The position numbers were made by a program, and so were the translations under genes. A DNA stretch of 64,000 nucleotides from an uncultured Poribacteria bacterium (GTDB lineage: Bacteria; Poribacteria; WGA-4E; WGA-3G): positions 1,536,001 through 1,600,000 of the forward strand of contig CATQHZ020000001.1 of assembly GCA_958296135.2 (NCBI GenBank), read 5' to 3'. Positions 1 through 64,000 of this stretch are shown in pieces. Position 1 is the stretch's first letter. The number at the start of each line of letters is the position of its first letter. The notes below the pieces were generated by a model. It did not search any database and was not told the DNA's origin. It worked only from the letters and a program-made list of their open reading frames with translations.

Positions 1-386
1 GGTAGCACCTCGGTGAAAAAAGCGATGGGCAGCATCGGTTTCCCTTGGATAACCCGTGGCGGCGTTGAGAGTTCAATCGTCCGTTTGCCGGCATCGATGC
101 TGACGGTAGCTGTGCCCATTTCCAATCGGAGGGTTTTCCCCTTTGTTTTCAGGGTGAGCCGTTTTCTGGGCAGATTGTATTGCTGCGTCATCGCCGCATC
201 AAATACCGTTTTCACCGCGTCGACAGGTAAGTAAATCCGTTCGGATTGAAGGACGGTTGGCACGTCAGCGAGCGTCTTTCCCGCCGCGTCAATGAAGCGC
301 ACGGAGGGGGTTTGCGCGACACTGCTGAGTGCCATCAGCGTCCACAGGAGGATTCCTGCGAGAACGCTTGAACTATTCACCGGCAT
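1..386 (-). CDS. Partial secreted protein with copper-amine-oxidase N-terminal (stalk)-like domain, possibly an N-acetylmuramoyl-L-alanine amidase; runs off window start
   Basis: Manual translation from ATG 386: MPVNSSSVLAGILLWTLMALSS (signal-like)...IYLPVDAV...LSTPPRVIQGKPMLPIAFF; no stop before position 1; start overlaps rplY stop. Confidence 0.6.
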   Translation of the reverse strand, partial: MPVNSSSVLAGILLWTLMALSSVAQTPSVRFIDAAGKTLADVPTVLQSERIYLPVDAVKTVFDAAMTQQYNLPRKRLTLKTKGKTLRLEMGTATVSIDAGKRTIELSTPPRVIQGKPMLPIAFFTEVL

Positions 387-1050
387 CGCGCTTCTTGGAA
401 ATAACCTCAGGTTCAGCGGGCGCATCGGTGGTTTCTTCCCCTTCACTTTCGCCTTCCCCTTCTCCCTCTTCGCTCTCTGTCGTCTCAGTTTGGATGCGCG
501 GCTGGCTCACTGTGACAACTATTCGCTGCAGGTCATCCAATATCTCAACTTCCTCGGCGAAGGAGAAGTCGCTTACATGGAAAGTGTCGCCGATTTCCAT
601 CGCGCTGACATCTACGAACACCTCGTTGGGCATCTGTGCTGGAAGGCAGTGAAGGGCTATGTTACGGAGCGGGAGTTCAAGCACGCCGCCCTGCTGCACG
701 CCAGGTGCGGAACCTGTCAAAACAACCGGCACAGCTGAAGTGACTGGTTCATCTAACGAGATTCTGATGAAATCCGCATGCACCAGAACCTGTTTTTCCA
801 CCGAATCGCGTTGAATCTCTTTGATAATTACCGTTTCGGCATCACCCCCGGTGCCTTCCATATTAATGATGACGTTCTCGCCATAGGTACGGAGGAACTG
901 TTTAAAGTCGCGCGCGTTGATTTGAATCGGCACGGTGCCCTGCCCGCGGCCATATAAGACTGCTGGGAAATCGCCTGCCCGACGCATCGCACGCGCGCGC
1001 TGCTTCCCGAAAGTGTTGCGTGGTTGAACCTCTAATTTCGCTTGTTGCAT
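373..1050 (-). CDS. rplY: 50S ribosomal protein L25/general stress protein Ctc
   Basis: RRAGDFPAVLYG, IKEIQRD, HADF, GVQQGG motifs; acidic tail. Confidence 0.95.
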   Translation of the reverse strand: MQQAKLEVQPRNTFGKQRARAMRRAGDFPAVLYGRGQGTVPIQINARDFKQFLRTYGENVIINMEGTGGDAETVIIKEIQRDSVEKQVLVHADFIRISLDEPVTSAVPVVLTGSAPGVQQGGVLELPLRNIALHCLPAQMPNEVFVDVSAMEIGDTFHVSDFSFAEEVEILDDLQRIVVTVSQPRIQTETTESEEGEGEGESEGEETTDAPAEPEVISKKRDAGE

Positions 1051-1085
1051 TTTTATACCAAATTCGTTTGAATCGTCTCGTTTCT

Positions 1086-1122
1086 GTCGGGTTTCCTGCG
1101 AAGCAGGGCGAGCCCGAACTAC
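1086..1122 (-). repeat. REP-like palindrome (family D, GTAGTTCGGGCTCGCCC...GCAGGAAACCCGA)
   Basis: Related copies near 11172-11206, 14840-14860, 30304-30331, 46660-46690. Confidence 0.7.
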
Positions 1123-1162
1123 AGAGGTGAATTGCGTATTATTCCCTCATAAGAAAAGAAAA

Positions 1163-1234
1163 CAGGGCGGGTAGGATTCGAACCTACGCATGCAGGTTCC
1201 AAAGACCTGTGCCTTACCGCTTGGCCACCGCCCT
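1163..1234 (-). tRNA. tRNA-Gln(TTG), CCA not encoded
   Basis: Reverse complement AGGGCGGTGGCCAAGCGGTAAGGCACAGGTCTTTGGAACCTGCATGCGTAGGTTCGAATCCTACCCGCCCTG: cloverleaf, anticodon loop CTTTGGA, GTTCGAATC T-loop. Confidence 0.97.
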
Positions 1235-1241
1235 TTAAGAA

Positions 1242-2126
1242 TCAATCAATAGACACTCCAACGGAACTTGTCGCTGTCGTTGTGCAGAAAGGGAGGTTGT
1301 TTTTAAAGAGCGATGCACTCCGCTGCGCCGCCGCAATGTCCTTCATCAGTCCGAACACCGTGGCCCCACTCCCCGACATCAACGCGCCGTGACACGCAGT
1401 CTGCGTAGCTAACTCGGTTTTGAGCGCGGCAATTTCGGGATACATGGAAAACGCTGGTGCCTCGAGAAGATTGTATAAATTCTTCCCGAGCCCGACAATA
1501 TCACCCTTTTTCACAACTGTCTCTATAATTATACTACATTTTTCCGCGTTTGTCAAGAAAAAATTCAAATTTTTGAAAATATTTGCAGTAGAAACTGCAA
1601 TGCCGGGGTTTAAAAGCAGGAGGGGGATGTCCGGGAGCGCGGGAAGCGGCGTTAGCACATCCCCGATGCCGCGCCCGAACGCCGCGCCGCCGTGCAAACA
1701 GAACGGCACATCTGCCCCTAACCGTGTCCCCATCCGCATTAATTCGTTTTGTGTGAAACCGAGGGCGAAAAGTTGATTGATTCCGTGGAGGACCGCGGCT
1801 GCATTCGCGCTCCCGCCAGCAAGCCCTGCCGCGACGGGGATACGTTTGTGGATGTCAATCACAACGCCGCCTATCCCGCCGATGGCATCGCTGAGGCACT
1901 GCGCCGCGCGATAGGCGAGATTGCGAGTATCATGCGGAACACCTGGGTGTTCGCAGCGGACTACTATCTCATTCGCATTGTGTTCTCTGATGATAACGTC
2001 GTCATGCAGTGCAACCGAATGGAAAATCGTCTCTAGTTCGTGGTAGCCATCGTCGCGCTTGCCAAGTACGTTGAGATAGAGGTTAATTTTGGCGTGGGCG
2101 TGAACCCGCAAGGTGCGTTTTTTCAT
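1242..2126 (-). CDS. ispE: 4-diphosphocytidyl-2C-methyl-D-erythritol kinase
   Basis: AKINLYL, DGYHELET, KRIPVAAGLAGGSANAA, GADVPFC, MSGSGATVF motifs. Confidence 0.96.
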   Translation of the reverse strand: MKKRTLRVHAHAKINLYLNVLGKRDDGYHELETIFHSVALHDDVIIREHNANEIVVRCEHPGVPHDTRNLAYRAAQCLSDAIGGIGGVVIDIHKRIPVAAGLAGGSANAAAVLHGINQLFALGFTQNELMRMGTRLGADVPFCLHGGAAFGRGIGDVLTPLPALPDIPLLLLNPGIAVSTANIFKNLNFFLTNAEKCSIIIETVVKKGDIVGLGKNLYNLLEAPAFSMYPEIAALKTELATQTACHGALMSGSGATVFGLMKDIAAAQRSASLFKNNLPFCTTTATSSVGVSID

Positions 2127-2142
2127 CAGAGAATTTTCCACG

Positions 2143-2988
2143 CTAGGGCGTAGTTAAAGGAATTATCTCAATATCCTCCGTCAAAAACGGTTCAAGGTTA
2201 AACTTGCTATTTGGAATCTCAACGTTCATTTCAACTTTGGCGATTTTCACCGTGACGCGAGTTTGTTCGAGGGGCCGTTCAATTTCAACGTTATGAGGCC
2301 GGAGGATTCCGTCTACCTCTCGGTAGTCAGCGAATGCGGCGCGTTGCTGGAGCGCGCCGTTTTTGTCATGGACGCGCCATTCTGTCACGCGCGGCTCCTC
2401 GTCTCGCACGAAGCCGGTGATAGTATCCACGTCTCCTTCTTGAACCCCCGGGCGCGTGATGACGAACTTTGCGCCGGAACTTTCAAGCGTGAGCGTATCG
2501 GTGCGTTTGTCAAGGAACGGGTTGGCGAAGATGGCACTCAGTACATCGGAGACGCGCAGATCTACGCCGAAAATTTCGCGCAAAGCACCGTCGGATAACT
2601 CGCCGACATAAGCCTTCTGTTCGTTGATGAGCGCGAGGAGGAATTGGTTCGCGTCTTGGTTTGCAATGGCGACACCTCGGGTCTCATTGAACGCGCCCAA
2701 TGCTTGGATATGGAGGAGTTCTCCGCCTGCAGCCGATTTCTTATACCATAACAATTCGCGGAGTTCCTCGCTGCGTTCGCCCTCTTCAATCGTCACCATC
2801 ATCTTGGTAATTTTGAGGGAGCCGGTCAGCGCGTATCGCGCCTGAAGCGTGTTCAGGATAAAGTCTAACTGTTCCGCGTCTGCCGGCGGCATCTGCACGT
2901 TGGAAGTTGTCCCGGCACATCCCGCGCTCACGGCGAGGAGGCAAAACAGCGCGAGAACGTGGTGCAGTCGGAAAGAAAATCGGTTCAT
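2143..2988 (-). CDS. Lipoprotein, LolB/LolA-like outer-membrane lipoprotein-sorting fold
   Basis: Lipobox SAGC; C-terminal FADYREVDG..RPHNVEI..KVEMNVEIPNSKF; occupies the lolB position upstream of ispE. Confidence 0.55.
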   Translation of the reverse strand: MNRFSFRLHHVLALFCLLAVSAGCAGTTSNVQMPPADAEQLDFILNTLQARYALTGSLKITKMMVTIEEGERSEELRELLWYKKSAAGGELLHIQALGAFNETRGVAIANQDANQFLLALINEQKAYVGELSDGALREIFGVDLRVSDVLSAIFANPFLDKRTDTLTLESSGAKFVITRPGVQEGDVDTITGFVRDEEPRVTEWRVHDKNGALQQRAAFADYREVDGILRPHNVEIERPLEQTRVTVKIAKVEMNVEIPNSKFNLEPFLTEDIEIIPLTTP

Positions 2989-2991
2989 AAA

Positions 2992-5900
2992 TTAACTCTT
3001 CGCCTTTTTCAGGCGGGTTTCAACGAGGTTCCTAACCGCCTCGTAAACGCCATCGCGTTCGCCTTGCGTCAATTCTAAGATGTCAAAGATGACGTTGTCG
3101 ATTGCGATGCGCGCTGGTGAAGGCCGTAAAACGTCCCATTCTTCGGATGCGAGGAGGGATGCGTCTACCCCCCCCCACCTTCACATACATGAAGTTAGGA
3201 TTAACACATAGTAGATTCTTTAATTCGTAATTCGTGATCTCCAACACGCCGCCGCCTAGATTCGCTCTCCCTCCCAGATTCGCCATTAACTGAAAGAGCG
3301 TGGAATTGAGCGAGAAACAGAGGGGAATTCTCAAGCTGTCCGGCACAGAGATTTCTATGAAGCCGTTTAACACATAGCATCCGTCGCGAGCGTACAGCGT
3401 TCTTGATGTTGATGAACTGCGCCTCTGGAAGCTGAGATGTGAGAGCGAAGGGTGACGCAAATCGTACCAAATCCGTCTGGCTTGGATAGCCGTTCTTCGG
3501 TTAAAACGTTCTGACTCACCCCATTCAATGTATGCCAAGGCAGAAGTGCCTATCAATTGCTCTTTCGTTTTTGCGCATAGAAAGAGTTGATTCCGAAGTT
3601 CGTCCAGAGCTACCTCAATGCTTTTCACGTTTCTCGGACTGGCGATAATTGGGCGTAAAAACTCTGCCTCAATACCCCAGTGTGAAATTGTTTCCGGAGC
3701 CAGTATGAAAAAATCGTTTGCCCCGGTCGTAATTCCCATCCGAAGTTTGTCAACGACATCCTCCACGCGGACAAATTTATCTTGTGCTTTTTCCAAAAGA
3801 TGCCAATAGATGTCGGGTGAACGGAGATATTTTCCACCCCACCTGTCGCCTTTGTATCTCGCCTGTTTGTCCATTCCACTGGCTAGAAGTGCCTTCTGTG
3901 AAATGGGATGAACTCGGTGCTCCGGTGTACGAGTGCGCTCTGTTGCCGTTTCGATTTCGTAGAAGATGACAGCATCTAAGACTGCCTCAAACGGTTCGGT
4001 GAAGGTGCCGAATCGCGCGGTATGTTGTAAACCTGAGTCTTGGCTGTTATCTGTAACTGCGACCAGACAAATAACGGTGTTGACATCTGCCGAGGCGAAG
4101 GAACGACGCACCGAATTGTCTAAAACCATTTTGAGGTGGCACTGTCTGAGGCAGAACTCCTGCAAATCTGTGCCGTAGAGTGTATCTAACCACGCATTAG
4201 AGGTAATGGGGCAGAAGGGGCCCTTCGGATTTAGCAACGAGAGCCCATGAAAATAGAAGTAAACGTAGAGGTCGCTGTTGCCATCTAATTTGTGTGTGAC
4301 AGCAGCGGCCGGGTTTTCCTTCGTATCCTTCTCCGGTTGATACCCGAAGAATTCGGGGAACGCCTGATAGACAGAACGCGCCAACTTCGCTTTATACGCC
4401 TTCGTGTTAGCGGGTGTTACCTCGTATCGGGATAACGTCGGATCGGCGATCTTTTTCGTGGAAACATAAGGCGGGTTCTCAATTATGATGTCAAACCCAC
4501 CGTATTGATTGAAAATTTCCACGAAGGCGATATCCCACACAAACGGCGGCGCAGTGTTCGTTTTCAACGCACCGAGGGCCTGCTGGACCTGGGCGAGGTT
4601 CGCCTCGTGCCGTGCTAATTCCGCCTGCTTCTGCTGCGTCAGCGCGTCAAGCTGCGTTTCTTCCGGTCCGCCTATTTCTGAAATCATCAGTTGTTCGGCA
4701 GAGAGAGCCTTCAGCAAGTCCCGCGTTGTTTCGATTTGCCGCGGCAGTTGGGTTTCGTAAGCTGCCAAGATGTCTCGGAAGAGCGCGTTCTCGGCGCGTT
4801 GGACATCCGCTTTCTCCGCATATTTCCGCTCGCGCTCGTTGTGGTAAAACTTGAGTTTCTCGGCTTGCAGATTTGAGATGTTGCGCGAGATGGCACTCGG
4901 CACGCCACTGCCCAACGCGCGCGTCTGCGCGAGGTTCATCCCGCCGATGTCCTGCACCAGACTATCCCCGTGCCGAAGGTTAAACGAAAAATCAGGGAGC
5001 AGCGGTGCCTCGCGAATCTGCAGTTCTGCCTCGCGAATCTCCGCCTCAATGATGAGCGCGAGCCATAGCCGCAGCTCGGCGACTTTGCAGGCCCACGGCA
5101 TCACGTCCACGCCGTAGAGATTCTTCCCGATGATGGCCTTGCGGCGTTCAAAACGGGAGGGGACAGATGCGCCGAGGTGCCGCGCGGCGCGTTCACCCAG
5201 GTCATCGAGAATGTGGAGCATGCCGACGAGGAACGAACCGCTTCCACACGCCGGATCCAACACGGTGATGCGGGTGAGATGCGCGGCGATGGCTGCCCAC
5301 TGCTCGGCGAGTTGTGCATCGGCGGCTGCCTTCTCTGTCTCGTCAAACGTGAAGAGTGCCGCGTAAAGTTTATGCTTGTGTGCTTCACCGATGTGATTTG
5401 TGAGGTTATCCACGAGCGCGAGGCGGCACATCAAGTCGATTTCAATGCGCGGCGTGTAGAAGATGCCGGCATCGCCGCGTTCATCGGTTTCGGTAGAGAC
5501 ACTGACGAGACTCTCGTAGACTTTGCCGATCATCTCGGGGTCTACGGCGACTTCCTGTTCCAAGGGTGTATCCTCGGCGATGGTAAAATTATATCCCTCA
5601 AAGAAGGTGAATATCTCTAGCCAGAGGGTATCAGGAATGGTTGTCGCATACTCGGTATCCCATTCGTTTTCTCGGAACAACCCGCCGTTGAGATAGGGAG
5701 CGTGTTGCAGTGTGTCACGGATGTCGTGTGGGAAATAGCGATACCCGCCATGAAATCGCTTGTTAAACGCGGCAAAGAAGAGGACGTTGAGCCACTTGTC
5801 GACAAATTCTCCCGGTGTCGTGCCCGTCGGGTTTCGCTGTTCTTCGGTAGGAGAGCCCTCCCGGTGTCGATGGCGTTGATACGCTTCCCAGAACGTCCGG

Positions 5901-6637
5901 AGGAAGTCCGGATTGTCTCCCAACCACCGCTTTCGCTGGAGGAAGTAGAGGAAGAGACAGCGGCTGAGGAATTGTTGCGCGGCATCGTGCGCCCACTTTT
6001 TATCAGCGGTTTGCGTTTCCAATTCGGTGTGGAGGCGTTTGAAGACGCGCTGGTAGTCGGCGAAAAACTGCGCTGTCACTGCATCGACATCAAAGGCGGC
6101 CTCGTGTTGGTTGGAAATGTCCAGCGGTGTCAGGTGGTCGAGGTTTTCAAAGAGCCCATCGGTGCCGAGTGTTTCCAGATTGAGCATTGCGATGCGTTCG
6201 GCGGCGGTGCGGAGTCGTGCGTCGGGTGCGATAGTGATGCGCCGGTAGCGGTGGCGGGCCTTGCGTTTTTCGCGTGCCTCTCGAACGAGTGTGACGTTGA
6301 CGAAGTGCCAGTGGTCTTGCGCAGCATTGCTGAAAATGTAGAGCGCGTGCGAGAATCGCGTCTGCAGGTGCGCGATGAGTTGGCGTTCATCGGTTTTCCG
6401 AAGTTTTTCGGTGTTGAGGTGCGCGTAGAGGATGTGGAAATCGTTGTTGCTGCCGGCGGCGGCAAATCGGCGCGGTGGTTCAGCGAGGCAGTCGGCGAGA
6501 GAATCGGGCAGTTCGGCGATAGGCTCATCGATGCGGGTATAGTTGAGTTCTCGCCAGAAGAGTTCGCGCAGGGGTTCGAGGCCGCGGAGATTCTGTAATA
6601 GGTTTAAGATGCGTTCGATGTTTTCGGGTGTCGGCAT
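2992..6637 (-). CDS. Type IIG (Eco57I-like) restriction-modification enzyme, frameshifted near the 3' end at a G9 tract
   Basis: YLNGGLF, EMIGKVYESL, FYTP, DPACGSGSF and NPPY motifs; G8 at 3168-3176 would continue VDASLLASEEWDVL...YEAVRNLVETRLKKAKS to TAA at 2992. Confidence 0.85.
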
Positions 6638-6750
6638 TTTTGTTTTTCTCGAAGCGTTTGGTTAGGGCTTCTGGGTTTCAGTGGGTGTGACTGACCAGGC
6701 CGTCTTGACGCTTCTTTAAGGTTTTTCACATTATACAGAATAAGCGGATT

Positions 6751-7320
6751 TTAAGTCAACGCAAAAACAGAATAACCCGCCACCGAAAAAAGATTCACTC
6801 CCACCAAAACCCACAGGCTTGCCCGCGTTTGCAACCGCCGAAACAGATAGAATGAAACTGCGAGTGTCGCCAAGACTTCAATGCGGGCGACGATGTGCCC
6901 GTAATGCGCCGCGTCCCAGTAGGAGATAGGGCTTTGGAAGGCGAAGTCGGAGAGTGGGAAAAAGTGATGGTGCGCGTCGTCGTTGTGCAGAAAAAAGTCA
7001 AAACTGCAGTGGATGAGCATGCTCCAAGCCAACACCGTTATTTTCTCTGAATTGAGATGATAATAGGCTACCCCCAACAAGATGAAGATCAGCGGGATAG
7101 AATTGGAAAAATCAAAGAAGTTCTGCCATTCTTGGATGAAATACCGCGTGTTCCAGAGTTCGTGCTGCGGTGTTCGGCGGATAAACGCCTCAACGGCAAA
7201 GAAGATGAACATCGGCAGGTCTGGGAGCACCGCGCCTATCAAGGCGTAGCGGTGGCGATACGGCTTTCCTTGCCGAGAGAGTAGCGCAATATTGAAGATG
7301 GCATGGGCTTGCGTCGTCAT
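6751..7320 (-). CDS. Membrane-bound metal-dependent hydrolase (YdjM-like)
   Basis: N-terminal His, GAVLPDLP, HCSFDFFLH...HHHFFP, hydrophobic helices. Confidence 0.7.
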   Translation of the reverse strand: MTTQAHAIFNIALLSRQGKPYRHRYALIGAVLPDLPMFIFFAVEAFIRRTPQHELWNTRYFIQEWQNFFDFSNSIPLIFILLGVAYYHLNSEKITVLAWSMLIHCSFDFFLHNDDAHHHFFPLSDFAFQSPISYWDAAHYGHIVARIEVLATLAVSFYLFRRLQTRASLWVLVGVNLFSVAGYSVFALT

Positions 7321-7400
7321 TTCAATCTAATGAAGCTTCAGTAAGGGAACCGGGACTTTTTGCAGCGGGTTATGGGCGGATAGAGAGATCAGCCCTTACA

Positions 7401-8723
7401 TCAACTCACTCGCCACACCTCGCTGGCAAATGGCGGAAACAGGCAATCAAGCAACACAGCTGCTGTGTCATTTGCCCAGCAATCGACGAAATTGGCGATT
7501 AATTCATTTGTGCGGCACCGGCCACAGAGCAGTTGCAAAAAGGTAAGTTCTGGAAAAGCGGCATCGCCATCTTCTACTGAGTCCGCGCGCCAATCGGAAA
7601 TATCCGTTATCCGGCCGCTATTGAATTTCAGGTGCAAGCCGCTCCGATAGAGATTGAGTTTCAGTTCGCCGGTGTAGCCTTCCGCCACCGTGCCGATGAG
7701 GTGTTTCTCTAGTGCAGGCTGGATGTGCCGCAGGAACGCGATTAAATCCGGCACTCGTATAAACCACGCATACGGCTCTCCCTTTCGGGTGACATCTTTC
7801 GGTAACGCCGGATAGGCGGGATGCTCGCGCCCCAGCATGAATTGGATACCCGTCGCTTTTTCGCGCTCAGTCTGATTCGCGGGAGGTGTTCGTTTCGCCT
7901 GTTTCCACAGTTCACGTAGCAGCGATGGCATCAGATGTAGATAGCCTATCCCCGGTTTGCGCTCGAGTTGCGTGACGATGAAGTTATCGAAATGCCACGG
8001 TAAATATTGCACATACCCAAGCCGGGTGTCTTCCATATCTTCAATAATCATCCACTCCACCCGGTCTCCACTGCCTTCGGAGCGGCCGTTGAATTCATAC
8101 TCCCACATTGCCGGCGAACGCGGGCACGCGAAGAGGTTCTTCTCAATTGCGTTTTCGTAAACTTCCTGAATGAAGGCGTTGTCCGCAGCCATCCGCGGGC
8201 GGAGGCGACACGTTTCGGTTTGCCCTTTTTTTAACTGGGGGATGTGGAGCGCGTCAATAACCCGCTCCGCTTCCATATCCAGTGCCATTTCATAACCGAA
8301 CAGGCGATAATACCACGGGATGCCGGTGATACCGAGCATCAGTTCGCCGCGTGTCTCACTGAGCGCGTGAATGACGTCAAACTGCTTTCTCACTAACCCG
8401 CGCCGCCGATATGCCTCCTCGGTGGCGACAAGCTCGGGCCGTCCCAGTTGAAACGGAATCCCGCTGTATGTCCATGTCTGCGAGATAAGGCACATTGATG
8501 AGACGCTCTTCCCGGTCTGCGTATCTTCAACGACGGTGAAATCGCTCGCCTTGCAGGTAGGATGCCCCCCGGACATCAGGTCGCGAGTAGACACCCCATT
8601 ATCTTCTCCTTCGTGGAGACGCGTGTTGAAATCGGCAAGTGCGTCAACGTCCTCCAGCGTGGCAAATCGGAGGAGCAGATTATCGCCCAAATCGATGGGC
8701 ATTTGCGATAAAATGGTGTTCAT
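7401..8723 (-). CDS. GNAT acetyltransferase, Eis-like
   Basis: VATEEAYRRRGL acetyl-CoA motif, YYRLFGYE, C-terminal SCP2-like segment. Confidence 0.8.
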   Translation of the reverse strand: MNTILSQMPIDLGDNLLLRFATLEDVDALADFNTRLHEGEDNGVSTRDLMSGGHPTCKASDFTVVEDTQTGKSVSSMCLISQTWTYSGIPFQLGRPELVATEEAYRRRGLVRKQFDVIHALSETRGELMLGITGIPWYYRLFGYEMALDMEAERVIDALHIPQLKKGQTETCRLRPRMAADNAFIQEVYENAIEKNLFACPRSPAMWEYEFNGRSEGSGDRVEWMIIEDMEDTRLGYVQYLPWHFDNFIVTQLERKPGIGYLHLMPSLLRELWKQAKRTPPANQTEREKATGIQFMLGREHPAYPALPKDVTRKGEPYAWFIRVPDLIAFLRHIQPALEKHLIGTVAEGYTGELKLNLYRSGLHLKFNSGRITDISDWRADSVEDGDAAFPELTFLQLLCGRCRTNELIANFVDCWANDTAAVLLDCLFPPFASEVWRVS

Positions 8724-9890
8724 TTAGCCTTCCTCAATCGCCTCAACATTGGCGCGAGGCAACGTCACCGTTTGTCCCTCTTCCAATTCAACCTGCAACA
8801 CCCGCACATCTGCCTCTGTCTCCAATTGTTGGAGTGCCACGGGCAGCGCGGTGACACGTCCCAATTTGCCAAAATAGGGCTCACGAATGACGCGGACGGG
8901 GCTTCCAATTGCTAAAATACCCTCGGTGCTTTCTGCCTCTTCACGCTGATAGACAGGCCCTTGCGCTCCAGCGTCCGCCTGCGCTGCTAACGGAATAAGG
9001 ATTTCGGGCCTCACCACCCCCGCACGGATTTGTGTGGCACCGTTGATGGAGGTCTGCATTCCCTCGCGCGATTTGAGGAGTGAGAACGTCTGTTCCGCCA
9101 TCGCGATACTCCCGAATCCTTCGGTAATTACAAGCGTGATGCCGATTTCTTCAGAACCGGTAATTGCTACGCCGAGTTCGTAGCCGAGGAGTTCGCGCAG
9201 GTCTGCGTCATCGATGCCCCCCGCGATGATGCCTTTCACACCGCGGCGGATTGCCTGCTGAATTGCATCGGTTGTCACCAGCGAACCGCCAACCAGAATG
9301 TTATCCCGATGCGTTTCCTGTATGTGGGCTTCTGTCAAGGTATCGCCGGCGGCATCTGCTACAACGACAAGCGCGCCTACCGTTTCGCCGCCAACGCCGA
9401 AGATGCCCTGGATGTAAGTGCCGTAGGTTTCCACGGTAACACCTTCCTGCGGCACCGTTTCCGTTATTGCGCCATCCGCGTAAGCCTTCACTTCAACCGG
9501 AATCGGCGGCTCGCGGAGGATAACCTGCCCGGTCACATCGGATACGGATTCGATCTTGCCATCAATCGGTGAACGTGCCTGCGATTTGAAAAGCCCAAAA
9601 ATCCCTTTCGTCATGGCGATGACTTCGTCCTTCGCGACCGGCGCGCCTACCGGTTTTATCATGTATTCCGAAACTTCACCAGCGGGGACACTGAGCAGAT
9701 TTGCAACATTGAGTAGTTGAACGTTGCCCGGCAAATCCGCCTTCGCGACGACATCTTCCGCTTTGACGGTATCTCCCACTTGCACAAGAACCTCGCCTTG
9801 AAGGGGAAGTCGGCGTTCTTTCTGAGTTGTCATCCCCGCTGTTACTTTAAGTCCGGGGGTATATGCGTGTGCCAGTTGTTTTTCCTCCAC
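8724..9890 (-). CDS. Conserved hypothetical protein with barrel-sandwich hybrid segments and C-terminal KOW-like motif
   Basis: VQVGDTVKAEDVVA, ARSPIDGKI, GSPVRVIREPYFGKLGRV; 388-aa ORF co-oriented with neighbours. Confidence 0.7.
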   Translation of the reverse strand: MEEKQLAHAYTPGLKVTAGMTTQKERRLPLQGEVLVQVGDTVKAEDVVAKADLPGNVQLLNVANLLSVPAGEVSEYMIKPVGAPVAKDEVIAMTKGIFGLFKSQARSPIDGKIESVSDVTGQVILREPPIPVEVKAYADGAITETVPQEGVTVETYGTYIQGIFGVGGETVGALVVVADAAGDTLTEAHIQETHRDNILVGGSLVTTDAIQQAIRRGVKGIIAGGIDDADLRELLGYELGVAITGSEEIGITLVITEGFGSIAMAEQTFSLLKSREGMQTSINGATQIRAGVVRPEILIPLAAQADAGAQGPVYQREEAESTEGILAIGSPVRVIREPYFGKLGRVTALPVALQQLETEADVRVLQVELEEGQTVTLPRANVEAIEEG

Positions 9891-10106
9891 GTGTATCCGG
9901 TAGGCGCGGTTTATAACCGCGCTCCTAGCAACAGACGCGCTTCCATAAAGAGTAAAAAAATAAATCAGGTTGTTTCGCGCTGGATACGGGCGGATATGAA
10001 CGACATCCGCCCTTACACTCCCCGGGCGCGCACATTTTGAAAAAATAACCCGCTCATTTTCTGAAACTTCATCAAAGCGCGTCTACCGCGCCTTGGAAAT
10101 GTCTGT

Positions 10107-11135
10107 TCACTGCCACCGTTTTAACTTCTCATGCAGTTTTGGGCTATCCACCACGGCGGAATTCACAATCCAAGATGGCAGCTGTCCGGCGGCGACGCGC
10201 GCGATGCTATCACACGCGCTCTGACTGATGCGTTGGAAACACTCATCTGTCCAGCAGATACTATGCGGCGTGACAATAACGTTGTCCAATTCCAAGAGCG
10301 GGTCGGCGGCATCAATGGGCTCTTTCTCAAAGACATCGAGCCCTGCGCCTTGGATGCGCCGATGGCGCAGTGCGTCGGTGAGTGCCGCTTGGTTAACAAT
10401 GGGCCCTCGTGCCGTGTTAATCAGGTACGCGGTAGGTTTCATCAGCCCGATGCGGCGTTCATCAATGAGTCCGCGCGTCCGGTCATTCAACGGACAACAA
10501 ACACACACGAAATCGGCGGTTTGCATTAACGTATCTAGTCCGACGAGTTCAACGTTAAGTGCAGCTGCATCAGCGGGTGAAACGTAAGGGTCGAAGGCGG
10601 TGTGCCGCATGCCGAAGGGTTGCGCGAGCCGGAACACCTCCGCGCCGATATTGCCCATGCCTACAAGTCCAAGCGTGCGTCCGACGAGGCCCATGCCCAT
10701 GTAATCCTGCTTATGTGCCCATCCGTCGCCGCGAGTGAGCCGGTCTTTTATGAGAAGTTGATGGCTGAGCGCGAGAACAAACGTGATGATGGAGGTAGCA
10801 ACCGGGCGGCGCACGCCATCGGGAGCAATTGTCAGCAACACGCCGTTTTCGGTGCAGGCATCAAGATCGACTTTATCGTAGCCTACGCCGAATCTCGCAA
10901 TGATTGCCAGTCTATCTGCCCCGGCAAGCGTTTCGGTAGTGACACCCGCGCCGAGTACTAAGAGGGCATCGTAGTTCCGCGCCTGCGCAGCGGTGAGAGT
11001 GGATGTCAGAGTTGGCAGATATTCCCAGTGTAATCCGGCGTTGTCAAAGGACGGGGCACCGATAGTGTCGAAATCGGAGGTGCCGTCGGGTTTCAGGAAG
11101 TCACGCGTGACTCCGATAGAAAATTTTTTGTCCAT
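10107..11135 (-). CDS. D-isomer-specific 2-hydroxyacid dehydrogenase (SerA-like)
   Basis: ARFGVGYDKVD, GLVGMGNIG, INTARG, LDVFEKEP, TPH. Confidence 0.92.
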   Translation of the reverse strand: MDKKFSIGVTRDFLKPDGTSDFDTIGAPSFDNAGLHWEYLPTLTSTLTAAQARNYDALLVLGAGVTTETLAGADRLAIIARFGVGYDKVDLDACTENGVLLTIAPDGVRRPVATSIITFVLALSHQLLIKDRLTRGDGWAHKQDYMGMGLVGRTLGLVGMGNIGAEVFRLAQPFGMRHTAFDPYVSPADAAALNVELVGLDTLMQTADFVCVCCPLNDRTRGLIDERRIGLMKPTAYLINTARGPIVNQAALTDALRHRRIQGAGLDVFEKEPIDAADPLLELDNVIVTPHSICWTDECFQRISQSACDSIARVAAGQLPSWIVNSAVVDSPKLHEKLKRWQ

Positions 11136-11223
11136 TATGTTCCAATAATTTGCAATACCAACGTAACTTCTGTAGTTCGGGCTCGCCCTACTTCGCAGGA
11201 AATCCGGAGTGCGCCTCCGGGCT

Positions 11224-12975
11224 TTATTCAGTTATGGAGACAGGCCGTAGATACTTCCACTGCAAAGGCGGCAGCAGGAGATTTTTAACGCTTCTGTTAA
11301 TGACGAGCAGCCGTTGGGCGTGCGCTATCGGCACCCAGGGCGCGTCCTGATGGAATATCGCCTGTGCCTGCTGATACAGTGCGATACGTTCCGCCTGTAT
11401 GGTGCTGGTTCTTGCTTGCTCCAACACCTCCTGCATCTCATCGCTGCGGTAGAACGAGATGTTCCACGCCGGTTTATCGGCTGCAGTTTTGCTCAGGAGC
11501 GGGAAGAAAAACGTATCCGGGTCGCCTGTATCAGCGATCCATCCCAAAAGAGCCATGTCGTGTTCGCCGTTTTGGGTTTTGTCCAGATAGGTTGCCCAGT
11601 CAAACGTAACAATCTCCGCTTCAATGCCGACGTTTCGCAAGTCGGATTGAAGGGCGACAGCTAGCATGCGGCCATCGGGAATATAGGGGCGCGGGACAGG
11701 GAGTGCCCAGAGCGTTGTCTCAAACCCATCGGGATACCCTGCCTCAGCGAGGAGTTGCTTTGCGAGTTCTGGGTTATAGGCGTAATCTTCAATTGTGTCG
11801 TCATAACTCCAGAGTGCTGGCGGAATTGGCACTTTCGCGGGAATTGCTGTGCCTTGGTAGAGCTGCGCGACGATTGCCGCCTTGTTAATGGCATGGTTTA
11901 CCGCTTGCCGCACCTTGAGGTTGTCAAACGGCGGTTTATCCATGTTCAACCCCAAATAACCGACGTTCAAGCCGGATTGCATGACGAGTTCAAGCCGTGC
12001 ATTGTTCTGAATCTGCGGCAAGTCGTCAGGGTTTGGAAATTCCATCACATGCAGGTTTCCGTTTTGGAGTTCCATGAACCTCACGGAATTATCGGGAATC
12101 GAGCGAAAAATCACTCTATCTAAAACGGGCCGGCCGTTCCAGTAGTTATCGTTCGCTTCTATCACGATTTTATCTTTCCTGTCCCACCGCACAAACTTAA
12201 AGGGCCCAGTGCCGATTGGGTTCTGCGAGAACGCCTCTCCCCATTTCTGTGCGGCCGTGGGACTGACAATCGAAAACGGCGTTGATGCAATGTCGTAGAT
12301 AAATGGCGCGTGCAGCCGATGGAGACGGAACTCAACGGTGAACTCATCCGGCGCGGTAATCCTGTCCACGATGTCACTTAAGCCGGTGCTTTCCCATTGG
12401 TAATAGATGCCGCCGACGTTGTGGTACGGGTGCGTCGGTTCGTGCTGGCGGTTAAACGAAAAGAGGACAGCCTCGGCGTTGAAAGGCGTTCCATCGTGAA
12501 ACGTGACACCCCGCCGGAGGTGGAATGTCCACGTGAGTCCGTCTGCGGAATTTTCCCACGATTCGGCGAGGGCTGGTTCAAGTTCAGTTGTCCCGGCACT
12601 GTATTGCACGAGGGTATCGTAGATGTTGTCGCAGACTTTGATGGATTCGCCTTCGATTAGGTGGCCCGGGTCCAGTCCAATGGAATCGCTGCCGCGCCCG
12701 AAAATCAGGGTGCCGCCGGTGCTGATGCTCACTGTCTCGCCAAAGTGTAGGGAGACGAGCTGCATGTCCCGGATATCCACGGTGCCGTCGCCGTTGGCAT
12801 CGGGATTCGGTTGCTGCGTCGGCGGGACATTCTGGCCGAGGTGTGAGGCAACAAGTGTCAAATCGAGAATATTGACAACGCCATCGGCGTTCACGTCGGG
12901 ACCAGCTGCGTGCCCCAGCGTCAAAAACAGAAGGCACAATCCGAGTGTTAAGATAGAAAAGATTGTGTTTTTCAT
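11224..12975 (-). CDS. Family-5 (DppA-like) ABC substrate-binding protein with N-terminal dockerin
   Basis: Signal peptide, DVNADGVVNILDL and DANGDGTVDIRDM, then SBP_bac_5 motifs (FHLRRGVTFHDG, PIGTGPFKF, VPRPY). Confidence 0.88.
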   Translation of the reverse strand: MKNTIFSILTLGLCLLFLTLGHAAGPDVNADGVVNILDLTLVASHLGQNVPPTQQPNPDANGDGTVDIRDMQLVSLHFGETVSISTGGTLIFGRGSDSIGLDPGHLIEGESIKVCDNIYDTLVQYSAGTTELEPALAESWENSADGLTWTFHLRRGVTFHDGTPFNAEAVLFSFNRQHEPTHPYHNVGGIYYQWESTGLSDIVDRITAPDEFTVEFRLHRLHAPFIYDIASTPFSIVSPTAAQKWGEAFSQNPIGTGPFKFVRWDRKDKIVIEANDNYWNGRPVLDRVIFRSIPDNSVRFMELQNGNLHVMEFPNPDDLPQIQNNARLELVMQSGLNVGYLGLNMDKPPFDNLKVRQAVNHAINKAAIVAQLYQGTAIPAKVPIPPALWSYDDTIEDYAYNPELAKQLLAEAGYPDGFETTLWALPVPRPYIPDGRMLAVALQSDLRNVGIEAEIVTFDWATYLDKTQNGEHDMALLGWIADTGDPDTFFFPLLSKTAADKPAWNISFYRSDEMQEVLEQARTSTIQAERIALYQQAQAIFHQDAPWVPIAHAQRLLVINRSVKNLLLPPLQWKYLRPVSITE

Positions 12976-13043
12976 AAAGTTTCTCCAATTCAAATAGGGA
13001 GCGCGGTTACAAACCGCGTCTATCGGGTGCGTCTCGCCAAAAG

Positions 13044-14609
13044 TCATTTTTCCAGCGAGACGTGTCGGAGGTATTTCCACGTTAACGGATGCAGTTTGAG
13101 ATTCTTAACCTTGTTGTTAACCACCAAGATCTGCTGCGCGTGCGCGATTGGCACCCAAGGTACATCCCGATGGAATATCTGCTGCGCCTGTTGATACAGC
13201 GCGACACGCTCTTCACGATTCGTGGTGGCTCGCGCTTTGTCAAGCACCTCCTGCATTTCATCGCTGCGGTAAAACGCGATATTCCCCGCCGGTTTTTTGG
13301 TGGCAGTTTTGCTCAGGAGATAGTAAAGAAAATTATCCGGGTCACCGAAGTCAGCGAACCATCCTAAAAGAGCCATGTCGTGCTCGCCATGCTTGGTTTT
13401 TTCGAGATACGTCCCCCAGTCAAACGTGACAATCTTTGCCGTAATGCCAATCTGCCGCAGGTCGGACTGTAACACTTCGGCGAGGGCGCGGCCGTCGGGG
13501 ATATAGGGACGCGGGACAGGCAGTGCCCACAGCGTTGTCTCAAAGCCATCCGGATACCCTGCCTCGGCGAGAAGCCGTTTCGCTTTTTCCGGATTGTAGT
13601 CATAATCTTCAATCGTGTCGTCATAACTCCAGAGCGTCGGCGGAATCGGGTTTTTCGCAGGGATGCCGGTGCCTTGATACAGATGCTCGACAATCGCCGC
13701 CTTGTTAATGGCATGGTTCATCGCGAGCCGCACCTTGAGGTTGTCAAGAGGCGGTTTATCCATGTTCATCGCCAGATAGCCGACACTCATGCCGGGTTGC
13801 GCGATGAGCTCAAGCGTATCATCATCTTGAATCTGCACCAGATCATCGGGGTTCGGGAACTGCATCGCGTGGAGACTACCGTTCTGAAGTTTGATAAACC
13901 GCACGGCGTTATCGGGGATCGCGCGGAAAATGAGTCTATCCAACTGCGGCCGCCCATTCCAATATGCCTCGTTGGCGGTAAGCACGATTTTATCGTTCCT
14001 ATCCCACTGCACAAATTTGAACGGCCCGGTGCCGACAGGATGGTTGGTAAAATCATCTCCCCATTTCTCCGCAGCTGTTGGACTGACGATGGCAAAGGCT
14101 GTCATCGCCATCGTATAGATGAACGGTGCGTAGGGCCTTTTGATGCGAATTGCCACCGTGAATTCATCAGGCGCGGTGATTTTATCCACCAGAGATGCCA
14201 AACCGGTATCTATCCAATAGCCGTATGCACCGCCGACATTATGATACGGATGCGTTGCCTCGTGCTGGCGGTTGAGTGAAAAGAGGACGGCCGCCGCGTT
14301 GAAAGGCGTTCCATCATGGAACATCACGCCTCGGCGAAGGTGAAACGTCCAAGTTAGCCCGTCCTCGGAACTTTCCCACGATTCAGCAAGACCCGGCTCA
14401 AGTTCGGTATTTTCTGCTTTGTATTGCACGAGCGTATCGTAAATATTGTCACAGACTTTGAAGGATTCACCGTCCATTTCGTGTCCCGGGTCCAGCCCGA
14501 CGGAATCGCCGCCGCGCCCGAAAATCAGGGTGCCGCCGCTCGCACTAGCATGCATCGGAAGCCATGCCAACGCCACGAGAATGGCGATGAAGAGTGTCTT
14601 GTTTCTCAT
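13044..14609 (-). CDS. dppA: Family-5 dipeptide ABC substrate-binding protein
   Basis: Signal peptide, FHLRRGVMFHDG, PVGTGPFKF, VPRPYIPD; close paralog of 11224-12975. Confidence 0.88.
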   Translation of the reverse strand: MRNKTLFIAILVALAWLPMHASASGGTLIFGRGGDSVGLDPGHEMDGESFKVCDNIYDTLVQYKAENTELEPGLAESWESSEDGLTWTFHLRRGVMFHDGTPFNAAAVLFSLNRQHEATHPYHNVGGAYGYWIDTGLASLVDKITAPDEFTVAIRIKRPYAPFIYTMAMTAFAIVSPTAAEKWGDDFTNHPVGTGPFKFVQWDRNDKIVLTANEAYWNGRPQLDRLIFRAIPDNAVRFIKLQNGSLHAMQFPNPDDLVQIQDDDTLELIAQPGMSVGYLAMNMDKPPLDNLKVRLAMNHAINKAAIVEHLYQGTGIPAKNPIPPTLWSYDDTIEDYDYNPEKAKRLLAEAGYPDGFETTLWALPVPRPYIPDGRALAEVLQSDLRQIGITAKIVTFDWGTYLEKTKHGEHDMALLGWFADFGDPDNFLYYLLSKTATKKPAGNIAFYRSDEMQEVLDKARATTNREERVALYQQAQQIFHRDVPWVPIAHAQQILVVNNKVKNLKLHPLTWKYLRHVSLEK

Positions 14610-14919
14610 AAAATTTCTCCTATCTACCATGTTTATTACATAATACACGCATTTCAAGGTAAATGTCAAGGAAAATATAGCGTGTATCTTTTTGAGGGAT
14701 AATTCGTTTTATCTATTAGTTTCTTATTCGCGCAGAAGCACAGACTGTTAGGCCCGCTTTGGCATTGAAAACGGCTCAGGTATGCAAGTTTTGACAGCGT
14801 CAAACCGACCTGGGCAGAGATGACTCATACCAAATTAGTTCGCAGGAAACCCGGACTACATAAGTTAATTTGGTATCATCACCTAGAGACGCACGCCGAA
14901 CGCATTGCGAAATACAAAA

Positions 14920-16941
14920 ATGTCGTCCTTTGAGCAACACATCCAGAATTTAACAGATTCAACGCAACCGAGTGGTGCGCGCCGGACAGCCGTTGCGACT
15001 CTCGCCGCGCAAGGCGACGCGAGGGCGGTGCCGTATCTCCTTGATGCACTTGCAGACACAGATTCAATGGTGCGGCGTGAGGCAACCAAGGCACTCCAGC
15101 ACCTGAATGCAACTGCCGCCACCGAGCCGATCCTTCGCGCGTTAGAAACGGAGCCGAACGACTTAACGGTTTGGGCGATGCTGGAGGCAATCGGCGAACT
15201 TGGCACCCCCAGGGTGCTACCCACGTTGCAGGCGTTCCAAAACGTTACCTCACTGCTCACGCGGATGGAAGCGACGAAGAGCGTCGCCCGAATTGAAGCG
15301 CGTTTTCCGGATGGAGAACCCGCGCCTCAAGAGCAAAACACGGCGGAGATAGAGCCCCCCGAAGAAGAGGATACCTCCGAGTCCGAGTATATTGAGACGG
15401 TATTCTCTCCCAATGGCGACACCGAAGTGCCTCAATCTGAAGAGCACGCCTATCGTTCAGAACCGCCTGAGCCGTCGAAACCTTTGCCCCCTGAAGACCG
15501 GTTCGACAACTCAGCGACAACAGTTCTGCCGATTTTAGAAGCCGCCGCCCCAGGTCCCAAGCAAACGGCGGAGGCACCGCCCGCGCAAGAAACCGAATCC
15601 ATCGAAGAGTTCTCTGTAGGATTGGACGAAGAAGCGGTGCCGCGGGACGTTGAAATTGTCCCCGAAGATAACAACGAGGAACTGGACGAAATCGCGGTGG
15701 AAGAGCCGGTGCCGCGGGATGCTGAGATTATCGAAGAGGACGCTTCCGCTTACGAAGGACTGGATGAGGTTGCGCTGGAAGAGCCAGGTGAAATCACTCC
15801 GAGTGAACTAGAAGAATCGGCAGCATTAGAAGAACTCTCCCTATCCATCTCACAGTCGTCACGTTTAGTCGGACAGCCCGTTATCCTACCCGTGTTAGCA
15901 CCGAGCGCGCCCGCGGTATGGCATAGTCCGATGGGGTATGGTGCGCCGCCGGAACCGCCGCGTCCAAATGTCTTCGCGCTCTTGCTGCGTCCGAGCACTT
16001 ATCTTTCTAAACGTTGGGTGTCCCGCACGCGCGTCTATCTGATGTTGTGGTTCACCCTTATTGCGGCGACACTCGGTTTTATCCGATTTCAAGGCAGGAG
16101 TGGCTCGGAGCTCAGTCCGCTCTCTCGGATGGGAATTTCTGTTGTTGAGGCACCGGAGCAGGTGAGGCGTTGCCTCGCCGAGGGCGATTTTTATATCCAG
16201 GAAGGCTATTATCGGCAAGCGATTAGTTCGTATGAACTCGGCCGTCGCCTCGGTCCGATTCCGATTCAGTTTTATAAGAAACTCGGTTTTGCCTACCTCA
16301 AGGAGAACCAATATGCTCTGGCAGTTGATGCGTATGAGTTCTTCGTCGCTGCGCAGCCGCCTGAACCCCGCAACCCGTTCATTGCAGAGGCATCGGTGCA
16401 AGAACCGTGGCAGCCGGATTACAAAACTTACAACGCGCTCGGCACAGCCTATCTGAAGTTGGGCCGCATGGCGGATGCACAGCGCGCTTTCGCGCAAGCG
16501 GTTCTGCTGACACCCAACGATGGACAGGCGTACAACAACCTCGCTTGGCTGTATGCGGATTTTTCGCAGGTTTCCGTGCGCGCCGTTTCTGCTGCCGCGA
16601 CACGTTCCCTGCATGCCTCACACGAGGTTTCTGATACCGCGCGCCGGTACTGCCAGAAACTGCGGTTCGCCGAGGCGTTGGCGCGTCAAGCGGTTACCCA
16701 CAACCCCGATGTCGCGGCGTATCATGCAACACTCGGTTGGATCTTGGCAAAACGCGGGCATACGCAGCGGGCGATAAACACACTATCGCGCGCCATTCGT
16801 CTGCAGAGTGACCAGGTTGACGCGCACTATCACCTCGCCCTGGTCGCCTTGAAGGCAAACGAACGTGAGAAGGCTCTCAAAGCGATTCGGAATGTGCTGA
16901 AGTTAGACCCGGGTTTCGTGCATCTCAATTTCCGTGCGTAG
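14920..16941 (+). CDS. HEAT-repeat / acidic linker / TM / TPR membrane protein
   Basis: N-terminal PBS-HEAT repeats (VRREATKAL), E/P-rich linker, one TM (VYLMLWFTLIAATLGF), TPRs (YNALGTAY, YNNLAWLY). Confidence 0.8.
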   Translation: MSSFEQHIQNLTDSTQPSGARRTAVATLAAQGDARAVPYLLDALADTDSMVRREATKALQHLNATAATEPILRALETEPNDLTVWAMLEAIGELGTPRVLPTLQAFQNVTSLLTRMEATKSVARIEARFPDGEPAPQEQNTAEIEPPEEEDTSESEYIETVFSPNGDTEVPQSEEHAYRSEPPEPSKPLPPEDRFDNSATTVLPILEAAAPGPKQTAEAPPAQETESIEEFSVGLDEEAVPRDVEIVPEDNNEELDEIAVEEPVPRDAEIIEEDASAYEGLDEVALEEPGEITPSELEESAALEELSLSISQSSRLVGQPVILPVLAPSAPAVWHSPMGYGAPPEPPRPNVFALLLRPSTYLSKRWVSRTRVYLMLWFTLIAATLGFIRFQGRSGSELSPLSRMGISVVEAPEQVRRCLAEGDFYIQEGYYRQAISSYELGRRLGPIPIQFYKKLGFAYLKENQYALAVDAYEFFVAAQPPEPRNPFIAEASVQEPWQPDYKTYNALGTAYLKLGRMADAQRAFAQAVLLTPNDGQAYNNLAWLYADFSQVSVRAVSAAATRSLHASHEVSDTARRYCQKLRFAEALARQAVTHNPDVAAYHATLGWILAKRGHTQRAINTLSRAIRLQSDQVDAHYHLALVALKANEREKALKAIRNVLKLDPGFVHLNFRA

Positions 16942-16951
16942 GCGCGGAAAA

Positions 16952-19900
16952 TTAGCGGACGATAGACACCTTGCCCATGCGTTGCTCCGTATCTGTCTCA
17001 AGCCGGTAGATATAAACGCCGCTGCTAATTCCCGCCGCGTGCCAAACTTTTTTGCCCGCGTCGAACGCTGTCGTAGCGAGGAAGGCGACGCGGTTGCCGT
17101 TGACATCATAGATGCCGATGCGGGTTGCTTCAGGTAGGTTAACAAACGTGACCTGGTTACACCGGGTAGGATTGGGGTAGACAATCGCGTCGGCGAGTGT
17201 CGGAGCGGCGATGACTACGGTTAACGTCCTCGCATCATCGGCGATGTAAGTGCCATGGATGTCAGAAATCTGGAAGGTTTCAATCTGATAACGGCCGCCT
17301 GCCTGAAAAGTGCCGGGAGGGAATGTTAGCACAACTCGCTGTTGCGTCCGGTCGAGAATGGCAGATTGCGGCGCGTAAGCAACGGTAGCATCCAGATTCT
17401 GCAGTTGATATCGTCCTGGATGCGTCGCGGATGTCCCCATCTGTTTGTCAAACTGCAACAGCAGTTGATTCGGTGGGGAATAGACAGCGGAAGTCAATTT
17501 CAGCGGCACAGTCTGCACAGCAGATACCGATTCTGTTTGCGCTGCCGACTTTCCATTCCGCTCAAAAACGGACAACACGCCATTACTGTTGAACAGCAAT
17601 TCATTCATGCCATCGCTGTCAACGTCAGCGACAATCGGATTAGCAGTGCTACTCGCCGGATAGTGCCAGACCGGGACGTAATCAGTTCCATCATATTGGA
17701 CGAGGTAGAAATTCGGCCACACGGCGATGCACAATTCATTTTTTCCATCGTTGTCTGCATCTGCAATGTTTAGTCCGTTGCCGCCGTTCCGTGCGTTTTG
17801 AATACGTTGGCTCCACACTGCGCGGTAGGTGTTACCGCCTGTTGTCTGTAAGGGCGGATTTCTATCTCCGTCCGTATGCGAGAAAATCGTGATGAGCCAG
17901 TGGTAACGCTCGGGGTCAGAATCGTCTGTCCATACCTTCGCGCCGACAGCGAATTCCGAACGTCCATCGCCATCCAAATCGCCAGCGGCAAAGAGTTGCG
18001 GGCGGCCCTCCGGGAGAGTGCCTCGCCATACTTGTTCATACCGGTTATTCCCGATTGCTTCGTAAGCAAAGAGTTCTCCATCCGTGTCGCCTGCGAGAAT
18101 CTCCATGCGTCCGTCCCCATCAAAATCGCCGGTTGCGAAGCTGGTGCCCATGTTATTTTCGCCTTCTGTCGGGTTTACAAGTGCTGCGATGTTGCGATAA
18201 CTGTTATCTCCGATGGCTTCATAGACAGCAATGGAAGCTGTCGTAGAATCGCGAGAGTAGATTTCGGGGATGCCATCGCTGTCCAGATCTGCAATTGTTC
18301 CACCCCACAGTTGCGGTGCGTCCCAGGTGCGCACCGCTGGAAATTCACCTTCGGCGGGTTGCTCTAGCAAAAACGTTCCAGTTAAGGCGTGTCCTAAAAT
18401 CTCAACGAGCCCGTCTCCATCAGTGTCTGCAGAGTCCCAAGGGCGCATGGGTTCTGATAAGGTGAAGACTTTCCGGTAGGTTCCGTCGGCATCAGCCTCA
18501 AAGATGTGCGGGGAGCTCCAACCTCTCGCTTCTGTCTCCACAGCGATAAGTTCTCTCTTGCCGTTGGCGTTCATATCCGCGGCGGCGACAATCGCGTGCA
18601 AACCGTGCTCCGCCGATGCCGCTTGTGCGAGATGCGAAGTCGGAATACGCGCATCAAGTACCTCAATGGGATATAGATTTCCCGCGTTGTCATCAATTGT
18701 TTGGAGTCCAGAACGATTTTTCGCTACCAGACGATAGGCGTATGACACGGGTGGCAAGCCTAATTCAGAGAGGTAGAGGAGATGACGGTGGTTTATGGAA
18801 GCGGTGCGCGCGCGTCGCGAGCGAGGGACAAGCCCGCGCACTACGGTATTTTTATTATCCGGGAAAATCTCCACTTCTCCGATAGTCAGCGCATCCGTTT
18901 GCCACGTGATGACAGACTCAATCCTATCGCCTGCAAACCATGCCCCTGCATCATGTTTGGAAATAGTGGGTGCTGTGTGGCTCACCTCCACGACGATTTT
19001 TTCAGTGACAGTTCTTCGGGTTTCAGAAGGCGCGCGTTGGCGGTTATAGCGTTTCAATTTCGGGTTTTCACTGCCCGGTCTTCTCTCTGCAGGGATAACG
19101 CGCAAACGCAACGTGTAGGTGCCTTCTGCTAAGCCGGAGACATCCCATTCGTGCAGGAGCGCGTTAAACTTCGGTTCGGTTTGCGGGGGGAGAATGGGGC
19201 CCCATACCTCCGGCGTTTCGCCGCGTCCGAAGTCTAGCCGATATTCGGCGAAGCCGTTTCCGCCGGCACTACCGTAGATTTCTACGATAGGCATTCGATA
19301 GGTGACAGTGAGCTGCGCGATGAGGCCCGTGGCGGCGGTAAGCGCGAGGTGTGCATCCGGCAAACCTGCACCGACGAGGCCCCCCTGCGGATAAAGTGAG
19401 CTCGCAGTGAGCATCTGCCGAATCTCGGTGTTGCTGCACGTTGGATTGGCAGCGAGCATCAACGCCGCCACGCCGGAGATGTGCGCCGCCGCCATGGAAG
19501 TTCCCGATTTTGTGCTATAGTTTTCCGCTAATTCAGTGCTGAGGATGCTGTCCCCAGGCGCGGCAATGTCGACGGTGGCACCGAAGTTAGAATCTCCTGC
19601 CAACCGGCCGTTTTCCTGCAACCAAGCGACAGAGATGACATTTTCAAGCGCGGCGGGATACCACGGTTCGGCGGTTCCAGAGTTGCCTGCGGCTGCAATG
19701 AGCACACACCCGCGCTGATAGGCGTATGCCACGGCATCCTGCACAATGAAAACCTTGGCCGGGTCGCCCAAGCTCAGGTTAATGATGTGCGCGCCGTTAT
19801 CTGCGGCGTAGACGATGGCGGCGGCGACATCGTCACTCTGCAGAAACGCACCCGCATCCGAAATAAACCCGGCTCTGAGCGGCATCAGGCGACAGTTCCA

Positions 19901-20692
19901 TGCGATACCGGCAATGCCGATACCGTTATTCGGCTCAGCGGCGATGATGCCGGCTACATGCGTGCCGTGTCCGCTTTCGTCGTCGGGTGCGTTATCGCGT
20001 TCTGTCCAATCGCCGCGTCCCGGCATTGTCGGGGCATCGCTGAAGTCCCAGCCGTTGATGTCGTCAACGTAGCCGTTCCGGTCATCGTCAATCCCATTAC
20101 CGGCAATTTCATTGGAATTCTGCCAAAGTTGCGAACGGAGCTCTGGGTGCAGTCTGTCTATCCCGCTATCCACAACAGCGACGATGACTTCAGGCGTTCC
20201 TCGTTCAACTGTCCACGCCTTGGGGAGATTGAGAGCTCGGAGATTCCACTGCTCTTCATAACGCGGATCGGTAGGCACAACCTGTTCACCCACATCCGCG
20301 CAGAATCTGTTGAGTGTGTTAAACTGAACTGCTTCAACCCACGGATAGTTTTCGTATTGCCCGCGCAGTTGTTCCAACCGATTGTTTTGTAAGGGCGGAT
20401 GTCTATCTCCGCCCGTCCCTGCACGCTGAAATCGAATCAGATAACTGCGTCGGAGGAGCGGATGTCTTCCGGCAGGCGTGTTTGGGGAAAAAATAGGGGA
20501 GACCGAGGTTGCGCCGGCCTCGCGGAGTTTGTCCACGTCAGTAGTCTCGCGGAGCCGCACAAGCAATTCTGTCGGTGCATAATGCGCCGCTACGTCAGAA
20601 GAACTAGAACTATCAACTGTTAACTCTGTCCATCCGTTTTGTGAAAAAAGAAAAATGAAGATTATTAAGAGCGTTACGCGAGTTTTTTTCAT
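16952..20692 (-). CDS. Secreted S8 subtilisin-like protease with FG-GAP/VCBS repeats and C-terminal YPNP Ig-like sorting domain
   Basis: VAVVDSG, HGTHVAG, GTSMAA triad; repeated DxDGDG motifs; VYPNP...SGVYIY tail. Confidence 0.9.
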   Translation of the reverse strand: MKKTRVTLLIIFIFLFSQNGWTELTVDSSSSSDVAAHYAPTELLVRLRETTDVDKLREAGATSVSPIFSPNTPAGRHPLLRRSYLIRFQRAGTGGDRHPPLQNNRLEQLRGQYENYPWVEAVQFNTLNRFCADVGEQVVPTDPRYEEQWNLRALNLPKAWTVERGTPEVIVAVVDSGIDRLHPELRSQLWQNSNEIAGNGIDDDRNGYVDDINGWDFSDAPTMPGRGDWTERDNAPDDESGHGTHVAGIIAAEPNNGIGIAGIAWNCRLMPLRAGFISDAGAFLQSDDVAAAIVYAADNGAHIINLSLGDPAKVFIVQDAVAYAYQRGCVLIAAAGNSGTAEPWYPAALENVISVAWLQENGRLAGDSNFGATVDIAAPGDSILSTELAENYSTKSGTSMAAAHISGVAALMLAANPTCSNTEIRQMLTASSLYPQGGLVGAGLPDAHLALTAATGLIAQLTVTYRMPIVEIYGSAGGNGFAEYRLDFGRGETPEVWGPILPPQTEPKFNALLHEWDVSGLAEGTYTLRLRVIPAERRPGSENPKLKRYNRQRAPSETRRTVTEKIVVEVSHTAPTISKHDAGAWFAGDRIESVITWQTDALTIGEVEIFPDNKNTVVRGLVPRSRRARTASINHRHLLYLSELGLPPVSYAYRLVAKNRSGLQTIDDNAGNLYPIEVLDARIPTSHLAQAASAEHGLHAIVAAADMNANGKRELIAVETEARGWSSPHIFEADADGTYRKVFTLSEPMRPWDSADTDGDGLVEILGHALTGTFLLEQPAEGEFPAVRTWDAPQLWGGTIADLDSDGIPEIYSRDSTTASIAVYEAIGDNSYRNIAALVNPTEGENNMGTSFATGDFDGDGRMEILAGDTDGELFAYEAIGNNRYEQVWRGTLPEGRPQLFAAGDLDGDGRSEFAVGAKVWTDDSDPERYHWLITIFSHTDGDRNPPLQTTGGNTYRAVWSQRIQNARNGGNGLNIADADNDGKNELCIAVWPNFYLVQYDGTDYVPVWHYPASSTANPIVADVDSDGMNELLFNSNGVLSVFERNGKSAAQTESVSAVQTVPLKLTSAVYSPPNQLLLQFDKQMGTSATHPGRYQLQNLDATVAYAPQSAILDRTQQRVVLTFPPGTFQAGGRYQIETFQISDIHGTYIADDARTLTVVIAAPTLADAIVYPNPTRCNQVTFVNLPEATRIGIYDVNGNRVAFLATTAFDAGKKVWHAAGISSGVYIYRLETDTEQRMGKVSIVR

Positions 20693-20719
20693 GAATGCCA
20701 TGGAAATCCTAAAAAAAAG

Positions 20720-20748
20720 TTGCAATGTTAGCAGCGATCTGTTATACT
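20720..20748 (+). promoter_or_regulatory. sigma70-type promoter of acetolactate synthase gene
   Basis: TTGCAA-17nt-TATACT with TG extension. Confidence 0.55.
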
Positions 20749-20845
20749 ATTGTATCAGATACAAACCGAGAAGGCAAACTTCATTTTTTCTGGCGTGATA
20801 AACTTTAGTTAATCAAGACGAACGGAGATATTTTACGGAGCACAC

Positions 20846-22483
20846 ATGAAAGCATCTGAACTCACTATCAAATGTCTCGAAAACGAGAACGTTGATTACA
20901 TCTTCGGGATACCGGGCGAGGAAAATCTGGATTTAATGGACGCGCTCTTGGAATCCCCAATCCAGTTTATTCAGACGCGCGATGAACGCGGCGCGGCCTT
21001 CATGGCAGATGTCTACGGCCGCCTCACCGGTAGAGCCGGGGTCTGCCTCGCTACACTCGGTCCGGGCGCGATGAATCTTGTCACGGGTGTGGCGGATGCC
21101 AATATGGATAGGGCCCCCGTGGTGGCTATCACTGGGCAAGCCGGGCTGGACAGGATGCACAAGGAATCGCACCAATACATGGATGTCGTCTCCGTTTTCA
21201 AGCCGATGACAAAGTGGAATACGCTGCTGCATCTGCCGGAGATTATTCCGGAAGCGATTCGCAAGGCGTTCAAGGTAGCAACAGCGGAGAAGCCGGGCGC
21301 GACGCACATTGATTTTCCTGAAGACCTGGCGAAAATGCAGATTATCGGCGAACCGGTTCCTCACGATTTTCCGAGTGACGCTGAACCGGTCGATGCATGT
21401 TTGGCACGCGCCGCGCAGCTCATTCAGGACGCGAGGCAACCGATTATCCTCGCAGGAAACGGGGTTGTCCGGCAGGGTGCCTCCCGAATTCTGACAGAGT
21501 TTGCGGAAGCCACTAACATCCCGGTTGCGCACACGTTCATGGGCAAAGGGTGCATCCCGTGGACGCATCCGTTGTCCCTCCTGACCGTGGGGTTGCAAGC
21601 GCGCGATTTTGTCTCCTGCGGATTTGACCGGGCAGATTTGGTGATTTCCATCGGATATGACATTGTGGAATACCATCCGCGTCTCTGGAATCCTGGGCAC
21701 GATAAGAAAATTGTCCATATTGACACGGAACCGAGCGAGAGTGATGCAGCTTATGTCACCGATGTTGAGATGGTGGGCAATATTAAGCATAGCCTCACGT
21801 GTCTGCTCGCGCAGGGGATTCAGCCGAAGGACCCGGCCTATGCCTCCGATACGCTGCGGAAAATTATTCTAGCTCAGATAACAGAACACCGCGACGACAA
21901 GGCGTTTCCGATGAAACCGCAAAAGATTTTGAGCGACATCCGTTCCGTGCTCGCCGAAGACGACATCCTCATCTCCGATGTCGGCGCGCATAAAATGTGG
22001 ATTGCGCGGATGTATCCGTGCTATCAACCGAATACGTGCATCATTTCCAACGGCTTCGCCTCCATGGGCATCGCGGTGCCGGGGGCTTACGTCGCGAAAC
22101 TTATCTATCCCGAACGCAACTGCTTAGCAGTCTGCGGCGATGGCGGTTTCCTGATGAACTCACAGGAATTGGAAACAGCAGTGCGTACCGGTGTCCCGTT
22201 CGTCACGCTCATTTTCAATGATGAGGCCTACGGCTTAATCGAATGGAAGCAGATGAACGCTTTCGGCAGACCGGCACACATTGACTTTACGAACCCTGAT
22301 TTTGTGAAGTATGCCGAGGCATTCGGTGCAAAAGGATACCGTGTGCAAGGGAGTGACGAATTGGTGCCGATTCTCAAGGATGCTTTCAGGCAGGCAGTGC
22401 CCTCTGTCATCGATTGCCCTGTCAATTACGCCGAAAACCTGCGTTTGACAGATGAACTTGGAAATTTGACGTGTCCTATCTAA
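20846..22483 (+). CDS. ilvB: Acetolactate synthase large subunit (TPP-dependent)
   Basis: FGIPGEE, RDERGAAFMA, TLGPGA, GDGGFLMNSQEL. Confidence 0.9.
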   Translation: MKASELTIKCLENENVDYIFGIPGEENLDLMDALLESPIQFIQTRDERGAAFMADVYGRLTGRAGVCLATLGPGAMNLVTGVADANMDRAPVVAITGQAGLDRMHKESHQYMDVVSVFKPMTKWNTLLHLPEIIPEAIRKAFKVATAEKPGATHIDFPEDLAKMQIIGEPVPHDFPSDAEPVDACLARAAQLIQDARQPIILAGNGVVRQGASRILTEFAEATNIPVAHTFMGKGCIPWTHPLSLLTVGLQARDFVSCGFDRADLVISIGYDIVEYHPRLWNPGHDKKIVHIDTEPSESDAAYVTDVEMVGNIKHSLTCLLAQGIQPKDPAYASDTLRKIILAQITEHRDDKAFPMKPQKILSDIRSVLAEDDILISDVGAHKMWIARMYPCYQPNTCIISNGFASMGIAVPGAYVAKLIYPERNCLAVCGDGGFLMNSQELETAVRTGVPFVTLIFNDEAYGLIEWKQMNAFGRPAHIDFTNPDFVKYAEAFGAKGYRVQGSDELVPILKDAFRQAVPSVIDCPVNYAENLRLTDELGNLTCPI

Positions 22484-22490
22484 ACGTGGC

Positions 22491-22520
22491 TTGCAAAATT
22501 GCAGGCTATCATGTTACAAT
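22491..22520 (+). promoter_or_regulatory. sigma70-type promoter ~650 nt upstream of mtnA
   Basis: TTGCAA-18nt-TACAAT with TGn extended -10. Confidence 0.55.
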
Positions 22521-22526
22521 ACAAGA

Positions 22527-23174
22527 AAGGAGGAGAGTGCTAGCGCCCGAAAATCCGAGTAAATCGATTGAATTCTCGGTAAGTCTCGTTAATTCGTAAC
22601 ATATCTGATTTAAGTAGTTTTATCTCTCAGGTGAGAGGATGGCGAACGGAGCGTGAAGAGCGTTTCCTGCTGCACGATACCAAGAGGCAGGCGTAATGTC
22701 CTAACCCCCCGTGTGAAGCGGATTAATAGTCGGTGGTGCGAATGCATCGCTGACGGTGGAGGGGGCCGTAAGTCCGACGCGATTCCCTGCCGATTTTTGC
22801 GTAGGTAGTTTGTAATAACAAACTACCGAAGATGTGCTGTTTGGCTTTCGCAAACAGCACTGCGCAAAAATCGGAGAAAGGATTGTTTCGCTGCAGTATC
22901 TAGAACTACAAAGAAAACGTCGCGGCTGGTTTGACCGAGACGCAAAACGCCTGTGGAGCTCGCGTAAGACCTCGTAGTATTCGCATTTCTCCGATTTTGA
23001 CGCAGTGTTATTCGCAAAGCCGAATAACACATCTTCGGCATGCTTGGCTTTCGCAAGCATGCCTACGTCAAAATCGGCAGGTGCGTTTCGGAGGCGGTAA
23101 GTGATGAAGCAGGAACTTAGAAGTCTCGACTTATCTCGATCTGTTGAGACTTCGGGGAACAGACAGAAGCCACT
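22527..23174 (+). ncRNA. Candidate large structured ncRNA/leader with degenerate RNase P RNA-like landmarks
   Basis: No credible ORF; G-U-containing stems such as GTCGGTGGTGC/GCATCGCTGAC (22729-22754); see findings. Confidence 0.45.
22786..23081. repeat. Inverted pair of ~95-nt Y-shaped palindromic units (REPIN-like)
   Basis: 22786-22879 and the reverse complement of 22986-23081 share outer stem, GTAG, two hairpins and CGAAGAT linker. Confidence 0.85.
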
Positions 23175-24212
23175 ATGGCAGTCTCAACAATTGAATGGGC
23201 AGCTGGCAGAATTCGGATGATCGATCAGACACTGCTGCCCACTGAATTTAAGCAAATTTATTGCGATGACATCGCATCGGTGTGGGAAGCGATTAAATCT
23301 CTGCGCGTGCGCGGTGCCCCCGCTATCGGCATCGCCGGTGCACTCGGAGCTGTCCTCGGAATTTGGGATTCCACTGCGGCAACTTATGACGTATTCGCAG
23401 CGGAACTGAAATCCGCAACGAATTATCTGGCGACCTCGCGCCCGACAGCCGTTAACCTGTTCTGGGCACTAGACCGGATAAACCGCACGGCGGCGGAAAA
23501 CAGCCACCTTGAAATTCCCGCGCTCAAAGAACGGCTACTGGCAGAAGCACAGGAAATCATTGAGGAAGATAAGGCGATGTGTCGCGCCATCGGGCAGCAC
23601 GGGCTGGCGTTGTTGAATGAAAACGATACGATTCTGACGCATTGCAACGCCGGCGGCTTGGCGACATCCGATTACGGCACGGCGTTGGCTGTCATGTTCA
23701 GCGCGCACGAAGCCGGGAAGAATATCCAGGTCTACGCCGATGAGACGCGTCCCCTCTTACAGGGCGCGCGCCTGACAACGTGGGAATTGATGCAGGCCGG
23801 CATAGACGTGACACTCATCTGCGACAACATGGCGGCACAGGTGATGAAAGAAGGCAAAATCCAGTGCGTTATCGTCGGTGCCGACAGAATCGCTGCGAAC
23901 GGTGACACGGCGAACAAAATCGGCACTTACAATGTCGCTATCCTCGCCGAAGCGCACGGGATTCCGTTCTATGTTGCCGCGCCTACTTCTACCTTGGACT
24001 TCGCTTTGAAAACCGGCGATGAGATTCCGATCGAGCAGCGCGCCGCTGCAGAGGTAACAGAAGGGTTCGGCAAGATGACAGCCCCTGAAGGGGTGAAGGT
24101 CTACAGTCCCGCGTTTGATGTCACGCCGGCGGCGTTGGTTACGGCGATTATCACGGAGAACGGAGTCGCACGGCCGCCCTATACGGAGAGTCTGAGTGCG
24201 TTTCGGGAATAG
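23175..24212 (+). CDS. mtnA: S-methyl-5-thioribose-1-phosphate isomerase
   Basis: IDQTLLP, VRGAPAIG, RPTAVNL, THCNAGGLAT, ETRPLLQGARLT, ANKIGTY. Confidence 0.96.
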   Translation: MAVSTIEWAAGRIRMIDQTLLPTEFKQIYCDDIASVWEAIKSLRVRGAPAIGIAGALGAVLGIWDSTAATYDVFAAELKSATNYLATSRPTAVNLFWALDRINRTAAENSHLEIPALKERLLAEAQEIIEEDKAMCRAIGQHGLALLNENDTILTHCNAGGLATSDYGTALAVMFSAHEAGKNIQVYADETRPLLQGARLTTWELMQAGIDVTLICDNMAAQVMKEGKIQCVIVGADRIAANGDTANKIGTYNVAILAEAHGIPFYVAAPTSTLDFALKTGDEIPIEQRAAAEVTEGFGKMTAPEGVKVYSPAFDVTPAALVTAIITENGVARPPYTESLSAFRE

Positions 24213-24429
24213 CAAAAATGATAACCGAAACTGGTTCTCCTGCCCGTAGGGCGCGGGGCTGTCCTTCGCCACTAAACGCACGCGGGGGACAGTGGACATC
24301 TCTGCAGCGAGGCTGCAGAGATGATAGCGTTAAAGTAAGGTAGCGTGCTTTCGCGAGGCGACACACGCACGTTTTCTGTAGGCGTGACCGTGACGGCCCC
24401 CGCGCTACGTTCCAAGAGTTCATCGGATG

Positions 24430-25716
24430 CTACGCTGCTTTCTGGATGTTGGCGCGCGTGCCTTCGACATCAAAGCAGGCATACTGGTTCGTATGCATTA
24501 TGCGGGTGGCGAGCTCCATCGCCTGTTTTTCCGTGAGGTAGCCGTCAGCGATTTCTCCCTCAAGTGCGCGCCGGATTTCGTTTCTTGCCTGGATTGCGTA
24601 AGCCATGGCACTAGTGGGCCAACCGGTGTCGCCGCCGAAGGCGAACAACTTGTTTGATGGCACAGCATGGATGCACCGGCGCAAGAAATCACGCGAACTA
24701 TAGGGATCGATGCTCCACGCCCAGCAGAAGTCAACCCAGATGTTGCGGTAATGCTTCGCCAGCGCGACGAGTTCGTCGTTGTAAGGATAGGCGATGTGCA
24801 TCAGGACAAACTTTGCGTCAAGATATCGGGCGAACAAGGCGCACATATTCCCCGCGGGGATGCGCCGGACCGGCATCCGGTCGTTGCCAGCATAATACCC
24901 AGTGTGAATCTTGAACGGGAGATTGTGCTCGGTGGCGAGTTCAACCCCGCGCGCCCAACACCAATCGCCGAGGCAGAGGCGCGTTGGTTCGTCAACCTGC
25001 TCTGACGATTGCGTCAGCACGGCGTTGAGTGCTTGTGCCGCTTCGTTATCGCTGCGTTCAATCCAGTTGAGCGTGCGGTTATAGGCATGCTGCGATTTCA
25101 CAGCGATGGCGAGCGGCGCATGTTTCGCGAAAATCGCCTCCATACTGCGTCTGAGAGAACCGAGGTCAGTCACGTCAATGTCTGTCTCGGCCTGAATTGC
25201 ACTGGGGTTGACTTGTCCGTTGCAAAACGTCGCCCAGGACAAATCGTAGAGGAAAAAATCGAGGCCAGATGTATCGGGAGGACACGGCCAACTGAAATCG
25301 TCGGTCTGAACGTGGTCCAGATTGGCGACATCGTGGAGAATGCGGTAACGTTCGCCAGGTTCTTGGAGTGCCTTCACCTTGTCTTGTGCGGTGGTGAGTC
25401 CTCCGCCGGTGAGTTCATCCAGGCCGTAAATATGCTTGGCGATGAGGCGCACAGCTTCGCCGTAGCCGGTGAATTGTGTCGCTTCCCATGCCTCGCGGAT
25501 GCCTTCAAACCGGTCGGCGACATCCTGCGACGCGTCCATCAGGTTCCGCATTGCTTCTGGCGATGCACCCGCTGTCTGGAGATCGGCGGGGACGTAGTTA
25601 CCGAACAGGTCCTGCAGAATATCAGGTCCTTTTTCTACCCAGTCGTTCTCGCGGCGCATGTGTTCATGCGTGTCAACGAGACGGATAGTCTGAATGTGAT
25701 GTGTGAGGTCGGTCAC
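24430..25716 (-). CDS. Amidohydrolase superfamily protein (uronate isomerase-like)
   Basis: DTHEH, IHTG, LMHIAYPY, FGGD; GTG start with AGGAG SD. Confidence 0.8.
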   Translation of the reverse strand: MTDLTHHIQTIRLVDTHEHMRRENDWVEKGPDILQDLFGNYVPADLQTAGASPEAMRNLMDASQDVADRFEGIREAWEATQFTGYGEAVRLIAKHIYGLDELTGGGLTTAQDKVKALQEPGERYRILHDVANLDHVQTDDFSWPCPPDTSGLDFFLYDLSWATFCNGQVNPSAIQAETDIDVTDLGSLRRSMEAIFAKHAPLAIAVKSQHAYNRTLNWIERSDNEAAQALNAVLTQSSEQVDEPTRLCLGDWCWARGVELATEHNLPFKIHTGYYAGNDRMPVRRIPAGNMCALFARYLDAKFVLMHIAYPYNDELVALAKHYRNIWVDFCWAWSIDPYSSRDFLRRCIHAVPSNKLFAFGGDTGWPTSAMAYAIQARNEIRRALEGEIADGYLTEKQAMELATRIMHTNQYACFDVEGTRANIQKAA

Positions 25717-25744
25717 GATGAAATTTCTCCTTTGCAGATTTTGG

Positions 25745-25774
25745 TTGACAAATAGCATCAAAATACGATAAAAT
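25745..25774 (+). promoter_or_regulatory. sigma70 promoter for the cold-shock/Hfq-like gene, implying a ~310-nt leader
   Basis: TTGACA-18nt-TAAAAT. Confidence 0.55.
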
Positions 25775-26091
25775 GTTTTGCAGGGTGACAGGATAATTCC
25801 TTTCGCCTTATTTTACCAGAGAGACGATTTGTGTCAAGAGAAAAAACAGAGGGATTCAGTTGTCCGTTTTTGATGTCACCGGCGAAAATCAACAACGGGC
25901 CCTCACCCTATAAGGCAGTTCTCCCGGTCTGGGCCCGTTTGCGCTCAGGCGAGCTCAAACGACAGATGCGGGAGAACTCAGTGTTTCATAGAGAAAAAAC
26001 GGCTTCATTGCAGGCGCGGGTGCGCGGTTTGCAACGGGCCGCACGACGATAGGCACCTTCCTGAAGTGGAGGAGAACGACAGGAGCAGACT

Positions 26092-27039
26092 ATGCCTACA
26101 GGACGGATTAAGTATTACAATTTCGATAAAGGGTTCGGTTTCATTGCGCAAGATAGCAGCGATGCTGATGTCTTCTTGCACAGTTCGGCGATGAAACAAC
26201 CCGAATACGAAGAGCTTCGCGTTGGGCAGCGGGTGAAGTATAACGTCGTCGAAGGCGAGAAAGGGCTCGTCGCTCAGCACGTTGAGGTGTTGCTGACTCC
26301 GACGGAACGCCGCTGGCTGCGGCAAGGGAAGGCGATTATCCCGCGCGGTTACTCCGGGTTCCCCGGTCAGAACCAGGGGCAATTTGTCGCCGAAGAGGCG
26401 GTGCATGCCGACGCATCCGCTCCGTCAAGACCTGGCCCTGGCCCCCGCAGGCAGCCGCACTCCGAAGATGCGGCACATCCCGTGCTCAAAGGGAGACCCG
26501 GCCTTAGTGCTGCACCGCCTGCTGTTCGGCCGCTTGAACAAGCCTCTAAGCAGCTCAGCTTCGGCGATCTTTACATCCTGAAGCAGATTAACCTTGAGAC
26601 ATCCATGTTTTTCGCGTTGTATAACCGTGTGCAGCTCCCGGCTATCGTCTTAGAAATGACGCTTTCTAGTTTGACGCTCAACAGCAACGGGCAGGAACAG
26701 GTTCTCGCCAAAACGGATGTGAAATACTGCTACAAAGACATGGATGCGGCGAAAGTGCAGGCATCTCTGGAGGTGGACGATGCTGTCAAGGGACTGCGGT
26801 TGGAGCCGGTCTTGCGTGACGAAGAAGCGTATGCGCTAGATACGGAAGTGGTGCGGGCGGCCCGGAAAAACGGCGATTCAATTGAGGTGACTCTCCGTGA
26901 GGGTGAAATCTTTCGCGGGATTGTTGACTGGGTGAGCCCTTACGAGATCAAGTTGATTTTGGAGAACGGTGCCAAAGTCGTCGTCTTCCTGCACGCGCTC
27001 TACGATTTCAAGGTATTTCCTTCCAAGAAGGCGTTCTAA
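26092..27039 (+). CDS. Cold-shock domain protein fused to Hfq/Sm-like domain(s)
   Basis: KGFGFI and DVFLHSS RNP motifs; C-terminal IEVTLREGEIFRGIVDWVSPYEIKL...VVFLHAL resembles Hfq. Confidence 0.75.
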   Translation: MPTGRIKYYNFDKGFGFIAQDSSDADVFLHSSAMKQPEYEELRVGQRVKYNVVEGEKGLVAQHVEVLLTPTERRWLRQGKAIIPRGYSGFPGQNQGQFVAEEAVHADASAPSRPGPGPRRQPHSEDAAHPVLKGRPGLSAAPPAVRPLEQASKQLSFGDLYILKQINLETSMFFALYNRVQLPAIVLEMTLSSLTLNSNGQEQVLAKTDVKYCYKDMDAAKVQASLEVDDAVKGLRLEPVLRDEEAYALDTEVVRAARKNGDSIEVTLREGEIFRGIVDWVSPYEIKLILENGAKVVVFLHALYDFKVFPSKKAF

Positions 27040-27102
27040 TTTGCAAGGGGTGGCTATAGAAATCCACCCTGACAATCTATGCTCGGTAGGTAGGTAACCC
27101 TT

Positions 27103-27699
27103 ATGCAACCCTATCACGAACTCGTCGCCGATGTGATGAGAGACGTGCGACGGCTCCGCGAAGAATATGGGACATCGCCATGTCCGGCGAACTGCTTTGA
27201 CTGTTGCAAGAACACCGCGACAATGGCGATCAGCGAGGTGGAAGCTCAAGATTTGAAACTCGGATTAGACGCGCTGCCGCCAGAAATTCGCGCGCACATT
27301 TGCCAGAAAGCGGAACGTTCTATCGGACGCATCGAGGCACTCGGTTACGACGCGGCAAATATCACGCAGGAATCAGGCATGGACGTGCTTGCGGTGCTCA
27401 AAGGCACCCCTGAAGCCGAATGTCCGATGCTAATCGGCGGGGTATGCACCGTCTATGAACACCGTCCGGTTATCTGCCGCGTGTGGGGCTATCCGCTTGA
27501 TAACGGGAGAGAATTGGCGTGCTGCCACAAAACGTTCATCGGGCAGCGACGCGACTACAAACCGCTCAATTACGCGCACTATTGGCGGCAGTGTCGAGCC
27601 CTGAGTGAGGAACTCGGTGCCACGCGAAAAACGCCGAATTGCTATCTCGTCGGCGCGCTTTTAGGTTCGGATGCGTCGGCGAGTTCTCGCAAAAACTGA
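27103..27699 (+). CDS. YkgJ-family Cys-cluster (CxxxCxxCC) protein
   Basis: CPANCFDCC, CPML..CTVYEHRPVICR. Confidence 0.85.
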   Translation: MQPYHELVADVMRDVRRLREEYGTSPCPANCFDCCKNTATMAISEVEAQDLKLGLDALPPEIRAHICQKAERSIGRIEALGYDAANITQESGMDVLAVLKGTPEAECPMLIGGVCTVYEHRPVICRVWGYPLDNGRELACCHKTFIGQRRDYKPLNYAHYWRQCRALSEELGATRKTPNCYLVGALLGSDASASSRKN

Positions 27700-27974
27700 A
27701 AGGTATAGATGCCTGTGCGATGCCCATCGTTCCAGATGAATCGCACGGCGTAGTGTCCCACCCGCTGAATGTCGACAAGGCGTAGATTGTCATAAAAATC
27801 GTCCGGAGGCAAGATGTGCAGCGGATTTTTTTCGGTGCGCATCGCTTGGCACCGGGCACAGGGGCATTTCTGCCGGAGGAGTCGGTAGGAGAGTTCACTG
27901 TGTGGCGAATCTTTCCAGCGCACCGCCAAGCTATTGCTTGTTCTTTTGAGTTCGGTAGGTTGGAATGTTTGCAT
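27642..27974 (-). CDS. DUF971 (GBBH N-terminal-like) Fe-S maturation-associated protein
   Basis: LRQKCPCARC, VGHYAVRFIWNDGHRTGIY. Confidence 0.88.
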   Translation of the reverse strand: MQTFQPTELKRTSNSLAVRWKDSPHSELSYRLLRQKCPCARCQAMRTEKNPLHILPPDDFYDNLRLVDIQRVGHYAVRFIWNDGHRTGIYTFQFLRELADASEPKSAPTR

Positions 27975-28068
27975 GATAGAGAATAACGGATTATCGTCAA
28001 CATGCTGCTGCAGCGCGCTGACGATAACCAATTACCGGAGGCGCGCTGCGGCAGCGCGCCTTGCAACG

Positions 28069-28326
28069 TTATAGGAAGTATTCCGCGTTGATGTCGATGA
28101 AATGCTCCCATTCTTCGGGCACATCTTCTTCCATAAAGATTGCCTCCACGGGGCATTCGGGCTCGCAGACGCCGCAGTCGATGCATTCTTCCGGATCGAT
28201 GTAGAGTTGATTGACTTCCTCAAACTCATCGGCAGCTGGCAGCGGGTGAATGCAGTCCACTGGGCACACATCAACGCATGCGCTATCCTTTACTTCAACA
28301 CAAGGTTCGCAAATTACATACGTCAT
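28069..28326 (-). CDS. fdxA: Dicluster ferredoxin (7Fe/FdxA type), copy 1
   Basis: MTYVICEPC..CVDVCPVDCI..CIDCGVCEPECPVEAI. Confidence 0.92.
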   Translation of the reverse strand: MTYVICEPCVEVKDSACVDVCPVDCIHPLPAADEFEEVNQLYIDPEECIDCGVCEPECPVEAIFMEEDVPEEWEHFIDINAEYFL

Positions 28327-28463
28327 AAGAGAAAAACTCCTTGTCGCTTGGTTTAGAATCAGAACCTTCATCAAACCGGCGGCTTGATGAAGGGTATAGA
28401 AAACGTTGTCAATTTTGCGGAAAACCGCGCTGTCAGCTGAGTTGCGATTCAGGGACATTATTA

Positions 28464-28492
28464 ATAATACCACATAGAAACTTATTTGTCAA
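28464..28492 (-). promoter_or_regulatory. Ferredoxin promoter (second copy ~29235-29263)
   Basis: TTGACA-17nt-TATTAT on minus strand. Confidence 0.6.
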
Positions 28493-28649
28493 ATTTTTTA
28501 TTCGGTGGTATCTCTTTTTCCCCAAGCACGCGCCGCGGCTTGTAGCGCGAGGGCCTGTCCCTCGCGCTCGCTCGACCGAGGCGAAAACCGCCGCGTTTGC
28601 TGTCCCGAGCACGGCACGGCGGGAGACCGGCACCCGCCCTACGGGGAGA

Positions 28650-28745
28650 GAGTCGGTAGGAGAGTTCACTGTGTGGCGAATCTTTCCAGCGCACCGCCAG
28701 GCCACTGCTCGTTCTTTTGAGTTCAGTAGGTTGGAGTGTTTGCAT
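28650..28745 (-). pseudogene. Truncated DUF971 copy running into REP sequence
   Basis: MQTLQPTELKR...SELSYRL then diverges into REP-derived sequence; CPC motif lost. Confidence 0.8.
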
Positions 28746-28839
28746 GATAGGGCATAACCGATTATCGTCAACACGCTGTCGCAGCGCGCTGACGATAACC
28801 AATTACCGGAGGCGCGCTGCGGCAGCGCGCCTTGCAACG

Positions 28840-29097
28840 TTATAGGAAGTATTCCGCGTTGATGTCGATGAAATGCTCCCATTCTTCGGGCACATCTTCT
28901 TCCATAAAGATTGCCTCCACGGGGCATTCGGGCTCGCAGACACTGCAGTCGATGCACTCTTCCGGATCGATGTAGAGTTGATTGACTTCCTCAAACTCAT
29001 CGGCAGCTGGCAGCGGGTGAATGCAGTCCACTGGGCACACATCAACGCATGCGCTATCCTTTACTTCAACACAAGGTTCGCAAATTACATACGTCAT
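28840..29097 (-). CDS. fdxA: Dicluster ferredoxin, copy 2 (CIDCSVC variant)
   Basis: Same protein as copy 1 except Gly to Ser in CIDCGVC. Confidence 0.9.
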   Translation of the reverse strand: MTYVICEPCVEVKDSACVDVCPVDCIHPLPAADEFEEVNQLYIDPEECIDCSVCEPECPVEAIFMEEDVPEEWEHFIDINAEYFL

Positions 29098-29289
29098 AAG
29101 AGAAAAACTCCTTGTCGCTTGGTTTAGAATCAGAACCTTCATCGAACCGGAGGCTTGATGAAGGGTATAGAAAACGTTGTCAATTTTGCGGAAAACCGCG
29201 CTGTCAGCTGAGTTGCGATTCAGGGACATTATTAATAATACCACATAGAAACTTATTTGTCAAATTTTTTTATTCGGTGGTATCTCTTT

Positions 29290-29595
29290 TTCCCCAAGCA
29301 CGCGCCGCGGCCTGTAGCGTGAGGGACAACCTGTCCCTCGCGCTCGCTCACGTTTTCTGTCCCGATTGCGGCACGGCGAACAAGTACACCCCGCGGCTTG
29401 TAACGCGAGGGCCTGTCCCTCGCGCTCGCTCAACTGAGGTGAAAAGCGTCTGCAACCCACGGCTATTCACGTTTTTTGTTCAATTCCAGCACGGCGGGGG
29501 AAACCCTCGGCGATTCGCGATCGCCGGGCCCCCGCCCTACGGGGAAAGGAACCGATCTCGGCACGGCGGCGAACAGGCCCCCGCCCTACGGCTAA
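29290..29595. repeat. Cluster of GTAG REP-like palindromes
   Basis: GTAGCGCGAGGG..CCCTCGCGC and GCCCTAC variants. Confidence 0.75.
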
Positions 29596-29615
29596 GGGAA
29601 CGGTTAGATGGCAGA

Positions 29616-30194
29616 CTACCCCGCCATCAGAATTTCTACCGCTTTTTCCAATGCCCCCGGCTCCACCTTCAACTTTGCGTTGTCTACCTCGCGCTTGACG
29701 TAGGTGAGCGTGTGTGTGAGACTCATCGGGGTAGCGATGTCGTTTAAGATTTTCTGCACGCGCTTGACATCGGCTTTCTTAATGCCGGTCTCCGCTTCGA
29801 CCCGGGTCTGCAGTTCCGCGGGGGATGTGGGTGATTCTGCAGGCTGCGCGTCGCTTTCCACTTTCGGTTTCGGTGCCATTTTGGAGGTTTTCGCGCGGCG
29901 GGACTGCCGCCGGGGTGTTGTCTTCTGGATTTTGCCCGCTTCCAACGCCTTCACGCCGCACTCCTGGCACAGCTTTGCAGTCACCTCCGCCAGCGTCATG
30001 GTGACAATTATCTCGCTAATCGTCCCACAGAGTTCACATTCGGCCAGTTTTTCGATGCCGTTAAAGATGTCGGCGTGCAGTGCAAGCATCCTCGCCTTGT
30101 CAGTCTTCGTCGGTTTCTCTTTTTGACAGAGCGCGATAATCTTCTCCGCCGCCTTCTCAATCTGCGCTAAATTCCCCATTTTTCTATCCTCCAC
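29616..30194 (-). CDS. Hypothetical protein with CxxC...CxxC zinc-ribbon and basic linker
   Basis: CELC and CQEC; RRQSRRAK linker. Confidence 0.7.
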   Translation of the reverse strand: MEDRKMGNLAQIEKAAEKIIALCQKEKPTKTDKARMLALHADIFNGIEKLAECELCGTISEIIVTMTLAEVTAKLCQECGVKALEAGKIQKTTPRRQSRRAKTSKMAPKPKVESDAQPAESPTSPAELQTRVEAETGIKKADVKRVQKILNDIATPMSLTHTLTYVKREVDNAKLKVEPGALEKAVEILMAG

Positions 30195-30399
30195 ATCCGG
30201 GACTATTTCTCCGTTTTGAGGGTTCCCCTGTGAAAATTCGCCGTCCAGACTATGTCGTTCAAAATCGTCCGATCTTGACTAGTTTAGTTTCAACAGTCGC
30301 GACAGTTCGGGCTCAGGGGAGCCCGAACTACGAACAGCAGTGACAATTTGAAAACAGAATAGTCTAGTAGGCGCGCTGCCAAAGCGCGCCTCTCAGAAT

Positions 30400-32001
30400 C
30401 TAAAATTCCTCACCGGTGCGCCTTGCAGCCGCCGCGGCAACCTGGTCTTTGTAGAGTTTATACTCAAAACTGTCGATCAACGCTTCGCAGCTGGCGGAGA
30501 TGCTGTTCTCCGAAACGCCGACGGTGCGCCAGGTCGCCTCGCCGTCGCTGACTTCAATAAGCACGCGCACTTTTGAACTGGTTCCCGCTTTGGTATCCAG
30601 CGCGCGTACTTTGTAATCGATGAGCCGCACCACCTGTAACGACGGATAGAAAGACTCTAGTGCCTTCCGAAGCGCGTTGTCTAGTGCGTTGACCGGTCCG
30701 TCGCCATCGGCGGCGATATGTACTTCTTGTCCTTGCGGCATCGCGACTTTTATCGTCGCTTCGGCACGCATAGTATGATCGCTGAATTTCTCGATGATGA
30801 CGCGATAGCCGAGGAATTCAAAGAACGGGGCATGCCCATTAAATACTTTGCGCGCGAGGAGCTCAAACGATGCTTCCGCTGCTTCATACTGATACCCCTC
30901 GCGTTCCGCCGCCTTGAGCCGCTCAAAGAGTTTCAAGACCTGGGGTGAATTTTTGTCGTAGTTCGGGTATTCCTTCTCAATCTTTTTGATGATGGTGCCG
31001 CGGCCTGCCTGGTCGGAGACGAGGATGCGTTGTGTATTCCCGACGCGCTCCGGCTCAATGTGTTCATAAGTCAAACGGTTTTTGCGGATGGCATCCGTGT
31101 GTAACCCGCCTTTGTGCGCGAAAGCGGAACGTCCGACGTAAGGCTGTCGTTCGTCGTGCGGCAGGTTCGCCAATTCACTTATCAACCGCGAGACACCTGT
31201 CAACCCTTTCAACTGGTTCTCCGTGAGGCATGCTATCCCCAGTTTGAGTTGAATTGTTGGGATAATGGAGGCGAGATTCGCGTTGCCGCACCGTTCGCCG
31301 TAGCCGTTGAACGTGCCTTGCACGTGGTTCGCGCCGGCTTGCACGGCTAGGACAGAATTCGCTGCGCCCATGCCTGCGTCGTTGTGCGCGTGAATACCGA
31401 TCGGCAGCGGTGATACTGCATCCTTCGCTGCGTGCACCCCTTCCTGAATTTCAAAAGGCAGTCTGCCGCCGTTGGTATCACAGAGGACGATGCATTGCGC
31501 GCCGCCTGCTGCCGCGGCGTGCAACGTCTCTAATGCGTATGCCGAGTCGTCGGCGTATCCATCGAAGAAGTGCTCCGCGTCGTAAATCACCTCGCGGCCG
31601 TTTTCGCGAAGGTACCGCACGGAACTCTCAATCAGTTCCAGATTCGCTTTCGCTGTCACGCGGAGGACTTCCGTAGCGTGGAGTCGCCATGTCTTCCCAA
31701 CAATCGTGAGGGTGCGCGCGCCGGTGTCAAGCAGCGCGGACAGGTTCGGATCTTCGTCAGGCGTGAATGTCGGATACCGCGTGCTTCCGAACGGCACAAC
31801 TGTGGCGTTTTCCAACGCCAGCCCCTTCGCGCGCTTAAAGAATTCTATATCTCTCGGGTTGGAGCCGGGATATCCGCCTTCAATATAGCGGATGCCGAGC
31901 CGGTCCAGTGCCTCAATGATGATGAGTTTATCTTCAACAGAGAACGCGACACCTTCCGCTTGGCTGCCGTCCCTGAGCGTTGTATCATAAAAGTCGACCA
32001 T
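30400..32001 (-). CDS. cimA: Citramalate synthase (LeuA family)
   Basis: DTTLRDGSQ, IEGGYPGSNP, YDAEHFFDG, HAHND, GYGERCGNAN, AFAHKGG. Confidence 0.93.
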   Translation of the reverse strand: MVDFYDTTLRDGSQAEGVAFSVEDKLIIIEALDRLGIRYIEGGYPGSNPRDIEFFKRAKGLALENATVVPFGSTRYPTFTPDEDPNLSALLDTGARTLTIVGKTWRLHATEVLRVTAKANLELIESSVRYLRENGREVIYDAEHFFDGYADDSAYALETLHAAAAGGAQCIVLCDTNGGRLPFEIQEGVHAAKDAVSPLPIGIHAHNDAGMGAANSVLAVQAGANHVQGTFNGYGERCGNANLASIIPTIQLKLGIACLTENQLKGLTGVSRLISELANLPHDERQPYVGRSAFAHKGGLHTDAIRKNRLTYEHIEPERVGNTQRILVSDQAGRGTIIKKIEKEYPNYDKNSPQVLKLFERLKAAEREGYQYEAAEASFELLARKVFNGHAPFFEFLGYRVIIEKFSDHTMRAEATIKVAMPQGQEVHIAADGDGPVNALDNALRKALESFYPSLQVVRLIDYKVRALDTKAGTSSKVRVLIEVSDGEATWRTVGVSENSISASCEALIDSFEYKLYKDQVAAAAARRTGEEF

Positions 32002-32034
32002 TTTCGGTGTCTCCTTTTGGTTGCTGTTGCTTAT

Positions 32035-32063
32035 ATTTTACCACATTTTGGGGTAAATGTCAA
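32035..32063 (-). promoter_or_regulatory. cimA promoter
   Basis: TTGACA-17nt-TAAAAT with TG extension. Confidence 0.6.
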
Positions 32064-32119
32064 ATTTTGAATCGCGGATTTTCAGGATGAGGGAATTTTG
32101 AGGAGGCGAGCTGCCATTC

Positions 32120-32405
32120 ACCGTAGCGCGAGGGAAAACCCGGCGATCGCGAATCGCCGAGGGTTCCCCTCGCGATCTCTCGATCGACACGAAAACGTCG
32201 CCCCCCGGGCTCGGCTGTTTTCTGATGCGTTCAAGCACGGCGAGGCACAGGACCTCGCCCTACGGGAAAAGGGACGCGTGCGGCACGGCGAGGCACAGGA
32301 CCTCGCCCTACGGGAAAAGGGGCGCGTGCGGCATGGCGGGGAAAGTCCCTCGCCCTATGGGCTGCGGGGCCGCTTTGCTTCCCCCCCCTCGCCCTACGGG
32401 AAAAG
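32120..32405. repeat. REP array including 48-nt tandem units
   Basis: GCACGGCGAGGCACAGGACCTCGCCCTACGGGAAAAGGG repeated. Confidence 0.85.
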
Positions 32406-32475
32406 GGATAATCCTGAGAATCCTGATTCAGATTTCCCTTTCCTAATTCTGCAAATTCTGTTATCATTAACCTCC

Positions 32476-33846
32476 ATGAAAACCTTCACGATGATTTTTC
32501 TCTGCTGTGTCGCGCTGCTACTCACAGGGTGTGGGATATCCACCACAAAACCAAGTGTAAGAACGGACTTCCATGTCCGCCCGCATGCAAACCTACGGGC
32601 TGAAATCGATGGCGTTTTGCAAGATGCACTCTTCACGTCGGCGCACATCGCGATAAAGGTTGTCACTGTCAAAACGGGAGAGGTGCTTTATGCGAAAAAC
32701 GTCCGTAAATTACACCACCCCGCCTCAACGATGAAACTCATCACGGCGGCGGCGGCTTTGGCGAAACTGGGGGCTGCCTATCGGTTTGAAACGACGCTTT
32801 ATGCCGATGCAATCGCCGATGGGCGCGTGGCAGGGAACGTCTACCTCAAAGGCAAGGCAGACCCGGTTCTCCAAGAAGGCGAGTTGGCGGAAATGGTTAA
32901 TGCTTTACGCGATGCTGGTGTTCAATCGGTCTCCGGCGGCATCGTCGTTGATGAGACGTATCTTGACGCTGTCCGGGAAGGCCCAGGATGGATGTGGGAC
33001 GATAAGCCGTTAGGGTTGAGCACGCTAGCTATCCGAGGCAGCGCAGTTAAGGATAGAGCCCTCGCCTGCGGCACTATGCTGAAGGAGATGCTGCAGCAAG
33101 AAGGCATCGTTGTCAATGGCGAGGTATCACACGGGACTGTGCCATCAGGTGCCATCACTATTGTCGCGCATCTATCGCCGCCGCTGGCGGAGATCCTCAA
33201 GTTGATGAACAAGCCGAGTGATAACACTATCGCCGAGTTGATTTTCAAAACCCTCGGCGCGGAGGTGAAGAGTGAACCGGGGACGTGGCAAAAGGGGAGT
33301 CAGGTGGTTGGCGAATTTTTGGAGGAAATAGTTCTCCTGAGTCGCGACCGGGGGTTTATCCTAAATCGAGACCGGGAGGTCTCTCCTACCGAAGAACATC
33401 AAGACCGGGGGGTTCTCCTGAGTCAAGACCGGGAGGTCTCTCCTACCGAAGAACATCAAGACCGGGGGGCACGCCTACAGTTTCGGATTGTTGATGGCTC
33501 GGGGCTCTCTCGCTACAACCTTATCACGGCGGAGTTGCTGACAGACTTGCTCGTCGCTGTCTACAACGATTTTGAACTGATGCCGGAGTATGTGGCCTCA
33601 CTGCCGATTGCCGGCGTTGACGGGACGTTGGAGAATCGGATGAAGGGGATGCGCGCCGAAAAGGTGCTCCGCGCGAAGACAGGCACCTTAAGCGGTGTCT
33701 CCACGCTGGCGGGCTATACCGTCACGGCGGACGGCGAGGTGTTGGCGTTCTGCATCCTCATCAGTCACTATGTTGGCCCGGCGGCACCCGCGCGGCGCGT
33801 CCAAGATGAAATCGGGAATTGTTTGACGCGGTGGAGCCGGGACTGA
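32476..33846 (+). CDS. dacB: D-Ala-D-Ala carboxypeptidase/endopeptidase PBP4 (S13) lipoprotein with in-frame repeat insertion
   Basis: Lipobox LTGC, PASTMK, SDN, DGSGLSR, AKTGT. Confidence 0.9.
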   Translation: MKTFTMIFLCCVALLLTGCGISTTKPSVRTDFHVRPHANLRAEIDGVLQDALFTSAHIAIKVVTVKTGEVLYAKNVRKLHHPASTMKLITAAAALAKLGAAYRFETTLYADAIADGRVAGNVYLKGKADPVLQEGELAEMVNALRDAGVQSVSGGIVVDETYLDAVREGPGWMWDDKPLGLSTLAIRGSAVKDRALACGTMLKEMLQQEGIVVNGEVSHGTVPSGAITIVAHLSPPLAEILKLMNKPSDNTIAELIFKTLGAEVKSEPGTWQKGSQVVGEFLEEIVLLSRDRGFILNRDREVSPTEEHQDRGVLLSQDREVSPTEEHQDRGARLQFRIVDGSGLSRYNLITAELLTDLLVAVYNDFELMPEYVASLPIAGVDGTLENRMKGMRAEKVLRAKTGTLSGVSTLAGYTVTADGEVLAFCILISHYVGPAAPARRVQDEIGNCLTRWSRD

Positions 33847-33908
33847 TAGGCGCGCTTTCCAAGCGCGCCTACGAGGGGCTGGCATACGTCGTAGATTTAG
33901 AGGGAAAT

Positions 33909-35069
33909 ATGAAAAACGTCGTTATCGTATCCGCAGTGCGCACCGCTGTTGGCAAAGCGGGGAGAGGAACATTGAAAGACACGCGCCCGGATGAGCTCGC
34001 CGCGGTCGCCCTTCGCGGTGCCGTTAAAAAACTTCCAGCCCTTGAGTTGGCAGCGATTGACGATGTCATCCTCGGCTGTGCCTCGCCGGAGGGACAGCAG
34101 GGCTACAACATCGCGCGAGTTGCCAGTTTACGCGCCGGATTACCCGTTTCTGTGCCGGCGATGACGCTCAATCGGTTCTGTGCATCCGGCTTGGAATCCA
34201 TCGCCATGGGTGCGGAGAGAATTCTGGCTGGGCGCGCGGAGGTAGTCCTCGCGGGCGGCGTGGAGAGCATGAGTCGCGTGCCGTTCGCCGCAAACCTCTC
34301 ACCGAATCCGTATTTGATGGAACACGCCCCGGCGGCATATATCAACATGGGATTGACAGCGGAAAACCTCGCGCAGAAATACTGCATTTCGCGCGAGGCA
34401 CAAGACGCGTTCGCCTTGGAGAGTCATCGCAAGGCGATTCGGGCGATTAACAAGGGCAAATTCAACGCCGAGATCGTGCCTGTCCCGGTAGGCAAGCTCT
34501 CAGAGAAACCCACACCTTATCCGTTTTTCACGACAGACGAAGGCGTGCGGCGAGATACGTCCTTGGAAGCGTTGGCATTGCTCAAACCTGTTTTCCGTGA
34601 AGACGGGACGGTGACCGCGGGCAACGCCTCACAGATGAGCGACGGTGCGGCGGCTGTCGTCCTGATGTCCGCCGAACGCGCGGAAGCCGAGGGCTATTCC
34701 CCTTTGGCGCGGTTTGTCAGTTACGCAACAGCGGGCGTGCCGCCGGAAATTATGGGAATCGGTCCCGTGCCTGCAATTCCGAAAGCACTCCACTCGGCAG
34801 GGTTAACGCTGGCTGATTTAGGCGTGATTGAACTGAACGAAGCGTTCGCCGTGCAGGCACTCGCTGTAATCCAGCAGGCACAATTGCCGGCAGAAAAGGT
34901 GAATCCGAATGGCGGCGCGATCGCGTTGGGGCATCCGCTCGGTTGTACCGGGACGAAACTGACAGCGACGCTCATCAACGAAATGCATCGGCGAAACTAC
35001 CGATACGGCATGGTGACGATGTGTGTCGGTGGAGGGATGGGGGCCGCTGGGATTTTTGAACGTTTGTAG
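33909..35069 (+). CDS. Acetyl-CoA acyltransferase (thiolase)
   Basis: NRFCASG, NEAFA, GHPLG, CVGGG. Confidence 0.95.
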
Positions 35070-35200
35070 CTCGGGATTGGCTGAACCGTTCCTCCATTAC
35101 GTAGCGCGGGGGCCTGTCCTCCGCGAGCCGCCTTGGTGGAAGCAACACGGCGAGGGCCAGACCCTCGCCCTACGGTGTTAAAATTTCTAAAGGAGAAAAC

Positions 35201-36205
35201 ATGCAAACTCACGTTTATTTTTCCATTGCTGGAGAAAATAGAATTGCCATCTACACGCTGGATGCCGCTAGCGGCGCGATTGAATTTCAGGAAGATATTG
35301 CAGTGAGCGGTTCTCCGGGGCCGCTGGCACTCTCGCCGTGCGGCGATTATCTTTACGCGGGGCTCCGCGCCAGCCGGGAAATCGCCAGTTTCCGCATCGA
35401 TGCAAACACCAAGCACCTCACTCACTTGCGCACTATTCAATTGGACGCAGATACGTGCTACATCGCGCCCGACAAAACGGGCAACTTTTTGCTCTCTGCC
35501 TATTACGGCGCGGGCAAGTTCACCGTGCACACAATCGGCAACGACAAAACCGTTCAAGGCGAACCTATCCAGACGGTGGAAACCGCGCCGCATGCACACT
35601 GCATCGAGACGGATGCATCAAACCGATACGTCTTCGTGCCGCACACCGTGCCACGGAATGCCATCTATCAGTTTCACTTCAACGAAGAGACTGGCCTGCT
35701 GACTGAAAATAGCACCGGGCACCTGCATCCGGATGAACCGATTGGCCCGCGCCACTACTGCTTGAATCCACACAAACCGATTCTTTATTGTTCCGATGAA
35801 CAAGGGTCGAGTGCCAGTGTTTATGAAGTTGATGAAATGAAGGGAAGTTTGTCGCATCTGCAGACGCTCTCCACGCTGCCTGCAGATTTTGATGGGGATA
35901 ACACCTGCGCGCAGATTCACATCACGCCGAACGCGAAGTTTCTCTACGTTTCTAACCGCGGGCACGACAGCATCGCCGGGTTCGCCATTGACGAAAAGAA
36001 CGGACAATTAACCGCGATTGGACACCAACAGACCGAACCGACACCGCGTGTTTTCAACATCGACGAGACGGGGAGTTTCCTATTCGCCGGTGGACTAGGT
36101 TCGGGGAAGTTGGCTACTTATCGCATTGATAGGCAAAGTGGGGAACTCTCGCCGCTTGCCACCTACGCCATCGGTGAAAATCCGATGTGGGTGCTTTTTT
36201 TGTGA
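35201..36205 (+). CDS. pgl: 6-phosphogluconolactonase-family beta-propeller lactonase
   Basis: PHAH, GPRH, YVSNRGHDSIA, PR motifs. Confidence 0.85.
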   Translation: MQTHVYFSIAGENRIAIYTLDAASGAIEFQEDIAVSGSPGPLALSPCGDYLYAGLRASREIASFRIDANTKHLTHLRTIQLDADTCYIAPDKTGNFLLSAYYGAGKFTVHTIGNDKTVQGEPIQTVETAPHAHCIETDASNRYVFVPHTVPRNAIYQFHFNEETGLLTENSTGHLHPDEPIGPRHYCLNPHKPILYCSDEQGSSASVYEVDEMKGSLSHLQTLSTLPADFDGDNTCAQIHITPNAKFLYVSNRGHDSIAGFAIDEKNGQLTAIGHQQTEPTPRVFNIDETGSFLFAGGLGSGKLATYRIDRQSGELSPLATYAIGENPMWVLFL

Positions 36206-36254
36206 TGGCGGGCTCGCAGCCGCGGTTGCAAACCGCGCCTACCGGATCCTACGT

Positions 36255-37262
36255 CTAACGTCCCGTTGAAATATCTTTGACCCACTCGCGATTTTCCTGA
36301 TACCATTGGACAAGTTCCATTATGCCTTGGCGAAACCTGACTTGCGGCCGCCATCCTAAAAGCCGTTCTGCTTTTCGGATGTCTGCCCAAGTCGCGCGGA
36401 CATCCGCCGGGTGAAACGGACGATGCTCAAGATTCGCCTTTTTACCGACGAGCTCCTCTATGAGACGAATTGTGTCAATCAGCACAATCGGACTATCCGA
36501 GCCGAGGTTGATAATCTCGTGACCGATCGGTTTTAACCCGGCGATGACCCCGCGCGCAATATCTTCGACGTACGTGTAATCGCGCGACGATTGCTTCCCG
36601 TCGCCATAAACGGTAACCGGCTCTCCCTCGCTGATCCACTTCACAAATCGGAACGCGCTCATATCTGGCCGCCCTGCAGGCCCGTAGACGGTAAAGAAGC
36701 GAAAAATCGTCGTGTCAATGTCGTAGAGATGATGGTAACTGTGGCAAAGTGCCTCCGCGCCTTTTTTGGAGGCAGCATAAGGCGAAAGCGGTCCGTCCGT
36801 GTTCGCATCCTCGCTGAACGGAAGAGCGTTGTTCGCACCGTAGAGGCTGGAAGTGGAAGCCAACACAAATTTTTTGATACCAAACTCACGGCACAATTCC
36901 AGCAGATTCAGTGTGCCGGTTACGTTCGTATCGACGTAGACCCACGGGTTCTCCACGGATTGCCGCACGCCGGCGCGTGCCGCGAGGTTAATCACCGCGT
37001 CAAAATCCACCCGTTTGAATATGTCGTTCAGCGCGTCTCTGGCGCAGATGTCCAGCCGATGAAATTGGAAGATGCCCCGTTCCTGTAGCGCGTGATCTCC
37101 CGATCTCGCAGTCTGCAGTTCATTGAGCCGCCACGTTTTGACCGTGGTATCGTAAGCGTCGTTGAGATTATCCACGCCGATGACGGTATGCCCATCGGCG
37201 AGCAAAAACTCGGTCACTTTCCAACCGATGAAGCCCGCACAGCCAGTGACAAGATATTTCAT
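36255..37262 (-). CDS. NAD-dependent nucleotide-sugar epimerase (UDP-glucuronate 4-epimerase-like)
   Basis: TGCAGFIG, LAARAGVR, YAASK, RFFTVYGPAGRPDM. Confidence 0.92.
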   Translation of the reverse strand: MKYLVTGCAGFIGWKVTEFLLADGHTVIGVDNLNDAYDTTVKTWRLNELQTARSGDHALQERGIFQFHRLDICARDALNDIFKRVDFDAVINLAARAGVRQSVENPWVYVDTNVTGTLNLLELCREFGIKKFVLASTSSLYGANNALPFSEDANTDGPLSPYAASKKGAEALCHSYHHLYDIDTTIFRFFTVYGPAGRPDMSAFRFVKWISEGEPVTVYGDGKQSSRDYTYVEDIARGVIAGLKPIGHEIINLGSDSPIVLIDTIRLIEELVGKKANLEHRPFHPADVRATWADIRKAERLLGWRPQVRFRQGIMELVQWYQENREWVKDISTGR

Positions 37263-37265
37263 GAA

Positions 37266-37808
37266 TTAACGTTCTCCTTCAAAGGTTGCCAAAAGCGCGT
37301 CGGTCTCCGTTTTGAGTTCGGCGTAAACTTTCGGTTTAAAATCCGCTTTTCGGTGGAAGACAAGAATGCCTTTCGGCGAGATGAGATAGAGGTTCGGCTT
37401 CTCCTTCTCTGTCTGATACCGTTCATGCACACTTCCCTTCCAATCCATCAGGAACGTGACAGGCGGCGGATTTTTCCTCAACTGGTTCCGGATGAACCAC
37501 TTCGGGATAAAGCCGGGCACGCTCCGCAAATCGGCGACAATATAGGCGACAACCCGTTTATCTTCCGCGTAATCTTCCTGAAATGCCGCCGCCCATTTAT
37601 CGTCTTCCTTACGGATTTTTCGGTTGCCCATGATGAGAAAGACCACTTTGCCGCGGCGTTTCTCAAGGCTATGCGATTTCTCTTCGGCATCTTCCAGCGT
37701 AAATAAGGGTGCCTCGTCGCCGATTTTTGGCGGTTTCGTCTCCGTTTTTTCCTCAGCGAAACTGAACAGCGCGATGCTAATGAAAGCGAAGAGCCAGAGT
37801 TGTTTCAT
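37266..37808 (-). CDS. Secreted redoxin-fold protein lacking CxxC
   Basis: Signal peptide, IGDEAPLFTL, RGKVVFL, PNLYLISPKG. Confidence 0.7.
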   Translation of the reverse strand: MKQLWLFAFISIALFSFAEEKTETKPPKIGDEAPLFTLEDAEEKSHSLEKRRGKVVFLIMGNRKIRKEDDKWAAAFQEDYAEDKRVVAYIVADLRSVPGFIPKWFIRNQLRKNPPPVTFLMDWKGSVHERYQTEKEKPNLYLISPKGILVFHRKADFKPKVYAELKTETDALLATFEGER

Positions 37809-37889
37809 GTGGAGTTCCTCCTGCGTGCTATTTTTCTATGCGGCATTTTAACATAATTGGCAGGACTATGTCAAGTTTAGTCGTTTCCG

Positions 37890-38075
37890 TATTGAGACGC
37901 AGGAGGTCTCGCCTACCGGGAGGGGAGTCGAGACGCGGGAGCATCGAGACGCAGGAGGGGCATCGAGACGCAGGAGGTCTCTCCTACAAGGGGAAGGCAT
38001 CGAGACCAGGAGGTCTCTCCTACGGGGAGAAGACACTGAGACGCGGGAGGTCTCTCCTACAAGAAGACCTGGATG
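37890..38075. repeat. Direct array of family A REP-like units (GAGAC..GGAGGTCTCTCCTAC)
   Basis: At least four degenerate copies with irregular spacing. Confidence 0.85.
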
Positions 38076-38290
38076 TCTATAGACTTTTGGAATCAATAGG
38101 GCTCAAGGGCTGTAGGACCTTAATGTTCTTTCATTGCACGTCTCTCCAAACGGCGTACCGAATTTTCTTGAAAAAAAGCAAGTTTTCTGCTAGAATTAAT
38201 CAGAATCGCGAAAATAGCACTCTGAACGCGCGAAATGTGCCGAAAAATCGTAAAAATAACGCCAAAAGTTAGATTCATTGAAAAAAAGAT

Positions 38291-38319
38291 TTGCAATGAA
38301 AATAAATTTGTGGTATAAT
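38291..38319 (+). promoter_or_regulatory. Near-consensus sigma70 promoter
   Basis: TTGCAA-17nt-TATAAT with TG extension and A-rich UP region. Confidence 0.7.
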
Positions 38320-38375
38320 TTACGTTGATTGTCATCACAACGGCCTTTCAAAACTCTATCTAAAGAGGGACGAAC

Positions 38376-38516
38376 ATGCAGAACGCACGCACCGATCGTA
38401 ACACCAAAAGACGATATGCTCCGCGCGACACCGACTTCTTCGGCTGCACCGCGCGGCGAGTCTTCGCGCCTGCATTAACCCTATCGCCCCCCCCCTACAG
38501 CCGCAGGGCTTCCTAA
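38376..38516 (+). CDS. Putative 46-aa leader peptide ending LSPPPYSRRAS
   Basis: GAGGGA SD, ATG 38376, TAA 38514-38516; C9 tract encodes PPP. Confidence 0.35.
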   Translation: MQNARTDRNTKRRYAPRDTDFFGCTARRVFAPALTLSPPPYSRRAS

Positions 38517-38568
38517 GCTTACCAGTTTACAACGTAGTGCCGATAGTGACAATCGGCAGGTTTTTCGT

Positions 38569-38613
38569 GCCCCGTTCGTCTTCTGTCTCATACGGAGGAT
38601 GCACGGGTTTTTG
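38569..38613 (+). terminator. Terminator-like hairpin plus T-tract within leader
   Basis: CCCGT..CGTCTTCTGT-CTCAT-ACGGAGGATG..ACGGG-TTTTT; another hairpin TGCCGAT/ATCGGCA plus T-tract at 38538-38565. Confidence 0.45.
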
Positions 38614-38773
38614 CGTTGGGCGTTCTGTTTTTTCTCGGTGCGGCTGTCGGTGCGTTGCGCGTGCCTAACGGAATGCCGGTGAGGTGGGGCAAAACGAGTT
38701 GTGAGAAAATGAACGTGGGCAAAGCCGTTTTTGAAAGGCGGCTGCCCATAATGGATCTGGAGGTAAACGAACG

Positions 38774-39943
38774 ATGAAATGGTTAAATTTCCTTCTTGCT
38801 ATATACTTTTGTGCCGGTATCGGGCCGGCTCATGCGCAAACTTCTCTGGGGGACGCGAATGCCACGTCCTCGCTGATTTTCCCTCGGGCTTTTCTAAAAG
38901 AGCAGGAGGATCGGCAGAAAGAAGGCGATTCCGCCAAAGGGGGTGCCCCGGGCGATAATCGCCAAGTCATGCCCCCCGGGGATTCAGAAACCCCTGTGCC
39001 CTCTGACAATGGGGGAACTCCTGTGCCCTCTGACAATGGGGGAACTCCTGTGCCCTCTGACAATGGGGGAACTCCTGTGCCCTCTGACAATGGGGGAACT
39101 CCTGTGCCCTCTGACAATGGGGGAACTATCGAATTCAACACGGTTGATGGCAGCGTGAAAGGCAGCTATTTTTTTCACGCGAAAGATAGTCCGTGGAGAG
39201 GCGGTCTTGAACTTCAAGGGAAGGCGATAAATGGCTACGCAAGCCTCTTCGCGAGTCAGGATATTTCATCCGACGCGGGGGTTCATGCCTTCGTTATCTA
39301 TTCGCCATCTGTTAACCACTGGTTGCTGGCGAGAGGCGGCTACCGTCATGGCGAGTATAAATTCGTTAAACTTGAATCTGGTGGCACAGTTCCTGTTGGA
39401 ATTCGGGAAGAGAAACTGCACGGTCCGTCTGCCTTTTTGCACTACAACGCGTTATGGCGTAAACAAGTCTTAACTGGATTCGCTGTGGGATACGCCCGCC
39501 AGAGTAACTATAGAGCACTCCCCCAGGTTGAAGTGACTACCGCGACACCTGCGCCATCGGGCTCAACGATGCCGACTGTGGAAAAGACCTCCATAGCCCG
39601 CGATGGGGACTATGAAACGTTTGGAACGGTGAGCGGTCACGCCGATCTGATCTGGGTTCCTCAACGCAGCAAGCACACGGCTGGTTTAGGTGTGTTTTTG
39701 CGTTATACTCGGCAGTTCAGTGAAACCCGTAGGCATCGGGTGGAACCCGGGGCAGGTCTCTTCTATTTAGGGGATCTGACTGAGAAGAATGGTGATCCGG
39801 AGAAGAATAGTTCTACGAAAGCAGAACCCGAGGAAAACTTTTTTTCAAAAATCACGGGTGGCATCACGGTGCAATGGAGGCAAGATCCGGAAACTGGAAG
39901 ATACGATCTCAGATTCGGGCTCGTCACGGGTTACAACTTTTGA
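38774..39943 (+). CDS. Secreted, probably outer-membrane beta-barrel protein with 9-aa tandem repeat
   Basis: Signal peptide (AHA), (PVPSDNGGT)x5, amphipathic strands, C-terminal GYNF. Confidence 0.7.
   Translation: MKWLNFLLAIYFCAGIGPAHAQTSLGDANATSSLIFPRAFLKEQEDRQKEGDSAKGGAPGDNRQVMPPGDSETPVPSDNGGTPVPSDNGGTPVPSDNGGTPVPSDNGGTPVPSDNGGTIEFNTVDGSVKGSYFFHAKDSPWRGGLELQGKAINGYASLFASQDISSDAGVHAFVIYSPSVNHWLLARGGYRHGEYKFVKLESGGTVPVGIREEKLHGPSAFLHYNALWRKQVLTGFAVGYARQSNYRALPQVEVTTATPAPSGSTMPTVEKTSIARDGDYETFGTVSGHADLIWVPQRSKHTAGLGVFLRYTRQFSETRRHRVEPGAGLFYLGDLTEKNGDPEKNSSTKAEPEENFFSKITGGITVQWRQDPETGRYDLRFGLVTGYNF
38993..39127 (+). repeat. Perfect 27-nt VNTR, 5 copies
   Basis: CCTGTGCCCTCTGACAATGGGGGAACT x5. 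Confidence 0.97.
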
Positions 39944-40236
39944 TCCCGCTCGCACCGCGCAGTAATTCACAACAGGCACGAATTTTGGAACGTTTCCAAT
40001 TTACGGGAGGTCCTGCACCGCTGAAAGGCAACCGCAACCTCCCGCCGTAACCCCAGACACGTTGTCTGGTAACGCAACGCGATTAATTGTCTGAATCCGC
40101 GATTCAGACAACCGAACACCCGGGCAAGCACACGAGCCTGCCCACAACTACAACAACGTAAGGGCGGATGTCTCTATCCGCCCTCTTCAGTAGGAGGGAC
40201 CTCCTGGTCCCGATACACAACAAGGAGAAATCCATC

Positions 40237-41844
40237 ATGAAAACATTAACGCTTTTTACCTTAACGCTGCTGTTAACCGCGGCGATGGCACTGCCACCCG
40301 CCACCGCCCAAGAATACGTCCATACCGACACCTTGGAAGGGCATACGCAATTTGTCTATGGGCTAGCCTTCAAGGGTAACGGGACGCTTATCAGTGGGAG
40401 TAATGACGAAACCCTCCGCGCCTGGAATGTTACCACCGGACAGCAACGCTGGAGCAAGGATGTCGGCAATCAGGTCCTCGCCGTTGCCCTCCCCTCGCAT
40501 GACCCAGACTTCATCGCCTATGGTGGACTTACGAATTATAACATTCGGATGCGCTATAGTGACGATGGCGACTGGCGCGGCGATGTGGCGGGGCATACAG
40601 GCGCTGTCTTTAGCCTCGCCTTCAAGCCGAACAGTTATCTGCTGGCGAGTGGGAGTAAGGACGACACCATCCGCATCTGGGACGTGGGTGACGTAAACAA
40701 CCTGCGGCATGTGCGCACGCTGCGCGGCCACACGGGTAATGTCATCTCGGTGGCGTGGAGCCCTGATGGGAGCACGCTGGCGAGTGCAAGTGATGATGGC
40801 ACGGTACGGTTGTGGAATCCGAACAACGGCATCAACTTCGCCGTGCTGCGGGGGCATACGGAGACTGTCAACAGCGTGGCGTGGAGTCCGGACGGTAGCA
40901 TCCTTGCGAGTGGGAGTCATGACACCACCATCCGCCTCTGGAATCCGGACACGCACGGCACCCGGCGCGTGCTGCGGGGACACACCGCGGTTGTCTATTC
41001 CTTAGCGTTTCATCCAAACGGACAGACGCTGGCGAGTGGGAGTGATGACCGCACCATCCGTTTGTGGAACCCAAACACCGGCACCCACAAAGCCACCCTC
41101 ACGGGATACGCTGATGCAATCAATGGGTTAGCCTTCTCGCCGAACGGACAGACTCTCGCCGGTCGGGGGGCTAAGCAAACAGACATCAATTTGTGGCGGT
41201 TGCTGTCGGTGGATGTCACGGGGAATGGCAGTGTCACCCGGGCGGATATCCGCGCCGTCGCAGATAACTACGGCAAAACCGTCGCCGGTGGTGCAAACCG
41301 CCGTGCAGATGTCAACAACGATGGGAAGGTTGACATTGACGATCTCATCTTGGTGGCAAAGGCAGTGGATGCGGCAGCGGCTGCGCCGGCAATTGCAAAG
41401 GGAGACATCGAGACCGGGAGGGCTCTCCTACGGGCGGCGGATGTCAAGCAGTGGATTCGTGATGCGAAGGATGCAAACGCAGACCCGGCGGGCATTGCTG
41501 CCTTGGAGCGGCTGTTGGCAACGCTCAGTAGGAGGGACCTACCGGTCCCGAAAAAGACAGTCCTGCTTGCCAACTATCCGAATCCGTTTAACCCGGAAAC
41601 GTGGATACCGTATCAATTGGCAGAGGCAGCGGAGGTTACCGTCACGATCCACGCGTCAGATGGGAAACTGGTGCGCACGCTGGCGTTAGGGCAGTTGCCA
41701 GCGGGTGTGTATCAGACGCAGGCCCGCGCCGCGTATTGGGATGGCCGTAATGCGCAAGGAGAACCTGTTGCGAGCGGCGTGTATTTCTACACGCTGCAGG
41801 CCGGTGATTTCATCGCAACGAAGAAGATGGTGATAAGGAAATAG
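40237..41844 (+). CDS. Secreted WD40 propeller + dockerin + FlgD-Ig/T9SS-like C-terminal domain
   Basis: GH..WSPDG..ASGS.D.TIRLW repeats, DVNNDGKVDIDDL, NYPNPFNPETWIPY...WDG.N..GE.VASGVYFY. Confidence 0.9.
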   Translation: MKTLTLFTLTLLLTAAMALPPATAQEYVHTDTLEGHTQFVYGLAFKGNGTLISGSNDETLRAWNVTTGQQRWSKDVGNQVLAVALPSHDPDFIAYGGLTNYNIRMRYSDDGDWRGDVAGHTGAVFSLAFKPNSYLLASGSKDDTIRIWDVGDVNNLRHVRTLRGHTGNVISVAWSPDGSTLASASDDGTVRLWNPNNGINFAVLRGHTETVNSVAWSPDGSILASGSHDTTIRLWNPDTHGTRRVLRGHTAVVYSLAFHPNGQTLASGSDDRTIRLWNPNTGTHKATLTGYADAINGLAFSPNGQTLAGRGAKQTDINLWRLLSVDVTGNGSVTRADIRAVADNYGKTVAGGANRRADVNNDGKVDIDDLILVAKAVDAAAAAPAIAKGDIETGRALLRAADVKQWIRDAKDANADPAGIAALERLLATLSRRDLPVPKKTVLLANYPNPFNPETWIPYQLAEAAEVTVTIHASDGKLVRTLALGQLPAGVYQTQARAAYWDGRNAQGEPVASGVYFYTLQAGDFIATKKMVIRK

Positions 41845-41849
41845 GAAAA

Positions 41850-42530
41850 CGCGCCGCGGCCCGTAGGGCGCTGTCTTGTGCCTCGCCAGGCCGCGCGCGT
41901 CCCTTTTCCCGTAGGGCGCTGTCCTGTGCCTCGCCATGCAGCGATCGCATCAGAAAACGGCAGAAGCCCGGGGCCCCGCGACGGTTTTCGTAGCGGTCGG
42001 GAGATCGCGAGGGGAACCCTCGGCGATTCGCGATCGCCGGGCCCTCGCGCTACGGTAACAGCGGCTGTCCGCACCGTAGGGCGAGGTCCTGTGCCTCGCC
42101 ATGCTTGAGCGCATCAGAAAGCGTTCGCGGCCGTTGGGCTGCGGGCGTTTTTCCTATGGGTCGAGAGATCGCGGCGGACAGGCCGCCGCGCTACGGTGCA
42201 AGTGGCGTTTTTCGTGTCGTTGAAAACTCGCGGCGTGACGGCCCCCGCGCTACGGTGGTGAGACGCAAATCGGCCCCGCAGCCCGTAGGGCGAGGGCCTG
42301 TCCCTCGCCATGCTTGAGCGCATCAGAAAGCGTTCGCGGCCGTTGGGCTGCGGGCGTTTTTCCTATGGGTCGAGAGATCGCGGCGGACAGGCCGCCGCGC
42401 TACGGTGCAAGTGGCGTTTTTCGTAGCGGTCGGGGGATCGCGAGGGACAGGCCCTCGCGCTACGGTGAAAGGGCCGTTTTTCGTGTCGTTGAAAACTCGC
42501 GGCGTGACGGCCCCCGCGCTACGGTGCAAG
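41850..42530. repeat. Large composite REP array (BIME-like) with a ~209-nt internal duplication
   Basis: CCGTAGGGCGAGG..CCTCGCCATGCTTGAGCGCATCAGAAAGC unit at ~42075 and ~42284; many CGCGCTACGG copies. Confidence 0.9.
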
Positions 42531-42557
42531 TGACCGTAGAAAGAAATTTCTTCGCCG

Positions 42558-44057
42558 CTACCTCCAAAAAAGCGGCAAAATGTGCGGCACTATCACCTTC
42601 TGGATAACCGTCAACGTCCCGAAAATGGAATAGAATCCCGCACACAAAACTAAGCCGATTTGTTTCCAGACCGGCGGTTGGATCTCCTTCGGTAAGAACT
42701 TCCGATTGACGTAGAGGGTGTGAAGCGAGGTAATCACGAGTAGGTAACCGCCGACTGTCGCTGATACCAAGATCATGAAAAACGGTTTGGCGAGATACAT
42801 CGCGATGACTCCCCACACGATGTAGACGACGAGGATCGGATAGTAAATCCACTTCGCGCCGTGTTCGCCCAGTTTGCGGCTGCTTTTAAACCCGGTCCAG
42901 ATAATATCGGTATACCGTCGCGGGACTCCGTCTACGCCGCCGAGTTGCGTTGAAAACAGCACCCAAAATCCGCATAGCAAGGTGAGATACCAGAGGGCTC
43001 TGCCGCCTTTTTCCGCGAGTCCTTCCGCTTGGAATGCTGCGGCAGACCACTGGTCGATCGCCTGTCCGGCAGGGACGAACGCTAGTGTCAGCATTGCCGG
43101 TAGCGCGAGCCCGACAAAGCAGCCGATCAGCCAGATGTAGTATTGCTCAAAGCGCGCGTATTTCCACCACTCGCGGAACCGTGCAAGGTTTTCGGGGGTA
43201 ATACGAAACACTTTTCCCCAGTGCGAGAGCGTCACATTTTGCCCGCCGATGATGGAAGGAATCGCGCCGACGAGACTGCTCATGCCCCATCCTTTGTCAC
43301 GGACATAGTTGGTAATGGTGACGTTGCCTAAGCCGCCACTCCCGGCATAAGCGGCGAACGCGCCGAGCAAAACCCAATCTACCTGTCCACCGTCGGTTGC
43401 CTGCGGCAACGCGCCGAAACTGAAGAAGCCTTTGACGACACTCCACCACACACTGGGCGGCACCAGAAACAGGTCGATGATGACGAGGTAGCCGAGGATC
43501 CAGACTACCATGAACAATTGCACCTTTTCCAGCGAGTTGTAAATCTTGCCGCCGAACAGCACAATGCCGAGACAGACGAAAAAGATGGCGAACGCGAAGA
43601 GGCGGACCGTGCCGCCATCGGCATCCTGCGGCATATAGCCTAACCATGCAGCGGCGAGTGCCGTTGCAGCTGTCATTGCCCAACCGGGCCAGATGCCGAA
43701 GAAGTCAACAGCGGAATAAAAAATTGCCCAGAACCGCGCGCCCGGCTTGCATCGCATGTAGCCGCTCAGCATCGGTTCGCCGGTATAGAGGGTATAGCGG
43801 ATCGCTTCGGTGTTGAGGACTGCCTGCAGCAAAATCGCGAAGGTGGCAATCCAGAGCAGACGGCCGCCATATTGTGCGGTAATCGCCGGCCCCAGCAGCC
43901 ATTCGCCGCTGCCGATGGAACCGCCTAAGGCGATGATGCCGGGTCCCAAAATGCTCCGAAATGCTTTTCCGAATTGATAACGAGGCGGCGCGGGGAGTTC
44001 CGCAACCTCCCAATCGGGAAGCGCGCCGCCGTGAACCCGTTCGTGTGTTTCTGCCAT
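42558..44057 (-). CDS. Nramp-like/APC-superfamily membrane transporter
   Basis: LGPGIIALGGSIGSGEWLLGP; about 11 hydrophobic helices. Confidence 0.8.
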   Translation of the reverse strand: MAETHERVHGGALPDWEVAELPAPPRYQFGKAFRSILGPGIIALGGSIGSGEWLLGPAITAQYGGRLLWIATFAILLQAVLNTEAIRYTLYTGEPMLSGYMRCKPGARFWAIFYSAVDFFGIWPGWAMTAATALAAAWLGYMPQDADGGTVRLFAFAIFFVCLGIVLFGGKIYNSLEKVQLFMVVWILGYLVIIDLFLVPPSVWWSVVKGFFSFGALPQATDGGQVDWVLLGAFAAYAGSGGLGNVTITNYVRDKGWGMSSLVGAIPSIIGGQNVTLSHWGKVFRITPENLARFREWWKYARFEQYYIWLIGCFVGLALPAMLTLAFVPAGQAIDQWSAAAFQAEGLAEKGGRALWYLTLLCGFWVLFSTQLGGVDGVPRRYTDIIWTGFKSSRKLGEHGAKWIYYPILVVYIVWGVIAMYLAKPFFMILVSATVGGYLLVITSLHTLYVNRKFLPKEIQPPVWKQIGLVLCAGFYSIFGTLTVIQKVIVPHILPLFWR

Positions 44058-44061
44058 AGTG

Positions 44062-45090
44062 TTACCACTCCCAGAAAATTGCAACGTCTAACTTCTCAGC
44101 GATGCCCGCGAGGCTTTGGAGATGGTCGCGGTGGATAGGGATGCCGCTCTCGCGCCACTTGTCGTAGTTATTCCACTCAATTTCGCCGGGGAGGAACGCC
44201 TGCTCTACGCCTTCCGCCGTTTTCGAGGCGTGAATCTTGTCTATCCCGTGCTGAAGTTCGGCGACGTAGGCATCGTAATCCGTGAAACTAGAGACGTTTA
44301 TCGCCATAAAGAAGTGCTCCGAGGGATCGTCGGCTTTGTTGCATGCCATCAATCCGCCACACAAGGGCCCCGCCAAAATGCCCATGATGAGTGCCAAACC
44401 GTAGCCCCTTGGTCCTGCTGCGGGTGCGAGTAAACGGCTATTGCCCGGGTCATCGGTGGGTTGCCCTTTGTCGTCCAAAAGCCAACCTTTCGGAATCGGT
44501 TTGCCATACATCCGCAGTGTGCCGATTTTCCCCCAGGCGGATGCACCGCACGCCATGTCCAGCACAATCGGATGTCCATCGCCGATAGGCAGTGCGTAAC
44601 TCATCGCGTTGTTTGCCACGACTGCCTCTGCGCCGCCGGGTGCGGCTACGGAGGGATGCCCTGTGTTTGTCGTTGAAAACCCGATGAGTTGTTCGGATGC
44701 CGCCATGATGGAATAGCATCCCGCCGCCCCGAAATGCCCGGCGTTACGGACGCCCGCGGCGGCCACCCCGGTCACCTTTGCTTTCTCGATTGCTGTCTGC
44801 ATCGCGAGAGTGCTGGCGAGGTGTCCTATGCCGTTGTCGCCATCAACTACGGCGAAACCCGGTCCTTCCGTGATGATGCGCAGCTCTGGTTGAGGGTTCA
44901 TCTTTCCTTCAAGCACTTGGCTGAGGTATCCAGGTAAGGCGCGTGTGCCATGTGAATGCACGCCGCGCAGATCAGTTTGCACTTGCAGTTTCGCCATTTG
45001 TTCTGCGTCTTCGGGGCGGAGTCCTGCCTTGTCACAAAGCGTCCGGGCGAAATCGTGCAATTTCGTTGCGTCTACCACAATCTCCTGCAT
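44062..45090 (-). CDS. Ldh_2 family (malate/L-lactate/L-sulfolactate) dehydrogenase
   Basis: RGVHSHG, HFGAAG, LDMA, LPGE. Confidence 0.88.
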   Translation of the reverse strand: MQEIVVDATKLHDFARTLCDKAGLRPEDAEQMAKLQVQTDLRGVHSHGTRALPGYLSQVLEGKMNPQPELRIITEGPGFAVVDGDNGIGHLASTLAMQTAIEKAKVTGVAAAGVRNAGHFGAAGCYSIMAASEQLIGFSTTNTGHPSVAAPGGAEAVVANNAMSYALPIGDGHPIVLDMACGASAWGKIGTLRMYGKPIPKGWLLDDKGQPTDDPGNSRLLAPAAGPRGYGLALIMGILAGPLCGGLMACNKADDPSEHFFMAINVSSFTDYDAYVAELQHGIDKIHASKTAEGVEQAFLPGEIEWNNYDKWRESGIPIHRDHLQSLAGIAEKLDVAIFWEW

Positions 45091-45293
45091 AAGAAGCTCC
45101 TGAATAGAGTGTTGCTTTAGTTTAGCAAAAATCGTTTTATGCGTCAAGCGGAAAATGGGAGGCGCAACAGAAAACCATCAGCGGCCCTCGCGCTACGGAG
45201 AAAAGGAAGGAAAGGGTTAGGATCAGGCAGGTGCAAACAAGGCGAGGGATAGGTTTCCCTCGCCCTGCGGATGAAAGGAGGGAAGGTGTGAAG

Positions 45294-45899
45294 TTAACGC
45301 GTGCCTTTCAACGCGCCCCACGTCGTCGTCACTTTACCTGCCGGTTCAACGGGAGTTGTTGACAATTCGCCGACGGTTTTGCGGAAATACACGTCATCTT
45401 CAACATCATTTGGGCCCACCCAGACCCAGAATGCTGTGGAGCCCGGGTCTTTCAGGGTTTGGCGCATCGTGTCTGCGCCGAAGCCCCAGATGCCCTCGCC
45501 AAACGGATCCAGTTGCGTGGCATTGTCCCAGCCGCTATCGTCAAAATCGGGTTGTTCCCATCCGTCGGTTCGCTCTTCGAGAGGAACACCGGCGTTCGCC
45601 TTCCAGGTATCGTCGGAGGGGATATACGTGCCATCGTCAAGGATGACATCGAACAAGGCACCGCCGCGTCCGGCGGCACCGGGTTCGGCATCGTGCACGT
45701 AGACAGCGATGACAGCGTACCCGTCGGGCATGTCAAACTCGGTGATGCTGGCTTGCTGCCAGTTGTCGCCTTCCGCGACTTGCTCGCCGTTGACGAAGCC
45801 TACCCAGGAATTATCGCCGTTGATACGTAGCGTCGCCGCCCACGGGCTCGTGGTGGCAATCGCTAAAATCAGCAGTGTTGCAACAAAAAGTTTTTTCAT
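45294..45899 (-). CDS. Secreted jelly-roll/lectin-like protein, paralog A
   Basis: Signal peptide, GDNSWVGFVNG, WEQPDFDDSGW, C-terminal VEPAGKVTTTWGALK. Confidence 0.75.
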   Translation of the reverse strand: MKKLFVATLLILAIATTSPWAATLRINGDNSWVGFVNGEQVAEGDNWQQASITEFDMPDGYAVIAVYVHDAEPGAAGRGGALFDVILDDGTYIPSDDTWKANAGVPLEERTDGWEQPDFDDSGWDNATQLDPFGEGIWGFGADTMRQTLKDPGSTAFWVWVGPNDVEDDVYFRKTVGELSTTPVEPAGKVTTTWGALKGTR

Positions 45900-45982
45900 T
45901 GATGAATCTCCTTTTCAGTTTTATGCTAAATTGCGTTAGCGGCGAGTTCAGGCGAACTCGCCCTACAGAGAAGACCAGGAGG

Positions 45983-46618
45983 CTACCTTGCCTCCCGCTT
46001 AATTCGTGCCCACGTCGTCGCGAGCTTGTCTTGCGGTTCAACTGGGAGTGTGCCGACGGTGTAACGAAAATAAATGTCGTCTTCCGCGTCGTTTGGCCCG
46101 CACCACACCCAGAATGCCTCACAATCCGGGTCTTTCAGGATTTGGCGCATCTGTGCGGCACCGAAGCCCCAGATGCCGGCCCCGAATTGTTCGTAAATTT
46201 CAAGTTCGTCTTCCCATTTGCTATCGTCGAAGTCAACTTCTTCCCAGCCGTCCTTCCGGTCGGCGATAGGTTTGCCGGTATCACACCGCCAGCCTTCTTC
46301 GCCGGTGCCGATGTATTCCGGATCATCGTCAAGAATGATGTCGGCGAGAAACCCGCCTCTGCCAGCGGCACCGGGTTCTGCGTCGTGGACATAGATAGCA
46401 ATCAGGGCGAAGCCCTTGTCAAGTTTAAACTCGCTGACGGTGGGCTGCTGCCAATTGTTGTGGGCGGCGACTTCTTCGCCGTTGACAAACGCAACCCAGC
46501 TGTTATCGCCGCTGATGCGCAGAACGCCGTTTTTGGGTTCGGCGTTTGCAGCGGGGCTGAGAAGCATTCCAATGAGCAAGAGTGCGAGTGTTAAACGTCC
46601 CGTGAATTGGGTATTCAT
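45983..46618 (-). CDS. Secreted jelly-roll/lectin-like protein, paralog B
   Basis: GDNSWVAFVNG, WEEVDFDDSKW, C-terminal VEPQDKLATTWARIK. Confidence 0.75.
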   Translation of the reverse strand: MNTQFTGRLTLALLLIGMLLSPAANAEPKNGVLRISGDNSWVAFVNGEEVAAHNNWQQPTVSEFKLDKGFALIAIYVHDAEPGAAGRGGFLADIILDDDPEYIGTGEEGWRCDTGKPIADRKDGWEEVDFDDSKWEDELEIYEQFGAGIWGFGAAQMRQILKDPDCEAFWVWCGPNDAEDDIYFRYTVGTLPVEPQDKLATTWARIKREAR

Positions 46619-46709
46619 AAAAACCTCCGTTTTTTGTTTTTTACTAGATTGTCCTGTCTATAGTTCGGGCTCGGGCGAGCTCAAACTACAGCGGAGCGAC
46701 AATTTAGCG

Positions 46710-48002
46710 TCATTTTGGATCAGGTATCATTTCAAATTCGCGATAGAGCGAGAGCAACCCATCGGCGGTATTGTCATTGAAGAGGCTCCGCGCGTAGGGT
46801 TCATAAGGCGCGTACTGCTCCTTAAAATAGTAGACGATGGATTCCTGTTTTGGTTCAACCTGATGTTTATCAATTGCTTCATATAAAGCGCGATAGGGTG
46901 GCCAGTGGCGTAATTGTTCGTGGAAGATGAGCTCTGCATCTGCGCCTGCATCGGCGTAAATCTTGCCTAAAGGCGTGAGCGCGTAGGTAACTCGCCTCCC
47001 TACCGGCTGTTTTTCAACCAGGCCGAGGATAGAGAGGTTATCTAACGCCTTGCGCACTCCGGTATCTCCTGTTTTCCAATCGCGTTCCTCCAACCACCTG
47101 CGAAGGATGCGGCGCGTCCGGTTTGGACAGGCGTTGACCGCGGCCGCCGTAATCTTCATCGCACTATAGACGCGGGCGGAATAGCCTAACAAAGTATCTT
47201 CCACCTGCCATGCCTCCCACAGGCTGAGTTCTGATTGCCGGTCGGCGATGTAGCGCGCTTCCTGCGTCTCTTGCAGGAACCGGAAATGCCCTGCGCCGAA
47301 TTGCGTCTGCGCAAGTCGGAGCCGCGGCAAACGGCGGAGCCACTTCTCCAATTCATTAGGAAAACAGATAAATTCGGGAAACCCCTCAAGCGTTTCAAAT
47401 TGGGGCTGTGAATCAAGTTGGAGGCGTGACTGATACTTCCCGGTGCCGCCGATGATGCAATTCCCTTCTATTCCAAAGGCATCTAACAGCACGGAGGCAT
47501 ATTTCTCACCGGGTGCGATTCGCGATAAAACGTGTGGACGTAGCGCGCGCCAATTGATGAGGAGAATCTCCAGTGACGGTTCCTGCCGTTGCCATTCGTG
47601 AACGCTTGCGTCAAACCCATTGAGAGAGACGCAGACGATGCCCCTGCACGCCAGGTCGTGGGCGGCTTGCAAGCGGCGTTCAATATGTAAATCCGAGAGA
47701 GTTGCAGCGCGTTTCTCGAAGAATTTCGCCTCCAATAGATAGCGGTTCTCGCCATCCCACAAAATCCCATCGCATTGATAGAGGGTGCCGGAATCGCCAT
47801 ACAGACAACTCGACCATTCCTTAACCTCCAAACTCCGCACGGAGTTGTAGTAGCTGAGGATGAGGTGTTCAAAGGCGATGCCGCGCTTTGATGGCGAAGA
47901 TGGCAACGCAATTTTCGGCACGTCTTCGCCTCTTAAGACGAAGGGGGCCGCATCCTCTTTCAGAGCGGTAAAGGCTGTGGGGTGTGCGTAGATATATGCC
48001 AT
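46710..48002 (-). CDS. Putative PD-(D/E)XK restriction-type endonuclease with C-terminal winged helix
   Basis: GIAFEHL..QCDG..LLEAK; LSILGLVEK..YALTPLG. Confidence 0.6.
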   Translation of the reverse strand: MAYIYAHPTAFTALKEDAAPFVLRGEDVPKIALPSSPSKRGIAFEHLILSYYNSVRSLEVKEWSSCLYGDSGTLYQCDGILWDGENRYLLEAKFFEKRAATLSDLHIERRLQAAHDLACRGIVCVSLNGFDASVHEWQRQEPSLEILLINWRALRPHVLSRIAPGEKYASVLLDAFGIEGNCIIGGTGKYQSRLQLDSQPQFETLEGFPEFICFPNELEKWLRRLPRLRLAQTQFGAGHFRFLQETQEARYIADRQSELSLWEAWQVEDTLLGYSARVYSAMKITAAAVNACPNRTRRILRRWLEERDWKTGDTGVRKALDNLSILGLVEKQPVGRRVTYALTPLGKIYADAGADAELIFHEQLRHWPPYRALYEAIDKHQVEPKQESIVYYFKEQYAPYEPYARSLFNDNTADGLLSLYREFEMIPDPK

Positions 48003-48155
48003 CGTTGATTTCCAAGGTTCCGCGCTGTAGGAGGGACCTCCTGGTCCCGATACCGCATGCATCGAGACAGGGAGGGCTCTCCTACTTCATCTGAGCCCGA
48101 ACAAGTCAAGACCGGGCGAACTCCACCTACAAGTTACGGACGGTTTTGCGTCGTC

Positions 48156-49043
48156 CTAGAGAGCCAACCGGCCGGCGAGGTCTGCCACGAACTGATAGGC
48201 GGCGCGCCCTGAGCGTCCACTTGAGGATGCCTCCCACTCTAACGCGGCGCGCCGTAACTCTGCCGGCGGAACGGAAAGCCCCCGTTTTTGTGCGTAATGC
48301 GAAACGATTTGTAAATAGGTATCCTGCGTAATCCGATAGAAAGCGAGGCGCAGACCGAACCGGTCGCTCAAGGAGACCTTCTCTTCGGTTGCCTCGCGTG
48401 GATAGAGCTCGTCTTCGTCGTTTTGCGGATATTGGTTCTCACGCACCTGTCGCGGCATTAAGTGCCGGCGATTGGAGGTGGCGTAAATCAGCACGTTATC
48501 GGGACAGGCGGCGATGCCGCCTTCCAGCATCGCCTTCAGTTCGCGATATTCGGGTTCGTCTTGGTTAAACGCCAGATCATCGCAGAAGAGGATGTATCGT
48601 TCCGGACGTTCCCACAGCAGTTCTGCGATATCCTGCAGGTGCGCGAGCCCCTCTTTCCCGATGCCGATGAGACGGAGTCCATCGTCGGCATAGCGCGCCA
48701 ACATCGCTTTCACGAGAGAGGATTTGCCGGTGCCTCTGTCTCCCCAGAGGAGGGCGTGGTTTGCGGGGAGTCCTCGTAGAAATTGCCGCGTATTCCGATC
48801 TAACGCCGTGCATTGTGCGTCTATCCCGATGAGGTCTGCGCTATCAACGAGGTGCGGGTGTTTCACCGGTACGAGCGTTTGTGTTCGCCACCGAAAGGCG
48901 ATGTAATCGTCAAGGCAACCGTCGGTGCTGGCGGTTTGCGCGTCCAAACGGGTTAGCAGACTATCCGCTTTTTCCAGCAGTTGCGTGAAAAGGGGGAAGA
49001 TGTCCTCCGGATTCGCATTTTTCGTTTCAGATTCAATAGACAT
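48156..49043 (-). CDS. DUF815 AAA+ ATPase
   Basis: LLWGDRGTGKSS, FCDDL, YATSNRRHL, SLSDRFG, RSGR. Confidence 0.92.
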   Translation of the reverse strand: MSIESETKNANPEDIFPLFTQLLEKADSLLTRLDAQTASTDGCLDDYIAFRWRTQTLVPVKHPHLVDSADLIGIDAQCTALDRNTRQFLRGLPANHALLWGDRGTGKSSLVKAMLARYADDGLRLIGIGKEGLAHLQDIAELLWERPERYILFCDDLAFNQDEPEYRELKAMLEGGIAACPDNVLIYATSNRRHLMPRQVRENQYPQNDEDELYPREATEEKVSLSDRFGLRLAFYRITQDTYLQIVSHYAQKRGLSVPPAELRRAALEWEASSSGRSGRAAYQFVADLAGRLAL

Positions 49044-49056
49044 ACGTAAATTGATT

Positions 49057-49251
49057 TCACCTTTCAGTGGGATTGAAGATCCGCTTCAGCCATCGCTCAA
49101 TCTCAGACTCTTTGGCCTCAGCCTCTTTGGCAATTGCCTTCAACAGCCACATGCCGCCCCATCTGAGCCCTAATGCTATCGTTAGTGCGCCTAGGACTAT
49201 CCAAACAGGTGCAGTTATCAATAGAGTTACCAATGATGCGATTGTTTCCAT
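49057..49251 (-). CDS. Small membrane protein
   Basis: Hydrophobic N-terminal half, GGAGG SD, upstream TTGACA/TAAAAT-like promoter. Confidence 0.6.
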   Translation of the reverse strand: METIASLVTLLITAPVWIVLGALTIALGLRWGGMWLLKAIAKEAEAKESEIERWLKRIFNPTER

Positions 49252-49479
49252 TGATTATGCCCTCCCTTATGCAATTTATCACAAAGCGTTGACTATATTT
49301 TACCACATTTTGTGGTGTGATGTCAACACATTTTTGCAATTGCCCAATATTGTGCAGCGTCACATAGAGTGTGTCCGTTTCCGTGCAAATGTCGCTGTAT
49401 TTCGCCGTGGCAGGGTTGGCATATAAATTGCAATGCAATTCTTATCAAAACATGTTTCCGAGAAGAGAGAAACTCACTC

Positions 49480-52251
49480 ATGAAAACGCCGCAACTTTCT
49501 ATCTTCATGCTGCTAATGATTTTTGCCGCGCTGCTGCCAACTGCCGCCGCGGATTACACGCAATGGCATTTGCCGGAAGGTGCCACCGCGCGCATCGGTA
49601 AAAGCGCAATAACGGATATTACCTATTCTCCAGATAACATGCGCATAGCAGTGGCGACGACAATCGGTGTCTGGCTCTACAATGCACAGACATACCAAGA
49701 AGTGGCTCTGATTACGGGGCATTCGCGGTTCCTCACGGCGATGGCGTTCTCACCGGATGGGAGGACGTTCGCGACTGCGTGTTACGATGATCCGGTCCAG
49801 ACCTGGGATGCACGCACCGGCCAGCACCTCGCGACGTTCACAAGATATGTCAGCGATGTGAACGCACTCGCCTATTCTCCTGATGGAGAGACGCTCGCTG
49901 TCGCGGATTCTGCGGAAATCCTGCTGTGGAACGCCAAAACCGGCAAACAGCGCGCTGTGCTGCGGGGACATGAGGGCATCGTAAAAATCATCGCCTTCTC
50001 GCCCGATGGGAAAACCTTATTCAGCGTAGGTTGGGACAAAACGATTCGACACTGGGATGCAGGCACAAGCGAAGCCTTGGATGTTACTGAGATAAAACTA
50101 GGCAATATCTCTGATATCGCGCTATCGCCAGACCGGAACCTGCTTGCCAGTACCGAGTATAACGACACAATCGAATGGTGGGCTATGCGAACAGGCCAAC
50201 ATCAAGCGGTTCTCATCGGCCATGAGCGGCGTGTCACTTCCATTCAATTCTCACCTGATGGCAGCCTCTTCGTCAGTGCAGGAAACAGGTGGGACGATGT
50301 TGCGTTTGAGTCTGTCAGTGAGATTCGGGTGTGGAATGCCCATACGGGTGAACACCACGTAACGCTTGATGGGCATCAGCGCGAGGTAAACTCCCTCGCG
50401 TTTTCACCGGATAGCAAAACGCTCGTCAGTGCAAGTTCAACCGAGGTGTTGTTATGGGATACACACACGTGGCAATTGCAAGACACACAGCACCGGTTTC
50501 AAGGACATACGCAGTCGGTTGAGTCCCTTGTTTTCTCACCAGATGGCACCACGCTCGCAAGCGGCATTGGGAACGAAGTCTGGCTGTGGAACGCACAAAC
50601 TGGAAGACTGCGGGATATTCTCGCTGACCATTGGCTGATTGTTGAGTCGTTAACATTCTCACCAGATGGGCAGTTACTTGCCAGTGGGAGTGTAGAGGAA
50701 GCTGTGTTACAGGAAATAGCCACCGGACGATATGTCCCATGGATTAGACTGCCCGGTAACTGGAGTTCCCCTGTCGTATTCTCACCGAATGGACAAACGC
50801 TCGCGATTCGGAGATTTGACGGGCCAATCTGGTTGCGGGATGTAGATACAGGAGCGTTGCAGGTTATTCTTGAAGAGGATAACTATTTGGTTGATGCCTT
50901 AGTCTTTTCGTCTGATGGCAAAACCCTTGCTGGCACAGGCAGAGAGGGGGAGATTTGGCTGTGGGACGCTCAGACTGGCAAACGACACGATACTCTCTAT
51001 GGGCACAGAAATCCTGTCTATTCCCTCAGCTTCTCGCCCGATAGCAAAACCCTCGCCAGCAGCAGTGGAGATCAGACAATTCGGCTGTGGAATGTAGAGA
51101 ACGTAGAAAATGGCCGTTTCAGAAGTTTCCTCAGGGGACATAGCGATGCTGTGCTCTCTGTCGCCTTTTCGCCGGATGGGCACACGCTTGCTAGCGGCAG
51201 TGCCGACGGAACAGTTCGGTTATGGGACACAGGTTCTCCTCGGCACCGCGCCACGCTGAGTGGACAGCCGTATGGTGTGACTTCCGTTGCCTTTTCACCC
51301 GATGGACGCACGCTTGCGAGTGGCAGTTGGGATGGCACAATACTTTTGTGGAAATTGCAGCAGTCTACTGCGGCTTTTGTTCACATCACTCCTTCTCATG
51401 TAGAGGCACCCCCGATTGGCGAGCAGATTCGCGTTGACGTTGACATCGCCGATGGGCAAGACGTGCGCGGCTATCAATTCACCGTGCAGTTTGAGCCCTC
51501 TTCTCTACGCTATATTTCTAGCACCAATAGCGGCTATTTGCCCGGCGACGCATTCTTTGTGCCGCCCATCGTTAACGGGGAGGAGGTAACACTCATATCC
51601 ACTTCTCCTGCCGGTGTCGGCAGCGGCGATGGAACGCTCGCCACACTTACGTTTGAGGTAATTGGAAGAGAAACCTCAACGCTGACACTCACTGAAGTTC
51701 TCCTCTCCGATAGTGAGGGGGAGCCCTCAGCGTCCTTCGTCCAAAACGGGTGGCTCATTGAACCGCCGTGGGATGTTAACTTTGATGGGAGTGTGAACGT
51801 CCAAGATTTAGCAATTGTCGCTGCACATTTCGGAGAAGCGAACGCAGGTGCTGCAGATGTCAACCAGGATGGCGTTGTCGATATCCGGGACCTCGTCGTG
51901 GTTGCCAGTGGGTTGAATGTCGCTAGAGGTGCGGCACCGGAGCAGTTCGTCCTGCCGACAGAAACGGTGCTGTTACCCAATTATCCCAATCCGTTCAATC
52001 CAGAAACGTGGATGCCCTATCGGTTGGCGGTGGGAGCGGATGTCACGCTGACGCTTTATGATGTTCGCGGAAAAGTCGTGCGGCATTTGGCATTGGGCTA
52101 TCAACCTGCTGGCATTTATCAACACCGGAGCCGGGCAGCGTATTGGGATGGGAAAAATGCCATCGGCGAGCCTGTCGCAAGCGGCATCTATTTTTATACC
52201 CTAACGGCAGGGGATTTCAGTGCAACTCAAAAGATGTTGATAAGGAAATGA
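49480..52251 (+). CDS. Secreted double WD40 propeller + cohesin + dockerin + FlgD-Ig C-terminal domain
   Basis: About 14 WD40 repeats, GYQFTVQFEPSSL..GDGTLATLTFEV cohesin-like segment, DVNFDG and DVNQDG, NYPNPFNPETW. Confidence 0.9.
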   Translation: MKTPQLSIFMLLMIFAALLPTAAADYTQWHLPEGATARIGKSAITDITYSPDNMRIAVATTIGVWLYNAQTYQEVALITGHSRFLTAMAFSPDGRTFATACYDDPVQTWDARTGQHLATFTRYVSDVNALAYSPDGETLAVADSAEILLWNAKTGKQRAVLRGHEGIVKIIAFSPDGKTLFSVGWDKTIRHWDAGTSEALDVTEIKLGNISDIALSPDRNLLASTEYNDTIEWWAMRTGQHQAVLIGHERRVTSIQFSPDGSLFVSAGNRWDDVAFESVSEIRVWNAHTGEHHVTLDGHQREVNSLAFSPDSKTLVSASSTEVLLWDTHTWQLQDTQHRFQGHTQSVESLVFSPDGTTLASGIGNEVWLWNAQTGRLRDILADHWLIVESLTFSPDGQLLASGSVEEAVLQEIATGRYVPWIRLPGNWSSPVVFSPNGQTLAIRRFDGPIWLRDVDTGALQVILEEDNYLVDALVFSSDGKTLAGTGREGEIWLWDAQTGKRHDTLYGHRNPVYSLSFSPDSKTLASSSGDQTIRLWNVENVENGRFRSFLRGHSDAVLSVAFSPDGHTLASGSADGTVRLWDTGSPRHRATLSGQPYGVTSVAFSPDGRTLASGSWDGTILLWKLQQSTAAFVHITPSHVEAPPIGEQIRVDVDIADGQDVRGYQFTVQFEPSSLRYISSTNSGYLPGDAFFVPPIVNGEEVTLISTSPAGVGSGDGTLATLTFEVIGRETSTLTLTEVLLSDSEGEPSASFVQNGWLIEPPWDVNFDGSVNVQDLAIVAAHFGEANAGAADVNQDGVVDIRDLVVVASGLNVARGAAPEQFVLPTETVLLPNYPNPFNPETWMPYRLAVGADVTLTLYDVRGKVVRHLALGYQPAGIYQHRSRAAYWDGKNAIGEPVASGIYFYTLTAGDFSATQKMLIRK

Positions 52252-52319
52252 ACCTATGAAGATTCAGAAAAGAAATAGGGTTTTTGGCAGGAGGCTTGCG
52301 CCGTAATTCCCTTGGAACA

Positions 52320-52520
52320 GAGGGCGGGGCCTGTCCCCGGCGTGCACCGTAGTCCGGCGAGGGGAACCCTCGGCGATTCGTGATCGCCGGGCCCTCGCCC
52401 TACGTTTCTGTGGGATGGTTACTGAAGGCCCCGGCTATAATTGTAGGAGAGCCCTCCCGGTCGCGATTCCTCCCGGTAGGAGAGCCCTCCCGGTCTTGAT
52501 ATGGAACCGAGGTCTCCTAT
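52320..52520. repeat. REP cluster (families A and B)
   Basis: GTAGGAGAGCCCTCCCGGTC twice; CCCTCGCCCTAC. Confidence 0.8.
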
Positions 52521-52526
52521 GAAATG

Positions 52527-53309
52527 CTATTGGGATGCCCCGAGGTTGACGTAATCGCCTCGCAACTCAAAGAGGAGCGTGCTCACGCTGCTCGCCCGGT
52601 TCGGCAACTCCGCATTAATAGCCTTCACTACCTCTAACTCTTGGTAAGTGTTTGCGTCTTCAATGCTGTCGAATTCAGATTCAACGAACCGGTGTGGCGA
52701 TTCACCGTAGTAGTTATCGTAAGAGGCGACGCGCTTGAGTTGTTCCGGTTCAGACGATTTCGGTGCCAAGGTCGCGATCCAGTCCAGATATGCGGCTTTG
52801 CCACCGAGCGGATAGTTGATGAGGTAGACTGTCTTAATCGTGCGGCTTGTCTCCAGTGCCTTCGTGTAATCCGAACGCTGGATGAAAAAGTAGACGTTCG
52901 ATTCACTGGTGTGGTCCGGTAGTGCAGCAAGGATTTCGGCAATCTCCGGACGATTCATGTAGTGCATCGCGTCGGCGAGATTTGCGAATTCAAACTCAAC
53001 GAGTCGATGCGGGGCCTCACCGTAGTAGTTGTCGTAAGAGGCGACGCGTTGGAGCTCTTCCGGGGCGGAGATGACTGGCACGACCGTCGCGACCCAGGCG
53101 AGATACGCCTCTTTCCCACCGAGCGGATAGTTGACGAACAATACCACTTTGGCAGGGGGCCCTTCCATCTCCGGTACAGCCGCTTCAACGCCCGGGTCTG
53201 CCGGCTGCATGGCTGTGCCTGTGATAACTTGCTGTGCTGAATCACAGCCGATGAAAGCCACCAAGACGGTGAGTATCAGCAGTGTTCCTAACTTCAATGT
53301 TGTTTGCAT
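52527..53309 (-). CDS. Lipoprotein with two tandem EthD-like alpha/beta barrel domains
   Basis: Lipobox FIGC; duplicated NYPLGGKxAYLxW..RVASYDNYYGE.PHR. Confidence 0.7.
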   Translation of the reverse strand: MQTTLKLGTLLILTVLVAFIGCDSAQQVITGTAMQPADPGVEAAVPEMEGPPAKVVLFVNYPLGGKEAYLAWVATVVPVISAPEELQRVASYDNYYGEAPHRLVEFEFANLADAMHYMNRPEIAEILAALPDHTSESNVYFFIQRSDYTKALETSRTIKTVYLINYPLGGKAAYLDWIATLAPKSSEPEQLKRVASYDNYYGESPHRFVESEFDSIEDANTYQELEVVKAINAELPNRASSVSTLLFELRGDYVNLGASQ

Positions 53310-53450
53310 ATTAGATTCCTTATTAAGATTAAAATGAGGATAGGGAGCACTCGGCGGGCTGCGCGCGAGCGCGCCTACCGATAATAATAGATTTGCTCCG
53401 TTATAGACGTTTAAAGTTTATCATATCATCTGATAAAATGCAATCGTATT

Positions 53451-53993
53451 TTACGATTTCCAGATTTTCTCCGGGGCCTCCAAGCGATGATTCACCACGC
53501 GCGCCAGCACGAACAACAGATCCGAGAGCCGATTGAGGTAACGGATGGCTTCAGGATTAACCAATTCTTCATTCACCAGGCGCACAACACAACGTTCGCT
53601 TCGGCGGCACACAGTGCGCGCGATATGCAAAACCGCGCCACTCGGACAACCGCCCGGCAGGATAAAATTTGTCAGCGGCGGCAGTTCCGCCGAAATCTTG
53701 TCAATCGCTTCCTCCATCTCTATTGTGAAATCCGCGGAGATACGCAGCTCGGCTGACTTGGTATGAGTCACCGGTGTCGCCAAATCCGCGCCTAACGAAA
53801 AAAGATGGTTCTGAATTTTCGCGAGGAGCTCGGAAACGTCGGCGTTTGCAAGCAACGTTTGTGCATAGCCGATGTAGGCGTTGAGTTCATCAACCGCGCC
53901 GATTGCTTCGATGCGTAGCGCATCCTTCCGGGTCCGCGTGCCGCCGTAGAGCGCGGTATCGCCTGCATCCCCAAATTTTGTATAGATTTTCAT
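53451..53993 (-). CDS. pduO: PduO-type cob(I)alamin adenosyltransferase
   Basis: KIYTKFGDAG, GAVDELN, FILPGG, ARTVCRRSER, YLNRLSDLLF. Confidence 0.93.
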   Translation of the reverse strand: MKIYTKFGDAGDTALYGGTRTRKDALRIEAIGAVDELNAYIGYAQTLLANADVSELLAKIQNHLFSLGADLATPVTHTKSAELRISADFTIEMEEAIDKISAELPPLTNFILPGGCPSGAVLHIARTVCRRSERCVVRLVNEELVNPEAIRYLNRLSDLLFVLARVVNHRLEAPEKIWKS

Positions 53994-54073
53994 GTCGGTT
54001 TAGTTTATACTCTTTTAAAAAAGTCAAGAAATCGGGACCGGGAGGTCCCTCCTACAGCTTGGGAGTCAAACGC

Positions 54074-55405
54074 ATGATGCAGACTGTGATTGAAAACGTC
54101 AACGTCGTCGATTTGCGCGTGCCGACATCGGATACGCTGCTGGGTTCCGATCCGTTTCACAAAAAACCGAACTATTCCGCTGTGCTTACAACGCTAGAAA
54201 CGAACACGGGACACACCGGTATCTCTGTCGCCTTTACTGCTGGCGCAGGCAACGACTGGATTGCCTACGGTGTTCGAGACCTCGGGCAACTGCTGAGCGG
54301 CATGTCTCTTGATACCTTCGTCAATGACCCGGGTGAGTTCCATCGGCTTCTCATCGATCATCATCAGTTACGCTGGCTTGCCGACGGTGTCAACCGCATG
54401 GCGGCGGGAAGCGTCGTTAATGCAATGTGGGATTTGTGGGCAAAACACGCCGAAAAGCCGATGTGGAAACTTCTCGTGGATTTGCCACCGGAAAAGATTG
54501 TCCAGTGCATCGATTGGCGGTATCTCCGAGATGCCCTCACTCCCGATGAGGCACTCCAAATTCTCAATGGTAACCGGGGTGGCACGCGCCAGCGCGAACA
54601 AGCACTCCAGCAATCCGGCCCGAAGGCATATTCCACGGCCGGCTGGCTCGGCTTAACCGATGCACAGATTATTGAGACGGTGAACCAGGTCAAAGCACTC
54701 GGTTTTGACTGCTTCAAAATGAAGGTTGGCCAAGAACTCGGGTTTGATAAGCGGCGGCTCGCCTTTATTCGGGAGGCAATCGGCGAGGAGGCGCGCTTAA
54801 TGCTGGATGCCAACCAGATCTGGGGTGTTGACGAAGCCATCGCCTACATGGAAGAATTAACGGCGTTCAACCCGACATGGATCGAAGAGCCTACCGCGCG
54901 CGACGATGTGCTCGGCTTTGTGAAGATTTCGCGTGCGTTAGAAAAACACGGCATCGGTGTCGCGGCGGGAGAGCAGGTGCCGTCGCCTGTCGTCTTCAAG
55001 CAGTTGCTCACCAGCGGTGGCATCCAGTATTGCCAGATCGATGCGACGCGTCTTGCCGGCGTGAACGACGTGTTGGCAATCATTTTAATTGCCGCGAAGT
55101 TTGGCGTGCCGGTCTGTCCGCACGGCGGCGGCATCGGGCTCTGCAACATGATCCAACACTATGCAATGTGGGATCAGATTTGCGTTTCGGCGCGCTCTGA
55201 TACACAGGTTGTAGAATACTTAAACTTCCTGCAAGAGGACGTTTTTCTTGAACCGATTCAGGTTCAGCAAGGTGCGTACGTCGCGCCGACTGCCCCTGGC
55301 TGGGGACTTGAGATGCACGCGGAATTCGTCGCCGCGCATACGTATCCAAGCGGTTCGGTCTGGCGGGGCCGCGAGGCATCGGGAGGTGTGACGTTTTTGG
55401 CATAG
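54074..55405 (+). CDS. L-fuconate dehydratase-like enolase-superfamily enzyme
   Basis: GSDPFH..PNYSA, QLRWL, AGWLG, KMKVG, DANQ, WIEEP, CPHGGGIGLC. Confidence 0.88.
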   Translation: MMQTVIENVNVVDLRVPTSDTLLGSDPFHKKPNYSAVLTTLETNTGHTGISVAFTAGAGNDWIAYGVRDLGQLLSGMSLDTFVNDPGEFHRLLIDHHQLRWLADGVNRMAAGSVVNAMWDLWAKHAEKPMWKLLVDLPPEKIVQCIDWRYLRDALTPDEALQILNGNRGGTRQREQALQQSGPKAYSTAGWLGLTDAQIIETVNQVKALGFDCFKMKVGQELGFDKRRLAFIREAIGEEARLMLDANQIWGVDEAIAYMEELTAFNPTWIEEPTARDDVLGFVKISRALEKHGIGVAAGEQVPSPVVFKQLLTSGGIQYCQIDATRLAGVNDVLAIILIAAKFGVPVCPHGGGIGLCNMIQHYAMWDQICVSARSDTQVVEYLNFLQEDVFLEPIQVQQGAYVAPTAPGWGLEMHAEFVAAHTYPSGSVWRGREASGGVTFLA

Positions 55406-55413
55406 TCAAGCTG

Positions 55414-56172
55414 TCACAGTTTGGCACTTTCTGCGGCGCATTTATATGCCGCCGCGCCGGACGCTATCCAGTTACCAACGCCTGTCATCAGAAACCGAAC
55501 GCCGGCCTGCACATATTTTTCGACGGTGGCATTCGTCGTCAGTGTCCCTGCGACGCGTCCCGCTGCTTGGATACGCGCGAGCGTCTCATCAAGCGTGCTT
55601 TGCACATCAGGATGTTCATAGTTGCCGATGTGCCCCATGGAAGTTGCCAAATCAGACGGCGCGACGAAGAAAACGTCAATATGCTCTACGGTGAGAATCT
55701 CGTCTAAATTGTTAACGGCGGCAATATCCTCAACGAGGACGACGATAAGTGTCTGCGAATTCGCTTCCGCGAAATAGTTGTCCACGCCGTAGCCTTGCCG
55801 ACTCGTATACATCCCGCGATGCCCGAGCGGCGCGAACTTCGCGCCATCAACGACGTTTTGTGCCTCCGCCTTCGTGTTGACATGCGGCATCGCGATGCCC
55901 ATCGCGCCGCAATCCAGCGTGCGGTAGATAAGCCCCTGGTCATTCCGATTGACGCGCACGAGGGATGTCATTCCCCACAAATCGCAGGCGCGCGTCAAAT
56001 CGCCGAGTTGCGCGGGGCCTACGTGGGCGTGTTCGCCTTCTAACCACACGCCGTCAAATCCGACCGGTCCGAAAGCGTCGATGTCGTCGGCGTTCGTCAG
56101 GCCGGAGACGACGTATGCGAGTTCGCCGGTTGCTAGTTTCTGCTTAATTCGATTCGGTCTGAGTGTTGCCAT
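55414..56172 (-). CDS. HpcH/HpaI aldolase family protein
   Basis: EGEH, LDCGAMGIAMPHV, FAPLGHRG, VAPSDL. Confidence 0.9.
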   Translation of the reverse strand: MATLRPNRIKQKLATGELAYVVSGLTNADDIDAFGPVGFDGVWLEGEHAHVGPAQLGDLTRACDLWGMTSLVRVNRNDQGLIYRTLDCGAMGIAMPHVNTKAEAQNVVDGAKFAPLGHRGMYTSRQGYGVDNYFAEANSQTLIVVLVEDIAAVNNLDEILTVEHIDVFFVAPSDLATSMGHIGNYEHPDVQSTLDETLARIQAAGRVAGTLTTNATVEKYVQAGVRFLMTGVGNWIASGAAAYKCAAESAKL

Positions 56173-56213
56173 AAATTCCCCCTGTCAATTATGGGAGCGT
56201 GATGAGGAAACTG

Positions 56214-57212
56214 TTATTCTTCATTTTCCTCTTCGGGTTGCCAATCGTTGGCATTGAGGTTCTGGATACGCGGCCTGAACACCCTATCAAAAAGTTCAAG
56301 TTTCTCGGCGAGCCAAGCGTGCTGATTTGGCCAGTCAGCTTCGTCGGTTGGGTCTATGTTATGTCTGTTTAAGACTACAGCATTAGACTCCTCTATCCAC
56401 TCAAGTTGTACGTCTTCACACAACTCGCTGATTTCGTCCTCAATTTCCGCTTGATTTACCATCAAAAGGTTGAAATGTGCTGAGGTGTTTGGCCCGAACA
56501 TGTCAAGGCGGACGACTAACCGATTCCCTAACGTGCTCATTAAGGCCTTCAACCTAAACCCAGCTCTGCCGATAGGAAAAAACACGAAGCCTACCGAAAC
56601 AGGATTGGGAGCATTGATCTGGCGATTTGTCTGATTCACGTGTTCGCCGAATGCAGTCCAGAATCTTTGCCGGAGTAGTGGAGGTCCAGATAACTCTTCG
56701 CTCCCGGCTCGTTGCACGCTCTGACTCACAGCACGGCTCCAATTATTGGGTATGGAAACGATATTGAATTTCGGGGCGGCGCGCGAATCTCCGATTCTCC
56801 ACAGTTCAATTTCCACGCCGAAGTACCGATAGCGTTCATCCGTAATCGCGTTCTGTCTGTCAAGAACTGCGCGGTGCTCATCCCTGAAATTCTTTGCAAT
56901 CCAGACGACGGTAGCTGCATCTAACCCTGTCATATACTCCAAGAGTCGCCCAAGGTGATTAGAGTCCGTTTCTTCTAACTGATTCTCTATTATCACCTGT
57001 GAGTCGTCCTCCGTACTACGGCACAGAAGATCGACAATGCCGCCAAATCCGAGTCTTACCTCACGTCCTTCAAGCTCAAGTTCCATGTCCAGCGTTTTCG
57101 CAAGGATAGATAGGTTTTCTTCCTCAGCCAACCACGGTGTAAAGTCTGTCGCTTCGTTAGGCCAGACCTCTCGTAATTCAACTCGCTCAAGGCGACCAAG
57201 TTCGTTATACAT
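56214..57212 (-). CDS. DUF4268-domain protein with N-terminal nuclease-like domain, paralog 1
   Basis: WPNEATDFTPWL, VDLL..IIENQL, C-terminal WPNQHAWLAE. Confidence 0.8.
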   Translation of the reverse strand: MYNELGRLERVELREVWPNEATDFTPWLAEEENLSILAKTLDMELELEGREVRLGFGGIVDLLCRSTEDDSQVIIENQLEETDSNHLGRLLEYMTGLDAATVVWIAKNFRDEHRAVLDRQNAITDERYRYFGVEIELWRIGDSRAAPKFNIVSIPNNWSRAVSQSVQRAGSEELSGPPLLRQRFWTAFGEHVNQTNRQINAPNPVSVGFVFFPIGRAGFRLKALMSTLGNRLVVRLDMFGPNTSAHFNLLMVNQAEIEDEISELCEDVQLEWIEESNAVVLNRHNIDPTDEADWPNQHAWLAEKLELFDRVFRPRIQNLNANDWQPEEENEE

Positions 57213-57308
57213 TAGGTGTTAGGTTCTCCTTTGGAATATCGTAAAAGCGATCTGATAACCGCTACATCTATTATAGCATAAATCGCGAATTTTTTGCTAA
57301 TTATTTTT

Positions 57309-58286
57309 CTAGAAAACTGTCCCTTTAACCGTAGGGCGAGGGCCTGAGACGGTTTCTTCACAAATGCGCGGGACGAAGACTGCTGTGAACCGTTCAAGCA
57401 TCTCGGCGAGCCAAGCGTGCTGATTTTGCCACTCCGTTTCGTCCGTTGGATCGGTGTCGTCCTTGCGCAAGGTGACGCGGCACGGATTTTGTCCAAACGA
57501 TTCTGTCCATTCCAGTGCCGCGCCGATTTCGCGTTCGATCTCCTCTCGCTGCGCTATCAGTTGATGGAAGTGCGCAGCGGCAGTCGGCCCGGAAATATAG
57601 AGCCGAACGCCGATGTGTCGCTTTTTCACCTCCCGCATCGCCGATAATTTGAAACCGGGGATGCCGAGGAGGAAGATGAGATAGGAACGTGGCGGCATCT
57701 TCATTGGCTTGAGAGGACTTTTTGTTTCGGTGAGATATGCGCGGAAATCGTGCCAGAATTTTTCACGTTGTTGCTGCGGCGTGGATGGGACGATGAAATG
57801 TGCATCGGTTGGCATCGCGGGGCCGCTCCAGTCTTCTGGTGCAGAGACGACGGTAAATTCTGGCATCGGGAGTGACTCTCCACGCTGCCACACGGCGATA
57901 ACGACACCGAAGAATTGGAAGCGTTCCGGTGTCATCTCATTGAGCCAGTTAAGAGCAGCGAGGTGTTCATCCGTGAATTCTGTCGAGATCCAGACGATGG
58001 TGGCCGCTTCCAATCCGGCGGTGTATGTTAGGATTTGGCCGAGGTGCGTGTGGTCTGTCGCTTCCAACTGGTTTTCGATGAGCACACGTGTGTTGTCAGC
58101 GCGGTTGCGGCACAGGATGTCGGCCCGAAATTGTCCGACGTTTTTCTCCTGTGCCTCAAATTGGAGTTCTATGTCCAATGCCTCGGCGAGGATGGCGAGG
58201 TTTTCCGGCTTGGCGAGCCAGGGGGTGAAGTCTTTTGCTTCGTCGGGCCAGATATCGCGTGGATTTAGGCGGATAGGTTCTAGCAT
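57309..58286 (-). CDS. DUF4268-domain protein, paralog 2
   Basis: WPDEAKDFTPWL, ADIL..LIENQLEATDHTHLGQ, WQNQHAWLAE. Confidence 0.8.
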   Translation of the reverse strand: MLEPIRLNPRDIWPDEAKDFTPWLAKPENLAILAEALDIELQFEAQEKNVGQFRADILCRNRADNTRVLIENQLEATDHTHLGQILTYTAGLEAATIVWISTEFTDEHLAALNWLNEMTPERFQFFGVVIAVWQRGESLPMPEFTVVSAPEDWSGPAMPTDAHFIVPSTPQQQREKFWHDFRAYLTETKSPLKPMKMPPRSYLIFLLGIPGFKLSAMREVKKRHIGVRLYISGPTAAAHFHQLIAQREEIEREIGAALEWTESFGQNPCRVTLRKDDTDPTDETEWQNQHAWLAEMLERFTAVFVPRICEETVSGPRPTVKGTVF

Positions 58287-58340
58287 TAGACTTTAAATCC
58301 TTTATTTCACTTTGCCAAGGTCTTGAGAATCCGTTTTCCA

Positions 58341-58985
58341 TCAAGCGTTATCGCCTTGGTCAATGCTCCTAAGTAACAACATGCCCAAGGCAGTAATTTG
58401 AGAAGACCCGGCCTTCATCATACCCGTCCGCTTGAGCAACCCTAAGCGGACGAGATTCACTTTGTGAGTCTCATAAATCGCGCCTTTATCAATCACTTCT
58501 TGTGGTGATCCCAGATGCACGATCGGCGGAGTTAAGGCATCTTGATGTTTTCTCCGAAACTCCTGCTGCTGAGCGATGCCCATCGAGTAAGATTTCAAGA
58601 TCAACACCTCAATGTCGCTTAGTTCGCCAAGCAGAAACAGCAACCGTTTACACGCGATATGTTCTAAATCTTCGGCGGTTAAACTTTTCTTTAGCAGGGA
58701 GGCAATGTGGTCGATCCGTTCGTCTGATAGCGCGCGTGCTGCCAGAAGAAACCCGTCTTCCATTAAATCGACAGACTTCTCCTCAAGGATCCTTTCCTCG
58801 ACCTTAGCCCTCTCTTCTGCGTCAATTTTTAGTTCAAGGGCTTTGAGAAGAGATGCGATTCTGTCAATTCTCTGATTGGGAATCAGGTTTCCAACGATTT
58901 CCCCGGCCAAGGGGCCCACAAAGGGGATTGCGCCGAAGAATCCCTTTCCAAGAATTGCAGCTATATCGTTCTTGTTATGGTCCAT
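58341..58985 (-). CDS. Hypothetical defence-island protein (possibly Abi-alpha/DUF4393-like)
   Basis: GAIPFVGPLAGEI N-terminus; NLVRLGLL..ITALG wHTH-like C-terminus. Confidence 0.55.
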   Translation of the reverse strand: MDHNKNDIAAILGKGFFGAIPFVGPLAGEIVGNLIPNQRIDRIASLLKALELKIDAEERAKVEERILEEKSVDLMEDGFLLAARALSDERIDHIASLLKKSLTAEDLEHIACKRLLFLLGELSDIEVLILKSYSMGIAQQQEFRRKHQDALTPPIVHLGSPQEVIDKGAIYETHKVNLVRLGLLKRTGMMKAGSSQITALGMLLLRSIDQGDNA

Positions 58986-59045
58986 TATTTTCTCCGTTTA
59001 ACAATCTGCGGATTTGCCCGACAACAAAGTTCCTTATGAACCGTT

Positions 59046-60488
59046 TCAGCGTGCATAGATAACTTTCTCATCCAGAGCAGTTAATGCTTCCTGCTCCAAA
59101 TGATAGGCTTCGGTCCGCTTCCGATTCGCTTCCAAAACCTTTTCGTTTATCGCACGCTGTGTGTTTTCATTGCGCAGTAACGGAACGACGATTTCCGCAA
59201 CCTGCGCGTCGTTAATTTCATCAATTACCGCGCCGTGGGTATACCGAGTTATCAGCGGATACGCGTAGTCGCTTGAAAGCCATGCATAGAGATACCCGGC
59301 AATTTCATCGCTTGTGGGCACCACTCGGATAATATGTTCATTTGGAATCCATCCATCCCAATGTTTTGGGACAATTGCAACTTTACCGATTGTCCCACTT
59401 CGCGTAATCAAAATTGAATTCGCGTGGATTTCCAGATCATCCGTTATTTTGTCCTGGTGCTGGCCTACCGAAAGATATTTTTTGCTGCTGGGATCCAATT
59501 CATAGAGTTGCTTCCCGCCAAAAAAAACAAACCCATTACCTGTTTCAACATAGATTCTTTTGAACCGAGTTGGTAAGGTGACCGCCTGGCTGATTCGACT
59601 GTCCTTCACCTTGACAACAGCACTTGCCGTTCTTGCAATATGCTGCTCAATTGTTTTCACAATCGGAACATAATAGGAGGCATCTAGCCGATCGATGACT
59701 TCGGTTGAGGAGACAGAATAGTTAAGGACTTCAGCCGTTTTATCAAACTGTTCGGCACGTCCTTGTAATTCTTCAATGGATGGCAGTTGCAACGCCGTTG
59801 TTAGCAAGGCTTGTGCCTCATCCATCAATTCATTGGAATCGTCCCGCAATTTGAAGGATTCTTCGACTAGATTGTGGATTTCTTGTTTGAGTACGGGCGG
59901 CGGATTCGGGACAGGCAGCTCGTAGAGATGCTCCGGATTAATATGTTGGATAACGGCCCCGTAGTTGCACGTGGCAATCAGAGCTTGACCTGTTTTGGAC
60001 TTCAGGAACGCGTAGATAAATCCGTTGTCCTCCTCGGGCTCAATCCTGATGAGATCGCTGCTAAAGATGAAATTATCCAAAGTGTTTCGCACATACGTGC
60101 AATTTCCGATAGTGCCGGAGCAGGTTAACAGCACCTGTCCCTTCTTGACTCTCAGTGCCTCAACTTTTGCCTTGAGTGAGGGCGAGAGAAAAGCGGCCGG
60201 TTTCGGGGCCAGTTCATTAATCTGCGCGGGTTGATAATACGGCAAATCGGAGTTGTCCACGTAGATGTTTTTGAATTGCGGATGGCGATAGAGTTTAACA
60301 AGGCCCTCATCGCCAGAGAGATTACGAAGCGGCCACCGGCAGTTCGCCAACTCCCGCCGGGCTCGTCTGCCTTCGCTTGCGTAGACGCTGGCTTCCAGAC
60401 GATAGTCTGTATCAATCACTTCTTGCACATCTACAGATGCCCACTTAATCGGTTTCTCTTTCGGTAGTTTCGGAGTTCGGGTTACCAC
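59046..60488 (-). CDS. Restriction-modification specificity subunit (HsdS-like, two TRDs)
   Basis: LLTCSGTIG and LITRSGTIG TRD motifs; RLEASVY and RLDASYY; GTG start overlapping the methylase stop. Confidence 0.85.
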   Translation of the reverse strand: MVTRTPKLPKEKPIKWASVDVQEVIDTDYRLEASVYASEGRRARRELANCRWPLRNLSGDEGLVKLYRHPQFKNIYVDNSDLPYYQPAQINELAPKPAAFLSPSLKAKVEALRVKKGQVLLTCSGTIGNCTYVRNTLDNFIFSSDLIRIEPEEDNGFIYAFLKSKTGQALIATCNYGAVIQHINPEHLYELPVPNPPPVLKQEIHNLVEESFKLRDDSNELMDEAQALLTTALQLPSIEELQGRAEQFDKTAEVLNYSVSSTEVIDRLDASYYVPIVKTIEQHIARTASAVVKVKDSRISQAVTLPTRFKRIYVETGNGFVFFGGKQLYELDPSSKKYLSVGQHQDKITDDLEIHANSILITRSGTIGKVAIVPKHWDGWIPNEHIIRVVPTSDEIAGYLYAWLSSDYAYPLITRYTHGAVIDEINDAQVAEIVVPLLRNENTQRAINEKVLEANRKRTEAYHLEQEALTALDEKVIYAR

Positions 60489-62506
60489 GCTATTCCCTCC
60501 TCCTTTTTCCATTGTTCAAAGAACCGCGGCACCTCCAGACTTTGGTCATCAATGACACGCGTTTTTCTTTCGGTTGGAACTTCCTCCGTCTCGCCCTCTT
60601 CCCCGTAGTTGACGCGCGCATCGCGTCCTTCAGGCACCCAGATTTCGTTACCTTCCGCATCGCGTTTGAAAAGGGTATTTCCCCGTCGGTCATGCCCAAC
60701 CTTCTCCACCATCGCCATAAAAATGTTGTACGGGATGATTTGCCGTGCATACCGCTCTTCGTTCATCTGCTCCTGCGTCTTCTTCTGAAGAATCAGAACA
60801 GAGGTTTGCGTGCCGTTTCGGGGTTGGAAGGTATCAACATCCAGATCGACGCTGGCAACGATTCGCGTTTTTTCAAGCAGCCAATTTCGGATGTGGCTAA
60901 GTCCCGGATTGCCCAAAATGGAGTCAGGCAAAACAATTGCGAGCCTCCCATCGGGTTTGAGAAATTGGAGGCACCGCTCAATAAAAAGCTGCTCAGGTGG
61001 CACTGACGTTTTGAGCCTATCAGAAAGTTCCCATCCTGCTTCGCCGTGTTTCTGCCAGACATGGCCGACATCAAATTGCTCAAGGATGTGGCTATCATTG
61101 ATAGGGATTTTGCTGCCGAACGGTGGATTCGTCACGATGACATCAAAAAACCCGATGGAATTGGCGTTCGTGATGTCATCGGCTTGCAGATTCAACGCTG
61201 CGGCTAATTCCGCTTTGAGCTCTTCCGACCACTCGTGGGGCGGCAAGAGCGAATCGTTCCGATAGATGTTACCGCTCCCATCGTTGTTCATCACCATGTT
61301 CATTTTCGTGGCTTTGACTAAGTCGGGGTTGATGTCAAACCCAAAGAAATCCGATGCGGCAATCTCTTTTATCCGGTCCCGAACGGCCGTTTTCTGCATG
61401 TCGGACCAGTTCACCTCGCCTATCCCAAAGTCTTCGGTTATATCGCGCTTTAGCTGTTCAATGATGTGGTTCATGGCGGTGACTAAGAAACCGCCTGTGC
61501 CACAGGAAGTATCGCAAACTTTTTCGCCGGCTTTGGGATTGACCATCTCGACGGCCATGCGCATGATGTTCCGCGGCGTGAAGAATTCACCCCGGTCGCC
61601 TCTCAAATTCGCCCCGACAAGTTCCTCATACGCCTTCCCTTTGACATCAACGTGCGTTTCCAGGAGGCTGTAAGCCTGAAGTTCCGAGACAATCCATGCG
61701 AGTGAACGAGGCTGCAATTTGATTTCGTCGTTGGCCTCAAAAATCTGTGGAAACTGCGCTTTGACTCGCCCAAAAATTTTCGAGATGCGCTTTTCCACCG
61801 TGAGCTGCCCATCCCGATTCGCGCGTTCCCCGGCGCGCGCGTAAAATTCAAGCGGTCTCCCCACATTCTGCTCATCAAGCGTTTTGCAGAAAATCAGTTT
61901 GAGCAACTCAAAGAAGGCGGGCTGTTTTTGCAAACCGTCGGTAGCATAGATGTGATTATGGCACGTCTTGAAAACCATGAGCAGGTTATCTTCATAGGCT
62001 TTTTTTAATGTGGCGCGCTTGGGCCGGTCCACATCCTCTAACGAGCCATCGGCAGCGGGAATATCGTTGTGTTCCTGAAATTCCACCCGCCCTTCCACTT
62101 GGACCTTTCGGAGGACTTCCTTGTATTTGCCGTTCGTCCAGAGGCCCCACTCGCAATTCGGGCACGCAGTCATGTAGGACTTAAGTTGTTCCACACCGTC
62201 TTTTCTATTTTTAGGCTCAATGTTTTCTCGCTTGCACTCAACAATGAGCCAGACATAGTCCTGTGTCAACTCAGGGCAGTCTTTCGGGAAGACGACGATG
62301 TCTGCGCGTGGGCGACGCGAACCGATTTTCACACCAAATTCGATGCTGATTTGTTCCCTCGCGTATTTGTGCTCGTTGATTAACCTTTTCTCAATCGTCT
62401 GGCGCACGTACTCTTCTGGGGTATCCTTGCGGAATGCCCCATCAACGTAATCACGGATTTGGCCCTCGGGCACACTGATAACTTGTTTTTCAGCTTTTGT
62501 GCTCAT
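60482..62506 (-). CDS. N6-adenine methyltransferase fused to HsdR-N-like endonuclease domain
   Basis: PEEYVRQ, ADIV..IVECK, WTNG; GEFFTPR, DTSCGTGGF, NPPF. Confidence 0.9.
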   Translation of the reverse strand: MSTKAEKQVISVPEGQIRDYVDGAFRKDTPEEYVRQTIEKRLINEHKYAREQISIEFGVKIGSRRPRADIVVFPKDCPELTQDYVWLIVECKRENIEPKNRKDGVEQLKSYMTACPNCEWGLWTNGKYKEVLRKVQVEGRVEFQEHNDIPAADGSLEDVDRPKRATLKKAYEDNLLMVFKTCHNHIYATDGLQKQPAFFELLKLIFCKTLDEQNVGRPLEFYARAGERANRDGQLTVEKRISKIFGRVKAQFPQIFEANDEIKLQPRSLAWIVSELQAYSLLETHVDVKGKAYEELVGANLRGDRGEFFTPRNIMRMAVEMVNPKAGEKVCDTSCGTGGFLVTAMNHIIEQLKRDITEDFGIGEVNWSDMQKTAVRDRIKEIAASDFFGFDINPDLVKATKMNMVMNNDGSGNIYRNDSLLPPHEWSEELKAELAAALNLQADDITNANSIGFFDVIVTNPPFGSKIPINDSHILEQFDVGHVWQKHGEAGWELSDRLKTSVPPEQLFIERCLQFLKPDGRLAIVLPDSILGNPGLSHIRNWLLEKTRIVASVDLDVDTFQPRNGTQTSVLILQKKTQEQMNEERYARQIIPYNIFMAMVEKVGHDRRGNTLFKRDAEGNEIWVPEGRDARVNYGEEGETEEVPTERKTRVIDDQSLEVPRFFEQWKKEEGIAW

Positions 62507-62627
62507 GACAAATTTCCTTTTCAGACAGCGTTATTTTGCGCATTGGCGATAAAATCAGCAGCGATGACAAATGCTTCTGGACCGTCGCGCAACAATAATT
62601 ATATCATTTCCGTGACTTAATGTCAAA

Positions 62628-63389
62628 TTAAAATATAGTTTGGAACTGGCTGAACTCAATAATCCGTCGTGCGACGTAGGTTTTGAGGGAAGTATTCCCC
62701 GCTTCTTCTGCCAGTTTCAGCGCGATTTCAAAGTCCGACTTCGCTTTCGCGACGTGCCCGAGGTTGCAACGCGCTACGCCGCGCTGCGTATAAGCATTCG
62801 CCATCTCTGGTGCTAAACGAACGGCTTGGTTGTAGTCTGCAATGGCGGATGCAGACTCGCCAAGTGCGTTCTTCGCGATGCCCCGATTGATGTAGGAACT
62901 TACCTTACTAGGGTTCAGTTGAAGTGCCAAATCATAGTCGGCAATTGAGCAATCGAGTTTATTGAGCATGAACGCTGCACAACCCCGATTGTGGTAGAAA
63001 TCAGCCGAATCCAACTTGAGGCAGATCGCCCGGTCATAATCTGCAATAGCAGACTCATAGTCGCCAAGCATGAACTTCGCATTACCCCGGCTGTTGTAGG
63101 CTTCAGCGTAATCTAGTTTTCGCTGGATTGCCTTACCATACGCAGAAAGGGCATCCTTTTCCATCCCTTGTTCCTGCATCAGGTTCCCAACGGTGAACCA
63201 CGCGCGAGCGGCTATCTTGTCATCAATGCCTTCCGCGATACTGGCGATGGAACGCCACTTTTCAAGTGCGGCTTCAGTCTTTCCCTCCCTTTCCAATTTA
63301 TGAGCATCAGCGACTGCCCTGTCCAAGGGATACGAATCCGTATTCCGCCGAACCGCTCGCACAGTTTCCTCAATAGGTTGCGTATGCAT
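62628..63389 (-). CDS. TPR-repeat protein
   Basis: Repeated AYNSRG..AIADYD.A motifs. Confidence 0.85.
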   Translation of the reverse strand: MHTQPIEETVRAVRRNTDSYPLDRAVADAHKLEREGKTEAALEKWRSIASIAEGIDDKIAARAWFTVGNLMQEQGMEKDALSAYGKAIQRKLDYAEAYNSRGNAKFMLGDYESAIADYDRAICLKLDSADFYHNRGCAAFMLNKLDCSIADYDLALQLNPSKVSSYINRGIAKNALGESASAIADYNQAVRLAPEMANAYTQRGVARCNLGHVAKAKSDFEIALKLAEEAGNTSLKTYVARRIIEFSQFQTIF

Positions 63390-63480
63390 TGTTTGCCTCC
63401 CTGTCGGACAAGTTTTTATGCCTCTAATAGTATACCCGATTTGGCCACGAAGTGCAAGCGAATTTCAATTACTGCTGCTT

Positions 63481-64000
63481 CTACTGGCGGAGACGAATAA
63501 ACGTCTCTATCTCCGCGGCATGCCGCTCAAAATCCCGATCGGCGAGAGATTTGAGATGTGCTAATTGCTCAACACCATCCAACTCCCAAAAATCGATCTC
63601 AGGATTAAGGCGCAAGTAATTCTCTTTCAACAACAATTTCGCCATCTTCGCAGAGGTTTGCGATTGCACCGTCAGCAAATATGAAATAATTTTCTGTCCG
63701 CCCCATCCGGTCAGGAAACCCCACTTTCGCCTTTTCGCATACATGTTTTGCGGATGGCCCGTCCCGATAGACAGCATCCGAATTTCATCGAGGCTCTTCC
63801 CAAAGGCGGAGACTGCCTCTGTTAAAGCGACGAAGGCGGGATTGCTTGCCCATAAACTGCCATCCGCGAGTAACGCAGTGCCGATGGCACTCGGGTCAAA
63901 GAAAGTGGGCGCGGCACAAGAAGCGAGGATTGCTTCTCGTAAAGGCACATTGAAAATCGGTTCATCATCATTGGCAGAGTGTAAGGACAGATGTCTATTT
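63481..64000 (-). CDS. Patatin-like phospholipase (CapV-like), C-terminal part; runs off window end
   Basis: ASCAAPTFF, DGSLWASNP, LSIGTG; frame open to 64000. Confidence 0.8.
   Translation of the reverse strand, partial: NRHLSLHSANDDEPIFNVPLREAILASCAAPTFFDPSAIGTALLADGSLWASNPAFVALTEAVSAFGKSLDEIRMLSIGTGHPQNMYAKRRKWGFLTGWGGQKIISYLLTVQSQTSAKMAKLLLKENYLRLNPEIDFWELDGVEQLAHLKSLADRDFERHAAEIETFIRLRQ

What the first reader, a model, noticed from the sequence alone, without database searches (positions are those of the whole stretch)
5839..57350. REP-like palindromes repeatedly inserted in frame inside protein-coding genes
Seen: intergenic repeat families recur within ORFs without breaking frame. Type IIG R-M 5839-5870 (HRHREGSPTEE) is nearly identical to the dacB unit (RDREVSPTEE). 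Subtilase 20389-20416 (GGDRHPPLQ) and 17848-17874 (DGDRNPPLQ) match intergenic 40158-40183 and 9986-10016; subtilase 18821-18846 (TVVRGLVPRS) matches another family. Also WD40 protein 41406-41431 and 41528-41551, epimerase 37084-37110 (TARSGDHALQ) and the DUF4268 C-terminus ~57330-57350. Established: coding insertions of this kind are known for Rickettsia palindromic elements, while GTAG REPs are typically extragenic. Inference: an active repeat system that adds new peptide loops to proteins.
Basis: partly seen in the sequence, partly recalled or inferred. Interest (0 to 1): 0.8.

Follow-up and report, generated by a model that had tools for sequence, protein, structure and literature searches.

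The report
Palindromic repeats inserted in-frame in genes
Short GTAG-headed palindromic repeats of a Poribacteria genome sit inside intact genes and are read as extra disordered loops or linkers, which is real and well shown here but has already been described in other bacteria.

Summary
The window comes from a Candidatus Poribacteria genome and is full of GTAG/GTAA-headed hairpin repeats (REPs) of at least five families. Family A has 12 copies where shuffles give 0.

Homolog alignments show that the repeat-encoded peptide is an insertion in four proteins:
- Type IIG R-M enzyme: absent in 37 of 39 homologs.
- Subtilase: three sites.
- PBP4/DacB: 44 aa, absent in 19 of 19 homologs, and a low-confidence coil in an otherwise confident AlphaFold model.
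- Epimerase: an 11-aa gap against PDB 5u4q.

Three qualifications apply:
- The two WD40 sites are old. They lie in a linker and are shared by most of 60 homologs.
- The DUF4268 case is a 3'-end overlap.
- Several repeats that look N-terminal lie upstream of the true start codon.

In a related genome, at least 15 of 498 family-A copies are internal to Pfam-verified genes, including ClpB and DapF.

No RAYT transposase was found, so "active" is not shown. Intragenic GTAG REPs were already catalogued by Di Nocera et al. (2013). This is a new member of a known kind. The inserts are most likely tolerated passengers that survived selection in loops and linkers.

The parts
5819..5875 (+). Family-A REP (core 5847-5870, GTAG on the + strand) inside the Type IIG R-M gene 3083-6637(-). 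It encodes aa 255-273 (RHRHREGSPTEEQ...).
   Evidence: 1 mismatch to consensus. (34 nt at 94% to the dacB unit); the insert is absent in 37 of 39 homologs, present in same-contig paralog P0005, and present as a short remnant in P0014. Coordinates.
20384..20419 (+). Family-B REP (GTAAGGGCGGAT...CCGCCC) inside the subtilase gene 16952-20725(-), aa 103-114, upstream of the S8 domain.
   Evidence: hairpin -8.2 kcal/mol, z -4.8; 12-aa gap in 24 of 30 homologs and 7-aa gap in P0123-P0125. The closest ortholog P0122 has a diverged equal-length version.
18815..18847 (-). Family-C REP (GTAG on the - strand) inside the subtilase gene, aa 627-634 (TVVRGLVP).
   Evidence: about 7 extra residues versus the four closest orthologs. 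The site is a length-variable loop in more distant homologs. Hairpin not better than shuffles.
17840..17872 (+). Family-B REP inside the subtilase gene, aa 952-962 (DGDRNPPLQTT), between the FG-GAP repeats and the T9SS sorting domain.
   Evidence: 6- to 11-aa gap in all 30 homologs (11 aa in 26 of them).
33340..33471 (-). Cluster of about 5 tandem family-A units (two of them good copies, 33366-33389 and 33423-33446) inside dacB/PBP4 (true CDS 32476-33846 +). It encodes a 44-aa insert.
   Evidence: query 412-464 versus 1w5d 336-344; absent in 19 of 19 homologs, including an 82%-identical fragment; pLDDT 45-64 and no secondary structure, in a model with mean pLDDT 89.7.
37080..37112 (+). GTAG-headed imperfect palindrome inside the epimerase/dehydratase gene 36255-37262(-). 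It encodes aa 51-61 (TARSGDHALQE). It has no family copy in the data examined.
   Evidence: 11-aa gap against 5u4q and 10-aa gap against 6zl6.: -5.6 kcal/mol, z -2.1; no similar copy found.
41401..41433 (-). Family-A REP inside the WD40/dockerin-like/T9SS-tail protein (true CDS about 40237-41844 +). It lies in the linker and encodes GDIETGRALLR.
   Evidence: 0 mismatches; most of 60 homologs carry a form 2 aa shorter (DIETGS-LQ); 7 of 120 carry the full form; paralogous modules lack it.
41527..41550 (+). Family-A REP in the same linker, encoding SRRDLPVP.
   Evidence: 1 mismatch; conserved in 56 of 60 homologs, and 4 have LTRVEAP-P; 69 of 120 match the peptide pattern; 5- to 6-aa gap in paralogous modules of a related genome.
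57312..57362 (+). Family-C REP overlapping the 3' end of the DUF4268 gene 57309-58286(-). It supplies the last ~17 codons.
   Evidence: the C-terminal tail differs from the neighbouring paralog after the shared ...PRI; the Pfam domain ends at aa 307 of 325.
40158..40213 (+). Intergenic reference copies: family B (40158-40184) and family A (40190-40213), just upstream of the true WD40 start.
   Evidence: The signal peptide starts at ORF codon 24.
32123..32410 (.). Intergenic array of family-C REPs that keeps a spurious 126-codon ORF extension open upstream of dacB.
41860..42526 (.). Large intergenic array of family-C REPs.
48027..48085 (.). Inverted pair of family-A REPs, probably upstream of the start of ORF 46710-48062(-).
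52443..52499 (+). Intergenic direct tandem of family-A REPs with a 33-nt period.

Best explanation
The window carries several families of GTAG-tagged repetitive palindromic elements (REPs), each 24-33 nt with a short hairpin next to a GTAG or GTAA head. They are common across Candidatus Poribacteria genomes.

Most copies are intergenic. A minority landed inside coding regions and survived for three reasons. The added length is a multiple of three. The element has no stop codon in five of six frames. The site is a surface loop or an inter-domain linker that tolerates 7-44 extra hydrophilic residues rich in Pro, Gly, Ser, Arg, Asp and Glu.

After insertion, copies can amplify in tandem (dacB), decay (subtilase site 1) or be inherited through gene-family expansion (WD40 linker).

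Shown: family membership, insertion relative to homologs, intact hosts, and a disordered-loop location for dacB. Inferred: mobilisation in trans by a RAYT-type HUH tyrosine transposase, and near-neutrality of the inserts.
For: Source and abundance:
- Poribacteria origin (source names).
- Copy numbers far above chance. GTAG-plus-hairpin architecture.
- Two compensated stem variants exist in family A: GAGACC/GGTCTC and GGGACC/GGTCCC.

Insertions relative to homologs:
- R-M: 37 of 39 homologs lack it.
- Subtilase: three sites against 30 homologs.
- dacB: 19 of 19 homologs lack it, and the PDB comparison agrees.
- Epimerase: 11-aa gap against a solved, closely matching homolog, 5u4q.

Hosts are intact:
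- dacB keeps the invariant catalytic columns S84, K87, S248, K401 and G403.
- The epimerase aligns nearly end to end with solved enzymes.

Location:
- In the dacB model the insert has pLDDT 45-64 with no secondary structure, while the flanks are at 95 or above.
- The WD40 sites lie between the dockerin-like segment and the T9SS tail.

Generality in a related genome (OZ251518.1):
- At least 15 of 498 family-A copies lie inside 9 ORFs with Pfam domains on both sides or spanning the site.
- ClpB has a ~31-aa insert against 6dju. DapF has a ~24-aa insert against 5ha4.

Frames: 455 of 510 copies are open in 5 of 6 frames.

Depletion in genes: about 9 of roughly 55 REP units in the window are internal, although long ORFs cover about 90% of it. 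This fits purifying selection.
Against: - No RAYT-like gene was found. tblastn with E. coli RayT against the window and all fetched loci gave nothing better than E = 2.5. A motif prefilter gave 2 ORFs, neither RAYT-sized (594 and 366 aa), and neither was examined further.
- Family A hairpins are weak. Several variants fold no better than shuffles.
- Most family-A copies are single or in direct tandem, not the inverted pairs expected of REPINs.
- The epimerase element has no family copy in the data examined.
- The WD40 segments are conserved across a large family. That could reflect function rather than neutrality.
- Neutrality and translation of the inserts were not tested.
Confidence: 0.8

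Rival explanations
1. Exaptation. The repeat-encoded peptides are selected as functional linkers or surface loops, for example in secreted T9SS/dockerin proteins, rather than being neutral passengers.
For: - The SRRDLPVP and DIETG... segments are conserved in most of 60 WD40 homologs at 76-82% identity. 69 of 120 match the SRRDLPVP-type pattern.
- Three different linker positions of the same module carry family-A peptides in different paralogs.
- A subtilase homolog, P0129, has a similar repeat peptide twice at the same loop.
Against: - Host proteins are functionally unrelated.
- Inserts are absent from most orthologs.
- The dacB insert is modelled as disordered.
- Conservation within a recently expanded paralog family need not mean function.
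- No selection test was run.
Confidence: 0.15
2. The repeats spread without a dedicated transposase, for example by replication slippage, template switching or gene conversion between copies. Intragenic copies then arise by these routes.
For: - No RAYT was found.
- Direct tandem arrays dominate, with 109 direct neighbour pairs against 54 inverted and a modal 33-nt period.
- Tandem expansion is seen in dacB and in WD40 homolog P0243.
Against: - Slippage explains local amplification but not first arrival at unrelated sites in six genes.
- The GTAG head is the hallmark of RAYT-associated REPs (PMC3733652, passages read).
- Only part of one relative's genome and 64 kb of the source genome were searched.
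Confidence: 0.2
3. The intragenic repeats are not translated. They would be removed or bypassed at the RNA or ribosome level, so they add no peptide.
For: None from the tools. It is considered only because the elements are hairpins.
Against: - All measured inserts are multiples of three and free of stops.
- The one stop-containing frame is never the one used among the verified internal copies.
- This count is partly circular, because only ORF-spanning copies were examined.
Confidence: 0.03
4. Artefact. Assembly errors or wrong gene calls make extragenic repeats look intragenic.
For: This is true for some cases. REPs at 32123-32410, 40158-40213, 33843-33872, 48027-48085 and 54032-55 lie in ORF extensions upstream of the real or probable starts. 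REP arrays also create spurious ORFs.
Against: - The core sites have homologous protein sequence on both sides.
- The same inserts recur in independent assemblies: P0005, P0122 and the WD40 family.
Confidence: 0.02

Closest known systems
GTAG-tagged REP superfamily, including its intragenic members (Di Nocera, De Gregorio, Rocco 2013, BMC Genomics 14:522; PMC3733652; abstract and passages read)
   Same: - GTAG or degenerate head, short stem-loop, and several families per genome.
- Clusters and dimers, mostly intergenic.
- Some copies lie entirely within ORFs of known proteins. Single units or groups encode about 10-30 aa or more.
- 3' overlaps occur, and N-terminal cases are often misannotation.
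- Repair and helicase genes are among the hosts. Here these are a UvrD-like helicase and an SNF2 helicase in the relative.
   Different: - The phylum: Poribacteria was not among those the passages I read name. The paper's supplementary lists were not opened.
- The stem and loop sequences were not compared with the paper's 24 families.
- No RAYT was found here.
- The local density of internal copies is high, at about 9 units in 6 genes within 64 kb.
Rickettsia palindromic elements (RPE; Ogata et al. 2000, recalled and not read; described in PMC3733652 passages)
   Same: Palindromic repeats inserted in frame in protein-coding genes, giving extra peptide segments in otherwise intact proteins.
   Different: - RPE-4/6 carry a CGTC tag and RPE-1 is much longer (passages). 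The elements here are GTAG-tagged units of 24-33 nt.
- The lineage is different.
- No transposase is linked to the CGTC type.
REPIN-RAYT systems (Bertels and Rainey; PMC3116915 and PMC3337134, seen only in search listings)
   Same: High-copy REPs, a GTAG head, persistence across related genomes, and some inverted pairs (for example 48027-48085).
   Different: In the relative, 222 of 498 family-A copies are single. Direct tandems (109 pairs) outnumber inverted pairs (54). No RAYT was detected.
MITEs inserted in genes, for example the Coxiella burnetii MITEs (PMC5896051; title and abstract start only)
   Same: Small non-autonomous repeats that can alter protein sequences.
   Different: MITEs are longer, with terminal inverted repeats and usually target duplications. 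The units here are single short hairpins.

Membership tests
GTAG-tagged REP superfamily | Unpaired GTAG (or degenerate) tetranucleotide at one end of the unit | tested here: met
   Families A, C, D and E begin with GTAG. Family B begins with GTAA.
GTAG-tagged REP superfamily | Short stem-loop (stem 5-13 bp, loop 2-20 nt) next to the tag | tested here: met
   - Families B, C, D and E have 8-11 bp perfect stems. Energies run from -8 to -14 kcal/mol.
- Family A has only a 6-bp stem with two compensated variants. Its GAGAGC variants fold no better than shuffles.
GTAG-tagged REP superfamily | High copy number, mostly intergenic, often clustered | tested here: met
   - Window: 12 family-A, 5 family-B and about 27-31 family-C copies in 64 kb.
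- 498 distinct copies were found in the fetched loci, of which at least 15 are internal.
GTAG-tagged REP superfamily | Association with a RAYT (HUH/Y1 transposase) gene | tested here: inconclusive
   No hit better than E = 2.5 with E. coli RayT in the window plus about 1.7 Mb of fetched loci, which overlap one another. The motif prefilter gave 2 ORFs, neither RAYT-sized (594 and 366 aa), and neither was examined further. The rest of the source genome could not be searched.
REPIN (inverted REP doublet as the mobile unit) | Two REPs in inverted orientation forming one long hairpin as the predominant form | tested here: not met
   Family A in the relative has 222 of 498 copies single, 109 direct neighbour pairs, and 42 tail-to-tail plus 12 head-to-head pairs.
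Rickettsia palindromic elements | In-frame insertion in protein-coding genes with the host protein kept intact | tested here: met
Rickettsia palindromic elements | RPE sequence families (CGTC tag for RPE-4/6; long RPE-1 units) | tested here: not met
   Units here are GTAG/GTAA-tagged and 24-33 nt long. The CGTC statement comes from PMC3733652 passages.
MITE | Terminal inverted repeats flanking a 100-400 bp body, with target-site duplication | tested here: not met
   Units are single short hairpins. Target duplications could not be examined because no empty-site DNA was available.

The most novel reading that the evidence does not exclude
In Poribacteria, GTAG REP families act as a lineage-wide source of disordered linkers and loops. 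The same repeat-encoded peptides have been fixed and conserved in a large expanded family of secreted dockerin/T9SS proteins. They recur independently at the same variable loops of orthologs. The modal unit of 33 nt, with five stop-free frames, would then reflect selection on the element itself for tolerance inside genes.
Probability: 0.15. Interest if true: 0.6.

Novelty: new member of a known kind. Interest (0 to 1): 0.35.

Why it matters
- It extends documented intragenic GTAG REPs to a candidate phylum of sponge-associated bacteria.
- It gives clean, alignment-backed examples in well-understood enzymes (PBP4, an SDR epimerase, and ClpB and DapF in a relative). These could serve as natural tests of how proteins tolerate loop insertions.
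- It also has a practical side. REP arrays in these genomes keep long spurious ORFs open and extend real ORFs upstream. Automated annotation of Poribacteria MAGs is therefore likely to mis-call starts and to create false proteins.

Tried and rejected
- RAYT search: tblastn with E. coli RayT and a recalled HUH/Tyr motif prefilter found nothing usable.
- AlphaFold model of the R-M enzyme: mean pLDDT 58.9, too poor to place the insert.
- PDB sequence search for the R-M enzyme: only weak methylase matches, none covering the insert.
- The source genome itself was not among the genome-contig hits by name, so no genome-wide census of the source was possible. A relative was used instead.
- No orthologs of the R-M, dacB or epimerase genes lay in the fetched loci, so empty sites could not be compared at the DNA level.
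- HIP1 (GCGATCGC) enrichment: 5 copies against 3.4 expected, so rejected.
- Rfam: only tRNA-Gln.
- An argument that 'five of six frames open' is itself special was rejected. It is expected for a GC-rich 24-mer.
- Literature: Poribacteria together with 'palindromic' gave only papers whose titles concern CRISPR or sponge microbiomes. In the search combining Poribacteria with REP, RAYT and MITE terms, none of the 10 papers listed (of 70 holding at least 2 terms) contained 'Poribacteria'.
Full report
**What the window is**

The 64-kb window has 52-59% G+C and carries ordinary bacterial genes (Pfam). These include:
- a Type IIG R-M enzyme (3083-6637, - strand);
- a 1257-aa subtilase with FG-GAP repeats and a T9SS sorting tail (16952-20725, -);
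- a PBP4/DacB-type carboxypeptidase (ORF 32098-33846, +);
- an SDR epimerase/dehydratase (36255-37262, -);
- two WD40 proteins;
- two DUF4268 genes next to a type I-like R-M system.

Homologs that carry a source name are called Candidatus Poribacteria. The window's own proteins come from a contig of 5,011,778 bp.

**The repeats**

Repeat finding and a hairpin scan show many short units that start with GTAG or GTAA, followed directly by a stem-loop. I grouped them into five families.

| Family | Form | Copies in window | Source |
|---|---|---|---|
| A | GTAGGAGRGNCCTCCYGGTCNCGA | 12 at up to 3 mismatches; none in 100 shuffles | |
| B | GTAAGGGCGGAT...ATCCGCCC | 5 heads; 0.23 expected | |
| C | GTAG[GC]GCGAGGG-cctgt-CCCTCGC[CG] | 31 pattern hits, about 27 convincing, mostly in arrays at 28.5-29.6 kb, 32.1-32.4 kb and 41.9-42.5 kb | |
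| D | (3 copies) | 3 | |
| E | (pattern hits) | 11 pattern hits, about 6 with the hairpin | |

- Stems of families B to E are strong, at -8 to -14 kcal/mol.
- Family A has only a 6-bp stem. Two variants are mutually compensated: GAGACC/GGTCTC and GGGACC/GGTCCC. A third variant, GAGAGC, folds no better than shuffles.
- This is the architecture of GTAG-tagged REPs.

**Checking the observation**

Every coordinate in the finding holds what was described.

The epimerase element is the exception. It has a GTAG head and an imperfect hairpin (z -2.1). It has no similar copy in the window or in the related loci.

**Are they insertions?**

- **Epimerase.** The alignment to PDB 5u4q (E-value 1.7e-82) has a gap of exactly 11 residues opposite TARSGDHALQE. 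The alignment to 6zl6 has a 10-residue gap there.
- **DacB.**
  - Query residues 412-464 face residues 336-344 of 1w5d.
  - In an alignment with 19 representatives, all 19 lack a 44-aa block. These include a 66% ortholog and an 82%-identical fragment.
  - The DNA is about five tandem family-A units in one orientation.
  - The real start is the lipoprotein-like MKTFTMIF at 32476. The REP array at 32123-32410 is therefore intergenic, although it sits in an open frame.
- **R-M enzyme.** 37 of 39 aligned homologs lack the insert. A paralog on the same contig (P0005, 80% identity) has it, and P0014 has a 5-aa remnant.
- **Subtilase** (30 homologs).
  - Site 1 shows a 12-aa gap in 24 homologs and a 7-aa gap in three close orthologs. 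The closest ortholog, P0122, has a diverged equal-length version, so this insert predates that split.
  - Site 3 shows a 6- to 11-aa gap in all 30.
  - Site 2 has about 7 extra residues versus the four closest orthologs, in a loop whose length varies among distant homologs. One homolog, P0129, carries a different repeat-like peptide twice at this same loop.
- **WD40 protein.**
  - The true start is at ORF codon 24 (a signal peptide), so the REPs at 40158-40213 are upstream.
  - The two internal copies lie between a dockerin-like segment and the T9SS tail.
  - They are not specific to this genome. 56 of 60 aligned homologs (76-82% identity) carry SRRDLPVP-like sequence, and 4 carry a peptide one residue shorter.
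  - Most homologs carry a form of the other segment that is 2 aa shorter. 7 of 120 carry the full form.
  - Only paralogous modules at 50-60% identity in a related genome lack them, with 5- to 6-aa gaps. Two of those modules carry a family-A peptide at a third linker position.
- **DUF4268.** The repeat overlaps the 3' end and supplies the last ~17 codons after the point where the neighbouring paralog diverges.

**Are the hosts intact, and where do the inserts sit?**

- DacB keeps the invariant catalytic columns.
- An AlphaFold model built on 60 sequences has mean pLDDT 89.7. The insert region has block means of 45-64 and no secondary structure, while its flanks are at 95 or above. It is modelled as a disordered loop.
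- The R-M model was too poor to use, with mean pLDDT 58.9. No solved homolog covers that region.

**Beyond the window**

- Nearly all stretches lie in one Poribacteria chromosome, OZ251518.1.
- A few lie in three other Poribacteria assemblies.
- Single hits lie in two MAGs with other labels.

In the fetched DNA I found 498 distinct family-A copies.
- 455 of 510 copies, window included, have no stop in five of six frames.
- 118 copies have 50 or more open codons on both sides.
- I sent 20 of the longer ORFs, holding 34 copies, to Pfam.
- Nine ORFs holding 15 copies have domains on both sides of, or spanning, the repeat: DapF, two PhyH-HEAT proteins, a P-type ATPase, an SNF2 helicase, ClpB, a UvrD-RNaseT helicase, a GHL10 hydrolase and a DNA methylase.
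- The figure of 15 of 498 is a lower bound, because shorter ORFs were not tested.

PDB alignments confirm a ~31-aa insert in ClpB (query 529-566 against 6dju 521-527). They also confirm a ~24-aa insert in DapF.

Family-A copies in that genome are arranged as follows:
- 222 single copies;
- 109 direct neighbour pairs, with a modal gap of 9 nt, which gives a 33-nt period;
- 54 inverted neighbour pairs.

**Mechanism**

The best reading has four parts.
- These are REP-type elements that spread through the genome.
- Copies that fall in genes are mostly purged. About 9 of roughly 55 units in the window are internal, although long ORFs cover about 90% of it.
- The survivors keep the frame, avoid the single stop-containing frame, and sit in loops or linkers.
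- Later events are visible: tandem growth (dacB, P0243), decay (P0122), and inheritance through family expansion (WD40).

Mobilisation by a RAYT is inferred from the GTAG head only. E. coli RayT found nothing in the window or the loci. A motif prefilter gave 2 ORFs, neither RAYT-sized (594 and 366 aa), and neither was examined further. Activity, translation and neutrality remain untested.

**Comparison with what is known**

Di Nocera et al. 2013 (PMC3733652; abstract and passages read) define GTAG and CGTC REP superfamilies in more than 80 species. They report:
- REPs entirely within ORFs of known proteins, most numerous for GTAG in Opitutus terrae;
- inserts often as dimers or groups encoding 20-30 aa or more;
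- 3' overlaps, and N-terminal cases that are probably misannotation;
- a suggestion that inserts lie in flexible linkers or loops.

They identify the intragenic Rickettsia RPE-4/6 as CGTC REPs. The present case matches this picture feature by feature. What is new is the phylum, the particular families, and the alignment and model evidence.

Two searches listed no paper linking Poribacteria with REPs. The supplementary tables of the 2013 paper were not opened.

**Verdict**

The finding is a new member of a known kind, of moderate interest.

Noticed in passing
window 22802-23066: A 265-nt element bounded by GTAG...CTAC. Each arm holds two AT-richer 10-bp hairpins, two of them with the same GCTTTCG loop, around a ~106-nt centre. 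It lies between a TPP enzyme gene and an IF-2B-family gene. It looks like a composite REP or MITE-like element of another family.
   Followed up: partly
window 32098-32475, 37838-38272, 28433-28957, 29112-29747, 41787-42074, 42314-42607: REP arrays keep long frames open. This creates spurious ORFs of 95-211 codons and a 126-codon false extension of dacB, which is an annotation hazard for these genomes.
   Followed up: partly
window 38943-39154: Six to seven tandem copies of a 27-nt unit inside ORF 38774-39943 (no Pfam match), which would encode a 9-aa repeat.
   Followed up: no
window 27879-28178 and 28650-28949: A 771-nt tandem duplication at 95% identity. Each copy holds an 11-bp perfect palindrome with a 1-nt loop (28039-28061 and 28810-28832), inside ORFs without a Pfam match.
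   Followed up: no
loci of OZ251518.1; window 52443-52499: Direct tandem family-A copies have a modal period of 33 nt, a multiple of three. A whole unit therefore keeps the reading frame. This may be coincidence.
   Followed up: partly
protein P0129 (subtilase homolog), residues ~605-630: Another Poribacteria subtilase carries RDSEIAPT twice at the same variable loop as window site 18824-18847. This suggests an independent repeat insertion at that loop.
   Followed up: partly
window 56214-62506 and 3083-6637: Two DUF4268 genes sit next to an HsdS-like gene and a fused HsdR-N/methylase gene. A Type IIG enzyme in the window has an 80% paralog elsewhere on the same contig.
   Followed up: no
window 11224-14669: Two tandem SBP_bac_5 solute-binding paralogs (73-81% DNA identity). 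The first has an added dockerin-type segment.
   Followed up: no
L028 and L070: Single exact family-A pattern matches in MAGs labelled 'uncultured delta proteobacterium' and 'uncultured bacterium'. L070 also encodes a 42% subtilase homolog.
   Followed up: no
window 1163-1234 (-): tRNA-Gln (UUG), with family-D REPs nearby at 1093-1122.
   Followed up: no
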